Below, piece after piece: positions 1-64,000 of a DNA stretch of 64,000 nucleotides. The stretch is taken from positions 5,766,001-5,830,000 of the forward strand of contig CM120642.1 of NCBI GenBank assembly GCA_051362555.1, read 5' to 3'. Position numbers and translations under genes: made by a program. A model generated the notes under the pieces. The model did not search any database and was not told the origin of the DNA. It saw only the letters and a list, made by a program, of their open reading frames with translations. This DNA is from Lingula anatina. Lineage: Eukaryota; Animalia; Brachiopoda. Position 1 is the first letter of the stretch, and the number at the start of each line of letters is the position of its first letter.

Positions 1-334
1 ACAAAGAGATGAATATATTCATCTTTCTGAAGAGTGCTGTGACTTTTATGAAATGAATCTAACCTTTAACTCCATAAAATGAAATCACTGCAATCATTCT
101 AATATTACACTGTCTTGCCCTTCAAGAAAACAAATGAAGGGGCACAAAAGTTATGTACATTACTATACTATATCTCAAATCAAACATGCACTGCAACTCT
201 GTTCACCATTTTTACGTTGCGTTGTGTGTAACGCACAAGAACATATCACTTATATGTTTGTTTTGCAGTACTGATAAAAATAAACAATATAAATCTTTTT
301 TTAATTAATTATAAAAAAAAATAATAAAAAAGGC

Positions 335-1248
335 CTACTCTGAACACTGCCAGCAGTTCTTACAGAGGAAAACGTCCAAAAATGTCGGGGTTTTGGCGCA
401 AGTAAGATGTTCTTGTGCGTTACAAACAACGCAACGTAAAAACTCATACACTTCCTCCCCCAAATCCGTGGTGCTGCATGTTGGTGGCTCTATCCCGTTG
501 CAAATCCTGCATATCGGTGCCGGTCTAAAGGGTGTTCGTGGCGCCTCGTTTCCTTCCAGAGGTTCTACAACGACGAAATTTCCCTCTGCTACATTTCCCT
601 CTGATTTCTTTCTTCTCCCTCCTTCCTTCTTTTCTTTTCTGCGCTTCACCTCCAAGGCCCTCTGTGCCTTTCGCTCTTGGACCTCGGCCTTCTTCCTCTT
701 CCTCTCTTCGCCCGCTCTTCTTTTCTTCTCCTCTTTCTCCATCCTACGCTTAGCGTCATCTTCGGCTTTTCTCATTTTTTTACAGCTCTTCTTTTCTTCT
801 TTTCTTCCAAATCTTTCGCCTTTTGTTCTCTCCTTGCCTGCATCTCCTCTCGCTTTTTTTCTTTCTCTTCTCGTCTCTTGCTTTCTTCTTCTTCTTTCCT
901 TTTTCTTGTGTCATGGGCCTCATCTGCGGTTAACACTTGAGCTTTTGTGTAATCAGTCCCTCTACGTTTCCGACCAGGGGCGCTTTCGGCGGGAAAGATC
1001 AACAACTTCGCAATGGTAGGGGAAATGGCCCCCATTTTAACCATTGGGTGCTCTGATATATTGCACACTTGGCCACATGTATTGCACGAGTATGGTAATT
1101 CCGTCTGTGTGGTACCAGTGAAGTTAGCCCGAGAGATTGTAATCCAGCTTTTTAAATTAATTTCTTTTGATGCTTTTAAGTATGAAGAAGGCTTTTGGTT
1201 AAGTTTGGGCTTTAGATCGTAAAGATGAACTATTCCTATCGTTTTGAA
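335..1248 (-). pseudogene. C-terminal part of the pogo-like transposase: CxxC-HPMV region, K/E/R coiled coil, PHD finger; one frameshift
   Basis: Open frame ~1248-772 (SCNTCGQVCNISEHPMVKMG...KAQVLT...) continues after a 1-nt shift in an A7 run (~775-781) into ORF 335-775, which ends in CRIC...CVVC...H..C...CKNC (C4HC3-like PHD). Coiled-coil + PHD tails are known in pogo-like transposases. Confidence 0.7.
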
Positions 1249-1758
1249 TTACATATCAAACCATGTGTGACACCACCGCCGCCTCCAAGTCCATGTGTGG
1301 CACCACCGCCTCCTCCTCCTTTCCCAAGCCTCTGTGCGACACCCTTACCGTTGAGGTCTACATGTACAACTTTACCGCTACCGGTCACGTACACAGTTCC
1401 TCCTTTGTGTCCTACAGAATCAAGGAATCAGTCTTTCGGCCGGCCACCCGTCGCCTTGTCAAATAAAGAAATATTCGAAATTCGACAACGGGCCAGTTCC
1501 CCAGGCAACTTTTGCGTTCAGTTGATGGGAAGGTTGTTTACGATTGATGAACGAATACAAAAGAACAGAAATGTTACGGGTGTAGATGGGAGAGATCCTA
1601 TATGCAAATATAGACTGAACTATATTAAAGATATGGCTAACAAAATGTTTATCACTGAAACAACTGACAGGTCTTTTTGGAAAAAATGCATTTCGTCTAT
1701 GAACAAAGGTAATAGAAATATAAGGACATACTATAAAAATAAAACTCAATCTTGTTAA
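1225..1758 (+). CDS. BEN-domain protein fragment with Pro-rich repeats
   Basis: ASSPGNFCVQLMGRLFTIDER...NVTGVDGRDPICKYRLNYIK...WKKCISSMN fits the BEN-domain pattern. It is preceded by ~30-bp repeats encoding PCVTPPPPPS, and AATAAA follows at ~1793 and ~1833. Confidence 0.7.
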   Translation: MNYSYRFELHIKPCVTPPPPPSPCVAPPPPPPFPSLCATPLPLRSTCTTLPLPVTYTVPPLCPTESRNQSFGRPPVALSNKEIFEIRQRASSPGNFCVQLMGRLFTIDERIQKNRNVTGVDGRDPICKYRLNYIKDMANKMFITETTDRSFWKKCISSMNKGNRNIRTYYKNKTQSC

Positions 1759-2107
1759 TAATATGTATATAGCAAAGACAGTTTGAAGCCTAATAAATAT
1801 TACATGTACGAGTAGTGTTTTATTTGATCTTTAATAAATTCATAAATTCATTTATTAAACTCTATGTAAATTCAATCAATTCATAGCTACAATGTACACG
1901 AAAATTGCTGTCATCACCGAATCTTTTTGGTAAAGCGACTTTTTAAGATTACTGTTGGCAAGTTCTTATACTTAAAATCTCCGTATCAGAGTAGAGTGAT
2001 CAAAGTAGAGTGAAGCCACCGCACATTAAAGGTCAATTAACGCTTGGACGAACACTTAATAGCGACCGTGCACTCTCACCTTCGATCTTTATCTCAGCGA
2101 GCTAGGG

Positions 2108-3188
2108 TTAGGCTCTTTTGTTAGCAGAAAGTTTGTCACGATAATTGCCCGACGGGCAGGGTATGGAACTATTGTTAATAGAAACCAAACAGCGTATGGA
2201 TGACAATGTTATTTCCATAGTTACCGAGCCAGGCCGTCCGTACAACCCGCAGCAACCCGGAGGGTAAGTAAGGGGAGATTCCGGCGGCACTGTATTGTCT
2301 GTCTTGTCTGTCGGGCGTCCCAAGTCGTCGTAAACTGTCTGCGTTGCCATGTCCCTCTTGTCATTGTCGTCTGTCTCGCATTCCATAAGCAGAGTGCATA
2401 CTGTCTCCGTCTTAATCGTCATATCTTTGTTTTCTATAAATTTTGATTCGTCAATTGCACTTTTGTCCAGTGGATATATACCTGTGGTTTTGAAGGCATT
2501 TTGCAATTTTAAAGGAGTAAATGCTTTGGCACGTGCCGATTTAAGTATTGCTGGGAATGTACCCTTACTAATCACCAAATTCTTTCTAAGTAGGCTTGCC
2601 GATTTGGCAATCTTTCGGAATTCTAACTTCACATCTTTAAACACCTGGTCCATAGGCTGCAAGTAGTGGCTCGTATGGCTGGGTATATTAAGCAGAATTA
2701 CACCATTGTCTCTGGCACAGTCGATTAGTTCTTTTGATGCATGCGCCGCTAAATTGTCCTGAATTAAAATAATCGGGCCATTTCTTTCTGTATGTTTCAA
2801 GAAAATCTTTTGAAACCAATCTAGATATTTATCAGAATCAACGTATCCAGAGGGAGAGGAACCGTACACGGAGTTCAGAGGACCTTGGAACAAAGTGTCG
2901 TCGGCAGGTAAGCAGCCTTCAAAAATGATCATGGGCGGCAGCAGATCCCCCATTGCATTGGCACATTCCAAAACTGTAATATGGCCGGAGGAAGTGATCG
3001 ACCTCTCGTAAGGAAAGGTCTTTCCTTTCGCAGCTACAATTTTTGTGCTTGCCTGAGACTGAAAATATGTTTCATCACAGTTATAGATGCAACCCGGTTT
3101 TCCTTCAAGATTATGCTTTACAAGCGTATCTTTGAGCAAAATGAAAAAACCATCCGCAATTGTTTTCTGTAACATTACCGCTCGCCCT
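2108..3188 (-). mobile_element. pogo/Fot-like DD35D (DDE_1) transposase, catalytic-domain exon
   Basis: ORF 2108-3175 has IYNCDET ... ILIQDN(35 aa)...HTSHYLQPMD, plus PPMIIFEG and SGYVDS motifs typical of pogo-family DDE_1 domains. Splice acceptor (tttttttcag) at ~3189. No N-terminal HTH exon was found. Confidence 0.88.
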
Positions 3189-3559
3189 CTGAAAAAAAGG
3201 GAACTTATCCATGTTAATGTGAAAAAAAAAATTGGTTCATATTTATTAAATAATGTTTTCTTATTTTCCGATATCCGTTCTTATCTTTAGATGAAGACAA
3301 TTTTTATTTTCTTATAATTTTCATTTATTTAGCATGGTTTTATTTTATCTCACAATATTGCACCTATTAATCTGCCCTGGTTTTCTTAGGGACAACTTTG
3401 GATGTATGAAGAGTGAGCTTACGTTCGTCAAAGTCGCAATGAGCGGTAAAGTTTGACCTTGGCAACATCATTAGTTTGGCTACTAGACCTATTTCTCTGG
3501 AGAGTGTGAGTGGAAATTCCTGATAACAGATTTTAAGGTATCTTTCAATCATTATCAAC

Positions 3560-3830
3560 TTTTTGTATGAGATTCACGTTTCACAATAAATACAATGTAA
3601 AAAAAAACATAGAAATACAATATGGTTTTCATATTTTACCACCAAAATGGCAGTTATGACAATTATTCTGGAATCCATTTCTTGCAATCCGACCACGTGA
3701 CTGCCACAGATGACTTTACTCTGTAATAATCTATAATATATAATAATAAACAGGGTAAACAGGTGGGGGGAGGTGGTCATTTACTCCAAGAAAATCCATT
3801 TTGGGCTGAAATGAACAGCTTTCTCTTACA
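3560..3830. mobile_element. Degenerate copy of the same Kolobok/T2-like MITE
   Basis: Shares tttcacaataaa, accaccaaaatggca, accacgtgac, ataatct and aaatgaacag blocks with 10888-11222. Confidence 0.55.
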
Positions 3831-5112
3831 TATTCAAGAAGAAATAACTAAACTAAATAACTAAATGTAAAAAAAAATTGAAAAATTGGAAATAAATTTA
3901 TTTTTAAAACAATGGTACATGTATACATGCTATTCAGTCCACATTGGCACTTAACTAAGAATACACAAAATATTCGGTTATACAAAGTGAATAAAAATGA
4001 AAAAATATATAAATGAAAAGAAAAATAATTCAAATAACTAATAAAGAAATCACTATCATTGCACTATAGGTTGGACTTAATGTCTTTCCTTTTTTCTTTT
4101 TCGCTTAAGAAATTTTCGTACATGCTGTCTTCACATGCATTACATGAGATGAGATCTGGCGTTCAGAGGCGGATCCAGGATTTTTAGGGTCCGATTTTTA
4201 GGAATGACAGGCCTCGGATACGAAGCGGGCCCTCGGCCCCCTTGTGGTGGGGTTCGGGGCCCGCTGAATGACCCCAAAATATACGGTGCCATTGGGAACG
4301 GTTAATAACTATAAATAGCTAGTCACAATTCCAATTTCAAGTGGAGCATATCAGTATGATTTTTTTATCAGAAATCAAAAGGGGGGGGGGTAACCCCCTT
4401 TCTAAATCGATTATCTCAATTCTCAAATATTGAACTTGATACACTGCCCAACGTAGCCCCCTTCTGCGCTGCTCAATGTAATTTCGGCTTTAGGAATGCA
4501 TTTAGTAATCCTAATATTAAAATAATAGATACATGATTTAAATAAGATATGAAGAGAATTATAAAAAAAAAGAAAAAAAGAATAGTAAACAGGGCTTTAT
4601 AAGAAGGGCCTGGAAGCAGTCACACTCTTCCTATAAAAACCATAAAGTTTTGTTGGTCTTGCATCGACAGTAAAATCATATTTATTGCGATAAATATTTT
4701 TTCTTTGAGACCATGTTTCTAGGAGCTCAAAGATGAAGGACGCATTGCCCTCAAGGCAACAAGCTAGTCTGTTTTATATTTTAGGCCACATATTGTCCTT
4801 GATGTTTTTTCATCAATGCTCTGCATGTGAAATATCTTCACTTCTTGGATCGATTTCACCACGTTCAATGATTACATAACCCAATACATATGATCGATTG
4901 TCTACGTTGATCTACAGAGTTACCTGCTGTTCCAATGCGTTATTTATACGCACTGGGTTAAGCTGGAAGTAACGTGAATTTGATAGGCATTGAAAACATT
5001 TTAAAAAGTGGGGGAATTCGGTAAATTGTCTTACAAACTAACCCTAGACATCTTGACTTAGCAAGGAAAGATTTAACTTGGAGCAAAACGCGTGGAATCT
5101 ACGTATTTTGTA

Positions 5113-8056
5113 ATGTCACTGAGAAGAGCTGTACTCTTAGGGGTAATCACCGCCTTGGTGATTCTTCTACATCTGTCCAAGACGGACGCAGCAGTGTGTA
5201 AGTTTTTTTAATAAGTCTTCAACAATGGAAAGGCATGCTTGAGTTGATGAGAATCATCATCTATATCCATGCACATGTAGGGGAGACCGGGGCTAGTTGG
5301 CCCAGTTAGAAACTTTTGGCTTTGTAGAGCCAACTGGGAATGAGTTACAGCAATAAAATGATGGATATGATGGATTATTTATAATAAGGCATTTACTTAC
5401 ATTATGTCAAAAGGCCATTCACGTTGGAATGATGAGAAAATGCTAGAATTATTTTCAGTTTTGTTACTTTATCTTCACAGTTAACGTATTTAAAATAAAA
5501 TCATCTACAGTGTATATATTCAGTTGATCGGCTGAAGCATCTAAGACGTAAACGCAACATCGTCATTGAGACTAAAAGTCTAGAGTTATAAGAATACTGA
5601 AAACGTGCTAGTTTGCAAATTATTGGATTATTTCTCCTTCATGGGACAACCTTAATCAAGAGTCATGAAGATCATTATGTATTTTTTAAAACCATTCTTT
5701 CTCATGGTGAGAAGCGCCGATATTCAATTTCAATTTCACAATATATGTGCTTTTCAGTTACGATGCTGAACGGAGAGGCTTACTTCGACGGTTCGAATCA
5801 AACCGAATTTTCAAGCGGTGAGTCAGTTTTTGATTGTCCCATCTTAACTTCCCCAGGGAGGTCCTTGTTGAATACCCCCTCCTCCCTATCCCGGCCTCCC
5901 GCCGAAACACTTCTCCCTCCAGGACAATACCCCCTCATGATGTTCCCCTCCCCTCCCAAATTTTACGTAAAATTGACCTTGTGATTGTACATGAACATGC
6001 AAATAATAAACCGGAGTAATGTCTTCCTTGTCATGGTAGACTGTAAAAGCATTACACGCGAGTTATAACGCATCTTGTTATCGCTGTGTTCTTCTGTAGC
6101 CTGTATACCCTCTTCATTTTTCCCTTACATGTTCAAAAGAAAACGCAGTAATTGCTCTACTTGTAGAATCTTCCAAAGACTGTTTTACAGTTTCTAGAAC
6201 GTTGGGCTGCATTGGTCCTTTACTTATTTACTCTCTTACTTATGACTATTCAGATATCAAATATTGACTCATTACAACAAGGAGTACTTTTAGAAAATTA
6301 ATAGACTTCGAGATTATTCCTATACCTTAATTTGTTTTATCGTCGTAATCAAAGACCACGAGGGTGGTGCGAGACACTGCAAGATTTATTGAATCTACAT
6401 TACATGTAAACCGATCCTTTTACATGAAAATAATATTATAATTTGTATGCAAATAATGGTCCTCTTTACCTGTCTTGGTGTCAATTAATGAGATGAGTCT
6501 ATGTGTTCTTAGACGAAAAAATAAAGAGATGTTCATTAAAAGACTGGCCCGTTTTGCCTTAGGCCTACTTCCTCTCAAAAAGGTGGTATTTAGCGACAAC
6601 AAGCCCGTTGATGTAACTGATATTGTAATTTATTATAACCAATGGACGTCTTTGATATAACTTATAATGTGCCAGCGTGTAATGACAAAATGTCTACTGA
6701 TACAAGTACTTTACATTGAGGCCGTCTTCTGGGTCTTCCGGAAGACGATCTTATTTTCAAGTTTACATTGACGGGTATCTATTTTTTTATTATTTTTTTT
6801 TTTTTTGTCTCAAGACGGTCAAAAATAGAGGATGGATCAACAAACATAATTTGGAAGATTGTCTGAAAATAGCTCTGGACCCGCCCTTGCATTATATGCA
6901 TACAAGAAGATAACACTAGGTTTCCGTATTATAACACTAAACTAATAACGTTAACCTTACAAACCGTTATTAAAGCAAGTTTCTCGTGTAACTTCCCCCA
7001 AGGAGTTCCAACAGGATCTCCTTGCTTCCCCTTAAAATCACTTCATGCAGATCAGATGAGGGGTAATTTCTTTTATCAGAGATTTCTTGTACAGATATTG
7101 CTAGTATAATTATATTGTTTGGCATGTCTTAAATTTATAAAATTTTTATCGCTGCAACAATTATTAAATAGTGGGTCTACAAACAGTTTGGTAGAGTATT
7201 TGCATAAGTAAACTTTCTAATACATGTAGTATTGCACCATACTGTCAACTATCGACCAAGGGATGGTCAATGCATATATGTTCGGCGGGAGATCAATTTT
7301 ATGACTTAATACCTCGAACAAGAAATATTTTGCCAATTGAAAATGATAGAAAATCAATTGATCACTGTGTTGTGGACAATTTTCCCACTTTGCAACAGCA
7401 TTGGTTAGACGGTTACGCTGATGGCGCACGATATAAATAGTATCGTTACAAATGTGTCACTTGGACCATAGAAGCGTTTTATCCTTCCAAGCTTTTTAAT
7501 TCCTCACTGAAAGTGTTATTGATTGTGCCCTGCAGCAAGTCACATACACCAGTATACATAGGTGTAGGAGAAAGGTTGGGTTGGAATGGGTTGCAACCCA
7601 CGTCAGGCATAGGCGCAAAAATTAGGTGGTTAAGGGGATATCATGTATCACTTACTTTACATTTGCTTCCTCCTTCTACTTGCCTGAATGTGGGACTGAT
7701 ACTGAGATATATAAAACCAAAGCTTCCCTAATTACTGACCAGTTTTATTTAGAACAAAAGCGGGCATCCACTGGTGGTTTTATGACGAATCTACTTTTGC
7801 AGAAACTGTTTGAATTTCAATTTAATTGACCCACCCCATTCCGTGTATCGATATACATGTATTTGATAAGTAGGAAGGGGAGGTAGGCATGAGGTTAAGA
7901 AAAGAACAATATCCCTTATAGTACCTTAAAGTACTCAATTCGTTTCTTTTTTCAGCGAGCTTGGCGACATTTGGGGGCGCAGATCACACTGTTGTAGCCT
8001 GGTTCAAGACTTACGCAAGTAGCGGAAGCATCGTCGCCAAAACAGCAAGCGGTTGT

Positions 8057-8100
<44 letters not shown>

Positions 8101-11100
8101 GGAGAAACGTAGGGAAAGATGTAAAAAGAAAAAAAAAGAAGCAAAACGTGGGGAAAGATGTAAAAAAAAGAGCCTGAGAAAAGAAAGGCGTTAGAAATCA
8201 ATATTACTGTTTGACACTTCTTTAAATAAATAAATAAATCTACTTTTCCATAGATTTTGAAAAAAAGTGTTCGGTGTAGGCCTACTTGTACTGTACTCGT
8301 CGAACTCGTTTAAATATTTTAATCCATTCGTTTGCTTTGTTTACTAATTTATTTCGATGTCTGCTAACACACAAGCTAATGAAGTAATCTGTTGATAGAA
8401 ATGTATACGTGCTGCAGACGGAGCCATTGTCATACATGTAGCTAGACTTTTCAATTTTATGCGTAGTTTTCAATTCAAACTCTAATCATGATCTGAAAGT
8501 TTTGTTCTCTACGAAAAGAGGTTAAACATATTTCAGCTGTTGAAGGACCTAGTTAATGTTTTAAAATTTGCATTTATATTACAGCAAGCTGGCAAACAAG
8601 AGGAAAGTGTTTTTATATTCGAGACGGAAATCTTCAGGTTGACTCACACGGCATTGGGTACATTCGTAAGTTGAATCAAAATAAAAATGATAAAGTCATT
8701 TTTAGCAATACATATTTTATGAAATATAACCCCCCCCCCCCCCCCCCCCCCCTTCTTCCAAACACACACACATGTAAGTTTGCAGTCCCGCACTTTGATA
8801 CAAATGAGCCATTTTGTGTCGTTTCAGAGGGATCCAAGGTTGTGAACGACGGGAAATGGCACATGGCCGCCTGGCAGTTCACTGCATCCAGCAACTCGTG
8901 AGTTGGCACACAGTAACAAGATCTCTAACAAACATTCAAATTTCTAGTAGATAGCCCTTAGTCTTATTGAACTATGTGATAAATTTCACTTAAAGTTTTA
9001 GAGGTAGCCTATATTGAGCAAAACATGTTTGCACGAAATACTCCATGAAACGCATCTGTGTCCGGTTTGGTACACTCTCATTGCTCTATCTCGTGTTTTA
9101 GAGATGATCATTTCATCAATCTAAAACCTCTTTGTGAAAAAAATCCGTTTGAGATGATATGATTGTGCTAGCTGTGAATGCGACAGTGAGGATGATTGTT
9201 CATGGAAGTAGGTATACACGGTTGTATTGGCAGATTGCTCTCTCGTCTCAACTACCACAATTGATATTGATTCCCCGTCGGACAAGAACATATATTTTGA
9301 CCTGAAATGGCAGATGCCTGTGAAAGACCGGGTGAATGAAGCTTTTTTCATTTTATTGCCAGGTTATCGATACATGTACATTAGCTATAGCCGTGTGAAC
9401 TTGTTATAATTACAACAGAAGCATGCTAATGGTGCCGTATAGTTATAAGTGTCCAGTGACCTCTGCCACTGGGGGCAGGGACATAAATAGAATTCATTAT
9501 TGTTGTTTTATGTTGATTGGAATTGTATGCTAAAATAAATTATAGGTTATTTACGTAATGTTATTGGAATATATAATACTTTGAAAACAGTGCAACTGAT
9601 GTTTTGAGGGTAATTATATAAACTTAAAAAGTATGATTTAGGAAAGATTCATTCTGTACTAATTAAGTATGTAAAAAGGCTTTGAACAGTTGTTCCTAAT
9701 CTGCTTAAAAAAATTTAAAAAAAAAAAAACCCTCTTGGTGTCTGAATTGCCAGCTGCTGTTGCTGCCTTGTAGCTATTATCAACAGTATCATTCAGTGAT
9801 GCAGTCTTTATTCATTTTTTTATTAATCTTTATAGATATAGAATATCGTTAGATGGCAAGCACGATACATCATCATCACTAGCCCTTGCCACCGACTCCA
9901 ACAACCATGTATTGCGTTTAGGAAATTGTGCTGATAACTTCATTGGAAAATTAACAGGGCATCTGCGATCTGTTGTAGTCTATGATTATAGACTGTCAAA
10001 CAACGGGATTCATTATCTGTACAGGAACAGTTTTAGTAAGTGGCTTTTTTTTTTTCTTTTGTTGTTGTGATATACCTAAATGTAATTAAAGTAGAAAATG
10101 AGTTGAAATCTCCGGGAAAGTAAAATTTTCCTTTGTAAAGGTTTGTGTTCCTTTAAAATGAAAATTTTGGTAAAGGCAGAGCATAAATTTGACAAACATT
10201 ATATGTATAGTTTCAGATTATTTAGATAGATAGATATATTTTTACAGACCAGCGAGAACTTATTTGGAATTCACAGACAGAATTCAACAATGGTGTGTAT
10301 TACTCGGTTTCCACTGCACAGTGGAAGACCGTAGGAACATGGTGGAAATTATTTAACAACTTTGGCAAAGTTGATTTTTCACTGTCAGTTTGGGTGAAGA
10401 CATCCAATGATGGAATTTTGATGATGAGGTCAGATAGTTCTGGTAAGTACCAATCTTCCCTTTTGATTTTGATTTTGACCGACACATTTATAATAATAAG
10501 TAACACCATAATTTACTGCTCCTGTCAATCATTTGGCAAAAAAGCCTTAGCTGGTTAAATATCTATCAATCTGTGTATTGGTGTTATTGACTTAGCTGCA
10601 TGGCCTTGAGGATATATATATATATATATATATATTAACAAACCTTACTCTGAAATATAAATGATGTGTAGATATCCTATGGAGTACATGTACATATACT
10701 GGTGTAATTAGTGCATGCTGTATTAAGTAATTTGGTGTCTTCAATATTTTTAGTTTGTTAAGTATCAAATGTCACTTATTGTGTTTCAGGCTCTTGGGTT
10801 TACAGAGGAAAACAGTTCTACATTAACTCTGGAAAGATTAAATTTGATGCTCATAGTGTTGGTAATATAGGTAAGATACATGTTTAAAGGGATAACAACT
10901 CTTTGTATGAAACCTATATTTCACAATAAAAACATTGTAGACAACTCAAGGAAATGTAATATATTCTATTTCACCACCAAAAATGGCACTTAAAGCAATT
11001 ATTCTAAAATCTGTGCTTGTCATCCAACCATGTGACCTCCATAGATGGCTATAGTCTATAATAATCTCTTCAGAGATTATTACAGAAAAGCAAACTTTCT

Positions 11101-12763
11101 AGAAAAATAAACAGGACTAAATTTGAATGTAGAAATGGATTCATTAACCATTGAAAAGAATGGGAAAATTGTTTACCACAGGAAAATTAATTTTTTGGCC
11201 AAAATGAACAGTTGTTATCCCTTTAAGTGAATTGGGCAAAAATTGTTCAGAATGTTGACAAGCAGCAAGATTCATAATTTTAGTTAGGGTGGTTTTTTGA
11301 TCATGACAACAACAGCATTCAAGTTTTTCTTTTGTCAAATAAAAAATGTGTCCCATTATCAAAGCAGTGTCCCATACATTTGAAAAACAAATGCAAAAAA
11401 TAATATTAATAAAACAGAAAATAATACAAAACTGATTTCCTCAAAATTAAGAGTTTGTTGCACTTGTTTCCCAATGCAACTTGTCATTTTTTTCTAGCCT
11501 TACAGTTATGGTATGCTGTAACACACTGCTTTCCATATACTTGTATTTGACTGGCTTTGTAAGAAAATCATATATTTTTATTTTACATAAAAAGGTTAAT
11601 TAGTTTAGTTAAAATACCAGTAGTATCTTAATATTGCAGTAGCTAATGTTCAAGATTGACTAATGAAAAGTACATCATATTGAAAATTCCGTTAGACAAG
11701 TGCTGTTTTGTAATTGTAGCAGTTACTATTGATTTAGAAATATTTCCATGAATTAACATGTAGTTTTCTTTGTTTAAAGCGGGAACAAGTACAGTAACAG
11801 ATGACCAGTGGCATTATCTTGTATTTACCCAGGACATAGAGACAGAAACGTAAGGACATATTTTTAATATAATTTTTCATATAATGCAAATTGTGACATA
11901 ATAAATTTGTTATTTTTTTGTATAACTGTAATTTTAAATGCCTGCTGGTGTTTCAGCATGCAGGTTTTCACACCTGTAAAATTTTGAAATAAATTTTATG
12001 TTGTAAGCACCACCAGTCTGTGCAAATTTCCACTACAAACTCCCATGGTCATGCATTTCAGAGGCAATTGGAAATAGTAGATTTGTAGGCATGGAGATAC
12101 GAAACAGTAGAAAGTTGAAATAATTTCCAATGTCTTCTGAATTTTAGGATGTCAAATAGAGACCCCTGTTTCAGTCAAATTTAATTGTCTTGCTTTACAG
12201 TTGGAAGATATATGTGGATGGAGTACTGGAGAATGAGAAAACGGTGACAGTGCTTGAGGACACTGGCGACTCCCATACCATCTCTTTCCCCAAAACGTTT
12301 ATTGGGACATTAGAAGGACTTTTCTACTACACCTACACTCTGACAGCAGAGGAGATATCATCGAGATACAATGGCTATCCAGGTATGGGATTTTACAGTG
12401 AAATAACCATAGCACTGTAATGAAGTGATTATATTCAAACAGGTTCAATGCATTTGTACTTGATTTAAATACATTAAATACATTCAGCAGTATGATAGGT
12501 TTAAATTAAGATTCCATGAAAACTGAGTTGATAAGTACATGTATACTGGTTCAGAACTTAATTCTATATAAGATACTAATGGTATTTCTTTCATTTTTGC
12601 AACATTTTTGGTCCATTCTTAAAGCACTGGTAATGTTTGAATTTTGCATGTCTAGCAAGTAGTCATAGTACAAATTCTAACTAAAGTTTTTTTATGTACT
12701 TTAATTCCTACAATAATAATTTCATATGGATGAACAATAATAATAACTTAGAATAATGATAAA

Positions 12764-12821
<58 letters not shown>

Positions 12822-15800
12822 TAGCTACAGTATTAAAGTAATGAAACAATATCATACTTAAATCAACAATCAAAATATTTTATGTTTAAGATGACACATT
12901 TTGCCCGAAAGACTGGTATCCATTTCAAGGAAGTTGCTACTACTTCCAAAACAGCAATGACATTGGTTATAATGGCTTCCAAGCCAAGGATTATTGCTAC
13001 AGTATTGATGCCAAATTGGCTAGCATTGACAACCAGTGGGAACAGGACTTCTTGTACTACATAGCGGTAAGGCACTTTCCACAACAAGCACTACCTTGGC
13101 TATTATACTATATAGACAGTTGCCTAAACAAAACCCCTATACTTGTCACAGTAGACTACAGCCAGTTGAATAGATTAAATTTGATTGGCTTTGTTGCCCC
13201 CCCTTTCCCCCCTGATACATGTACCATATAGTACATGTACTGTTGGATGTGAAAAAGACATAAGTTATAAACACCCCACATTTATGACCAATTTCAATTA
13301 CTCTAGTGCATCCACTGGGACTGGAGTTTTGTGGAATGTTTTGTTGTTGTAGTGGTGGTGGTGGTGCTGCTAAAATAATTATATAAATAAAAAGCTCAAA
13401 AACTGCTCTATATTATAGATCAGTTTTGTCATTGGTTTTAGATAAAGTATTCACTGATGATAAAATGAAAATTGCTGCAATTTTGAGGAAAATTCATTTT
13501 GATTGCTATAAAGGTTGGTTGTGTATATTTTGTCTTTAATTTACCAGTGAAAGTATGATTAATTAAATTGATGATTGGAAAATCTTTAGCTGGTGAACAT
13601 TCATAAGTATTACATTTTGTTCCTTCATATTTTGCATAGAATTTCTATAGCAAATCACCATTAATCACATCCCATTTGATATCTTTTTTGTCACAGAAAA
13701 CATATTACCCTCTGTCCGGTTCGGAATGGTGGATTGGTTTGGAACAGGAAGAAAGTTCTGTGAACAAATACAACTTCCGGGCAGATGGCTCCAGAATAAT
13801 GTGGGATTTTTGGAGTCTGACCGAGCCTGATAGTACTGCTAGGCATTGTGTTCGCTGTGAGGTGCACAAAAGCATGCAGTGGAATGATCGCGAGTGTGAT
13901 AACGTGGAAGACTTGTGGAATGTGATTTGTGAAAGACCAGAGGGTATGGACTTGTTTTAAATGTCAAGTTTTATTAACTTTATGTTATATACAGTGTAGG
14001 TTCTTATCACCCTTGGTTGTCCATTTCTCCTTGCTAACACTGTCATTTCTTCACCTTTTTACTTCCACACTGAGTTTTTGTTTAAATTACATATACATTA
14101 AATTTACAATGTGTATGTACCAGGTGTTTTTTTAATTGAAAATTTAGGTCAATGTTTAAATAATATTATTAAACATTATTTGATTGTGTAAAAAATAAAA
14201 GTTTGTAAATTAAATATTTGTGTTTATTTGTGCATAAATCTGCAAGGTTCATTCCACATCTTCATAATTATCGTTATGTTTGTTTTTAACAATGTGAACA
14301 TGTATTTTCACAGCACAAAAATATAGTATTTTAATGTAAAATATCCAAATTAAATTCAAATGATTAAAATATCCAAATAAAATCCCAAGAATATTACTGG
14401 TATGTATACATACTGGCACCTGAATAAATTGAGACTATATCATAATCTGTGTGTTGCTGATATTTTTCAGAATGCCATTTTGTTCACGTAGAGGGCCAAT
14501 ACATAAACCTCAATGCCTTTGATAAAACAGTAACATCTACAACTGTAGCTGATTGCAAGCATGCTTGTTTGCATGAGAAGACCTTCACTTGCAGGTAAAA
14601 ACATCAAAGCCTCTTGAAAATTTTTCTCATTTTAAGTTGAGGTCAGTATCTCATGTTTTAACATACTAGCTAGTGCATGTACCAGGTTTGTTAAATTTAT
14701 GCTTTAAATTATTCAAACTTAATACACATACGTGTACTGTATTTATCTTGATTTGCAAATTGTTACGCCAGGAGCTAGGAGAATGAATCCAAAGGAAAAC
14801 TGCAGAGAGGGTTTTATGTTCATGGCTTTGTCGTTTCCCAGCAATTTATCACACCTCAATATCTACCTGGCTATGTATAATAAGCCACCTGAGTGTATTG
14901 TTTTCACCTGGTTAAGACTGTCCTTGGTTTGTGACACCTTGTCAGTGCACTGTACCTGTCAGCCCAATGAGGGGGGTGGGTGTTGTTCTGATTGTCCTTC
15001 GGTATGTTACAGTGTATGTCCCAATGGTATTATCTGCCACCCTCGGGGGAGAAGGGGCAGGGGGGAGGTTGTACCTGGAAATAGCGTTTGTATATGTACA
15101 CACAGACAATACTTCTATTATATCCTTTCTTTTCTCTTCCCCATAAGTTCTTAATCTTTCAGTACTTAATATAAGCAGACGTATTAATAGGATAATTACC
15201 TTTAATTGCAGGTCTTTCAATTTCCGTGTGTCTGACAGTGCCTGTGACTTAATGACCCACAACAGATACACTATCACATCTAACCAGTGGGTAGAAGATG
15301 CCAACACAGACTATTATGAGAGACAGTGTACTACAGACCAAGAAAATGGTAAAAAAATGTTTGATTTATAGTATGTAATAGAGTATGTTTTATTGATATT
15401 TCATAATTTGAGGCATAAAAGTACAGGCTGCATTGGATCATGTTTGAATTGTTTTTCAAAATTCATATTTTGTCTTGTTTTAGAATCTCTTCATGTACCT
15501 GTACAGAAATTTGTTTTTAGTTGAAATTTCTAGAAAACCATATGAGTGATATTGAAATTTTAAAGACAGATTATGACAGAGGTTGCTACATGTATGATTC
15601 TGCCTACCTTGACATAAAATGTTACATGTACTCAACCAATACTTAGCTATCACAGAAAAAGATAGCAAAAAAATTGTTCAAAGTTTGTATCCTCCATTTT
15701 TCAGCTTGTGAACCTGGTTGGTTTGAATGGCGTGGGCAGTGCTATAGATTTTCAGAAGAAACACTGAACTTCCAGGATGCTGTGACTAAGTGTCAGACGA

Positions 15801-18800
15801 ATGGTGGACATTTGGCCAGTATCAACTCAGCTGAAGAGATGGATTTTATAAAAGAGAAAGCAAGGTTAGTGTTGTTCACTTTTTGTGTGTTCACAAACAT
15901 GCAAAAAAATGTGCCATCTCTGCATCCCAAATATGCATACTATATCACATATGCATTTTAGATCATATAATGTGTACCCTGTTTCAAGTTACTTTGTAAA
16001 CAGTTTAAAACTGCACCAGTTTTTACCATAACTATTCAGAGGTCTTGAGGAAAAGCATTTTGGTTTACGTACTAGTAGGCTGAATATGTGATATGTCAAG
16101 CCTTAATTGTACAATGAAGCCAAGAGGTTGATATGCATTTTATCATGCTATGAACTCTGTGTAAGATGGAAACACTTTCCCCATTGTCATCTGATTTTGA
16201 ACTGCTGTAAGATAGATATGAGATCTTTTCACTTTGTAATACATGTACATGACGTGCTCATGATTTTATTAGGTTTACTATAAAATTTTAGCATCTTCTA
16301 TGAAGGACATTCTTTCTACATTGGAATGCAGTGGGGAGGTCATGGCCATTCCTGGATAGATGGATCCAGTGTCTTCTACTCCAACTTTGCTCATGGTGAG
16401 AACAGATTCTTAAACAACTGAAAAAAAATAATTTGGAACAACAGGTTGCTGAGATAATTTAACGGTAGTCAAGCTTATTGTACAGTTTGTAATCAAACAG
16501 CTAGATTAAGTTTTTCATTTAAGGAATTGTAAGAAAACTAGATTTAAAACACAGCTTAAACACTTTACAACCATTTACAAATCTGTCATGCAGTTCTTCA
16601 TTTTCCTTGGTATTCAGGTGAGGGCCGTCTTGTGTCCATCACATGTGAGAACAATATGGCAGAACTGGACTGTGGTCAAGGACAGGTCATCAGGGTCTCC
16701 TACGCAAACTTTGGACGCACTTCTCTCACACACTGCAATAGTACCATACAGGTAACTTATTAAAATTATTCAGTAATCAAAAACAATGATTTTTTTCTTC
16801 AAAATATTGCTGTATGTATTACGTAAGTACCCTGTGTTGCTATCATTTATGTTGTATAAATAATTTTCGTTAAAATTAATTTGGACAATATATGATAAAT
16901 TTCTCCTGCAATAAATCAGCTACTATGATATTAGCCTAAAATCAAATGGAGTAAAATTAAGTACCAGTTATGTTATGTTATGAAAACAAACTGTATAATT
17001 TCACAGTAAATGTTTTCAAAAAGCTTTGTAATATTGTCATTAGATGTCTTGATATTGTAAAATCTTTGTTTTTACATTTCTTTCAGCAGTCTTATTACAT
17101 TATGATTTTGTTCTTATACAATTATTGTTAAACCATTAATTTTCAATCAAAAAGTGAAAAAAGGGTAAATGATTGGTTTGGTGCCTTAGACCCCATTTCC
17201 ATCGATTTTAGATCGATCTATCCCTGTGGAGAGTCTCACTACATTACTGTCAGCTTAGCCGGCTTAAGCGTCTGTCCCGCCTACTGAAAGCTGTAAGGGG
17301 GTAATTAACTATGGTGCGCGCTCGGCTGACTGCAATTTAGCGTGAACCCCCAGGGAGTTAGGTCGATCTAAATCTTAATCCCTGGATCGATCTAAATCTC
17401 TGGGAATACACCCTTATACTATTAACAAAATATTTGCTGGCTTATATTTTCTTCAGGGATCAGATTACATACTGACATTGTTTCTGTACATGTTCTACTG
17501 TAAACTGGAACAATGAAAACAATATTTGCCTGTATGTTTTCTTCAGCGGTCCGACTGTTTTGACCCCTACTCCTTGAACACAGTGGTGGACACCTGTAAT
17601 GGACTCCAGAGATGTAGTATCAATGCCAGCGCCAACACCTTCAGTGTGACGGACACCTGCAGTGGAGCCACTCGTTATCTTGAGATACATTATAATTGTG
17701 TTCCGAGTAAGGATTAATATGTAATTATATTATATATTAGTAGTAGCAGGATATGGCTCAGGTCCGACATTTTTGTGATATCCTACAATTGAAATACTGT
17801 TATTAATTCCCTCATGGTCAGTGTTTGCTTGTGTGTGATGAAAAAATGGAAACGGTACAAGCATGATGATGTTGATGCGCAATGTTTCTTCATATGAAAT
17901 ATCAAAGAGTTGTATAAGAGGAATAATTTTTATTGTTTTGATATCAAAACTTGTGTATAGCACTACATGGATTACACTTAAATGTAAATAGAGAACGAAA
18001 TGAAATGAAGTGAAATTGAATAAAAATGTGAAGAATTAAAAGGTGTCTTACATGAAGTATGTTATAAACACATTTTAAATATAAAACATAGATTGTATAA
18101 AAAAGTAGGCTAGTACTTCTAGTCTGGTGCATTTTTTTTCTGTTTTTATTCTTTAGCCAGCACCTTTAGCCCCTTCATAACTTCTCCCACTGGTTGCATG
18201 TGTTACTTTGACACGAACAGTTACGACTGCGCATGCTGCACTGCGGGTAACTGCCAATGCGGTTCCACTGCTCCTCATAAGTGTGGTCCATGTGGGCAAG
18301 CGAACTGCGCCAGTCAGCTCCCTGATCATGGTAAGAGTCGCTAAAACATGCCTTGTATATCTTAACTAATAGGTAAAGTATATTTTAATCAAAGCTAAAA
18401 GCATTTCACAAAAGCACATTCTAAAATGCATGGTCTTTACATTAAAAAAATAACAGCAGTATTTGTAATTATTACCTATATATACTTCAAATGACTGTAA
18501 GAATATATCAATATTGGTAATAAAAATATTGTCTGCATATTTTCTTTTATATATTTTGTTTAATTTAAAGTCATGAAAATTGTAATTTTCTAATCTTATT
18601 AAATATAAGTATATTAGATTTGATGATTATAGTTATTATATGAATTAAATTCCCTGACCCCCCCTCTTACGAAAAAGTCCTATAGGATCTTATAAAATCC
18701 TATAAGACTTTTTCATTAGCCCTCCCCCCCCCAAAAAAAAATAAATAAATAAAGGAAAAAAACAATTCAGATTCATGTAATTGTACGAAAAATGATGCTG

Positions 18801-21800
18801 ACATTCGGCTCAAATAACCCATTAATCAATACCAGTAATTTTGTCAACTTAGGAAACAAGACTTGTGTGATCATGTCACCAAATGATGACTACAATTGGC
18901 ACGACCACTCTTGCCAGCGCACTGACCAGCACTACCTGTGTAAACAAGGTAAATATTAAAAGGACTGTAGCACACAATTTTCCAAAATTCCTGGTGAGTT
19001 CAATAAATCTTTTGAACTGACCAGCCCTTTGAAAAAAACTACCAAACAGATGATGTTTTACACTTGTAAATGTGTAAATGTAAAAGAACAGTAGAAGTTT
19101 CTGCCACGAAGTTTAAATTATCGCGCCATCACCTATAAGCCAGTGCAGGGTTTAGGTTATTGCCTAGGGGGCAGTAGGACTGTGTGTTTCTGCAATTAGT
19201 TAACATGGCACTGGTGAGTCAACTCTGAGCCAATTATGACGTCACTATTTAGCACATCTTATTAATGGATTAAATTTATGATCAAAGGTTCATTGTATAC
19301 TTGGAGTATAAGCACCAGATTTTTTCTGAGGAGAACTGACAATTTTTTTAATTGGGAATTATTTTTTCCAGCACGTGAAGTGATCGCCCCACTGCGGTGT
19401 GTGACTCATACAGAGAGTGGATCAAACACAGCAACATGTCCTGCTGGTGAGTTAAATAATTGATACCATTATTAATTATGCTGATTAGTTTTAAATACAA
19501 TTAACACAACATCTGGTCAAGCTTTTGACTTGCTGTGTATTGTAATTACAGTACTCATTTATTAAAAAAAAAACAAAAAGCATTATTTCTCAAAACAATG
19601 TTGACAGTGGGCTACAACATCTTAATTTTTTTAAGGATCTTAAAACTGAAATGGTTACATATTGGAAAGAATTTATTAATAAAGTGAAACTGATAAATCA
19701 TGAAAAGAATATAATTAAATAAGAGAGTGGTTTTTGAAATTGAAGTAATAATTAAACTAAATAAGACCCTTTTTCTCTTGCCTAACAATGCTAGATTGGG
19801 TTTTATTAAAACATTACTATGTGTCCAGTGTCAAGAAAAAAAAAACTCGTGCTTGTGAATTGCATTGAATATCAAATTTTTGTTTCAGATGCACCAAATG
19901 CAATATCATGTCGATGCAGTTGTGCTAACTGGGTCATCAAAAACTATGGGAGTGTGTGTGACTGCAGCCTGTGTGGCACTCAGACAGAGGCTGTCGCACA
20001 ATGTTGTGCAACCACACCACCTGGAGGGTATGATCCAGGTAAGAATTCTCACACAATAATTACTCTTCACTGTCTTTTTATTATAATATTAATAACGAAT
20101 TCTAGAAGAAGATAATATTGTCACTGCACATTTTTATTGAGTGATAAGTCTGATGTTTTTTTTTTTTCAAATTTTTCAATTGCACTCTCATTTGCAGAAG
20201 CATTAGTGCAGTTATGACTGCACACCTTCCTAGGATAAATATTTACAATATATATATATATATATATGCACATGTTTAAGTCTTCCTACAACTATATGCA
20301 TGCATTAATGCAAATTTAACTAACACAGAATAAAGATCACGTAAAAATTGTACATTGATCATGAACTCAGTGCTACTGTAACAGTTGTCCATTTTCGTAT
20401 TCATCAGGTCCAGATTACCAGGCTTTCTTTCAATGTACCAATTTAAGAGGGGACCCCTATACAGGAGCAACATGTCCAGCAGGTGAGATTACTGTCATTA
20501 AGCACACATGTATAAATCAAAACTTTATTTATTTTACTTCATAATACTTCATATTTTAGTATAATCTTATCTTATTTGTAAAATTGAAAATTTTAATTAT
20601 TTATTTATTTGCATGAAGGGAAGACGGAAAGAAATACTGTAAGAGACTAATGGTTTACCTATTATGAAAGTCTGATAAAAGTTTTCATCTAATAAAATTG
20701 TGTTAATTCCAATATGAATTGTACCAAGGAGTAAACAGAGAAATAATGTAATGAAACTAATTATATGTTTTGACTTTACAGATGAGTACCCTACAGCTGT
20801 TGCATGTGCGTGTGGAAATTGTAACAACGGATGGTGGATTAGTGGAAACAACACGTGCACGTGCGACACCTTGGTCACCTCAGACTGGGTCGAGGCTCAA
20901 TGCTGTCGCATTTTGCTGAAACCAAGATCTGGAGGTAATATGGCAACGTCATGATGTTCAGTGCCTTTTAATATATTTTATACTAAAGTTTGTAACATGT
21001 AATATATATTGACATCTTAATTGTAACACATGAGGCTATTTTGACTTGACATATTGCTTCTTACGTGAGGGCACATGCAAACAGTTTATGTTATTTTAAT
21101 TAAAAATTTTGGAAACAATACCCCACCTTTGGTATCAAAAGCAGTAGGCTTATGTTTGTAAACTGACACCAATTAATAGTAGTTATACAGCTACTGAACT
21201 ATTCATAATGGAGTATATTTGTTTTGCAAATAAGCCACGGATTCTCACTTAATTCTAGGATTCTTAGAAGACCAGTACATCCGCTGGGATGGGGCGTCCA
21301 CCAATGGTTACAATCACTGGGACATGGGGTCCACCACTACTGCCTCAGGGTGCATGCAACATTGTGAGGGTCAGGTAAGGTTCTATTGCAACATTGTGAG
21401 GATCAGGTAAGGTTCTATTGCAACAATGTGAGGATCAGGTAAGGTTCTATTGCAACATTGTGAGGATCACATTGGATTCTTATAACACTACCATCATGAT
21501 TACTTAAGATTACATTATAATATAAAGTAGCATCCTAGAAACTGTGATAAAATAGATGATGACTTGATAAATTTAACAATTATGTCTTTACTAAATTTCA
21601 AATGTAATACAAGCACTGTAGATAAAAAAGCATATAAATAACATTTAAATGTAGCTGCAGTGATTTCTATATGTGGAAAGAATGGAAACTGAATGACATG
21701 AACTTCAGGTTGGCTGTCGTTCATTTGACTGGAACCCTTCCAATGGCCATTGTTATCTAAGCAAAGACACACACCGCACCTTAGGAACACCTGGCATCAC

Positions 21801-24800
21801 AACACAAGGAACAACTCATTTATATGAAAGATACACTGCAACAATGGAAGGTAAGGATACAGTGATAGAAGATGTATTATAAATTATATATCTTATGTGT
21901 GGCGTAATGGCGTAAGTTTATACATGTGATATGTGTGGTATGATATATTTAGAGATTTATGTAGAACATAGGGCCTGTAAATGTAACTGAAATATACATT
22001 TAGCACTCGATCATTAAGTTATTAGTATTGTTACACTAAAAGTATCAAAGCATTGTTCTTATAAAAAGAAAAAAATTAGTCCTTGGGGAATATTGACATA
22101 CACAAAAAGCTAATTTAAAATTGGTATCAATTTTTTCTCCGCCAAATGGTAATTATTATGATTGTAAGATTTATATAACCTACAAGTATGATCAAACAAG
22201 AATTATAATAAAAAAAATTCTGTAGTTCCTTTTCATTAAACAAGTTGATGGTAAATTTTGATGTGGTATTTTTATTGAAAAAAGATAATTGGAAATCTCA
22301 TTTTTGCACTTTCTCTCAACTTTTACAGACCATCCTAGTTTAGTGAATAACTACTTCCGGCGTATAGAAGGCTATTCCTTATCTGGACACAATTTTGGAG
22401 ATTCTAAAGCTGTATCACGTGATACATGCCTTCTTCTCTGCTTACGACACCCAGAGTGAGCATTTTAACTTTTTATTTAACGTAAAGAATTCAAAATGAA
22501 AATTTCAACTGTTTTTGTATTTGCTTAAAAATGAGCAGGGTGAGCTTTGGAACTTTAGTTCACAGAACACCGATTCTCCTAGAACAGAGAGGATCTTAAG
22601 ATGTCCTTGGAGAATCACCATATGTACTGAGTCGCAATCTCACCTGTGACACATATATACATATATATCACATATTTCAGGTGCAAGTCTGTGGACTATG
22701 ACTATGTAGCTAGTAGTGGATGCTGGCTGAACACAGAGACCAGATTGTCTCAACCTTCAAGTTTCAGTTCCTATTACAACTATGACTACTATGAATTTAT
22801 TGACAATGGCGGTAGGAAATTTTTAAAGCTTTCATGAAAACTCTGACTTGTCCTTTTTTATGCAAAGATTTAAAGTCTAAACAATATAAAATTTTACGTG
22901 TACAAATAAGCTTTTTGAAATTAAAGGGATAATAACTCTTCGTTTCGGCCAAAAAATGAATTTTCCTGGAGTAAACAACAATTTTCCCATACCAACCAAA
23001 GGTTATTGAATCCATTTTTACATTCAAAGTTAGTCCCTGGTTTTTTTCTAAAAAGTTTGGTTTTTTGTTAAAACCTCTTAAGAGATTTTAACAGAGTATA
23101 GCCATCAATGGAGGTCACGTGGTCTAAAGACAAGCTCAGATATCAGAATAATAGCTATAACTGCCGTTTTTGTGGTAAAACAGAATATATTATATTTCTA
23201 TGAGTTATTCACAATGTTTTTATTGTGAAATATAGATCTCATATGAAGAGTTATTATTCCTTTAATGTGACTCTTTTTCTGAGTGGATCTCACTTTGTTT
23301 GGACTGTTTATTGAATTCAACAAAATTAGATTATATCTGACAGTTTTTTATGGTCAAAACTGGAAGATAGGCATTGTAAATTAGGTAAGAAAAATCTGAA
23401 GCAAAAAAATAAATAAATAAATAAAAAATTCAAGAACATTATCATGAACCTCTGATTATTATTCCAGATCCTCAGATAGAATGCCACCATGTGACAGAAA
23501 CTGGGCATTATGCTCACTGTGGAATGATAGGTAAACCAAAAGTTTTCATACAATACAGGGGGTCCCAAAAATGTACACATGCACTCTTTGCATGAAAATT
23601 GATGGCCAATTACCCTTATATTTTGTTCTGATTAAGATATTCATTGACACTGATATAAGTCCAGTGAGTTAAAGAAGGTTACATTAGAATATGTCTATCA
23701 ACATACTTTTCTGCAATTTAAATCTTGATGGAGATTTAACTTGTACATGTAAGAATATGCGTAATGACAGTTATTTATTTTGAAATTCTAATAGAAAGGA
23801 TACATTTTTTACTGTGTTACATCTGATTTTAATATTATAGGCACATGGATGGACCATTTTAACATCATCGAGTATGCAGCATTGTCTGGTTACAATAATG
23901 CATATCACTATGGCACTACAATAAACAATTGTTTGAAACTTTGTCATAATGATGGAAGTTGTAAAACTATTGACCAAAGAGACATTGATACTGGGTGTAA
24001 GTATATATTTTTATACAAAGTGCTGTGATTCATACTATTCTGTTGTTAACCTGGAATGAATAACCATATGTCTGTCCGCGTGTTCTCTTGTCTGTCTGTC
24101 AGTCGGTCCATCCATCAATCTAACTGTCAGTGAACTGTGGACCAATCTCTTAGTCTGACTGTTTGTCTTTCTGCTCAATTCCTAATTAAGACTCGCCCTT
24201 TTGTCAGTTCTACCTTTGTAGTTTGAGGGACCCCAGATTACACCAATGGTCCTATACCTTCTCTCTTCTCTTGATTATACCTATGACTTGAGACCCATAG
24301 TTAAATGGTTCCTAGCCATAGGAGTTTTAAAATTATACTACACTGTAGTATGGAAAGACAGCAATATCGCCATTTGAAGCGATGTACTGTCGTACCATTC
24401 CTGTGTCTGATATTCCGCAACTTGTTAGTTATCTGGAAAAACATGAGCTTTTCCGAAGAAGAAACCTAGCTATCATGTTTTGTATTTACGCTTAGTCAGG
24501 TTTGTGATCATTTCTTTAAATTATTTTTCATGGATTTTTTTTACAACGTGGACACCCTGAATTATTTTCATGTTCGTGTGATAACAAATGTAAATTGTTT
24601 GTACCTGTTTAATCAGCCGTCATGCTGTGAAATCGGCTGAAAAGTTCCTATTTATTTCCTTTATCTAATATAAGAAAACTAATAACTGTTCATTTTTATA
24701 ACAATTTTCTCTTTACGGCTGATAAAATATACAATTAGAAAATAGCACTTTCTTGTACTTTTTAGTTACAGCTAAACTGTAGAATCATTTAACCATTAAT

Positions 24801-27800
24801 TTGTTTGTTTGAAGAAGTTTTTGTTTGCTTAGTCAGTGAAAATGGGTGAACCCCCCCCCCCTTCTCTACTTCTCTCCTGTTTGCGGATCATCACTGTATA
24901 ATACAAATATTTACGTCCATACATAGTATTAGATAACACACAGGTAAACTAGGTCGCCGGGTCGTTATCAGCCTCACCCGAGTTACAGTGTACATAAACC
25001 AGTACTTGATCAGTGATTTGGTCCAGTCGAACTCTGTGTTCCCAAATATTCAGCATCACACCATTTCTGAGACAGATACATGTGCCAGTATTACAGGTAA
25101 GCCAATTGAAAAGTTTTACTCAGATTTTATAAATATCTTCGTCTTAATGAAGAAGGAACAGTTCCTTGGTCGTTTATTACAGTGAACAAATTCATCAGCT
25201 GCATTATTCACGTACTATAAGCTACAAATATGGTTTAAAAAAGCTAAATTTCAGGCAACATATTAAGACAATGAAGTGTTGTATTCAGTTAGTAATAATT
25301 CTTAAGATTTAGCTGCAAGTTGTTTGTAGAAACTATAATTGAAACTTCACTTATTTAAACCTAAAGCTCCAGGCGTCCATATCCAAGGTAAACATCAGTC
25401 CGGTCATTTATTGGGACAGGTTAAAATCTAGTAGAGTAGGCAACATAATATAGTACGTTGATACAGGTTACATAATGGAAAACAACTGTCTTCAATCTTT
25501 ATAGTAAAGTCGATTGATTGGATGTCAGAGATTAATTTCATCAGCTGTCTTTTGTTATAAGAATAAATAAAGTAGTTTTTCTTCGATCAACAGCTAAAAT
25601 ATTGAAATTGTTTACCTCTAATATTTCGATGACTGTTAAAGCATTTTTATCAGATGGATTGACTGTATCCATTTGCCCGTGGAAGAGCCGCTTGTGTACA
25701 GAGAATTACTAGTTTTTTATCGTTCGAGGAAAAACAATAAGGACTTGGATATTAAGGTTTAACAGGAAAAACTATATAACTGTGAACTAGGCTGATACTA
25801 CCAGGCGCTCAGATAAGAGTGCATCGAGACCTTATAATTCTTACTAAATTAATAATGGTAACGTTAATAAATATTGGTGTTAATTTAAGAAGTCAGCTGG
25901 TAGCAACAATGAGGTATTCATCGGTCTGGGTTACACTGGTCATTACACGATTTAACTTTATTTATCTATATATTAAAATTAATCCTTGTATATAAATAAA
26001 AATTTCCCTTTCATGGTGTTGAGTGAAATGTATCGCTCATATTTATCTTGAGGTAGTTTGAACCTAGCATACGCGTGTATGAGAAGTTCAGAATGATAGG
26101 AAGCATTTTAGACCTTAGAGTTTTGAACAAAACATATGAATTAATGGATTTCAAAATATATTTTCAGGAAAACTTTTGCGTGATCTGTCTCCAGAATGGC
26201 ATCTCAATCCGAAACGCTTCGGCCACTTGGCGGAACAGAAAACGCCATGTGTGTCTTGCACGAATACGGCAACACGACCAACGTGTTCAGCGTGTGGATC
26301 AACACGAAGACGCATGTGCCAGATGGCACGTGGGAGCGCTCTCTGATCCTGCTTCAGAAGAACTTCCCAACGCTTCGACTACGAGTGGTGGAACAAGGAG
26401 GCAAAAGGCACTTTAAGTTCATGGACGATCCTCACGTAGACTATGAAGTGAAAGATTTGAGCGACCCTGGTGACTGGATGGATTTTCATGAGAACTTGCT
26501 GCAGTTGAGGTTTGATATTAAGAACGGACCTTTGTGGAAGGTGATGCTTTTGCGCTTTCCGCAATCCTCAGGCAAGAACGAGGGTGGTGATGAGAACGAG
26601 TTTGGATTTGCAAATGTCTTGATGTTCGTTTTCCATCATTGCATCATAGATGGGAAGTCGAACATCATCATGCTCACGCGCCTTGTCCATATTCTGAACG
26701 CCATTATAGCAGGGGAGGCAGTAGAGGAAAACGATGTGACTACTGTTAAACCGACGGCAGAGCACCTTATTGGAGATGAAAATATGAAGTTTCGCATGAA
26801 GGATTTTATCCGAGTTGGAAAAGAAATTTACAACTTCTTGTTCCCCCATGAGAATTTATTCTTGAAAAAGTTCCCAGCACCGCAACTGGATGAAGGTGAT
26901 ACCGGCCGCACGAGGGTCGTTCCCTTGGAGTTGTCAGTGTCTGAGACAGGGAACCTGTTGGCTAAGTGTAAAGAACACGGTTCAACGGTCAACGGCATCT
27001 TCGTCGCCGCCGCCAGTATTGCATTGTCCCGCATGATCAACGAAGGTGGCACGCCACGCCCGTTGGACTTTCTCTGCGGGCACGCCGTTACATTACGCCG
27101 GTATATATCAGATGACATGAGCAACACGGTGGGATGTTTCATAGGCCTTCACCGCATTGGCTTTGTCACTCCTGCTGACACAAGTGACCAGCTGTGGCCA
27201 TTGGCCGTACAAGCCACCAAGCGCATCCACGATGATTTGGACCATGACAGCTTTCTCCAACAGCATCGAGTGGCCTTAAGTTTAGTTTCCGATAAGAACA
27301 TTAGGAAGTTGATATCGACCAAGATGTGCGAAAGCGAGTTCGAATCATCTAACATCGGGAACTACGACCTGGTGTTCCCGGCGGAAGATAAGCACGTAAA
27401 GGTCACCAAGGTCGTCAGTTCTACAGCCATGCAAGACTTGCACACGCCCTTCATTCATTACTTGCGGAAGTTCCGTGGGCGGTTCCTCTATAACTTGGAC
27501 TATTCAACGAACTGGACATCTGACCAGAATGCGAACAAGTACGCTAACATGACCGTCCAGTTAATGAAGGAAGCATCGAGAAGAAGCATGTGCACTTCTG
27601 CCGGAATGACCGCAGATGTCACTGTGCGGGCATCGAGCAGAATTCTTTGTCCGCCCCTTCCCAATTTGCGCGGTTTCATAACTATTGGCAGGATTTTGCG
27701 TTATGCGCGCTGAGGGAATGTATAAACCGTCCTCAAAGACTGACAGACTCGCTTTTTGCTGGAAACTAAAGTCATCTATTGGTATTCCTCTGCCTGGGCA

Positions 27801-30800
27801 TCTAACGGAAACGGCAGAGGTTTTCTGAGCGTCGTTTCAAGTAACTGCTGAAACTCAGAGTTGACAGAAGGGGTTTGTTGTGGCCTACTTTAGTAAGTTT
27901 TAACTTACGGTTTGTATCTTGCAGTACGCCCACAGACTGAGGCAGGACTCCGAGCATAATGCGATCACTTGTTTCAGAGGTGGCAGCCTTGTGGGGTTCA
28001 TTTAGTCTTGCCGAGACCAAATTTAATTTGAACAATTTAAATTGAACAAACAAAGCAGAGACAGATGTCAGTTTTTTATATAAATAGCAATACACAAGAG
28101 TTTTATAGAATGATCCATATTTCATTGACATTAGACAAACAAAACTACTTGTAGATGTAACTACGATATACCCTGAAACGTAAACGGTACCGCGAAGTCG
28201 GGGAAGTGAATTACTGTAAGCCACAGCAGTGTAACTTGGGGGAGCATACAGTCGCTAGTGCAGCAATGAAATTCTACCAAACTGCAACGGAAACCAGAAA
28301 TTCTAACGTTCTGAGTAAATTTATACATAGTCAACAGCTAGCTTTAGCGTGCTGAGGTCGCTGTTGAAAGGGACGCGGTGTCGCCCCTAAGAATGGGGCA
28401 CGTCTCCTAACATGCCGTGCACATCTTTTATTACCTAGTATCTCCATGTTGTGAAGTTAGATAACATTGGAAGATGATAATTTATAGATTAATAGGTGAT
28501 ATTTTAACAAAATATATAAAGTTAAGATTTGGGGGTAAATAGTATTGGACTGGAGGAAGAACTTAGTGTAAATAAAGCTGGTTGAAAATCCACGACTTTT
28601 GTTGTTTGATTCTTCTCTATTGGCAAACCGAATATTGAATCTTGACCAGGACAGGTAATTAGATTGGTGTTTTTTTGTCATTCCTACTTTTATTTGTGTG
28701 ACATTTTTAAATACAAGTAGTGTGTTTTTATGATTATTGTTCTTTACTCGGTGTTATCAATTTTGCAAAATCGAAGAATTGATAGAAACTGTGGAAAATC
28801 AATGATTTGTGATCTGAGATGTAAGGCACTTTTCCGCCACAGTTGTCTTTAATTTTTTAATCAAATTATGCTTCTTGTTGGGCATACTGATTAAAAGTAA
28901 CCAGGCAAAGAACAAAAACTCATAAAAACACAAATAGTATTTAAAAAGTTGCAAAAATGAAAGTGGAAATGACCAAAAACTGCAGTCCAATTACATCACT
29001 CCTGGTGAAGGTTCAATATTCAGTTTATAAGAGTAGAATAAATCTGAGCATATTTCTGTAAGGTTATTACATGTATCATGAAACTTAGTAATGCCATACT
29101 GCAATAATGTTGATGTACAAGTGAAATGCTGCCTATGCAATATCAATTTTTTCACGTAAATTTAAGGTTAGTGTTTTCTTCAGATATCTTGTATTAACAT
29201 TTAGCCTGTATGACAAATTTTGATTAAAGGTCAAGCTTCTTTTTAATAACATGATCAAATTGAAACCCATCTTTCATTGAATCATAAGACCACTGAAGTT
29301 TTCTTGTAATTAATGACTGAATATTAAGCATGATGTGTTTTAGAAATGAATTTCTGATGAATAAATTTTTCTTCCAGACTCTGATTATGTTTGTGACCTG
29401 AGTTACGACACTAGGTTCACCATCAGTGATTCCAACAGTTTTATGAAGGGATCATGGCCATTTTACAACAACTTTGTGTTTGATGGCTTTAGAGGTATAA
29501 GAACAAGGGTGAAGTAGACATACTATTTTATTAATTTTATTTAATATAAAAATAAAGGATATAAAAAGTTGAATTTGTTTCAGCATGCAACTGTAATTTT
29601 GAATATTAAATTTTTTTTAATATTTTAATGACAAAACAAGATGCAGAAATGGCCTTTGCATTATTTATTTATTATGCTTTGCTAGAATGTTAAAAAACAA
29701 ACAAACAAACAAAAACTGGATTTTAAGCTGTTTAAATAAAACTATCCATATACACTGCATTCACATAACATAAACTAAAACTAAGTGTCCTTTTTTTTCA
29801 AGGCGATTACCTCCGGGATTCCTTTTCCCACATTCTGGGTCATTATGTCATGTGGTCTACCATCACTTCTTCCACAAAGACCCTGGCTGAGTGCATGGAT
29901 TTGTGCTACGCAGACACCCAGTGTAAAGCCATAGACTACAGCCCAGGCAGCAGTAATTGTGTATTGAAAAACCAAAACAGATTCAGTCAGCCAATGAAAT
30001 ACTTTGTTGCTGACTCTTCTTGGGACCATTATGAATTTATTGGGTTCAGAGGTAAGCCAAGGTTATTGAAGTTAATTATATTTTTAAAGTGTATTTAAAG
30101 GGATTTGTTTCTTCTTTTGGAAAGTATGGGTGAAGTTTGTATTTTTTTAAGTTGCTGACCTTTGCATTATATCCTATCTGCTTAGTTTGGTTTGAATTTG
30201 AATAAGATGTCAAAAAATATAGAAGTTACTCTAGTTAAGTTTTTTATTTGATTTATGAAGTGGTATTTTTTGTAGGTAAGGGAAAGAAAAGCCTTTACTG
30301 TTGGAATGATTGTAATACTAAATTAGTTATAAACACCTTCATTATTGATTTTTGCCCCAAAATCATTTACCATGAAAAACACATTTGAGAGAACCGGTGT
30401 CTTCAGCAGTGTTCTGTGCACTATTTGCTTTCACTTTCACTTTCAGCCAACATTGCAAGCTGTGCCTGCAGCAATGGATGCAATTCACTAACTTTTCAAA
30501 ACCAAATTGTTGGTGACTTTGGCAATCGGTGTTATTGTCATGGTAACCAGCGTGCTACTGCCCAGTGTTGTAAGGCACGACACAGGCGCCGGCCACGTAA
30601 GTAAAGTTTTGAAAGAAATTAATTTTGATTATTGAGAGAAATTTGTTTTTACTATTTATTTCAACCTTATAGTATCTGGATAAAAAATATGCTCATCATT
30701 TGAACTAACTGCATAAGATACACCCTTTAGATGATTTTTATGAACCATTATCTTTACAAATGATAAACATTTGGACTGTTTCAAGTCAGGTAATATTTCT

Positions 30801-31368
30801 GGAAATTTTTCTTTAGTTTGCCCAAATTGGAGACATTCATCAAAAAAACTCCTACCCCTAAATTGGATGAACCAGAGTGCATTTGTTTAAGAGTAGTTCT
30901 TTCTATATTTTACATTTAGGGGGATTGAAAAATTGATACAAATTGCAGTTGTTTCTAACATTCTCTTCAGCCTGCCCTCCTGGAACGTATTCTCCAACAG
31001 GTTACCATGGCAATGTCCGATGTACCCAGTGTGCTGCGGGGACATACTCTAGTGATACAGGGAGTACCCAGTGTAAAAAATGTCCACCTGGATATATATC
31101 ATCAGACATAGGACAGACATCATGCACTAAGTGTCCTCATGGTTAGAAAATGCCATTCTCCTTTGTACCTTTTCCACAAAAAGAAAATTACTGCATCTGT
31201 CTCTAAACTGGAGACTCATTTAAAGCTGAAGGGAAATAACTGAGTACATGAAAATGAAATTCAATTATTCTTCTACATAATATGTATATAAATGTGAGTA
31301 ATTATAATTATTATTATTATTGGTCAATACTGATATAAAGCAGCACTGAATTTTTGTTACAAAAAAAG

Positions 31369-31406
<38 letters not shown>

Positions 31407-34400
31407 TAAAAAAAAATGAATGATTTTAGGTGGAGTAACAAATGACCTGGGCGACAAATGCCTGCCTTGTAAAACGGGTTACATGAACAACGTGCTGACA
31501 CAGAAGTACTGCATGCGCCAGGACTGCACGACAGATCCCGTTACAGAGTGCAAGGGTTCCGCATGCAAAGAGGGACGTTCTTCCATGGGGTTAGAATTCA
31601 GGATGCCATTTCCTGAAGGGTCTGGGAATGATATGATACTGAAGCTTGTGTTTAGTGCCGTGGCATTGACGAATGTGACTGTCACAGCTCCAGGGTAGGT
31701 AATCATCAGTTTATTTGTGAAAAAAAATTTAAATGACATATAAAATGACATTATTTTTCAAAGTTTCCCCATTTCCCCTGGTTTCAAATTTGGATGTATT
31801 TGGAAAAGAAAAATGATACTTTGTAATTTTCATGGCCAGTGTTTACTTGTTCTTTTGTGGCACTGTCAGGTTGTATTTGATGATGCAAGTATTTTACTTG
31901 AAATATTTGTAGAAGTAAACATTTACATTAATATAGTGATATACATCTTTTTGTAAACAATTGTAATACCTTCATCTTGAGCCAATGTCAAATTGTTATA
32001 ATTATAGTTGCTGTGATATGTCAATGACAGTACAGGCATCATCAAGTGCCATGGCCAATGTAATGCTGGCATCACTTGGCTTACAGGTGATTGGAAGCAA
32101 CAAGGCCAACAATGCCATCTCCATTGTTGCTACTGAGAAAATATCTGTGCATGGTGAGAATTATATAATTATCATAATATACTGTTTCTAAATTAACCTT
32201 GAGGTGCATTGACACATTCATTTTTCAACTCTTCTGTAAAATAGTTAAGACAGAGCCAGAGGGATAGATTAATTAATATTGCTATTAATTAAAATTTTTG
32301 ATAGATATTGTGTACCATGTGACCCTTCATTACCCAATAAGATTCAGTGTACATTATGAAGTATATAATAAGTATTAGAAAAAGAAAGAGTGGAAGAAAG
32401 AAGGTGGTAACAACTTGTATGTATTCCAGCACAACTCTCAGACAATAATAACAGCACTGGAGAGGATTGGTTTCAAGTGATGCCCATTTCTTCACTTGGG
32501 TATGAATATTTCGCCGTCTGCTGGACTCCTGAAAGTAGTTCTGGAGACTTGACTCAACTAGGTGATTATGGACAAAGTTGATTGACATGTTGATTGATTG
32601 ATTGATAGGTGGATGGATTGATTGACATTTGTTGTATATTTTAACGTCAGCTAGTGAATTACAATAGATTAAAAATAATAAGACTCTTTATTAAGTTTTT
32701 ATTGTTTTTAAATGGATTTAAATTCGGTTTTAGTGATTAAAAAAAATCTATATAATATGAAATCATACCATAAATGAGCTACAAAGTTTTTTTCTTACTT
32801 GATGTGTGTGTATCTTTAGGGCCTAAAAGTTTTGATTTTTTAGATGTAGCATCTGCAGTTGGTGAATACTGCACCAGCACAGACAGATACCTAATCTTTC
32901 TCACCAGAATCATTTTAAAGAATATTTTCGATTTCTATCCTACAGATGTGGTTGCGACTAGAAATGGAACATATGTTGTCGTCACCCTTGGTGCCGGAGT
33001 CACTTATGACGGACAAGAATATGCCAAGGGACAACAAATCCATCTGACCATGGCTGACAATGAGGTTCTACAACTACAGAGTGAGGGTGATTTGACAGGG
33101 ACACGAGTCGTTGCAGACAAACCCATAGCTGTATACAGTGGTAACATTCATTTGACAAGTATTGGATCTAGTAACTTTGAAAATATTACAGCAGAAAATA
33201 AGACAGCATGGACTTTGGTGGAACAGATGATACCAGTGGAAGCTTGGGGGACAGTTTTTGCTATGGTAAGATTTTTCACTCAGGTTTTTTTTCTTTTTTG
33301 TATTTAATACCTTTGTTATTATATATGGGTGGATTTTTTATAACATTTATGCAGGCACCTTTGTACCAAACTACTAACTACTAAACATGTAACAGGTAGC
33401 AAGACGGATCTATTTTAAAGAACTTTAACAAACTCCGAAAGAAAATATTCATTTGAACAGTGTACTTTTAGAACTATGCTCTTTGTTAAAGATAAATGGG
33501 TGCCTCATATTCATCAATGTTATTATACTGCAGTTCTTTTATCTTATAGCCTAAGATGAACAATGTCCAGGTTAAGGTCCTTGCAAGTCTTGACCACACA
33601 GAGTTAACCTTTGCCAATGGAACAATGACCAAAATTAAGAAACGTGGTCAGTCAGTGGTCATTCCTGCCTCAGTGGACAACAGTGGCTTTTACATCACAG
33701 CAAGCAAACCTGTCCTTGTAGTTGCCTATGTGGAAGCTGAGAATGTGTCTTCTCTTGGAATGATTGTTCTGCCACCTGTACAGCAGGGAGGAAGCAATTT
33801 CTTTTTGTAAGTTTTGCTTTTACTTATTTGTTATTTTTATTGCATTTATTTTTAGGATTGATTCTGAATTTTTTTGTGTATAATTCATAAGTCTGTTATT
33901 ATCTTAGCTAAAAAAAATAAAACATTTATGTAAATCTTGAAAGTTTATATTTCCGCTATTGCGTGAACTTAGTAATAATTTCCTTATTTGGTTTCTATTC
34001 TCAGCACAAGCGAATCACCAACCATGATAACCGTAGCAGTTGATGCCTGCCACTTGGACAATGTTCTTGTGAACAACTTTCCCCCAGTAGGTGGTGCTGT
34101 AGTACAGCCATACCCATCAGTCCAAATGACAGACATAACTACCCTCAGTTTTAAATTGCCTGCAGGAGTCCATTCTTTGTCACTTTCAAATGGTAAAGCC
34201 TTTGTGGTCATTGGCCAGTCTCTTGATAGTGCTGCCATCTTCAGTCTGGGAGCTTACTCAAATTTTATTAATAAGGTAATTATTGGTAGGATTGGTCATG
34301 TGTTAAATTAAGGAAAACATATTGTTATAATACATTTTTGTTTCTATATAAATAAGGCTTTTAATTTATTTGTAAATATTTGTATTAATATTTTGATTAA

Positions 34401-34894
34401 CTGTTGATGTGTAAAACCTCATGCAGTACAGTCTGTACATTTTTAACTAAACCTTCCCATTTGGATGATGTTTTAATGTACAGTTTATCCTGCATCCACG
34501 TTTTGTCATTGATCTTTTCCATTCACTGATTCTTCCATTTATTCATTTACTACAGTACATGTATTTCTTGATTCTTTTATTCATACATTTGCTTGTACAT
34601 TTGTATTCTTTTATAATCACCAAGGTGTCAAGAAGGCGATTCTACCAGCCAAAGGCAATTGGAAAAGGTTTTGCACTGAGTGACCCAAGCAAAGTTCATA
34701 AATCGTTGACAGTGAGGCACATGTTGGCCTGCTTAGACAGCTGTATGCAGGACGCCATATGTCATAGTGTGGTGTTTGCAGTGACTGGGACACAGAGTGG
34801 CACTTGTGAACTAACAGCATATCACACAGCTGACCTCCTGGTGGACGACTACATCAGCACAGGAGAACATGAAATATACTCTATTAAACTGTAG
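5113..34894 (+). CDS. Secreted mosaic lectin-like protein, ~2056 aa, 41 coding exons: SP-LamG-LamG-CTL-PAN-CTL[SUEL+Cys-rich]-resistin-like x2-PAN x2-resistin-like[PAN x2]-TNFR/GCC-like Cys repeats-IgGFc-binding-like-PAN
   Basis: Manual GT-AG splicing with matching phases, total 6171 nt: 5113-5197,5758-5817,7956-8054,8585-8665,8828-8897,9836-10035,10248-10442,10790-10870,11780-11849,12201-12382,12891-13066,13697-13943,14471-14594,15212-15348,15705-15864,16292-16395,16618-16751,17547-17706,18157-18330,18853-18948,19372-19446,19889-20038,20408-20482,20782-20934,21259-21374,21709-21850,22329-22455,22681-22811,23468-23530,23841-23996,29378-29494,29803-30051,30447-30596,30971-31141,31430-31694,32008-32153,32430-32561,32946-33265,33550-33806,34005-34275,34625-34894. 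Signal peptide MSLRRAVLLGVITALVILLHLSKTDA; no TM segment seen. Confidence 0.82.
5758..12382 (+). other. Two LamG/concanavalin-A-like domains (exons 2-10 of the mosaic gene)
   Basis: HTVVAWFKT...VNDGKWHMAA...ISLDG...LRLG and FSLSVWVKT...VTDDQWHYLV...IYVDG...FIGTL. The two domains share the same exon-phase pattern. Confidence 0.8.
10888..11222. mobile_element. MITE with TTAA TSD and AGGGATA termini (Kolobok/T2-like), copy A
   Basis: TTAA|AGGGATAACAACT ... AGTTGTTATCCCT|TTAA; homologous, in inverted orientation, to 22925-23261 and 42349-42687. Confidence 0.8.
12765..12822. repeat. (TAA)n microsatellite; other simple repeats: (AG)n 8060-8100, poly-C 8730-8752, (AT)n 10612-10635 and 31370-31404, (GT)n 41035-41063, (GA)n/G-rich 45128-45215
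   Basis: Directly visible simple repeats. Confidence 0.9.
12891..13943 (+). other. C-type lectin domain 1 with EPD/WND motifs
   Basis: CPKDWYPFQGSCYYF...AKLASI...WWIGL...EPD...C...WNDREC...VICE. Confidence 0.88.
17189..17413. mobile_element. PIF/Harbinger-like MITE (TTA TSD)
   Basis: Flanked by TTA on both sides; imperfect TIRs share ATTTAGATCGATC. Confidence 0.5.
21355..21469 (+). repeat. 32-bp tandem repeat (~3.6 copies) spanning an exon/intron donor
   Basis: Unit TGCAACATTGTGAGGATCAGGTAAGGTTCTAT. Confidence 0.9.
22925..23261. mobile_element. Kolobok/T2-like MITE, copy B
   Basis: TTAA|AGGGATAATAACTCTTC ... GAAGAGTTATTATTCCT|TTAA. Confidence 0.85.
26196..27713 (+). CDS. Intronless CoA-dependent acyltransferase (condensation-domain / alcohol O-acetyltransferase / PapA5-like fold), nested gene
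   Basis: 505-aa ORF with LRPLGGTEN, NFPTLRLRV, RFDIKNGPLWKV, catalytic FHHCIIDG (HHxxxDG), CKEHGSTVNG and SSNIG. Acceptor ttttcag at ~26167 lies just upstream of the ATG. Confidence 0.88.
   Translation: MASQSETLRPLGGTENAMCVLHEYGNTTNVFSVWINTKTHVPDGTWERSLILLQKNFPTLRLRVVEQGGKRHFKFMDDPHVDYEVKDLSDPGDWMDFHENLLQLRFDIKNGPLWKVMLLRFPQSSGKNEGGDENEFGFANVLMFVFHHCIIDGKSNIIMLTRLVHILNAIIAGEAVEENDVTTVKPTAEHLIGDENMKFRMKDFIRVGKEIYNFLFPHENLFLKKFPAPQLDEGDTGRTRVVPLELSVSETGNLLAKCKEHGSTVNGIFVAAASIALSRMINEGGTPRPLDFLCGHAVTLRRYISDDMSNTVGCFIGLHRIGFVTPADTSDQLWPLAVQATKRIHDDLDHDSFLQQHRVALSLVSDKNIRKLISTKMCESEFESSNIGNYDLVFPAEDKHVKVTKVVSSTAMQDLHTPFIHYLRKFRGRFLYNLDYSTNWTSDQNANKYANMTVQLMKEASRRSMCTSAGMTADVTVRASSRILCPPLPNLRGFITIGRILRYAR
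31430..34275 (+). other. IgGFc-binding-protein N-terminal-like domain
   Basis: SSMGLEF..., DWFQVMPISSLGYEY, DLTGTRVVADKPIAVYSGN, LVEQMIPVEAWGTVF, ITASKPVLVV, MIVLPPVQQ. Confidence 0.8.
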
Positions 34895-35765
34895 AGACAC
34901 TGTCGGATCTAATATAAGGGATCAAAGGGAGGGAGGGAGGGGATGCTTTTTGTTTTTGGATGGGAGGGGGGTGGGGTGGCGGGGACTTGGGAGCATACAA
35001 ATTTTTTTCCGAGTGAAGCAAAAATCAGCTATGGAAATTGGAAAAGTGGTCACAGCTTTTTATATATTAATAATTTATAACAGTTAATACGATGATTCGA
35101 TGGTGATGAAAATTGCTTTGATGCAGGATTGTATTATGTGACATTTTTTGAAAAGCTATATATGAATGCAGATGCATTGTTTTTTAATGACAATTCACTG
35201 AGCAGCGATGATTAATATGTGCAAGCAAATATATTATATACTAATACATAAGATGTTTTCTATCTAGATTATTTCAAAAGACAATCTATATATTTTGATG
35301 TAAATTTTGCATTAAATAATTGGTGAATAATACTCAAGTCTTTAAGTCTATTTTTAAGAAACTTGAAACTGAATCCTACATTGTCAAGATTTATATCAGA
35401 CGCAAAATTCCAGGATTCCTCACGATTTCTAAAATAATCAATTTTTGGCGGTTCGTGGGATTCGTATTCGGTGTGGAATAGGGGCAGTAGAACAAAATTT
35501 ACGGAAAACGCCAAATGGATTTTTTCCATCGAAATCCTCTCACCAGTAGTAGGAAAAATAACTCCCCGAAACGTAGACGCAAGAAGACTTATTGAGAACC
35601 AACAAATTACACCACTTAAGACAAAGGAACATTTATTTGATCATTGTTATTAACTTTTTCCATCAACGTGTTGGCTTTTCTCGTGACCCGTTATTTTTTA
35701 GGTTTGTTAAAAGGTGATAAGTATACAACTCTAACAGAAAGATCTACATCGGAAAACCCAAAACT

Positions 35766-36433
35766 CACCCTGAGCTTCAGAGCTAACTTGACACTAACCT
35801 CTTCACTGTAGCCTATCTTCATCGTGTCAAGTAACCTCTGACCAGATTCGATTGCCTCCGCCGCCCGCCAATCAAATTTAAAAGCCTGCACTCAATGACT
35901 CATTAAACGATCTAGCCAATGAACGCGAACGAGTCAAAGCGCGCTTTGTTCAAATCCGGACCAATCAAAGATAAGGCTGAATATCAGGGACTTGCCGTAA
36001 CCTGTGGGCAGCACGCAAATAACATCGTCTCTCAGTAGATATGATGCAGGGCCTCAAACTGCTTAGACCCTATGGTTTCAATTCCGATTTACTCATATTT
36101 TGCAAAGAATCAAGAGATAACTTAACACATTCTTTTTCGTAGTCACTCGCCTTGCTTTCTTTGTGTACGGTAATACACTCGGAACTACTCGGATGTCTCC
36201 GCACTCGACAATAACTATGTTGTTAGTATGGAGCTTGCGGAATCAGCCGAGGATTGCCGATTGACGGTCAACCAATCAGCGTTTTCACCAAACTTTGGTG
36301 AAAAATTTTGAAACATGGATTTGATTGGCTTATATAAACTAGGTCAAACTATTTTCGTCAGAGGTTACTTGACACGATGGAGATAGGCTACAGTGAAAAG
36401 GTTAGTGTCAAGTTAGCTCTGAAGCTCAGGGTG
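35766..36433. mobile_element. Non-autonomous TIR element with ~77-bp TIRs and 8-bp TSD (hAT/P-like)
   Basis: CACCCTGAGCTTCAGAGCTAACTTGACACTAACC... and its reverse complement at the right end; TSD CCAAAACT on both sides. Confidence 0.9.
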
Positions 36434-37526
36434 CCAAAACTCGGCTTTTGTTTACAACTGTAAGGTTTTTATACAAAAACATCAAACTACGTAGTAAGAA
36501 AACTGGAGGAACTCCTATACTATACTTATATTGCTAGATCCAATAATTTGTAGATCGAGAAGAAGCGATCACCTTTATTCCCACGGCCTTTATCTTAACT
36601 TTTTAGTCTACCTACCACCAGTCCTTTTTATATCCAAATCTCGTCGTTATTTATAACACCAAAATATCACATATCTACGTTCATCATATCATTTGAATAA
36701 TATTTAGCCTAACGAGATACTAAAAGAGGCGTCTTATGGGGCGTACAATATCCGAAGGGGGGTACCGCGTCCTTATACAATATAAAGATTAATAAAAAAT
36801 CCACCTAAAGCATTTCTCTTGCTTAATTTGCTCTAACAAGCATTTTAGATAATACAAATTGCTTCCAAAGAAAAGCCCATTCAACCTGAATGGAGTGAAT
36901 GTATCATGAATCTCTTATTTGAAAATGGATTTGGAGATATATATAACTGACATTGTGCACTTGGGAACACATTTAAGCTAAGGACCTCTTATCAATTCAA
37001 AAATTTATATGAAAAAGAGAAAAATCTGGATATTGTAATCGATGTTGAGAAAAAAACTCAAGTCGTTTTCGTATTAGCGTGCATTAACTCCACGTTGAAA
37101 CGGGTAGATACCGGTACATAAATACCCCGGTATACCCCCAAACCAAAAAGTGTTTATTCAACGTGTTCCAAACGTGTGAACCAAACTACCAAGGATTGTA
37201 ATGTAGAACGTTTATAAAATTTTAATGTAAGTAATCGTATTGAAATTGTGACTTGTCATTTTTACACCCCCTACCTCTAAAAATCATCACATTACCAAAT
37301 GCCATATTGTATCAAATGTAATTGTTGAATTATTATGTCCACCATTGAGAAACGTGCATTTTAAGACAGATGTTAGAAAGAACTTGCCATTGTTACAGGT
37401 AGCAGTAATTTCCAGAGTACGGTATTTTGTGGACTATTTTTTATCACGTATGTGAACGTCTGGCACATAATTCACACTTCCCACCGCTGAGTGGGAAACC
37501 CCCATTACTGTGGAGATAGTAGACTT

Positions 37527-40500
37527 CTACGCATCGGCATATAATTTCTTGACGGAATAAGGAACTTTGGACCACTTTTTCCTTGATTGCTTCACCCCGC
37601 GTTCCTCAGTGTAAAATGCGCTAATCTTTAAACAAGGGTAGCCCTTCAATGTGTTTCCCCAGTCTTGTTCGCACACTTTGCAGTAAATCTTCTTAATACC
37701 GAGTGCTCTCTGTTGACTGTTATGATGATCTCGGAAAAGGACGAAATTAGAAGCGAAGTCGGGATCTGGATTGACGTAGGATGATCCAATTGTACAAATA
37801 TCAGAGAGGTTGCATACGCGCCTTCCGCACAGCCCTTTGCAGATGAGTGTTACGTCGTCGGTGCGGTTTGTCTTTTTTTGTTCTTCCATCATCTCCCGCT
37901 TTTGTTTTCTTCTGTGGGCATCTTCACGCTGGAAGTCTTCAACAATCTGCAACATCTGTTCTGAAGGTATTTGCTGTATGCTAGAAACGGCCATTTTTGT
38001 GAGCTGTTCTAATAAAACATTCACTTCATGCTTCGCTGTTGTGTTTGCCGCACCGATAACTGCAATGGTACTTTTCGTTGTGCGTGCACGTCCACGTGAT
38101 TGAATGCTGTATATGTCATCAAACATGTGATCGTAGATAACAACCATGCCGCAGTTGGACTCGTGAATTCCTTCCCCACCGACACTTGTACTAATCAATA
38201 CTTTTGTTTCTCCCGATTCAAATTTCTTCAGTATTGCCGTCTGTGTCTCAGGTGACATCCCGCCCTTCTCCGATGATTTTATTCCCATAAACACATCGGC
38301 ATTGAGCTGATGCAAATCTGTAGCATTGTTTATCCATCGTTTCATCGCCTCGGCTGCCTTTTTAGTCTTGACGAAAATCATTGCTGTAATTCAATTAAAA
38401 ATAGTTTCACCATGTTTAATATTTGATAGAAATTAAATACTGACGGAGTAGACTCCTTTCCTGTTTCATAGAGAACTGGAAACTCGTCTGTATTTTGTAC
38501 ATTGGTTTCCAGAGTTTTCAATTAGTAGAACTAAGATTGCCATCTTTTTTTAAACATTTTCCAAAATGTTACACTTTGTAACTTACCTCTAAATGGAAGG
38601 AAATTTTCTTCCTGTTTCCTTTGTTTGGTCAGTACCTGTTCTTTCAGAAGCTTTAGTTTTGGGGGTGTCCTTTCATTTGACGCAAAAGAGCTTAGTTGTG
38701 GTACATTGTCTGAAAAAAAGCATGTAAGTGATTATAAATTTCGTATGGGAGAGATTTCGGTCCTTCATTTACATTTTACAAATGTTTCTAATTAAACTTT
38801 CTCTGCAAAATTAAAACTTTTAATTTTTATTTCAATGCTCGTTCCAAATCCTATATCTTTGTTGTTCATGTACACATGCACTCACAACGGCAACATTTGA
38901 TACATATTTCTATTTGTCATATAAATTCTTTCAATCATAAACAAAACATGCAACCTAATATTCAGACTTAACTATTTTATGCTTTCAAGTAGTGCTTTAA
39001 CTATAGCTGTTAAGGAGCATCTGTTATCTCTGTTATTGTGTTTCTGTTTAAAAATATAACTATTTGGTAAACGAGTGTCCAATACCTTTAAAAAGCTTTA
39101 GTAGTCTTCTCTCCATGGCTCCAAAACCACTTTGCCTTTTCTTGCGTTCCATTTCATTATAGAAGTCCTCCAGAGATTTAAGCCCATCTTCCATTCGCAT
39201 TGAGCTGCAGAACTCCATTGCTGAAACATAAGATTTTCAGTGAAAGTGTTGACATTTAAATTTTTGTGCAAGCTACATTAAACTGTTATGACAAATGCTG
39301 CTATCGAAGTAAACACCCCATGAAAACGATAGCCACCGTTATTACGTCTAGTAAAATCTGAAACCTTTCAGGGTATTTGCCAAAATCAACGATGATTTGC
39401 ACCGAGTTTTAGCCAAGCTTAAATTTGCAAAACGGCTATCTGTGCTCACCTGTCTCATTTTCAGTTTAAACATTTCATTTTGTTAAAGAAAATACATTAA
39501 CTCCCATAATTGTGTCGACTCTAATTGTACTAAACGGAGTATGATCTCTTATTAAAGGCCACTTTTTCTCTTCTTTATAACCTTAATGTCTGTCAGTGTA
39601 ATAGATATACCGTGCTTTGGCATTGCCAAAGAGAAAAAGTTTTTGTCCCAAGGAAACTATAGCGTAACAAAGCGTACATATTAAACTTACAAATCAAGAC
39701 ATCAATATGTCAAGTGTCTCACACATTATTCTTACCACTGTTATATTCTAACAAATGTTCCAAACACAAGAGGCAATCCCCGGTGTTAGGACCGTCGTCT
39801 TCAAGAAAAGCCTTTTTCTTCTCCTCTACAAATGACATGTATTCCTGTGTGCCCTTGGTACTGCCCGTAGAAACTTGTATCCTGCTTTCTATCTCACCCA
39901 TCATGGACGCCAAAAGGTCATTGAATGGATTCTTTCGTTCCTCCACCTCAATGCAAACCTGGTCTATGGGCTCCAGTTTCATTTGGTTTAATTCTTCCAG
40001 GTTGTCCTTCACCGTAACAATGCGACGGGCGTCTAGATTGGCACAAAGCTTAAGAATGTGATGTGCAACACTTTCTGCGACTGGTCGTTTTCCCCCTCCA
40101 GGACTGGCGGTCAGCCCAACGATCTGTGGTAACTTTCCCTCCCCTGTTTTACCCAACTTCAACTTCTGTTCAACGTAAAATGACATGATTTGATTGTAAG
40201 GGTGGTCATTGTCTGCCTTGCAGTGATGGCACTCATCGAAGATGATTAGGGAGAAATCCATAATACTAACATCCTTCGACTCCAGTGAATTTTTCAAGAT
40301 GTTGTCAACGACTATAATGATGTCTTTGCGTCGGAGAAGTACACTCAGTGGCACATTCGAGTTTGACGCACCGCTGCGTTTGCCAGTGCTCCATAGCGGC
40401 ATGTATTTCTTGAAGTGTTTGAAGGTTTGTTTTAGGAGGGCAAACCGTCTGGTAACAAAGGCCACTTTTGGTAACTTTGAACTTTGTGTGTCCACGACGG

Positions 40501-41032
40501 CCTTCAGTTGAGTAACTTCGTCAACATTATTGCTGTCACGAACAGCAGGCGCAGTATGACAAGACGTTACGCTAGACGGGTTCACAGGTGTTTTCAATCG
40601 AGTGACGTCGTCGTCGTCGTCTAAAACTTTGGGCACAGTATTCCCCAATGAGGTCGCAGCCGTTTTCAATTCAGTTACATCATCATCTCCCCTGCCCGAA
40701 GTTGCCGCAGTCATCGTAGAAGCACATCTCTTCTCGAGGTGGTTTTTGGCAATCATTAAAGCCACGAGGGTTTTCCCGCTGTTTGGTGGAGCGTAGATAA
40801 TGCAGTTCAGCCCATCCATCGCCGGCTGAGCAAGTTCCTTCTGGTACGCCCTTGGTTTCAGGACTTCTGGCTGGATGCTATATTAAAGATATTATTATAT
40901 GCACGCGTATTTTATATTTTGTGATATATAAATTAAAATGAAAATAAAGACAGTGATAATTTTATGAAAAATTCCAACAATATTGAAACTTTTTATTGCT
41001 GATTATCATCTGCGAACATCTGCGGTAAATTA

Positions 41033-41063
<31 letters not shown>

Positions 41064-44000
41064 ATATTTTGCCAGGTAAATTACAAGGAACTCCTTCCAA
41101 GTAATTGTGCCATCATTTTTTGTTAATTAATCTTATTGGCAGCAAACCGCACGAAATAAGTACATGCATATAGGAGCTAGAAGTATATTTCATTGTAAAA
41201 ATAAAGGGAATTTCAAATACGTACAATTGTTAAAGCAAAATATGTACATGTATTACCTCAGAGTGTTTACAGAACCGAATTTGCTTTCTTTCCAACGCAT
41301 GTCTTCCAGCATCGAGGACAGATCTCTAGGTGGAGCCACCAATTTGCCTTTCCCGTTACCTAATTAATAAGAATGAGTTGAATTTTTTGTGTGGATGCCC
41401 GATATCTGTCACATCTTTTTTAAAATATTAAAATATGGTGATGTCAAAATAAAATGTATTTCTAATTATCTTCATATTTAGGTAAATGTTGTGATTCAAT
41501 TGCTGCTGCATTTGGCCACACATTTCACACCATTCACGAAGAAAATGAACATTTGGTTTGAACAGGACATTAAGATAAGTTATGTGTCCTTATTTAAGCA
41601 TACTATACCTGGGAAGAAATACATTTTCTTGCATAATGTATGAGTGACTTCCGACATCTGCTTCTGATTTTTGGGCGTCGATAATCGGGAAACGTGACTG
41701 TTAACCTAAAGATTGTACATGAATAAGTTGAGGAGCAGAAAACACACTATAAATCAACATTTAATATAAAACATACATGTCTCCATTCAGATAATTTCTG
41801 ACATTTACAAGAGTGAAAAGAGCCAAACTGGGGGACAGAAAATGTGCGTTCTGCCAAAATAAGCATGTTTCCAAGATGGGAACCTCTCATTGGTGTATTC
41901 TACTTATATCCGACAAATAAAATGGAACTTCATTCGAATTTATTTTCAAAAGGGACAACAAAATTATTATGTGAAGTACATATAAATCTGAGAGCTATGA
42001 TGACCTAAAAGATGTAAGTTTGATGAGATGTTTTCCAGTATGGAACCATCCATTTGAACGTTTACATATTTGGCGAGTTTAACATCAATATCATTCTCAT
42101 GCCACTCCTTCGTTTTTTATTGGTATCACAATTATGTCTTGATTCATTTATATCAATTAGATATTATTTTATGAACTTCAGTGATTCTTCGTGGAATAAG
42201 ATATGAAAAAAAAGAGAAGAAAGAGGAAAGCACCGCCAAAAAATCAGTATTTAAAACTTCATTGAGTAATTGTGTTCTGATAGGTCAAGCACTGTTGAAC
42301 TCGGAAAGATGTTCTCCCTCATATCTATAACAAGCATATGACGCTTAAAGGGATAATAACTCTTCATTTTGGCAAAAAAATGAATTTTCCTGGAGTAAAT
42401 AACAATTTTCCCATACTTACCAATGGTTAATGAATCCATTTTTACATTCAAAGTTAGTCCCTGGTTTTTTTTCTAAAAAGTTTGGTTTTTTTGTTAAAAT
42501 CTCTTAAGAGATTATAACAGAGTATAGCCATCAGTGGAGGTCACGTGATCTGAAGACAATCTCAGATATCAGAATAATAGCTATAACTGCTGTTTTTGTC
42601 GTAAAACAGAATATATTATATTTCTATGAGTTATTCACAATGTTTCTATTGTGAAATATAGATCTCATACGAAGAGTTATTGTCCCTTTAACTGACGCGA
42701 TATAAGTTGGCGCCTGGTGACTAAGTTTTGGCACCTTTGCAATGTTGTTGGCATACAGAGAAGCTAAGATGAATCAGCCGAAAACTGCAGCAAATGCACA
42801 CAATACTTTGAGGTCAAACAGGCTGATTACATTACTATCTTCAGGCAATATATATCGTATTTTTTTTCGTTTAGTTGGACTTAATGTCGCTAAAAAATTC
42901 TGACAAAATCATATGGACTTGCTTGGCGCCTAACCCTATACATTCACTGTATTTTTCATGGGTGCATGAGGGTGTACCACCCCCCCTCCCCCGCACTCTC
43001 CTATAAGTGACTGCATGGCTAATATTGTACATCACCTGTGTAAACATCGACACCACGTCCTCCTGACATGAAAGTTTACTGAAAACATCAACTATGGCTT
43101 GGATGAACCACGTGCCCTTCTTTGCCTCTCGATATGAAACGTATTCTGAAATAAAAAGAAATCTGAACAGGTTTTATGTTGGGATATACCAAAAACACTT
43201 TTTTGCGACTGTCACAGTTGCTACATGTACACGCATAATCCAAAACACCAAATAAAAAACGAACAACACTTACCACTTCCACATTTTTATACCTTTAACG
43301 TTTTTGCTTTGTTGGAATGATTGGATGGTAGTCTATAGCGTATTACTACAATTTAACAGCTGAAAAACAGTTTAGCTATTTTTACCTTCTGTTGTTGCCT
43401 TTGCAACTAGTCGGTCGCTGTTGGTCGGACGGATGTCGTTTCCATATGCTTCTGCGTCCACGCACACCGTATTTTCGGCGCCTACATTAGATTTAAATGT
43501 CAACAAATTCGTCATACTTTATGGTTTCCTAAATACATGTACGATATAGGACAAATTAATTTATTAAAATACATTTTAACACATTTGTTGAAACATACGG
43601 TTTTAACAGGTAAAGCAGCCTGAGTTTAAGGTCAATCAGGGTGTTCTTAAAGTGGGGGTGGGTGGGGGGTGGGGGGTAAATCCAAAGTGCGGGCAATTCT
43701 TGAGCATAAAAACAATAAGTTTTTTCCTGGGGTCAACTTTCAAAATTTGACAATTACTAATAATACCCAATCCCTGTTGCATTTGATGAAAAGGGTGCGA
43801 AATAATTTCTAAGTTCCTGACAAACTCATCGATTTTGCCTGACCTTATTAGGTTTATTTTCAACCACGAAATGAAACATGCCGTGCTCTCTATATGAAGA
43901 GCAGTATCGCTTGTCTGTGGCGCACAATGCGCGGTTGCGTTTCATATAACAAAAAGAAAATAATTATAATAAATTTGAACAATTTTACTCTCTACAATCC

Positions 44001-45121
44001 CTTTTTCGATTAAAAATAAGAATGACAATACCAGGCGAATCTGTTTCCTCTTCCTCCTCACTTTCCCCTTCATCAGTGCAGATAGCACCTTCGTCCCTCT
44101 TCTCTGGAAACATGAAAACCCCATCTTTACTCAGTAATTTATAACAGAATGTTTTGAAAGGCAAAAATTAAATTGATGACAGAAAGACAAATGAAAAAAA
44201 ACTGATATAAAAGGGAGGGACTTACTTCCTTGGCACGCCTGGATAAAGAACAACTTTGGCTTTCCTCTTAATCCGGGGCACGATTTGTTATTAAAGAAGC
44301 TGAAAATCTCCTGGTAATTCACAAATTTTAAATCCGTTCCGTATACAATCCCTTTATCTCCGTGACTGAGAATTACAAACACGAAGGAGTCAAGGGATTC
44401 GTGCACAGGATTTTGACTTTCTTCTCGTAAAGCATCTTTGATCTCCTGTAAGAAAATAATATAAATAATATAAAAACATTAAAAAACAATATAAGTTAGA
44501 AATGTGATTAACAATTTTCTCACGTAAATTATCTGTGTTCATAATTGACAATATTTAATATAATCAAACATAGTTTAGAAGGTTCAGCAGTTCAGTTATT
44601 GCAAGAAGACGCTTAATCCAATCATTATAAACAGATTTGCAAGACGTCACTTAACCGAATCAATATAAAATGATAACTAGAAGAAAAAGATTTCTTTCAC
44701 GTATCAAATCAAAGAAATAAAAAATCAATTGATATTGAATATCAAGTGATAAATCATTTGAAATAGCATATGGTTCAATGTCACTGAATTATCATAGATA
44801 ACAGCGATTCTTAAGTTCATGAAGTTTTTCATCCACTCGATACATTAACTTGGGATATTTTTTATCCACCCGACACATCATCCTGACTATGCTTACCTGT
44901 GCTTTTAAATCGTGTTTGACTACGACCTGATAGTGAAGTCCCGTAAATAATTTCTCCAACATGGCGACGTCGTGCTCTGTTCCACGTCGATCTCTTTTCC
45001 CGTCAAACTTTTTGTTGTTTATGACTAATACTCTGCCCCTTGGTGACGATATGTTCTTGTAATTCTGCAAAGACAATAGGGTTGGGATATATAACATTGC
45101 AGCCCACATAATACCCGTAAC

Positions 45122-45161
<40 letters not shown>

Positions 45162-46829
45162 GGAGAGAGAGAGGGGGGGAGAGAGAGAGAGGGGGGAGAG
45201 AGGGAGGGAGGGAGGTCTTCTCAGCATCTACTGTGACTTTTACTTTCATTTGTAACACAGATCATTAAAATAGAGAAAGTTAAAATAACCTTCAATTTTA
45301 TAGATTTTACCTTCTCAAAATCCGTACTGTGTTCTCTGTAAAACGATTCTGAGCAAGGGGGGATTTTCAACCCAATGTTTTCGTCTCCATCTGAATAACA
45401 TACAATTCTTTCAGTGCCATGTTAAACATAAGTCACTTGTGAATAAGCCACGTTGGAAGTCAATTATTAGTTTTTTTTTCAGCAAGTTTCATTTGTGCAA
45501 AATCACGGATCCAATATGTGAACTGATGAGATAATAGCATTCAACCTTACTGAAATAAAACAAGAACGTACCAATATCCTCGCTCCCAGAGCTCTCCCAT
45601 TCCCCCTCGTCCATATCTCGCCGACTTTCCTGAAACTCTTCAAAAAATATCAAAAGCTGTACAATTTCCATATATAGAGGCATTCATATGCATATCGCAC
45701 CATGGAACAGACGATAATTGCAGAAATTTAAACATCACAACTCAATTACTTATTTTGTCCTTTCGTGCTCAACAAGAATGTGATTTTAAAACATGGATTT
45801 TCAAGGCAGTAGGAACAGTAATCGGCAATAATTAACCTCGAGGATTGTGTATGAAGTTTATCTTAACTTACCATTTTCCAAATCCACAGCCAATTGCTTA
45901 AAAAATGTGTCACCCGCCTGTCGTAAAGCACGAACGAGATCTCGAAACCAGGACTTGCGTGACGGCAGGTTGTTCAGAATATCCAGTATCCGTCCAAGCG
46001 TTTCCTGCTGCGTTGAAGGACTTTCAGTACTATTGCCAACAAGGTTCGCTAGCACCGTGAACAAGCGTTCTCTTTGGACACCATTAAGTTTAGGGATTTT
46101 GTATTTGCGTATTTCTCTTAGTACGCGGTCCTCTGGTTCCTCTTTCACGATGATATCCGCTCTAGAATTATCTTTGAAATACAAAATACATCACAGGTGT
46201 AAATTAAAAAGCAACCATCAACCAAAGATAACTGATATATGTTGCTAAAAACAATTATAGAATAGCTTCCTTATAATAATAATAATAATTTATTCAGTTG
46301 ATACATATAACATATACGGCAAAGATTGGTTTCTGTCGGAGCTCTCAAAAGTGAAATATGAAACCATTTGAGTGAAAGATGTAAAAATAAAATGATTAAT
46401 AAGGAATATCTTTAAAAAGACTTTCCGAAGAGCTGCTTAGTATATCTTGTACGCCATCAGTTAATTCTTTGTAAAGTTCACTATTTGCTATTTTAGAATA
46501 ATTCCTTGGAGCATATGAAAAGGTAACGGTCTATAAAAAAATGTCCGTGATGTTGTCTTAGCTTTTAAATTTTAGGCCATTCTTTTGTCACCTGCTGTAT
46601 ATAACAAGAAATACATAGATTACATTACGTATACTATTACTCTATTTAGGTGAACTACATGTAGGCCTTCTGCATTTGTCTTGAACTAAAGTAGATCGAG
46701 TTTTTGGTCCAAAGATTTAAACCAATCTTCCGGTTAAAGTTTCTTTTGGTGATAAGAAGAGCTTTCAATAATGTTCTTACCTTCAGGGGAAAACGTTTGT
46801 GGCTCTTCCATTGCTTCCACTGAAGCCAT
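37527..46829 (-). CDS. CARD-like + caspase (p20/p10) + RIG-I-like DECH helicase + CTD fusion protein, copy 1 (~1205 aa, 15 coding exons)
   Basis: Exons 46829-46781,46171-45872,45637-45572,45390-45311,45064-44897,44445-44226,44103-44032,43481-43386,43145-43036,41705-41609,41359-41257,40877-39736,39220-39086,38709-38587,38383-37527; all GT-AG, phases match, 3618 nt. Motifs: PRGRVLVINN, RRGT, LSHG, QACQG, VSYR, GTWFIQ, KKMYFFP; RAYQKELAQPAM, PPNSGKT, DECHH, GLTASP, IFVKT, QSRGRAR, CKGLC..CKVC..DWG..PCLKI..KKW. Confidence 0.9.
42349..42687. mobile_element. Kolobok/T2-like MITE, copy C
   Basis: TTAA|AGGGATAATAACTCTTC ... GAAGAGTTATTGTCCCT|TTAA; very similar to copy B. Confidence 0.85.
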
Positions 46830-47320
46830 GACTTTGTGTAACAGATATCGACTGAAAACAAATAAACTGGATGAAATACAGGAAGCAGTTTATTTTCATC
46901 AGCATACTGGTATCACATACAGGAGTATCAGGAGTATAGCAGTTATCATTTTTTCCACTCCTATCTCGGTCTTTCTACTATTTTTGTTTAATCTTGTATT
47001 TGGTTTATGTTATCCATCTAATATCATTATGTTAACATTTCCTTTTGAATTGCGCAAGAGGACGTGGTTGTCGAAAGGGAAACATTTAAAACCAAATCAA
47101 TTAATCAAAATAGTGTAAAACATCGAAAGCAAGTGCGGGGACGGGTCGTGCAATGATTCCTGTGTAGGAAAAAAATCGACTTGGTAGGAAGATCTAGAAT
47201 AAGACACATAGCTTCAAGGTTTAGGATACGGTTAACCCCCTGTCAATAGAAGGCCTCAATCAATAGGAGAGCAGCCTATTTTAGGACTACGAAAACTCCC
47301 GTTATCTTCTGATAATCAAT

Positions 47321-48175
47321 TTAAGGATATTGTAACCCTTTATTATCATCCAGATACCGAAAATGAGGTTTTTTACCTGCACAGGGGCGGATCCAGGAGT
47401 ATTTGAAAGTGGGGTCCGCGGATGCGAAGCCGACCCTCCCCCCCCGGCTCGGAAATTTTAGAGGGCGAACGGAGCCATTTGGTACGGTTTAAAACTATGA
47501 TTCCCCTAGTCAAAATTCTAATTTCAAAAGGGGACCAGAAAACGAAGGGGGGATCAGCACCCCCCTGATCCCCCTCTAAATACGCCAGTGCCTGCATCTT
47601 ATTATTTAAGTATGCACCTGTCTTTGTGCTGATTTAAAGCAAAGAAAAAAAAACTATATATAAAATATCGGCGTTTATATTTCTTGTTGCAATGTATAAG
47701 CATAGGCAACTCCATGCTTTAATCGTCAATTTAACACCTTTCTATTTTGAGGTGAGGTTGCAAGTCGACCAGTTGAGTACGGGCTACAATACCGTGCCGT
47801 CATTTTGCTTAAATGTTTTGTTATGAGCCCCTAATTACAGATTTTCATTAAACAAAGGCATTATTTTGCTTTATCAACCATAAAATCTGAAGTAAAACTT
47901 TTAAGAAAAATCGCTGGCACGATTTTGGAGAACCAAATCGTGTCATTAAATCGGCGTTGAAACTGTGATCGTGAGTGCTCAGGCAAAAGAGATATTTGAA
48001 AAACAGATTTTCAATTTTTACCCAAAAATCGCAATTATTACGTCACCCGTAAGGTCGACATGTGTAAATATTTATAAAGTCAGTCACTGAACACTCACGA
48101 TTTATCTATTACTCAAAAGAATGTATGTAAGACAGTAAATAAGGAGTTTTAGGCGAACCGTGACAGTATCCTTAA
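47321..48175. mobile_element. TTAA-flanked TIR element (TTAAGGATA...TATCCTTAA); related sequence at ~55830-56227 and 63888-64000
   Basis: Terminal inverted TTAAGGATATTGT / ACAGTATCCTTAA; internal blocks are shared with 55830-56227. Confidence 0.6.
47382..47590. mobile_element. CAGGGGCGGATC-type MITE with 6-bp TSD, nested in the TTAA element
   Basis: CCTGCA|CAGGGGCGGATCCAG ... CTAAATACGCCAGTG|CCTGCA; the homologous site near 55862 is empty. Confidence 0.8.
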
Positions 48176-48568
48176 CCAGTATAGGCGTAATTAATAGGCC
48201 TAACATTCAAATTTAAAGAAGGATCAAATAAATAAATAAAAAAAAAACTAATAAATAATATTTAAATGACTACTTGGCTAAGTGATTTTTTAACATTTTC
48301 TGACGGTGTTAATCCGTTATTGCATTCAGAGAGAGTCCTGTGGAGTTGGGTCGATCTACGTAGGCCGATATTTTTATTGGGAATGAGCCCTCACCTTAAT
48401 ACATAGGCCTACATGTAGTCCTATATGCATTGTACATTGTACTTGAAGCTAACTGTCAGGGGCCAGAAACATACATTTTTTTTTTAAATATTTTCTTGGA
48501 GCACTAAAGGTTTTAAGAGAGTCCCTGTGATGTAATAAATTTTATAATTAACACGTCACAAAACCTAC

Positions 48569-48840
48569 CTGTTTTAATCAGCTATAATCAGCGTCAAAAT
48601 AGACTTCCGTTACTATATTGGGTGGTTGTACAATTAGCTATAGTATTGCGTCTTGATCAGTCAGCGCTCAGTCGTCTCAAATGGGTCAGTGCTTTGCTAC
48701 GAAACCCAATGATCACCCTTTATACCAGCAAATTTTGTTGGATTTTCCGTCTTGTCTGGTTTCGCTTTGATTAACACGTAGGATGGGTTTCTGGTTAAAA
48801 ATAATCAATGGATGCTATTTTTAAAACATGGAACTTTCCG
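48569..48840 (-). promoter_or_regulatory. Putative promoter and first non-coding exon of copy 1, with IRF-E, kB-like and ETS-like motifs
   Basis: Donor-like CAG|GTAGG at 48569; ACGGAAGT at ~48603-48610; AAAGCGAAACC (minus strand, 48758-48768); GGATTTTCC at 48740-48748 and GGAACTTTCC at 48830-48839. Confidence 0.45.
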
Positions 48841-49094
48841 TACGTCCCACAAGGCGTTTAAAATTTCAAATTTAATCAATTTATATTACACCCACCCTGA
48901 AGTGATATTCATTTTCTTGTGTTATAGTTCATTGAGTATGGTCTTTAATTTCAGATAGTGAATGCTATCGTAACGCAATACATGAAATACGCTTGACTAT
49001 GGGATTTGGGATATCTTGGAAAAAAGTGGCCTTGAAATGGAACAAACAATACGTCGATACTGACAGTCGTGATTTCTGATTTATGGTTATCAAA

Positions 49095-49240
49095 GTGGGG
49101 GCGTCTCGATAGACCGAAGGTTCATTGGTCCGAAGGTTCATTGGTCCGAAAAGTGGTAACATTTTCATCGATTTTTTAATCACGGGTTCATTGGTCCGAA
49201 GGTTCTATAGTGAACATTCGGACCAATGAACCTTCGGACT
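49095..49240. repeat. Short element with GGTTCATTGGTCCGAA direct (x3) and inverted copies
   Basis: Repeats at ~49119, 49135 and 49185; inverted copy TTCGGACCAATGAACC at ~49217. Confidence 0.7.
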
Positions 49241-49419
49241 CTCATCAAGGGAAAGCTGTTGGTAAAAATAGGCAAATTAATGTAATATTGCTGACGTGGA
49301 TAAAAGATAAGCAGTTTGCAGATATGTGACCTAAGTACTCCCATGATAATTGACCTAATTTGACACAAGATGTTTTGATGATTAATATATTGCAAAAGTT
49401 ACAGTTATTACAGGCCTAC

Positions 49420-50050
49420 CCCCGACAACTGAAGAGCTAATGTTTTTGTCACCGTTGATGCGTTTGTTTGTCTGTATACAGCATTACGCAAAAAGTCATG
49501 GGCGGATTTTGATATTTTCAGGAAAGGTCTCAAATTAAATGGCCCAAGCCAAGGAAGATACAATGTATAATTAGATTTTGGTGGTGATACATTAATTAAT
49601 TAAATAATTAATTTAATTAATTATGTACAGATTTTGATGACATTTTAGTAAAGGTCACAAGTGGACCAAGGAAGTAGCCTAGTGATTAGACTTTGGTGAT
49701 GATGCCGTAGTTAATTAATTATTTATTAAATTTCAGCATAGGTTATTGAAATTTTCATTATATAGTTCAGAAGTGGAAAAAAAGGAAATTAATAGATTTT
49801 GGTGATGATACGTTAATTATATTTTTATTTTATTTTCTGGAGAGGTCACAAATGAACCAGAGAAGAAATGCATTAATTAATTAATTATTAAAATAATTAA
49901 TTCAATTTTCAGGATAGGTTACAAATGTGCCAAGGAAGAAATTATTATATTTTGGTGATGATCAATTAAATAATGTTTTATTTAAGTAATGATTAATAAT
50001 TAGTTTGTTTATTATTTGCCTTTGTGGAGGTTGCACTGAGTGCTTTATAG
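49420..50050. mobile_element. Non-autonomous Helentron/Tsp-like repeat with tandem core units
   Basis: Short TTTG/TCTG microsatellite followed by ~4 repeats of a ~120-bp unit containing CCAAGGAAG...TTAGATTTTGGTGATGAT; reverse-orientation relative at 57315-57655. Confidence 0.55.
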
Positions 50051-51957
50051 TTTAATGTATTTTAAGATGAGATGTAACTGCCAGATATGTTGAAATGCCA
50101 CTTCGTGCCATCCATAAATCTAACTGCAATATTTCATTAAGAGATGTTGATAAACATTTTCTGAATTTTTGAGGAAAATATTAATACATACTGTATAAGC
50201 TGTAGATGTCGGTGGTGTGCACTTTCAGAGATGACACAGAAAAGAGGAAAACTGTTTAACTCTTTGTCTTCAAATTTACAGAACTAATGAATATTCATAA
50301 AATACAGGTCAAGTTTGAAAATCAGCTTGAATGGACAACTTTTTCAAAAGTTCAGCTGTTTTTTTTTTTTTTTTTTTTTTTGTCAGCATACATGCAATAC
50401 AGGTACAGTAAGTAAAAAAAACTAGTTTACCTATTGGACTCAAACTTACAAGAGTAATCAATATTAGTAAAACGTAGGTTGAGATCGAAAACCATCCTGA
50501 TCAGGTTATTTTTTGTTGAATTTATGCTGTTTTTTTTTTCAGCATATATTATACCGTAATGCAATACAGATAACACATACAAATACATTGAAAAAAATGT
50601 TTCTCAAATGCTTATTTTATTAAAATACAACATGAATAGCAAATTAAACATATACACTCAGTCTTATGAATACGAGAAAAATATATTTATGTACATTTAT
50701 AACTTATTCAGATAAAAGGCACACAGTAGATGTTTATGTTAGTAAAAATTGACATTCCTGGGAATTACAACACTTTCCCTCAACCACCAAGGTAAACCAT
50801 GTCCAAAACTGTTCACAGAATTCTTCTACCTTGCTTCTTAGTTCCAGTTTATGAGTCATTCTCGTAATAGATATAGTTGTGATAGCAAAAAAATATAATA
50901 ATAAATAATAATAATAATAATAATAGTGAAAGATAAAAAAACTAAATAAATAAACAGAACTTAAACCAGAAAAGGGCACTTATTGAACAGTATTTGAATA
51001 ATTACTTTGGTGATAAATTGAAAATAATTGAAATTTCAACAAAAATTCATTTTTTTGTCATAAAATTTTCAGACTGGTATTGTGTGCATTTCAAGCGGTA
51101 TCACCACAGCAGTGTGACCACAATATACAATAATATTATAGGGAGGTCCGTTAAGCACTAGCCTAACGTTATTATAATAATAATGCTGACGTTTGAAGAT
51201 AGATGATTAGTTACCCATCCAGTGGAACAAAAAAAATTACTTTTTTATTTCTCTCTCTCTTTCTCACACACACATACACACAAACACACACAGCAAAAAT
51301 AAAATGCAAAATCCTAATTCAAAACAATATCAAACTGTACTACCAAATGGATTTTTCAAGCAAAGATCGTAAGGGGGACTGAACGCTGTAACAAATATAA
51401 TTATGTTTGATCATTTGCTTACCAATGAAAGTGAGCATTTTGGGATTCCTATAATTAATAAGCATATCTTACAGCCCATCAAACACCATCAACATGTGAT
51501 TGCAATTTATTCAAATACCACCATATATGATTTCAACTGCAAACATATGTGATTATTTGATGGCGACTGCATGGATTCAGTCATGTTGCCATTTCTTGCA
51601 CATTATTTGTAATAATTTTAATTTAATAATTATGTATATATGTTTAATGTTTATTTTTTTATTTGATTTTGTGCAATGCATTCAACGATTCATTGTTCTG
51701 AACATTTGGAAATACCACAACAATTACAACAATTACTCAAACCTCCAAACTGTGTCAAAACTGAAGATGGCATTTTGTTGTCTGAAAATGGTGTGTATTT
51801 TGAGTTTGTTTGTTCAATCTAGCCTGCTTTAAAACAGATGAATTTTTGAGAGTGCAGTCTGCGGTTTGTGTTTCTAAAGATTAGTGGCCATCTAATACGC
51901 AAACCCACAACTCTTTGTTGCCAAGTTAGAAACCCTTCCCTACTGCACAAAGATACT

Positions 51958-54900
51958 CTAAGCATCGGGATAAAATTTCTGAATGGAAAAAGGAACACTG
52001 GACCACTTCTTCCTCGATTTCTTTACACCTTGTTCCTCAGTGTAAAAAGCGCTAATTTTTAAACAAGGGTAACCATACGACTGCAACGTGTTACCCCAGT
52101 CTTGTTCACATTCTTTGCAGTGGATCTTCTTAATACCGAGTGCGCTCTTTTTAGGTTCATGATGATCTCGGAAAAGAACATGATTGGAAGCGAAGTCAGG
52201 ATCTGGATTGATGTGGGCGGTTTCGATCTTGCGGATATCAGAGAGCTTGCATACTCGCTTACCACATGGTCCTTTGCAGATAAGATTTATGTCATCAGTG
52301 CGGATTTTCTTTTTCTGTTCCTCCATCATCTCCCACCTTTGTTTTCTTCTGTGGGCATCTTCATGCTGCATGTTGTTGATCTTCTGCAACATATGTTCTG
52401 GAGGTATTTGCTGTATTCTAGCAACGGCCATTTTTGTGAGCTGTTCTAATAAAACATTCACTTCATGCTTCGCTGTTGTGTTTGCCGCACCGATAACTGC
52501 GATGGTACTTTTCGTTGCGCGTGCACGTCCACGTGCCTGAATACTGTATACGTCATCAAACATGTGATCGTAGATAACAACCGTGCCGCAATTGGACTCA
52601 TGAAGTCCTTCCCCTCCAACACTTGTACTAATCAATACTTTTGTTTCTCCCGATTTAAATTTCTTTAGAACGGCATCCTGCTCGCCATATGACATCCCGC
52701 CTTTCTCGTTTGAAGTATTGGTTCCAAAAAGAACGTCAGCATTGACCTCTTTCAAATCTGTGTCACTGTTTATCCAAACTTTCATGGCCTCTGCTGTCTT
52801 TTTTGTCTTGACGAATATTATAGCTGTAAATTATTTGAAATTAATTTTGATTTGTATTGCACTATTTAAGATGTCAAAGAATATAATGGGTAGACTGAGT
52901 AGAGACGTCTCGAGTTTCAGTATCCGTCTTCCCCGGTGCCATCTGAAACTCGGGGTGAATTCACGTTAAATTTCAATCCAACTGATTTAGTTTTCAACGT
53001 GCAGGTCTGAACTCGCCACTATTTTTTTTACATTTAGCATAAGTTGTGGTATACTGTATATTGTAGCCTACCTCTATTTCCTTCGCATTTCATCTGACTA
53101 GTAAGAATCTGTTCTTTCAGAATCTTCAGTTTCGGGGGTGTTTTTTCTTTTGACGCAAAAGATCTCAATTGTTGCACATTATCTGTAAAAAAAAATGAAG
53201 TTTTAAATTCGATTTGGCATGAGAAAGAAACTGATCTGCCATCATTTTCAACTGTGTATAGTGGGGCTTTCTCTGCAAAAAAGAGCAGCTTTTTACTTTA
53301 GTGTTGCCCGCAAGAAAATGCAGTAGTATCGAAGTAGCAAAGAAGCATTAACGCAGTAGTGGTGTGGAGCATATTTGCAGTAGAAATGCAGTATAGCCTA
53401 CTGCAATTCTACTTCAAAAATTACATAGGGTTGTACAGAGGAGGAGCATTAATGCAGTAGATTAGCAGCATGATAGAAGCATGTTTCAAATATGCTAATT
53501 AGCTCCCACATCGAAGCAGATTTGAAGCATGTTTGCAGTATGATTGCAGTAGTCTACTGCGCTGGAGTATCTACTTCGTTTTCGTGCGGGTGGTTTTGAA
53601 TATGTTTACACTGCAGTGCTGCAGCTTTAATGTGTAAGTAATGCTGATCAATCATAAATATCTTTTATTCATAAACCAAACAAAATGCTTTAAAGTAACA
53701 AAACTGGTAGTACTACTGGTACATGCATATGTCCCACTGTTGAGAGAATTCTGTTGTTTTTTAATTGTGCATCTTCTTAGATATATATAACAATATGAGT
53801 GTTGCATACCTTCAAAATACGTCAGTAGTCTTTTTTCCATTTCTACAAAACCACTCTCCCTTTTATTGCGTTCCATATCATTATAGAAGACCTTCAGACA
53901 CCAAAGTGCATCTTCCATTCGCATCGAGCTACAAAACTCTATCGCTGAAACATAAGGCTATCTGTAAATGTTCTGACATTAAATTTTTTTATGCAAGCCT
54001 CATAAAATTGTTATGACAAAACAATGGTCCCCAAACAAGTTAGCACCTTTGTAAATAGAGACAAATGACACCAATATGAAGTCTTTCAAGGTACCTGCTG
54101 TCACTTAAGATGGTTTAGATTGAGTTTAAGCTATGTAAAGTCTGCTCAAACTCTATTTCAAATTTGAAAAGCAGCCGCCTAAGATTAATTCTCATTTTGA
54201 GTTCGAGCATTTTTGCTTTTGTTGGAGTAATTCCAACAACATTTGCAACATTAAATACTACTTAACGGAGTAAGATGTATTTTAAAGGCCATCTTTCTTT
54301 CATTTCTCTATAACCAGACTACCTTTTAGACGCACTACAAAGATGTACCGGGTAATGACATTGTAAAAGACACACGTGGATATCGAGCATATTTTAACTG
54401 GACTAATACAAATCAAGATACCAATGACAAGTATTTCACGTATTATTCTTACCATTGTTATATTCATACAAATGATCCAAACACAGGAGGCTTTCCAGGG
54501 TGTTAGGACCGTCGTCTTCAAGGAAGGCCTTTTTCTTTTCCTCTACAAATGACATGTATCTCTGTGTACCTTTAGTAATGTCCGAAGAAATTTGGATCCA
54601 ACTTTCTATCTGAGTCATCATGGCTGCCAAATGGTCATTGAATGGATTCTCTCGTTCCTGCACCTCAACACAAACCTGTTCTAAGGGTTCCAGTTTCCTT
54701 TGGCTTAATTCGTCCAGGTTGTCCTTCACCGTGACAATGCGGCGGGCGTCTAGATTAGCACAAAGCTTAAGAATGTGCTTTTCAACACTTTCAGCGACTG
54801 GTCGTCTTCCCCCTCCAGGGCTGGCGGTCAGCCCAACGATCTGTGGTAACTTTCCCTCCCCAGTTTCACCTAGCATCAACTTCTGTTCGATGTAAAATGA

Positions 54901-57900
54901 CATGATTTGATTGTAAGGGTGGTCATTGTCTGCCTTGCAGTGATGGCACTCATCAAAGATGATTAGGGAGAAATCCATAATACTAACATCCTTCGACTCC
55001 AGTGAATCTTTCAAAATGTTGTCAACGACTATAATGACGTCTTTGCGCTGGACAAGTAGACTCAATGGCGTATTCGAGTTTGACCCACCGCTGCGTTTGC
55101 CAGTGCTCCATAGTGGCATGTATTTTTTGAAGTGTTTGAAGGTTTGTTGCAGAAGGGTAAACCGTCTGGTAACAAAGGCCACTTTGGGTACCTTGGAACT
55201 ATGTGTGTTCATGACTGCTTTAAGTTCAGTAGCGTCCTCAATATGACTGCTGCAAAGAACAGCAGGTACAGTCTGGTAAGATGGTCTGCTAGAGTTGACA
55301 AGTGTTTTCAGTCGAGTATATATAACCTCGTCCGAAGCTTTGGGCACAGTATTCTGCAATGAGGTCGCCGCAGTTTTCAATTCAGTTAAGTCATCATCTC
55401 TGCCTGAAGTTGCCGCAGTCATTGTAGAAGCACATCTCTTCTCGAGGTGGTTTTTGGCAATCATTAAAGCCACGACGGTTTTTCCGCTGTTTGGCGGAGC
55501 ATAGATAATGCAGTTCAGCCCATCCATCGCCGGCTTAGCAAGTTCTTTCTGGTACTTTCTTGGTGTCAGTACTTCTGGCTTGATGCTATATTAAAGACGA
55601 ATGTTTTAATTCATTAACTTCACGCATGAGTAATTTCATTTGGAGATATGATATGATATGATTATACATAACATGTAAATAAGCCAGTGATATATATCGT
55701 ATATGCTTGTGTGTATGTGTGAATTTTTCTAAGCAGGCAAATTACCAAAGACTTTTATTATGTAAATTAAGTTTGTTACCAAATCCGTGACATAGATTCA
55801 CGATTATGCCTTAGGGGTGATGTAAGGGTAATTTATCATCCAGATTTCAAAAATGTTTTTTCCTGCATCTAATAATTCAATATGCATCTACCTCTGTGCT
55901 GACTTAAAACAAAAAAAACCCAAAATATGAAATAACTGCGTTTATATTTCTCGTTGCTGTTATTAGCAAAGGCAACTCTAAGCTTTTATCGTCAATTTAA
56001 CTTTTTATTTTTAGGTTAGATTGCAATCGGTATGGGTGTCATACAATTGGTGCTTGATTGGTGTTCGTGGGTGCGCAGGTAAAGGAGAAATTAGAGAAAT
56101 CGATTTTTCAATTTTTACCCCTAAATTACAATTATGACGTCACCTGTCAAATTGATTTAGTCACTAAACACTGAAGATTTATCTGTTACCCAAAAGAATG
56201 TTTTTGGCAAACGCTCACCGTATCCTAATTTTGTTCATAACTCTGACAATGTACACCATTCAATAAGGTCATGTAAGAAATACAAATGTATATAATTGTC
56301 AAAACAAGAGGCATATGTGTGATGTATCATTGTAAAAGCAAATGCATATGTAGTACCTGATTGGTGATTCAAGTGATGGTTCAGAATCCAGTTTAATTTT
56401 TTTCCAAGGAACTTCCTCGAGCATCGAAGACATATCTGTATGAGGCTGCTCAGATTTGCTTTTCCCATTGCCTAATGAATAAGAATTGGCTAAATTATCT
56501 GTGGAGATAACCCATATACTCGTGTGAAGGGTGTTTAAATATGTCTTTGTCCTAATGGCCTTCCAACAATAAGCAAAACGTTTCACAGCATTCATATAAA
56601 GAAGCACCCATGAACATTTGGTTTTAAAGAAAAGGTTTTACGAAGTTGCATAAATGGCTATTATATACATGGATATGAGCGCCATACCTGGGAAGAAGTA
56701 CATTTTCTTGCATAATGTATGTGTGACTTCCGACATCTGCTTCTTTTTTTTTGACGTCGATAATCGGGAAACGTGACTGTTAACCTAAAGATTGTACATA
56801 CACATAATCAGTATGTACATTACACATATGCAATAGGTATAAAATGAAAACTAGAATGCAAAGCTGGCAAATACACGTAACGGGTACTGTACTTAGAAAT
56901 TTAGCAGAGAAAACACATACTTCAACAATATTTACAACAAGAACTTCTGCAAAAGTGCAATCATGCCAAATTTAAGAAGAAATCTGCCTTTTAATCAAAC
57001 AAAGACCCCCAAAAAATTAAAATGGAATTCAATATACAGTTTGCCAGTTATAGGGTGAACAACCTTTGTGTCGTTCGGCGACGATGTCACGAACAGACCC
57101 AGTGCTAAGAATGAATATGGACACAACCAGTGGCTTAATATAAAAATTTTCACTCTATCTGCTGCCTTCCTAAAATTGGTTTTCACACCAACAAAAACCA
57201 TACGTTAAAGCAATTCAATTTAACAACTACTTCGTATATGCCTTGATACTACACTAAAATCAAATATTGGGGAGGGGGGGTCAAACAAGTATCCAGTTTA
57301 TGAAGAAAGCGCAGACCTCCGCCAAGGCAGCAAAGTCTCATTCTATAATGGTTTAGTTTTTTATTTTTGATTATTGATTGATTATTGATCCGGATCACCA
57401 CCACAAACTAATCATCTGTTCCTTGGCCCACTTCTGACATTTCATCAAAATCGGTCCATAACTTATTTTTTTGATTTTTGCTTTTTGATTATCGATTGAT
57501 TAGTGATCCAGATCACCACCAAAAACTAATCACTTCTAAGTTAACCCATTTCTGACCTACCCTGAAAATTCCATCGACATTCATCCATCACTTTTTGAGT
57601 TATGTTGATGACAAATAAACAGGGGTGAAAACATAACCCCCATGGCGGAGGTAATTATTGGGAAAAAAGAACTGATGTCAAGCATGTTAAATTCTGGGGA
57701 CAACAGAAAAATGACCAAGGGTCAAAAGGTAGCTTTATTACTATGCGTTGCTGCGTAAATTTGTTCGATGTGATTGGTGGAAAATTGTTTTACACGACAA
57801 TATCTATTTGACGCATTATCAGGCATAGACCAAGTGCCGAGTGACCTACATGTAGTTTTGTCAGGAGATAGCTAAAGGCTGAAGCAAACAGAAGACAGAA

Positions 57901-60900
57901 ATGTTAACATTAATAAGCAGGATGTATAAACTATCTTCAGGGTTTATATAATTCCTGTAGTTGGACTTCATTATATATTCAACAAAATTTCTAACAAAAT
58001 AATTAGGCCTGACAACACAAGTTTTTCATGGGCCTCTTATGCTGTTACATTCCGTATCTCCCCTAATAACTGACTGCAACTTATGTTGTACATCACCTTT
58101 GTTAACATCGATCCCACGTCCTCCTTACATGCATGTTGACTGAAAACTTTAACTATGGCTTGGATGAACCACGTGCCCTTCTGTCTCGTTCGATATGAAA
58201 CATATTCTGAAAACATATATATAGAAAATTAATCAGCGTTGAAAAATACCAGAACAAATTTATATGCGTCCGTCACATAGTTGCATTGCTAAAATCTAAT
58301 ATGTCTAATCAGCCCCCCCCCCCCCTGGGATTTGAGGTGCAAAAAAAATCGCAAAGGTGAAAAAAAATTGCAAAGTTGGTATCAATTCTGTGAGAAAATG
58401 CACTCATGGCCACTAGACAATCATTCAACAATCTGTTTACAAAGTTGTACTGTTTTTAGCCAACTCAGTTCATGCTAAAAAGCTCACCCTCCCATAGGGA
58501 GCTATCCCCCAGGCTGTTATCAGGTTATTGTTTACCCTGACTGTTTGCCCAACAAAGCTGGGAGGGCTGTTTTGAGCCTGCAGAGAACAGGTTGTATGGC
58601 CGTATCAGTATGTGGGATCAGTTTACATGGTGTTTAGCCTGGTCATGATGTAAACTGCCCCACAGCCTGTGCACAATAGCAAGAAACGTTATTCCTGATC
58701 CTTAGACAATCTGCGAAATGAAGTCCAATTGGCGTGCTGTGTTGAAAAAATGACTTTACTTATGGCAAAATGAACCCACAATTTCTGACTTCTGATTGAG
58801 CAATAAATAACAATTTTAACTTTGAACTTTTAAAAAATGCACCAGAATGCAGTATTATACATACAGTTTTTCAAAATTTTCCACACCGTCAGAGGGAGAC
58901 ACCCCCTCCCCCTCGGGGGCTCAGGCTACGGCCCTGCTAATACGAACAAAAGTCGCCATTTCCGCATTTTATACCTTAAATGTGTTTGCTTTGTTGCACA
59001 TTCTACGTGTTGTATTGTTGGGATGATTAAAAGAAACGGTATTACCATAGCCTGATAATAAAATCAAAACAAGAAAACCATTTTTTACCCTCTGTCGTCG
59101 CTTTGGCAATGAGTATATCACTTTTAGTTGGAAGGATGACTTTTCCATGTGTTTCAGCATCCACGTACAACATATCTCCGACGCCTGCAGTAGCTTTACA
59201 TGTAAACAAATTTATAACGCTATGATTTTTAATATGATATAGGACATACAATATGTATATACAGTATTAGCAAATTTCCACACCGAAAAGAGTTAAAATA
59301 TAGTGTAAACTAAGATAAAATTAGGCTAGGTTGGTTGAGGAGAGGCGACTAAAAGGGTAGGTAGACGGAATTTATTATTTGCAGCTAGATTTTTGGGGTC
59401 TGTCGGGGTTTCTAAGGAGGTGTCACAGTGTGGGCAATTTTGAGCATAGAAACAGCAGAAAGGTTTGTCCAATAGTCAATTTTTTACAGTTGCCAAAACA
59501 ATGCCCCTTAGAAAAAGTCAAAGCTTTGTGGACAGGTAATTCTTTGCTAAAATCCTATGATAATTGCATTTCAAGTTTATTCTTCTTTTCGTGGCAGTAT
59601 CCAAAAGGGAAAATCATTTAACAAGTTGCAAGTACATGTAGAATGTATATATAGCTTACAATATTATAATGGTATCTTATAGCAACAGAGAAAACACAAC
59701 AGCAATCGTTCGAGCCATATTTCACACATGCTTATATTCTCCAGAGAATGAAAAGATTATAGACTTGGCCTGCGTAAATAAGAAAGATATGTTACCGGGC
59801 GAATCCGTGATCTCTTCACTTTCCCCTTCATCGGTGCAGATAGCACCGTCGTCCGTCTTGTCTGGAAACATTAAAACCCCGCTTTTACTCAGTTATTGAT
59901 TACAGAATATTTTTGAGTTTAATTGTCAATCACATGCATTTAGGATGTAAGTGTCACAAAGAAAGCATTCTTGTATCTGCTACTCGAGTTTGAAACCTAG
60001 GAACAATCTAAATTTCTCACAATAATGAAACAAGTGCACAATTTAGTTGTTCCTTTCTTATAATAATCTGACTGAAATTGACCCCTTTCTACTATTGCAG
60101 GATTTTCCTCATTTTAAACAGTATAAATAGTGTGAAATGAAATAGTATAAATTGCCATGGAAAGAAAAGTTTATCTTGAAGACGCCAAGAAATAAACAAA
60201 AAAATGGAAGAGGAACTTACTTCCTTGGCATGCCTGAATGAAGAATAATTTTGGTTTCCCTCCTAATCCGGGGCACGATTGGTTATCAAAAGGGCTTAGA
60301 ATCTCCTGATATTTTACAGATTCAGAATCTGTTCCGCGTACAATCTCTTTTTCTCCGTGGCTGAGAATTACACACACGAACGAGTCAAAGGATTTGTGTT
60401 CAGGATTTAGACTTTCTTCTTTTAAGGCTTCTTTGATATCCTGTTTAAAGAAAAAAAGGCTTGTACACTGTGGTTATCTTGGAAAAGTTTTTTACATATG
60501 TATATTTTCTTTTACGTGTTTTTTAATATTCTTAATCGATAAATATTAAATATCAATTGCAACTTAATTAAAATGTGAAGCGTTTGGTTGCAAGTCACTG
60601 AACATTTTCGTCCTAAACCTTCACCCGGAAGAGAATATTTTTACAAATTTAACCAAAAACAAAAATCCAAGATCATATTGAACATAAAATGATAAATCAT
60701 ATAAAATAATACATAGTTTAGTCTCATCCAATTACTATGGATGACTTTGAAGCTATAAAAATCTGAAGTTCGAAACATTTTTGACCACGCGATACATAAA
60801 CATTTATATCTTGAGAATTATTATCAAGCATGATAATCAGAATGGTTTGTTTTTGAGAAAAGCAAAATCAAAGTTTGTTACATTTTTATCTTCTCGATGC

Positions 60901-63585
60901 ATACACAGGGGCGGATCCGAATTATATAAGGGGTCCGAAACGACAGGTCTCTGTTGTGAAGCCGACTATCGCCCCCTTGGTGTGGGGTTCGGGACCGGCT
61001 GAAGGACAGAAGTTGGAGGTATAGCTAACACGCAATTTGGTAACATATGTAACGGTACCAAATTGCGTTTATATTGTTATTGTTGTTTACGCTGTTAGTT
61101 GTCTGTCGGCGCAACTATGTGAGTGTGTGCAGCGTCATGCATGCGGGAACGTTTGTTTCAACGTTGCACATTCCTCTTTGTTAATTTGTCATACCGATTT
61201 TAATATCCATCGTTACATACGTTACCTGTGTTTTTATCATTAATAACTGTTAGCTGATTCCAACTACTGGTGAGCCAACACCTATCTGCATATTATGTTA
61301 CCATAAAATAGAAATGGGACAAAAGAGGGAAGTTGTCTTCAAACGATTTGTAAAAATCATTCACATGATACATACGTCACCAGGGGCTGATCCAAGATTA
61401 TTTGAAGGGGGGGGGGGTCCGGAACGACAGGCCTCTGGTGCAAAGCCGACCATCGTCCCCTTGGTGTGGTGTTCGGGCGGTGTACCTAATTACCGTCCAC
61501 AACTGAGGTGGGTAAGGGTCGACCTCTCTGACCCCCCTTCTAAATCCGCCATTGCATACATATTATCATGTATATTTTAGAGGCTAATTTTTGAAAAAAA
61601 TTCAAAGTTCGGAATATTTTTATTTTCTACCTGACTCATCATACTGGGTACCTGTGCTTTTAAATCGTGTTTGACTACGAACTTATAGTGTAGTCCCGTA
61701 AACAATTTCTCCAACATGGCGACGTCTCGTTCTGTCCCAAATCGATCGCTCCTCCCGCCAAAATGTTTGTTGTTTATGACTAATACTCTGCCCCTTGGTG
61801 ACGATGTGTTCTTGTAATTCTGCAAAGAAAATAGGGTTGAGATATATATTATCAGTAGGCCCTATGATTGCTTAGAAGCAGGTACGTCGTATAATAACCG
61901 CAACGCATTCAGAGAGAGAGAGACAGAAGGAGCGAGAGAGAGAGATGTCTACTCAGCATCCACTGTGATTTTTATTTCCATTTGTAACACAGATCCTTAA
62001 AATAGAGAAAACTGAAATGACCCTATCTTAAATCAATTTTATAGATTTTACCTCTTCAAAATCTGTACTGTGTTCTCTATAAAACGATTCTGAGCAAGGG
62101 GGGATTTCCAACCCAATGTTTTCGTCTCCATCTGAATAACATAAAATTCTTTCATGTGCCATGTTAAACATCAGTCATTTGTGAATAAACCCAATTGGAA
62201 GTCAAAAATTATGATTTTTCAGTAAGTTTCATTTATGCAAAATCATAGATCCAATAACTGATGAGATAATAGCATTCAACCTTACTGAAATAAAGCTAAA
62301 ACGTACCAATATCCTCGCTCCCAGAGCTCTCCCATTCCCCCTCGTCCATATCTCGCCGACTTTCCTGAAACTCTTCAAAAAATCAAAAGCTGTATCATTT
62401 CCATAAATAGAGGCATTCATATGCACATCGCACCATGAAACAGACGATAATTGCAGAAATTTAAACTTCACAACTCAATTCCTTATTTTGTCCTTTCGTT
62501 CTCAACAAGAATGTGATTAACATGGATTTTCAAGGCAGTAGAAACAGTAATCAGGACTAATTAACCTCAAGGTGGTGTTTCGTTTATCTTAACTTACCAT
62601 TTTTCAAAGCCACGGCTAATTGCTTAAAAACTTTGTCACCCGCCTGTCGTAAAGCCTGAACGAGATCATGAAACCAGGACTTGCGTGACGGCAGGTTGTT
62701 CAGAATATCCAGTATCCGTCCAAGCGTTTCCTGCTGCGTTGAAGGACTTTCAGTACTATTGCCAACAAGGTTCGCTAGCACCGTGAACAAGCGTTCTCTT
62801 TGGACACCATTAAGTTTAGGGATTTTATATTTGCGTATTTCTCTTAGTACGCGGTCCTCTGGCTCCTCTTTAACGATGATATCCGCTCTAGAATTTTCTT
62901 TGAAATAAAAAACACATCACAGGTTCAGAATAAAAAGCAACCATTAACCAATTTGGTAACTGAGATGTGTTGCTAAACAACAATTATAGAATAGATTCCT
63001 AACAATAATAATTTATTCTGTTGACACATACCAGTAAAATATACAGCAAAGATTTATTTTTGTCAGAGCTCTCAAAAGTGAAATATGAAATTATTTAAGT
63101 TAAAGATGTGAAAATAAAATGATTAATCTTCCGAAGAGCCGCTTAGTATATCTTGTACGCCATCAGTTATTTTCTTTATGAAGTTCAACATTTGCTATTT
63201 TAGAATAATTCCTTGGATCATATGAAAAGGTAACCGTCTCTCCAACTTGGAGACTAAAAATAAAAATGTCCGTTATGAAGTCTTAGCTTTTAAATATTAG
63301 ACCATTCTTTTGTCTACCCCGACTCATGATAATACTGCACTTGCTGTATATAACAAGAAATACATAGATTACATTACACTATTAGGCCTACTTTATTTAG
63401 GTGAACTACATGTAGGCCTTTTACATTTATCTTGAACTAAAGTAGATCGAGTTCTCGGTCCAAATATTTAAACCAATCTTTCGGTTAAAGTTTCATTTGG
63501 TGACAAGGAGAGCTTTCAATAAACAAATGTTCTTACCTTCAGAGGAAAACGTTTGTGGCTCTTCCATCGATTCAACCGAAGCCAT
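51958..63585 (-). CDS. CARD-like + caspase + RIG-I-like helicase + CTD fusion protein, copy 2 (~1203 aa, 15 coding exons)
   Basis: Exons 63585-63537,62897-62598,62372-62307,62131-62052,61819-61652,60440-60221,59861-59796,59184-59089,58206-58097,56784-56688,56471-56357,55585-54453,53944-53810,53182-53072,52823-51958; same phases as copy 1, 3612 nt. SHG, QACQG, DECHH and QARGRAR are all intact. A 5' UTR exon probably lies beyond the window. Confidence 0.9.
53307..53590. mobile_element. CMC/EnSpm-like MITE (CCC termini, 2-bp TG TSD)
   Basis: TG|CCCGCAAGAAAATGCAGTAG ... CTACTTCGTTTTCGTGCGGG|TG, with internal GCAGTAG/GAAGCAT repeats. Confidence 0.65.
57315..57655. mobile_element. Helentron/Tsp-like repeat, reverse orientation
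   Basis: ACCTCCGCCAAGG ... 2 core units GATC..GATCACCACCA.AAACTAATC ... CCATGGCGGAGGT. Confidence 0.55.
60906..61554. mobile_element. Composite CAGGGGCGGATC-type MITE with 6-bp TSD
   Basis: CATACA|CAGGGGCGGATCC ... TAAATCCGCCATTG|CATACA; a second 5' end lies inside at 61381; a related fragment starts at ~4163. Confidence 0.75.
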
Positions 63586-64000
63586 GATTTTGTGTAACAG
63601 ATATCGACTGAAATCAAATAAACTGCATGAAATACAGGAAGCAGTTTATTTTCATCAGCATGCTGGTATCACATACAGGAGTATTGCACTTATCAATTTT
63701 CTAATCCCATCCCGGTCTTTCTACTATTTTTGTTTAATCCTATATGTGGTTTATGTTATCCATCTAATATCATTTTGTTGACATTTCCCTTTGAAATGTG
63801 CAAGGGGCGTGGCTGTCAAAATGGAAACATTTAAAACCAAATAAGATTTTATCTCTAAAATCGGCAGAATTGACCAGTGTAGGCCTACGGGCTACAATAC
63901 CGTGCCGACATTTTGGTTAAATGTTTTTGTTTTGGAGTTATGAGCCCGTAAATACAGATTTTCATTAAACAAAAGCATTATTTATCTTTATTAACCATTA

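Follow-up and report, generated by a model that had tools for sequence, protein, structure and literature searches.

The vertebrate RIG-I-like receptors (RLRs) MDA5, RIG-I and LGP2 share a Hel1–Hel2i–Hel2–pincer–CTD arrangement, and the same arrangement is found in two genes of the brachiopod Lingula anatina in which a caspase precedes the helicase. Yao et al. 2022 described these genes as the CASc-type RLRs LanRLR6 (XP_013415812.1) and LanRLR4 (XP_013415811.1), naming the caspase domain with a citation of Gerdol et al. 2018 and hypothesising a role in apoptosis, inflammation or pyroptosis (PMC8998645); the accessible part of that text mentions no CARD ahead of the caspase, no checks of the caspase active site and no helicase motif loss. 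New in the present analysis of the predicted proteins are an intact set of catalytic and pocket residues in the caspase, the assignment of the CARD to the RLR type, and the loss of near-invariant helicase residues, the motif Ic threonine among them.

Compared with MDA5, RIG-I and LGP2, the fusions carry one CARD instead of two, an inserted caspase, an 83-aa insertion in Hel1 and altered motifs I, Ic and Va. Their nearest helicase relatives, at 37–43% identity, are hemichordate and amphioxus single-CARD RLRs (XP_077993196.1, XP_002737903.1, XP_002737902.2, XP_019624542.1) and P0151; P0151–P0154 have a single N-terminal CARD_2 that matches the fusion CARD. Unlike the fusions, these single-CARD RLRs lack a caspase and keep the motif Ic threonine and the motif Va aspartate. 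On the caspase side, the fusions share a clade with spiralian CARD-caspases and Bcl-2-Roc-COR-caspases (Lingula LOC106171421, Owenia CAH1786849.1), the latter of which likewise join a caspase to a nucleotide-binding switch, with the caspase at the C-terminus. Protein searches returned no other caspase–RLR protein, and the fusion was found in one species. Finally, as described in the accessible part of its report, DRACO links a dsRNA binder to a caspase-activating part, and its clustering on RNA kills the cell (PMC3144912). The Lingula proteins may work in a similar way, but DRACO is synthetic and introduced via PKR-type dsRNA binding, whereas the Lingula product is a natural RLR bearing a catalytic caspase.

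Gene structure of the two copies

Both copies lie in the window, the whole stretch of 64,000 nucleotides analysed, which represents a different haplotype from RefSeq (Table 1). As the first-pass annotation had claimed, each gene gives a single frame of about 1200 residues: with exon ends set by the coordinates, the 15 exons of each copy are separated by GT–AG introns throughout and hold a sole stop at the extreme end, and the junctions proposed at the end of the p10 exon, around the linker exon and at the start of the helicase are correct. The predicted products are 78% identical to each other and about 99% identical to RefSeq L. anatina proteins, which show the same order, strand and joins; copy 1 differs gap-free from P0124 at 13 of 1205 residues, and copy 2 from P0122 at 12 of 1203 aligned residues, P0122 having three extra. 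Identity with the accessions of Yao et al. 2022 was confirmed for both copies, so that the novelty of the architecture, which had been put forward for checking, does not stand: architecture and genes have been in print since 2018–2022. For both genes, RefSeq additionally includes modelled isoforms that lack the CARD.

Table 1. Features of the two caspase–RLR genes, with positions in the window
Feature	Position	Strand	Content or basis
Copy 1, LanRLR6 (RefSeq XP_013415812)	37527..46829	-	15 coding exons, 1205 aa, CARD-caspase-linker-helicase-CTD
Exon 2 of copy 1 (phase 1-1), a single death-fold domain of the RLR CARD type	45872..46171	-	Pfam, model, profiles
Copy 1 caspase module, exons 4-10, phase 1 in and out	41609..45390	-	Peptidase_C14 194 bits; His249, Cys292
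Copy 1 linker exon, phase 1 to 2, caspase to helicase	41257..41359	-	Frame, dN/dS, RefSeq
Copy 1 RLR half, exons 12-15: Hel1 (83-aa insertion), Hel2i, Hel2, pincer, Zn-binding CTD	37527..40877	-	Pfam, MDA5 alignment
Copy 2, LanRLR4 (RefSeq XP_013415810/811)	51958..63585	-	15 coding exons, 1203 aa, architecture as copy 1
Copy 2 exon 2, RLR-type CARD	62598..62897	-	Pfam, profiles
Copy 2 caspase module, exons 4-10, phase 1-1	56688..62131	-	Peptidase_C14 196 bits
Copy 2 linker exon, phase 1 to 2	56357..56471	-	Frame, similarity to copy 1, dN/dS
Copy 2 RLR half, exons 12-15	51958..55585	-	Pfam, frame

CARD, caspase and helicase modules

In each copy, Peptidase_C14 (in three exon frames), DEAD/ResIII, RIG-I_C, Helicase_C and RIG-I_C-RD (54 and 65 bits) score above the Pfam cut-off, in agreement with the caspase, helicase and CTD foreseen by the first-pass annotation, but its CARD falls below, with CARD_2 at E 0.004 in copy 1 exon 2. 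The model of this copy 1 domain (pLDDT 74) has five predicted helices, and its top five structural matches are all death folds (Z 6.2–7.3), the best of them, with rmsd 2.7 over 87 aligned residues, lying below the tool's caution value of Z 8. Foldseek with the model gave nothing at E 0.001, and the ESM Atlas gave no usable match to residues 1–165. Profiles point to the RLR type, scoring 19.7–22.2 bits with RLR N-termini and 4.7–6.1 bits with caspase CARDs (copy 1, 21.8 versus 6.1; best of 200 shuffles, 6.9); a profile comparison with 12 RLRs, weak on its own, gave a probability of 54% over 33 columns. Tandem CARDs directly ahead of the helicase, the RIG-I/MDA5 signalling type, are absent: one CARD is followed by the caspase. 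With an RLR-type CARD kept in the chain, the adaptor independence originally proposed for the switch is not established.

The Peptidase_C14 profile is covered from 1 to 233 of 233, that is, p20 and p10 are complete, and the dyad of His249 and Cys292 is present with its QACxG motif. Of 48 columns in which 231 other caspases show at least 90% conservation, 44 are kept, including Arg191, His249, Gln290, Cys292 and Arg356, and the four that deviate are conservative changes. Arg191, Gln290 and Arg356 are residues of the Asp-binding pocket, and Asp316 and Asp327 are likely self-cleavage sites. An Asp139-Gly pair between CARD and caspase is conserved; the linker exon has no Asp-Gly/Ser/Ala site common to both copies.

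Judged from Pfam and alignment to MDA5, its best solved relative (E 3e-85), the RLR half is an SF2 helicase that bears the Hel2i insertion and the pincer. It keeps the Walker A lysine, DECH, motifs III and VI and the motif V threonine and valine, and the CTD keeps its four Zn cysteines, His1140, Lys1152 and Lys1173, with the lowest dN/dS among the folded domains (0.20; Hel1 core, 0.30). The earlier picture was that of a normal dsRNA sensor, but several near-invariant RNA- and ATP-site residues are lost in both copies, which weakens a simple RIG-I/MDA5-like trigger. The same eight of 70 conserved RLR columns are lost in both, and at least eight are lost in 10 of 138 other RLRs. They include Thr485 (conserved in 128/136), Thr644 (135/138) and Asp994 (131/136), of which one is lost in 16 of 138 RLRs and two in none; Thr485 and the likewise changed Gly486 flank the kept core motifs, and Asp994 belongs to motif Va. 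At the motif Ic position, a conserved residue rather than a formal criterion of the RLR family, both copies have Val644, with threonine in 135 of 138 RLRs and valine in none. By alignment-based numbering, Thr644 is likely the equivalent of RIG-I T347, an RNA contact that RIG-I needs to signal; the accessible text reports that T347 to Ala abolishes signalling (PMC4733034). Extra basic residues of motifs Ia and Ib could compensate for the lost threonine. The acidic Hel1 insertion is unmatched outside these genes among 296 proteins. A whole-chain fold of the CARD-less P0005 gave high confidence for caspase, Hel2i, Hel2 and CTD and below 50 for Hel1, a value that is uninformative on Hel1 because the alignment put no relatives there.

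One chain or two transcripts

Is the caspase translated together with the helicase? Reading frame, splice sites, selection on the linker exon and the RefSeq models of the other haplotype make a single fused frame well supported, in line with the first-pass annotation. Between the copies, dN/dS is 0.35 overall (CI 0.29–0.42, dS 0.33), 0.38 (0.25–0.56) for the caspase, 0.33 (0.10–0.71) for the linker exon and 0.34 (0.27–0.43) for the RLR half; both halves are under purifying selection. The linker exon is also present in RefSeq P0124, P0005 and P0125. An initial argument, that similarity between the copies stops at the p10 donor, needs rewording: the strong blastn block ends there (41605/56684), but intron 10 (54, shuffle maximum 46), intron 11 (69 versus 60) and above all the linker exon (79 versus 33) score above shuffles, and what is unconserved is the peptide read through the donor, which is dissimilar between the copies.

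We consider it quite improbable that the locus consists of two adjacent genes or mainly of separate transcripts, one for a CARD-caspase that ends in intron 10 after read-through of the donor, the other for a helicase that starts from the linker-exon methionine. That methionine is conserved, the donor falls within the glycine codon at which related caspases end (P0126), and read-through would yield the whole caspase plus a short tail. However, introns 10 (249/216 bp) and 11 (379/771 bp) are short, intron 10 has no AATAAA in either copy, the tails are unrelated across copies, and both copies keep an acceptor and an open frame 5' of the methionine; the two parts are joined in RefSeq and in the models of Yao et al., which the accessible text says were checked by read mapping. 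Four of the nine raw RNA runs filed under the same label were aligned to copy 2. Exons of both halves are covered at low depth in two of the four, and intronic repeats dominate the reads; no exon junction was seen among the 15 of 43 joints listed, all filled by repeats, at low depth, which would fit separate transcripts. At four copy-distinguishing sites most reads have the copy-1 letter, and these reads are unassignable to a copy because RefSeq copy 2 also has copy-1-like residues. Published expression of LanRLR6 is highest in the digestive caecum. The resemblance of copy-2 intron 11 to DNA upstream of copy 1 raised the idea of an internal promoter in that intron; the resembling DNA is absent from copy 1 at that place and struck by unrelated reads, so that a repeat is more likely, and no interferon-type GAAA motif was found in the stretch.

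Origin of the fusion and candidate modes of action

The RLR type of the CARD makes it likely that a single-CARD RLR took up the caspase: as a phase 1-1 module, the caspase would have entered the CARD–helicase intron, with tandem gene duplication afterwards. In a 22-row caspase tree the starred branch (99/98) unites the fusions with spiralian CARD- and Roc-COR-linked caspases and sets them apart from caspase-3/7, -8 and -9. The best-scoring caspase outside the fusions is that of the Lingula Roc-COR protein (48%); a sister relation to the fusions received 93/93 in one tree, in which three caspase-8 rows spanned the large subunit only, and is not resolved in the 22-row tree. As the two trees disagree on support, we name no caspase donor. 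LanRLR5, published as "caspase-less", is likely truncated by the end of its own contig (NW_019774456.1) and may be an allele of copy 1, a point that corrects the published account of the origin of the fusion.

How might the fused protein work? Initiator caspases are activated by dimerisation, and we give a probability of about 50% to a model, put forward in the first-pass annotation, in which RNA-driven clustering of tethered chains dimerises the caspase. The one-chain CARD-caspase-helicase-CTD product would then likely be a self-contained antiviral switch that rests as a low-abundance monomeric zymogen. RNA would be held chiefly by the CTD and by those helicase contacts that remain, at a threshold that may be raised because the motif Ic threonine is gone, and the linker of about 35 residues would let neighbouring chains bring their caspase domains together. 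Self-cleavage of the dimer would fall at Asp316 and Asp327, and the CARD may be released at Asp139; the small subunit would remain attached to the helicase, given the lack of a shared site in the linker exon, so that activity would be confined to the RNA-bound complex, with cell death or cleavage signalling predicted to follow. The CARD may still bind an adaptor or help clustering. Engineered dsRNA-binder/caspase chimeras are described, in the accessible text, to kill infected cells by the same logic (PMC3144912). Literature searches found no functional test of the Lingula proteins. The kept CARD, which gives a conventional adaptor route, speaks against this model, as do the lost helicase columns and the absence of exon junctions among the joints listed.

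Along that route, RNA would be sensed and the output passed through the CARD to an adaptor, with the caspase adjusting or terminating the signal by cutting off the CARD or cleaving pathway proteins, and triggering no death. The purifying selection on an RLR-type CARD (dN/dS 0.31), the Asp139-Gly site and an RLR–MAVS interaction reported as conserved in oyster in the accessible text (PMC8998645) favour this arrangement, but the CARD is single and divergent, scoring below the Pfam cut-off and having five predicted helices, and it is missing from the CARD-less RefSeq isoforms; we regard the arrangement as unlikely. Doubtful, too, is a helicase that is no longer a RIG-I-like RNA sensor, in a real fusion that acts as bait or guard, so that viral RLR antagonists or canonical RLR filaments cluster it or free the caspase. 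Such a role would fit the fact that both copies lack Thr485, Thr644 and Asp994 together, which holds for 0 of 138 other RLRs, when the nearest relatives P0151–P0153 each lose just three conserved columns; it would also fit the unique acidic Hel1 insertion, a Hel1 core still under purifying selection, and other Lingula RLRs, eight RLRs being listed for the species, that could sense RNA. Against it, the ATPase core, the motif V threonine and valine, the Zn cysteines and the basic CTD residues are kept, the CTD is the most constrained folded domain, and the basic residues of motifs Ia and Ib could replace the role of the threonine. That the fusion is recent, non-functional and decaying is very improbable and largely refuted already: low expression, degenerate helicase motifs and occurrence in one species would agree with decay, but two copies in two haplotypes show no stop or frameshift, dN/dS is well constrained over the divergence of the copies, and the odd residues, identical in both, have therefore been held after duplication.

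If RNA alone activates the fused caspase, as in the clustering model, the protein would be a natural counterpart of engineered DRACO and, of the known animal routes that lead from viral RNA to a caspase, the shortest; the helicase changes sharpen the functional questions on it. A more tentative proposal is that of a rewired RLR, in which a caspase was inserted behind the receptor's own CARD and the helicase then lost its main RNA contact, which would restrict its firing to dense viral RNA or make it a bait for viral RLR antagonists. If true, it would be an animal RLR serving as an integrated guard with direct protease output, and one case of a broader spiralian tendency to join a single caspase clade to varied switches (RLR helicase, Bcl-2-Roc-COR). 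Activation of the caspase by RNA alone, if it occurs, would also show RLR clustering driving an enzyme directly.

A known gene pair on another haplotype

Each copy of the tandem pair encodes a caspase and a RIG-I-like receptor (RLR) helicase in one frame of about 1,200 residues, as the first-pass annotation proposed. With exon ends set by coordinates, the caspase-linker-helicase junctions it named are correct, and in both copies all introns are GT-AG with identical phases and a single stop stands at the end. The Pfam scan it called for matched the full length of the Peptidase_C14 profile in both copies (194 and 196 bits), together with the RLR helicase and C-terminal domains (DEAD/ResIII, RIG-I_C, Helicase_C, RIG-I_C-RD). 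The two proteins are 78% identical, with exon 3 at 100%, and tblastn with the protein found no third copy within the window.

The annotation regarded the architecture as possibly novel; architecture and genes are in fact already known. Among the 120 matches listed for a search with a single caspase exon, two RefSeq proteins of Lingula anatina combine caspase and RLR domains. Copy 1 and XP_013415812 differ at 13/1205 residues, copy 2 and XP_013415810 at 12/1203; by sequence, the window thus represents another haplotype, in which the same frames are intact. Yao et al (2022; PMC8998645) list XP_013415812.1 as LanRLR6 and XP_013415811.1 as LanRLR4 in Supplementary Table S2 and report LanRLR6 in digestive tissue. 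Their accessible text attributes caspase domains to Lingula RLRs, citing Gerdol et al (2018), and hypothesizes an involvement in apoptosis, inflammation or pyroptosis. The accessible parts of PMC8662601, PMC8195603 and PMC11251625 do not deal with the fusion, and we found no functional study of caspase-RLR fusions in the freely accessible literature. RefSeq also models isoforms X2, CARD-less caspase-RLR chains that would begin in a different frame of exon 3 and omit exon 4.

Features of the window
Feature	Position	Strand	Description
Copy 1 (LanRLR6)	46829-37527	-	15 coding exons, 1205 aa
Copy 2 (LanRLR4)	63585-51958	-	15 coding exons, 1203 aa
Hel1 insertions	~40470-40720; 55180-55430	-	Three loosely repeated acidic units; dN/dS 0.51
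5' parts with introns	44852-47097 vs 61611-63842		Alike well above the rest
Exon 3, modeled start of isoforms X2	45572-45637; 62307-62372		
Copy-2 intron 11 stretch	55833-56201		~370 bp, 73-79% similar to DNA upstream of copy 1 (47343-48124); adjacent pieces upstream of copy 2 (63872-63998)
Likely DNA transposon	335-3280	-	DDE_1 transposase frame (2108-3280) and neighboring frames
Acyltransferase-like frame	26184-27713	+	Intronless, 509 aa; Condensation, PapA_C and alcohol acetyltransferase matches; GC raised to 0.47
Extracellular-type exons	~8500-16000; 29700-34900	+	C-type lectin, laminin-G-like, PAN/Apple (by eye); IgGFc-binding (Pfam)

A probable single chain and its possible trigger

The caspase and RLR halves very probably form one fused product, as suggested by short introns 10 and 11, no AATAAA found in intron 10 of either copy, read-through tails past the p10 donor that are unrelated between copies, and dN/dS between copies of 0.33 in the linker exon (CI 0.10-0.71), 0.38 in the caspase half and 0.34 in the RLR half. 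RefSeq models join the same exons, and the accessible text of Yao et al (2022; PMC8998645) says that displayed gene models were checked by read mapping. Separate transcripts for caspase and helicase are improbable. RNA reads over copy 2 cover exons of both halves at low depth in 2/4 runs, and the 15 listed of 43 read joints were intronic repeats. The blastn block agrees with the claim that similarity between copies ends at the p10 donor, yet the claim does not hold fully, as the linker exon and its flanking introns 10 and 11 still align above shuffles; the earlier observation is confirmed and its interpretation supported in part.

The caspase keeps 44 of the 48 columns that are at least 90% conserved in 231 other caspases, and His249, Cys292, Arg191, Gln290 and Arg356 are kept. 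Both copies have an Asp-Ser and an Asp-Ala site, at 316 and 327, within the intersubunit loop, as well as an Asp-Gly at 139; the linker exon has no shared Asp site. Initiator caspases are activated by dimerization. From this rule and the engineered precedent of DRACO, the dsRNA-activated caspase oligomerizers (accessible text of PMC3144912), our best model, at a probability of about 0.5, is that clustering on RNA would dimerize the tethered caspase, which would cut itself and act without leaving the RNA-bound helicase.

What speaks most against a plain RIG-I-like trigger is the set of changes in the helicase, compared here with 138 RLRs. Both copies retain the Q motif, the Walker A lysine, DECH, motifs III and VI, the Zn cysteines and the basic CTD residues. 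They lose the same 8/70 conserved columns (10/138 other RLRs lose as many), with Thr485 replaced by Pro (Thr in 128/136), Gly486 by Asn (Gly in 121/135), Thr644 by Val (Thr in 135/138) and Asp994 by His (Asp in 131/136); none of the 138 loses two among positions 485, 644 and 994. An MDA5 alignment bears out this register, and by offset from it, rather than by direct alignment, Thr644 is likely human RIG-I T347, whose change to Ala abolished signaling and recovery of stimulatory RNA (accessible text of PMC4733034). The 83-aa Hel1 insertion occurs in no other of 296 proteins. The helicase changes arose before the duplication and were kept afterwards, so they do not represent decay, and decay of the fusion itself is very improbable. 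That the rewired helicase serves as bait or guard is rather unlikely, and CARD-adaptor signaling with the caspase as regulator is unlikely. The function of these proteins would be cheap to test.

Origin and spread of the fusion

The model of exon 2 is a bundle of five helices (pLDDT 74), and death folds are its top structural matches (best Z 7.3, modest); the exon scores 19.7-22.2 bits against RLR N-terminus profiles and 4.7-6.1 against caspase-CARD profiles, with 200 shuffles at most 6.9. Among the best 150 HMMER matches, hemichordate and amphioxus RLRs with a single CARD come closest in the helicase, together with one unnamed protein. Both borders of the caspase module (exons 4-10) are in phase 1, and the pre-caspase region of P0126 (Lingula LOC106171421) aligns with exon 4. 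The simplest inference from these features is that a caspase module was inserted into a single-CARD RLR, between its CARD and its helicase, and that the gene then duplicated in tandem. The greater likeness of the 5' ends (dS 0.12 against 0.33 overall; introns 1-3 ~90%) suggests gene conversion. The stretch shared by copy-2 intron 11 and upstream DNA is probably a repeat.

A 22-row tree places the fusion caspase in a starred clade of spiralian caspases that are linked to CARD or to Roc-COR, and a 42-row tree groups it with Roc-COR-caspases at 93/93, a grouping the smaller tree left open. The best-scoring caspase outside the fusions is a Lingula Bcl-2-like-Roc-COR-caspase, and an Owenia protein has the same architecture. 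Such brachiopod and annelid proteins (P0126; P0245, Owenia CAH1786849.1; P0299), encoded outside the window, put a death regulator, a GTP switch and a caspase in a single chain; our literature search found nothing resembling a description.

As far as these collections show, the fusion is confined to Lingula: a caspase-region search of proteins of 662-2109 aa had 774 candidates and 27 matches, and RLR domains occurred in none but the two Lingula proteins; HMMER over 1.84 billion representatives gave, among its best 150 matches, 146 new ones, of which 140 matched in the helicase, 6 in the caspase and none in both. P0156, an unnamed 1093-aa protein, carries two RLR-type helicase units in tandem and had no CTD match in Pfam. 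Elsewhere in the window, the Condensation/PapA_C family is unusual for animals, and the extracellular-type exons may belong to one or two large proteins adjoining the RLR pair.

LanRLR5 and exonization

Yao et al (2022; PMC8998645) used LanRLR4-5-6 as a case of exonization adding a caspase. LanRLR5 (XP_023931160.1, P0125) starts within the last caspase exon and is 98% identical to copy 1. It occupies 3436-7522 of a contig with a stated length of 8,903 bp, leaving 1381 bp upstream, and in copy 1 the next caspase exon is 1379 bp away; its expression mirrors that of LanRLR6 in 5/5 tissues. The published caspase-less LanRLR5 is thus likely a copy-1 allele cut by the contig end, which would correct the published account of exonization.

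Follow-up and report, generated by a model that had tools for sequence, protein, structure and literature searches.

The genes and their transcripts

The window examined here, a 64-kb stretch of Lingula anatina DNA, harbors two intact genes, both on the minus strand and composed of 15 exons each, which encode proteins of 1205 (copy 1) and 1203 (copy 2) amino acids. The order of the domains is the same in both copies: a weak CARD, a caspase, a RIG-I/MDA5-type helicase and a C-terminal domain. Copy 1 is LanRLR6 (RefSeq XP_013415812.1, to which the present model is identical at 1192 of 1205 residues); its tandem paralog, copy 2 (51958..63585, minus strand), has the same exons and phases and is LanRLR4 (RefSeq XP_013415811.1). 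All 14 introns are GT-AG in both copies, the ORFs are intact, and the RefSeq models are concordant. These two caspase (CASc)-bearing RLRs have already been published (Yao 2022, PMC8998645, citing Gerdol 2018); in the available part of that study, LanRLR6 is described as expressed in digestive tissue, and a role in apoptosis, inflammation or pyroptosis is put forward as a hypothesis. The fusion architecture is known, and what is proposed here, from the sequence, is a mechanism.

Copy 1 (all coordinates on the minus strand) begins with the start codon in exon 1 (46781..46829; gene model and RefSeq XP_013415812.1), followed by a degenerate CARD in exon 2 (45872..46171; Pfam CARD_2, E 0.0036, below the cut-off) and an acidic linker in exon 3 (45572..45637). 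The caspase, at 41609-45390, coincides exactly with exons 4-10. Its last exon (exon 10, 41609..41705) encodes the end of p10 (FFPG) and carries the splice donor within the last Gly codon, and the subsequent linker exon (exon 11, 41257..41359, phase 1 to 2) brings caspase and helicase in frame. In copy 2, the caspase exons extend from 62131 to 56688 and the linker exon occupies 56471-56357.

Expression is low, with little or no exon depth in RNA runs X1, X4 and X2, and CARD-side joints were found in three of the four runs. Five reads, from two of the four runs, join caspase exon 10 to linker exon 11; the joint from linker to helicase is absent among those listed for the four runs. Conceivably, the fusion could be an artefact of the gene model, wherein a caspase gene ending after FFPG lies beside a separate helicase gene: reading on past the exon-10 donor leads to a stop after 8 codons in copy 1 and 15 in copy 2, and the junction reads number only five. 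Nevertheless, those spliced reads do connect the two exons, the phase-correcting linker exon is retained in both copies, and the RefSeq models agree with the read-checked models of Yao, and we consider an artefact extremely improbable. The in-frame gene structure, its expression and its splicing are demonstrated. The protein is also under purifying selection, as dN/dS between the copies is 0.36 (CI 0.23-0.59) in the caspase core, 0.40 (0.31-0.53) in the helicase and 0.22 in the C-terminal domain. Synonymous divergence is uneven (dS 0.13 in exons 1-5 versus 0.38 in exons 6-10).

A caspase and an RLR helicase occur together in two of 21 long matches, both from Lingula, and in one of the best 150 representatives, the query itself; these searches leave room for fusions in unsampled brachiopods or phoronids. 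Six further RLR entries are found in Lingula.

The caspase: residues, ancestry and candidate cleavage sites

Every caspase motif listed in the initial annotation is present in both copies. In copy 1, the pre-p20 segment (IPPCSESFY, recognised by sequence comparison) occupies exon 4 (45311..45390). Exon 5 (44897..45064; Peptidase_C14, E 1e-10) encodes the first half of p20 with the S1 Arg191 (RRGT, 44987-44989), and exon 6 (44226..44445; E 2e-19) the catalytic His249 (LSHG, 44362-44364), Gln290 and the catalytic Cys292 (QACQG, 44233-44235). The inter-subunit linker follows in exon 7 (44032..44103), p10 starts in exon 8 (43386..43481), where sequence comparison also reveals unusual Arg342 and Lys346 residues, and the second S1 arginine, Arg356 of VSYREAKK, lies in exon 9 (43036..43145; VSYREAKKGTWF; E 2e-5). 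The corresponding motifs of copy 2 are RFGT, LSHG, QACQG and VSYRTRQK (R354). Three caspase exons per copy match Pfam Peptidase_C14 individually (E 2e-5 to 2e-19), exon 10 of copy 1 gives no such match by itself, and the whole domain covers profile positions 1-233 of 233 with an E value of 3e-57; the motifs are therefore not due to chance.

Both copies possess the His-Cys dyad (SHG, QACxG) and the S1 Arg-Gln-Arg set (R191, Q290 and R356; R354 in copy 2). The residues at R191, G193, H249, G250, C292, G294, D341, R356 and G361 are shared by all 62 comparison caspase domains, and Gln290 by 61 of them. The Pfam profile and the fold model indicate a complete p20+p10 fold, the core being predicted with pLDDT of about 90-98 and TM scores of 0.83-0.92 to solved caspases. 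The earlier description of the domain as catalytically complete is thus borne out by sequence and fold, and since every catalytic residue is kept, the domain likely cuts proteins. After the S1 Arg, copy 1 has Glu and copy 2 Thr (YREAKK versus YRTRQK), a change that may plausibly shift specificity between the paralogs.

The initial annotation also termed the domain caspase-2-like. As an assignment to caspase-2 itself this fails: the trees give spiralian caspase-Y, and in AU tests of 36 rows, with no typical mollusc caspase-2 among them, an exclusive caspase-2 clade is rejected (p 0.028 with four chordate rows, p 0.007 after adding Gigantopelta Casp.2b). The caspase-2 hallmarks QACRG, GSWY and a long L4 loop are not found. 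Placement near caspases 2 and 9 holds for the broad CARD-caspase (2/9/Y) group, supported at 93/88, but not for an exclusive caspase-2 or -9 clade; the latter is rejected (p 0.013), and caspase-9 has QACGG where QACQG is found here. Caspase-8 ancestry, suggested by QACQG, was likewise discarded (caspase-8/10, or DED caspase, clade: AU p 0.0075), and a domain profile search of the protein returned no DED prodomain. In two trees, the domain groups with Lingula Casp.Y3 and an Owenia ROC caspase (96/89, starred; 94/84, not starred). Closest in sequence is the caspase domain of the Lingula Bcl-2-like/Roc-COR/caspase protein XP_013407220 (P0298; 128 of 265 residues identical, 48%). The likeness of the pre-p20 segment to caspase-2 is real, but this Roc-COR caspase is closer still. 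Lingula is reported to have lost caspase-2 and to lack Apaf-1, and non-CARD prodomains occur in other caspase-Y members as well (Horkan 2024, PMC11463336); four RLR-caspase accessions sought in the supplement of that study were absent.

With regard to autocleavage, the inter-subunit linker comprises 41 residues, 15 of which are acidic, and for this reason the mere presence of D|S and D|A sites (the bar marks the cut) is weak evidence. The sites noted initially are EETD|S (D316, exon 7) and VCVD|A (D327, exon 8) in copy 1, and EITD|S (D314) and LYVD|A (D325) in copy 2. To these we add the previously overlooked candidates ICTD|E (D305, exon 7), at the spacing of caspase-2 (Cys+13) with Glu as the next residue; EDID|G (D139), at the end of exon 3, a candidate CARD-release site identical in both copies; and, in copy 2, IKLD|S (D446) in the linker exon. 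D316 and D327 fall in a disordered loop of the predicted model. That these D|S and D|A positions are conserved was rejected as proof of cleavage. The linker Asp residues are no more conserved than the linker as a whole (61% identity). Autocleavage at the candidate sites D316|S and D327|A is plausible. It had been suggested that p10 would then remain attached to the helicase; for copy 1 this follows from chain order, and in copy 2 it is doubtful because the candidate cut IKLD|S sits within the tether.

The helicase and the N-terminal domain

The remainder of copy 1 has the domains of an RLR: a DExD/H helicase with Hel2i, a pincer and a RIG-I C-terminal domain. Profile and alignment place Hel1 in exon 12 (39736..40877; PPNSGKT, DECH and TAS, with an insert of ~90 residues), Hel2i in exons 13-14 (38587..39220, as 39220-39086 and 38709-38587), and Hel2, the pincer, the C-terminal domain and the stop in exon 15 (37527..38383; Helicase_C, E 5e-13; RIG-I_C-RD, E 8e-15). 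The best solved match of the helicase is MDA5 (E 3e-85), and GKT, DECH, TAS, motif VI and the cysteines of the C-terminal domain are kept. The helicase part of the predicted model is of low confidence and uninformative. Across 118 RLRs, 71 columns show conservation of at least 85%; both helicases deviate at 8 of these (63 kept), compared to a median of 3, and as many deviations are seen in 9 of the 118. The changes include T485P and G486N in Walker A, Q605T, T644V and D994H (the motif V Asp). V644 aligns to Thr347 of RIG-I, an Ala mutant of which binds RNA poorly and does not signal, according to the available part of PMC4733034. In both helicases, the loss of this RNA contact and the altered Walker A count against the earlier suggestion that the protease would be kept on RNA.

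The N-terminal domain appears closer to RLR CARDs than to caspase CARDs, although the matches are weak (18.5 versus 5.7 bits; 16.5% versus 3.9% by hhalign), and the ESM Atlas offers a hint in the same sense, a MAVS-like CARD_2 cluster at 0.79. On this weak evidence, fusion of an entire CARD-caspase gene ahead of the helicase was rejected. The caspase looks like a phase-1 exon cassette of caspase-Y origin (exons 3/4-10, phase-1 to phase-1). An older RLR with a single CARD would have received it downstream of that CARD and ahead of its helicase.

Proposed mechanism, alternatives and known systems

Judging from these features, the chances are about even that each copy is a one-protein, RNA-clustered initiator caspase of the caspase-Y type. 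The helicases would likely cluster on double-stranded RNA and switch the caspase on, clustering forcing the caspases into dimers that would cut their own linker, with D316|S and D327|A as the most probable sites. The CARD may be dropped at D139|G, and in copy 1 p10 would stay on the helicase. The likely output would be proteolysis of executioner caspases, or of other substrates cut at Asp, with no involvement of MAVS, FADD or Apaf-1. The S2 pair and the L4 loop contribute to the substrate pocket of caspases; because the former is a caspase-8-like V/Y and the latter short, an (I/L/V)ExD-type preference is predicted rather than VDVAD. More tentatively, an RLR may have captured its cassette from the Roc-COR caspase lineage, viral dsRNA scaffolding caspase activation without an adaptor and the helicase being retuned (Thr347 contact lost, P-loop altered) against firing on self RNA, which would make it a natural one-protein antiviral death switch.

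It is also conceivable, though rather unlikely, that the caspase is active and the helicase no longer senses RNA alone, but joins filaments formed by other RLRs of Lingula, recognises a different ligand or baits viral RLR antagonists that trigger the protease. The substitutions at the Thr347 position, in Walker A and at D994, common to both copies, would fit, as would the Hel1 insert and the six other RLR entries; purifying selection on helicase and C-terminal domain, the intact GKT, DECH, TAS and motif VI, and the 9 equally deviant RLRs speak against it. An RNA-gated protease acting as a local regulator, which trims its own CARD or nearby signalling proteins and thereby tunes or ends the antiviral response, is clearly improbable. 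The retained CARD, the p10 tether that would keep the enzyme localised, and the immune role suggested for caspase-Y in discussion (Horkan 2024, PMC11463336) all accord with it, as does the identical EDID|G site, but the identity of exon 3 may stem from recent gene conversion, given the low dS of exons 1-5.

Finally, the caspase domain, that of copy 1 at least, could be a cFLIP-like scaffold with weak activity or none, working via heterodimers with other caspases, but this is very unlikely. Arg342 of copy 1 occupies a position that is hydrophobic in 62 of 62 comparators, Glu351 replaces the Gly of 49 of the 62, and 54 of the 62 have Asn, Asp or Ser where Glu or Thr follows the S1 Arg. Against this, both copies keep all catalytic and S1 residues after a dS of about 0.34, and TTEEYV and KQMSEVTHTL are found again in a free-standing snail CARD caspase.

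Published accounts have so far presented the fusion as no more than a domain diagram: Yao 2022 (PMC8998645), in its available part, names the caspase domain without catalytic residues, caspase subfamily, cleavage sites, residual CARD or helicase motif changes. The present analysis adds the assignment to caspase-Y, a likely donor lineage, an insertion point downstream of the CARD that the receptor already had, and the altered helicase residues, which may undercut a simple RNA-gated model. If the protein is an RNA-gated protease, sensor, adaptor and initiator caspase would be merged in one chain, in an animal without Apaf-1 and caspase-2, and this would offer a first direct handle on caspase-Y substrates and a possible immune role.

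The Lingula proteins resemble MDA5 and RIG-I in their Hel1-Hel2i-Hel2-pincer-CTD order, and differ in having one weak CARD and a caspase instead of tandem CARDs, in the loss of the Thr347 equivalent and in the Walker A sequence PPNSGKT. XP_013407220 has the pre-p20 segment and VAKATT in common with them, but its caspase is C-terminal, and the sister relation is supported at only 60/16. Caspase-Y of molluscs, annelids and brachiopods (Krasovec, PMC10959488; Horkan, PMC11463336) shares QACQG and GTWFIQA, yet stops after FFPG, where the RLR caspases continue into the helicase. Vertebrate caspase-2, which provides the top BLAST-type matches, is similar in its pre-p20 segment, QMSE..TL and FFPG end; it has QACRG, GSWYI, an A/M S2 pair and a long L4 loop, as opposed to QACQG, GTWFI, V/Y and a short loop. 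As in the engineered DRACO fusions, which kill infected cells according to the available part of PMC3144912, dsRNA detection would be tied directly to an apoptosis domain in a single chain. DRACO is artificial, whereas the Lingula fusions carry the catalytic caspase domain itself. Host procaspases are reportedly recruited by DRACO via a CARD or DED.

Structure, expression and surroundings of the two fusion genes

Self-matches revealed two tandem minus-strand genes in the window, the first of which contains the caspase under study (41609-45390). Exon models built from the window sequence divide both copy 1 (LanRLR6; 46829-37527, minus strand, 1205 aa) and copy 2 (LanRLR4; 63585-51958, minus strand, 1203 aa) into 15 exons, with GT-AG borders at 14 of 14 introns, the same phases and no internal stops. 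Pfam searches of single exons and full proteins identified a weak CARD_2, Peptidase_C14, DEAD/ResIII, RIG-I_C, Helicase_C and RIG-I_C-RD. Copy 1 matches the Lingula anatina RefSeq protein XP_013415812.1 at 1192 of 1205 residues, and the counterpart of copy 2 is XP_013415810/11; the RefSeq X2 isoform models (P0001, P0232) lack the CARD and exon 4. In both genes a short linker exon bridges the phase 1 end of the last caspase exon and the phase 2 start of the helicase exon.

The fusion genes are real and expressed. Five reads from two of four RNA runs pass precisely from caspase exon 10 into the linker exon, leaving out the intron that separates them. Among the copy 2 joints listed, exons 2-3 and 3-4 are joined by 15 and 13 reads, respectively (three of four runs); these reads may derive from either copy, because the exons are nearly identical. 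Coverage is low overall, and reads lie a few percent off the window sequence. The junction of linker exon and helicase, not among the RNA joints listed, is based on sequence, RefSeq and Yao's read-checked models.

The architecture is already known: the accessible portion of Yao 2022 (PMC8998645) catalogues both genes among RIG-I-like receptors (RLRs), describes a CASc domain in RLRs of one species only, crediting Gerdol 2018, and hypothesises that it acts in apoptosis, inflammation or pyroptosis. LanRLR5 (P0122), treated by Yao as a caspase-free sibling, is 98% identical to copy 1; it lies on a short contig and begins inside the last caspase exon, and may therefore be a truncated allele. No functional study of the fusion was found in the openly available literature.

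Other features of the window include a DDE_1 transposase frame (2111-3280, minus strand), after which come frames that carry a Lys/Glu-rich coil and end Cys-rich, and an intronless 509-codon frame for a CoA-dependent-fold acyltransferase (26184-27713, plus strand; Condensation, PapA_C and AATase matches), with a GC content of about 47% versus a 35% background. An IgGFc-binding-domain gene exon (32774-33304 and nearby, plus strand; E 7e-24) lies downstream of copy 1 on the opposite strand.

Proposed origin of the fusion and probable exchange between the copies

The N-terminal domain scores 18.5 bits against a profile of 13 RLR CARD regions versus 5.7 against one of 13 caspase CARDs; Pfam and hhalign also favour an RLR-type CARD, every comparison being weak. 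The four closest RLRs carry a single CARD_2 and a long linker. The end of exon 2, the starts of exons 3 and 4 and the end of exon 10 are all in phase 1, and the exon 10 donor splits the Gly codon of FFPG, the point at which related caspases terminate. These borders fit the insertion of a caspase cassette into an intron of phase 1 that followed the CARD of the receptor itself.

Between the copies, dS is 0.13 in exons 1-5 versus 0.38 and 0.30 elsewhere. The 5' parts (44852-47097 and 61611-63842) align at 84%, introns included, and most other introns are unalignable. The low dS and alignable introns suggest that recent gene conversion between these parts is likely. Intron 9 of copy 1 harbors a MITE-like non-coding element of 347 bp with 21-nt terminal inverted repeats (42345-42691), one of three in the window (also 10884-11227 and 22921-23265), whose family is abundant in RNA reads.

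Affiliation and catalytic state of the caspase

The initial annotation called the caspase caspase-2-like, an impression explained by its best stand-alone matches, caspase-2 and mollusc CARD caspases. In a 64-row tree both domains fall within the CARD-caspase group (93/88), in a starred nine-row spiralian clade (96/89) with the Owenia ROC caspase and Lingula XP_013405490; the available part of Horkan 2024 (PMC11463336) assigns the former to caspase-Y and names the latter Casp.Y3. A 36-row tree recovers the spiralian clade (94/84) and weakly places chordate caspase-2 as its sister (82/87). The row closest to the RLR caspases is P0298 (XP_013407220), a Lingula Bcl-2-like/Roc-COR/caspase protein (48% identity), also the best match of the pre-p20 segment, and the branch joining it to the RLR caspases as sisters has a support of only 60/16. 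On rows comprising neither an inflammatory caspase nor a typical mollusc caspase-2, AU tests rejected an exclusive clade of the RLR caspases with chordate caspase-2 alone (p 0.028), with chordate caspase-2 plus Gigantopelta Casp.2b (p 0.007), with caspase-9 (p 0.013) and with DED caspases (p 0.0075). By sequence, the RLR caspase thus groups with caspase-Y, which adjoins caspase-2 in the accessible part of Krasovec (PMC10959488); "caspase-2-like" is therefore fair as resemblance and wrong as membership.

According to the same portion of Horkan 2024, Lingula has lost caspase-2 and Apaf-1 and possesses six caspase-Y paralogs. The words RIG and helicase are absent from its text, and neither the four RLR-caspase accessions nor XP_013407220 were found in the part of its supplement available, where CAH1786849 of Owenia (P0351) is entered without a prodomain. 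Proteins combining Bcl-2-like, Roc-COR and caspase-Y modules occur in both Lingula (P0298) and Owenia (P0351), with Bcl-2 matches of E 0.003 and 5e-23, respectively.

The claim of catalytic completeness held against 62 caspase domains (65 proteins hand-picked from about 250, with 6 left out as partial). R191, G193, H249, G250, C292, G294, D341, R356 and G361 (copy 1 numbering) occur in both copies and in all 62, and Q290 in both copies and 61 of the 62. An AlphaFold2 model of the 1063-aa isoform (caspase alignment) gives a core pLDDT of about 90-98, and Foldseek matches it to caspase-8, -9, -3, -7 and CED-3 (target TM 0.83-0.92). Comparing the two copies over the core yields a dN/dS of 0.36 (0.23-0.59). 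Departures are Arg342, in copy 1 alone (hydrophobic in 62 of 62), Lys346, in both copies and P0298, and Glu351, common to the RLR caspase and a snail CARD caspase. Judged from residues and model, the caspase is complete and probably active.

Predicted processing, substrate preference and RNA sensing

Outside the folded core, both copies have candidate D|G/S/A cleavage sites at D139|G, D316|S and D327|A; D316 and D327 lie in a loop modelled at pLDDT below 50. The inter-subunit linker is 61% identical between copies, so conservation of two sites in it does not exceed what chance would give. D305 lies 13 residues past the catalytic Cys, the spacing of the first linker Asp in snake caspase-2, and is followed by Glu, a residue disfavoured by caspases after Asp. 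The proposal that p10 would stay on the helicase after cleavage agrees with the copy 1 tether, which has no D|G/S/A site, and is doubtful for copy 2, whose tether contains the candidate site IKLD|S.

Like caspase-8, the RLR caspase has a V/Y pair before the S1 Arg, and its L4 loop is short; both elements shape the caspase pocket. IETD/LETD-type substrates are therefore a better first guess than VDVAD. The position after the S1 Arg is Glu or Thr in the paralogs versus Asn/Asp/Ser in 54 of the 62 domains, and a shift in preference between them, as initially suggested, is plausible.

The best single mechanism, to which we give an even chance, would be clustering of the helicase on dsRNA that activates the caspase, with a death-type output. 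The helicase retains GKT, DECH, TAS and motif VI and evolves under purifying selection. Among 71 conserved columns of 118 near-complete RLRs (from 140 matches), both copies depart at 8 (median 3; at least 8 in 9 of the 118), including T485P, G486N, Q605T, T644V and D994H. Val at the T644 position occurs in none of the 118, and its ungapped alignment partner is RIG-I T347, whose replacement in T347A abolishes signalling according to the part of PMC4733034 available. With these departures, RNA gating is the weakest link of the model. The best solved match of the helicase half is MDA5, which lacks the Hel1 insert of about 90 aa that both copies carry between Walker A and motif Ia (40450-40720, minus strand, and its counterpart in copy 2), with its three imperfect DDVTELKT-type repeats.
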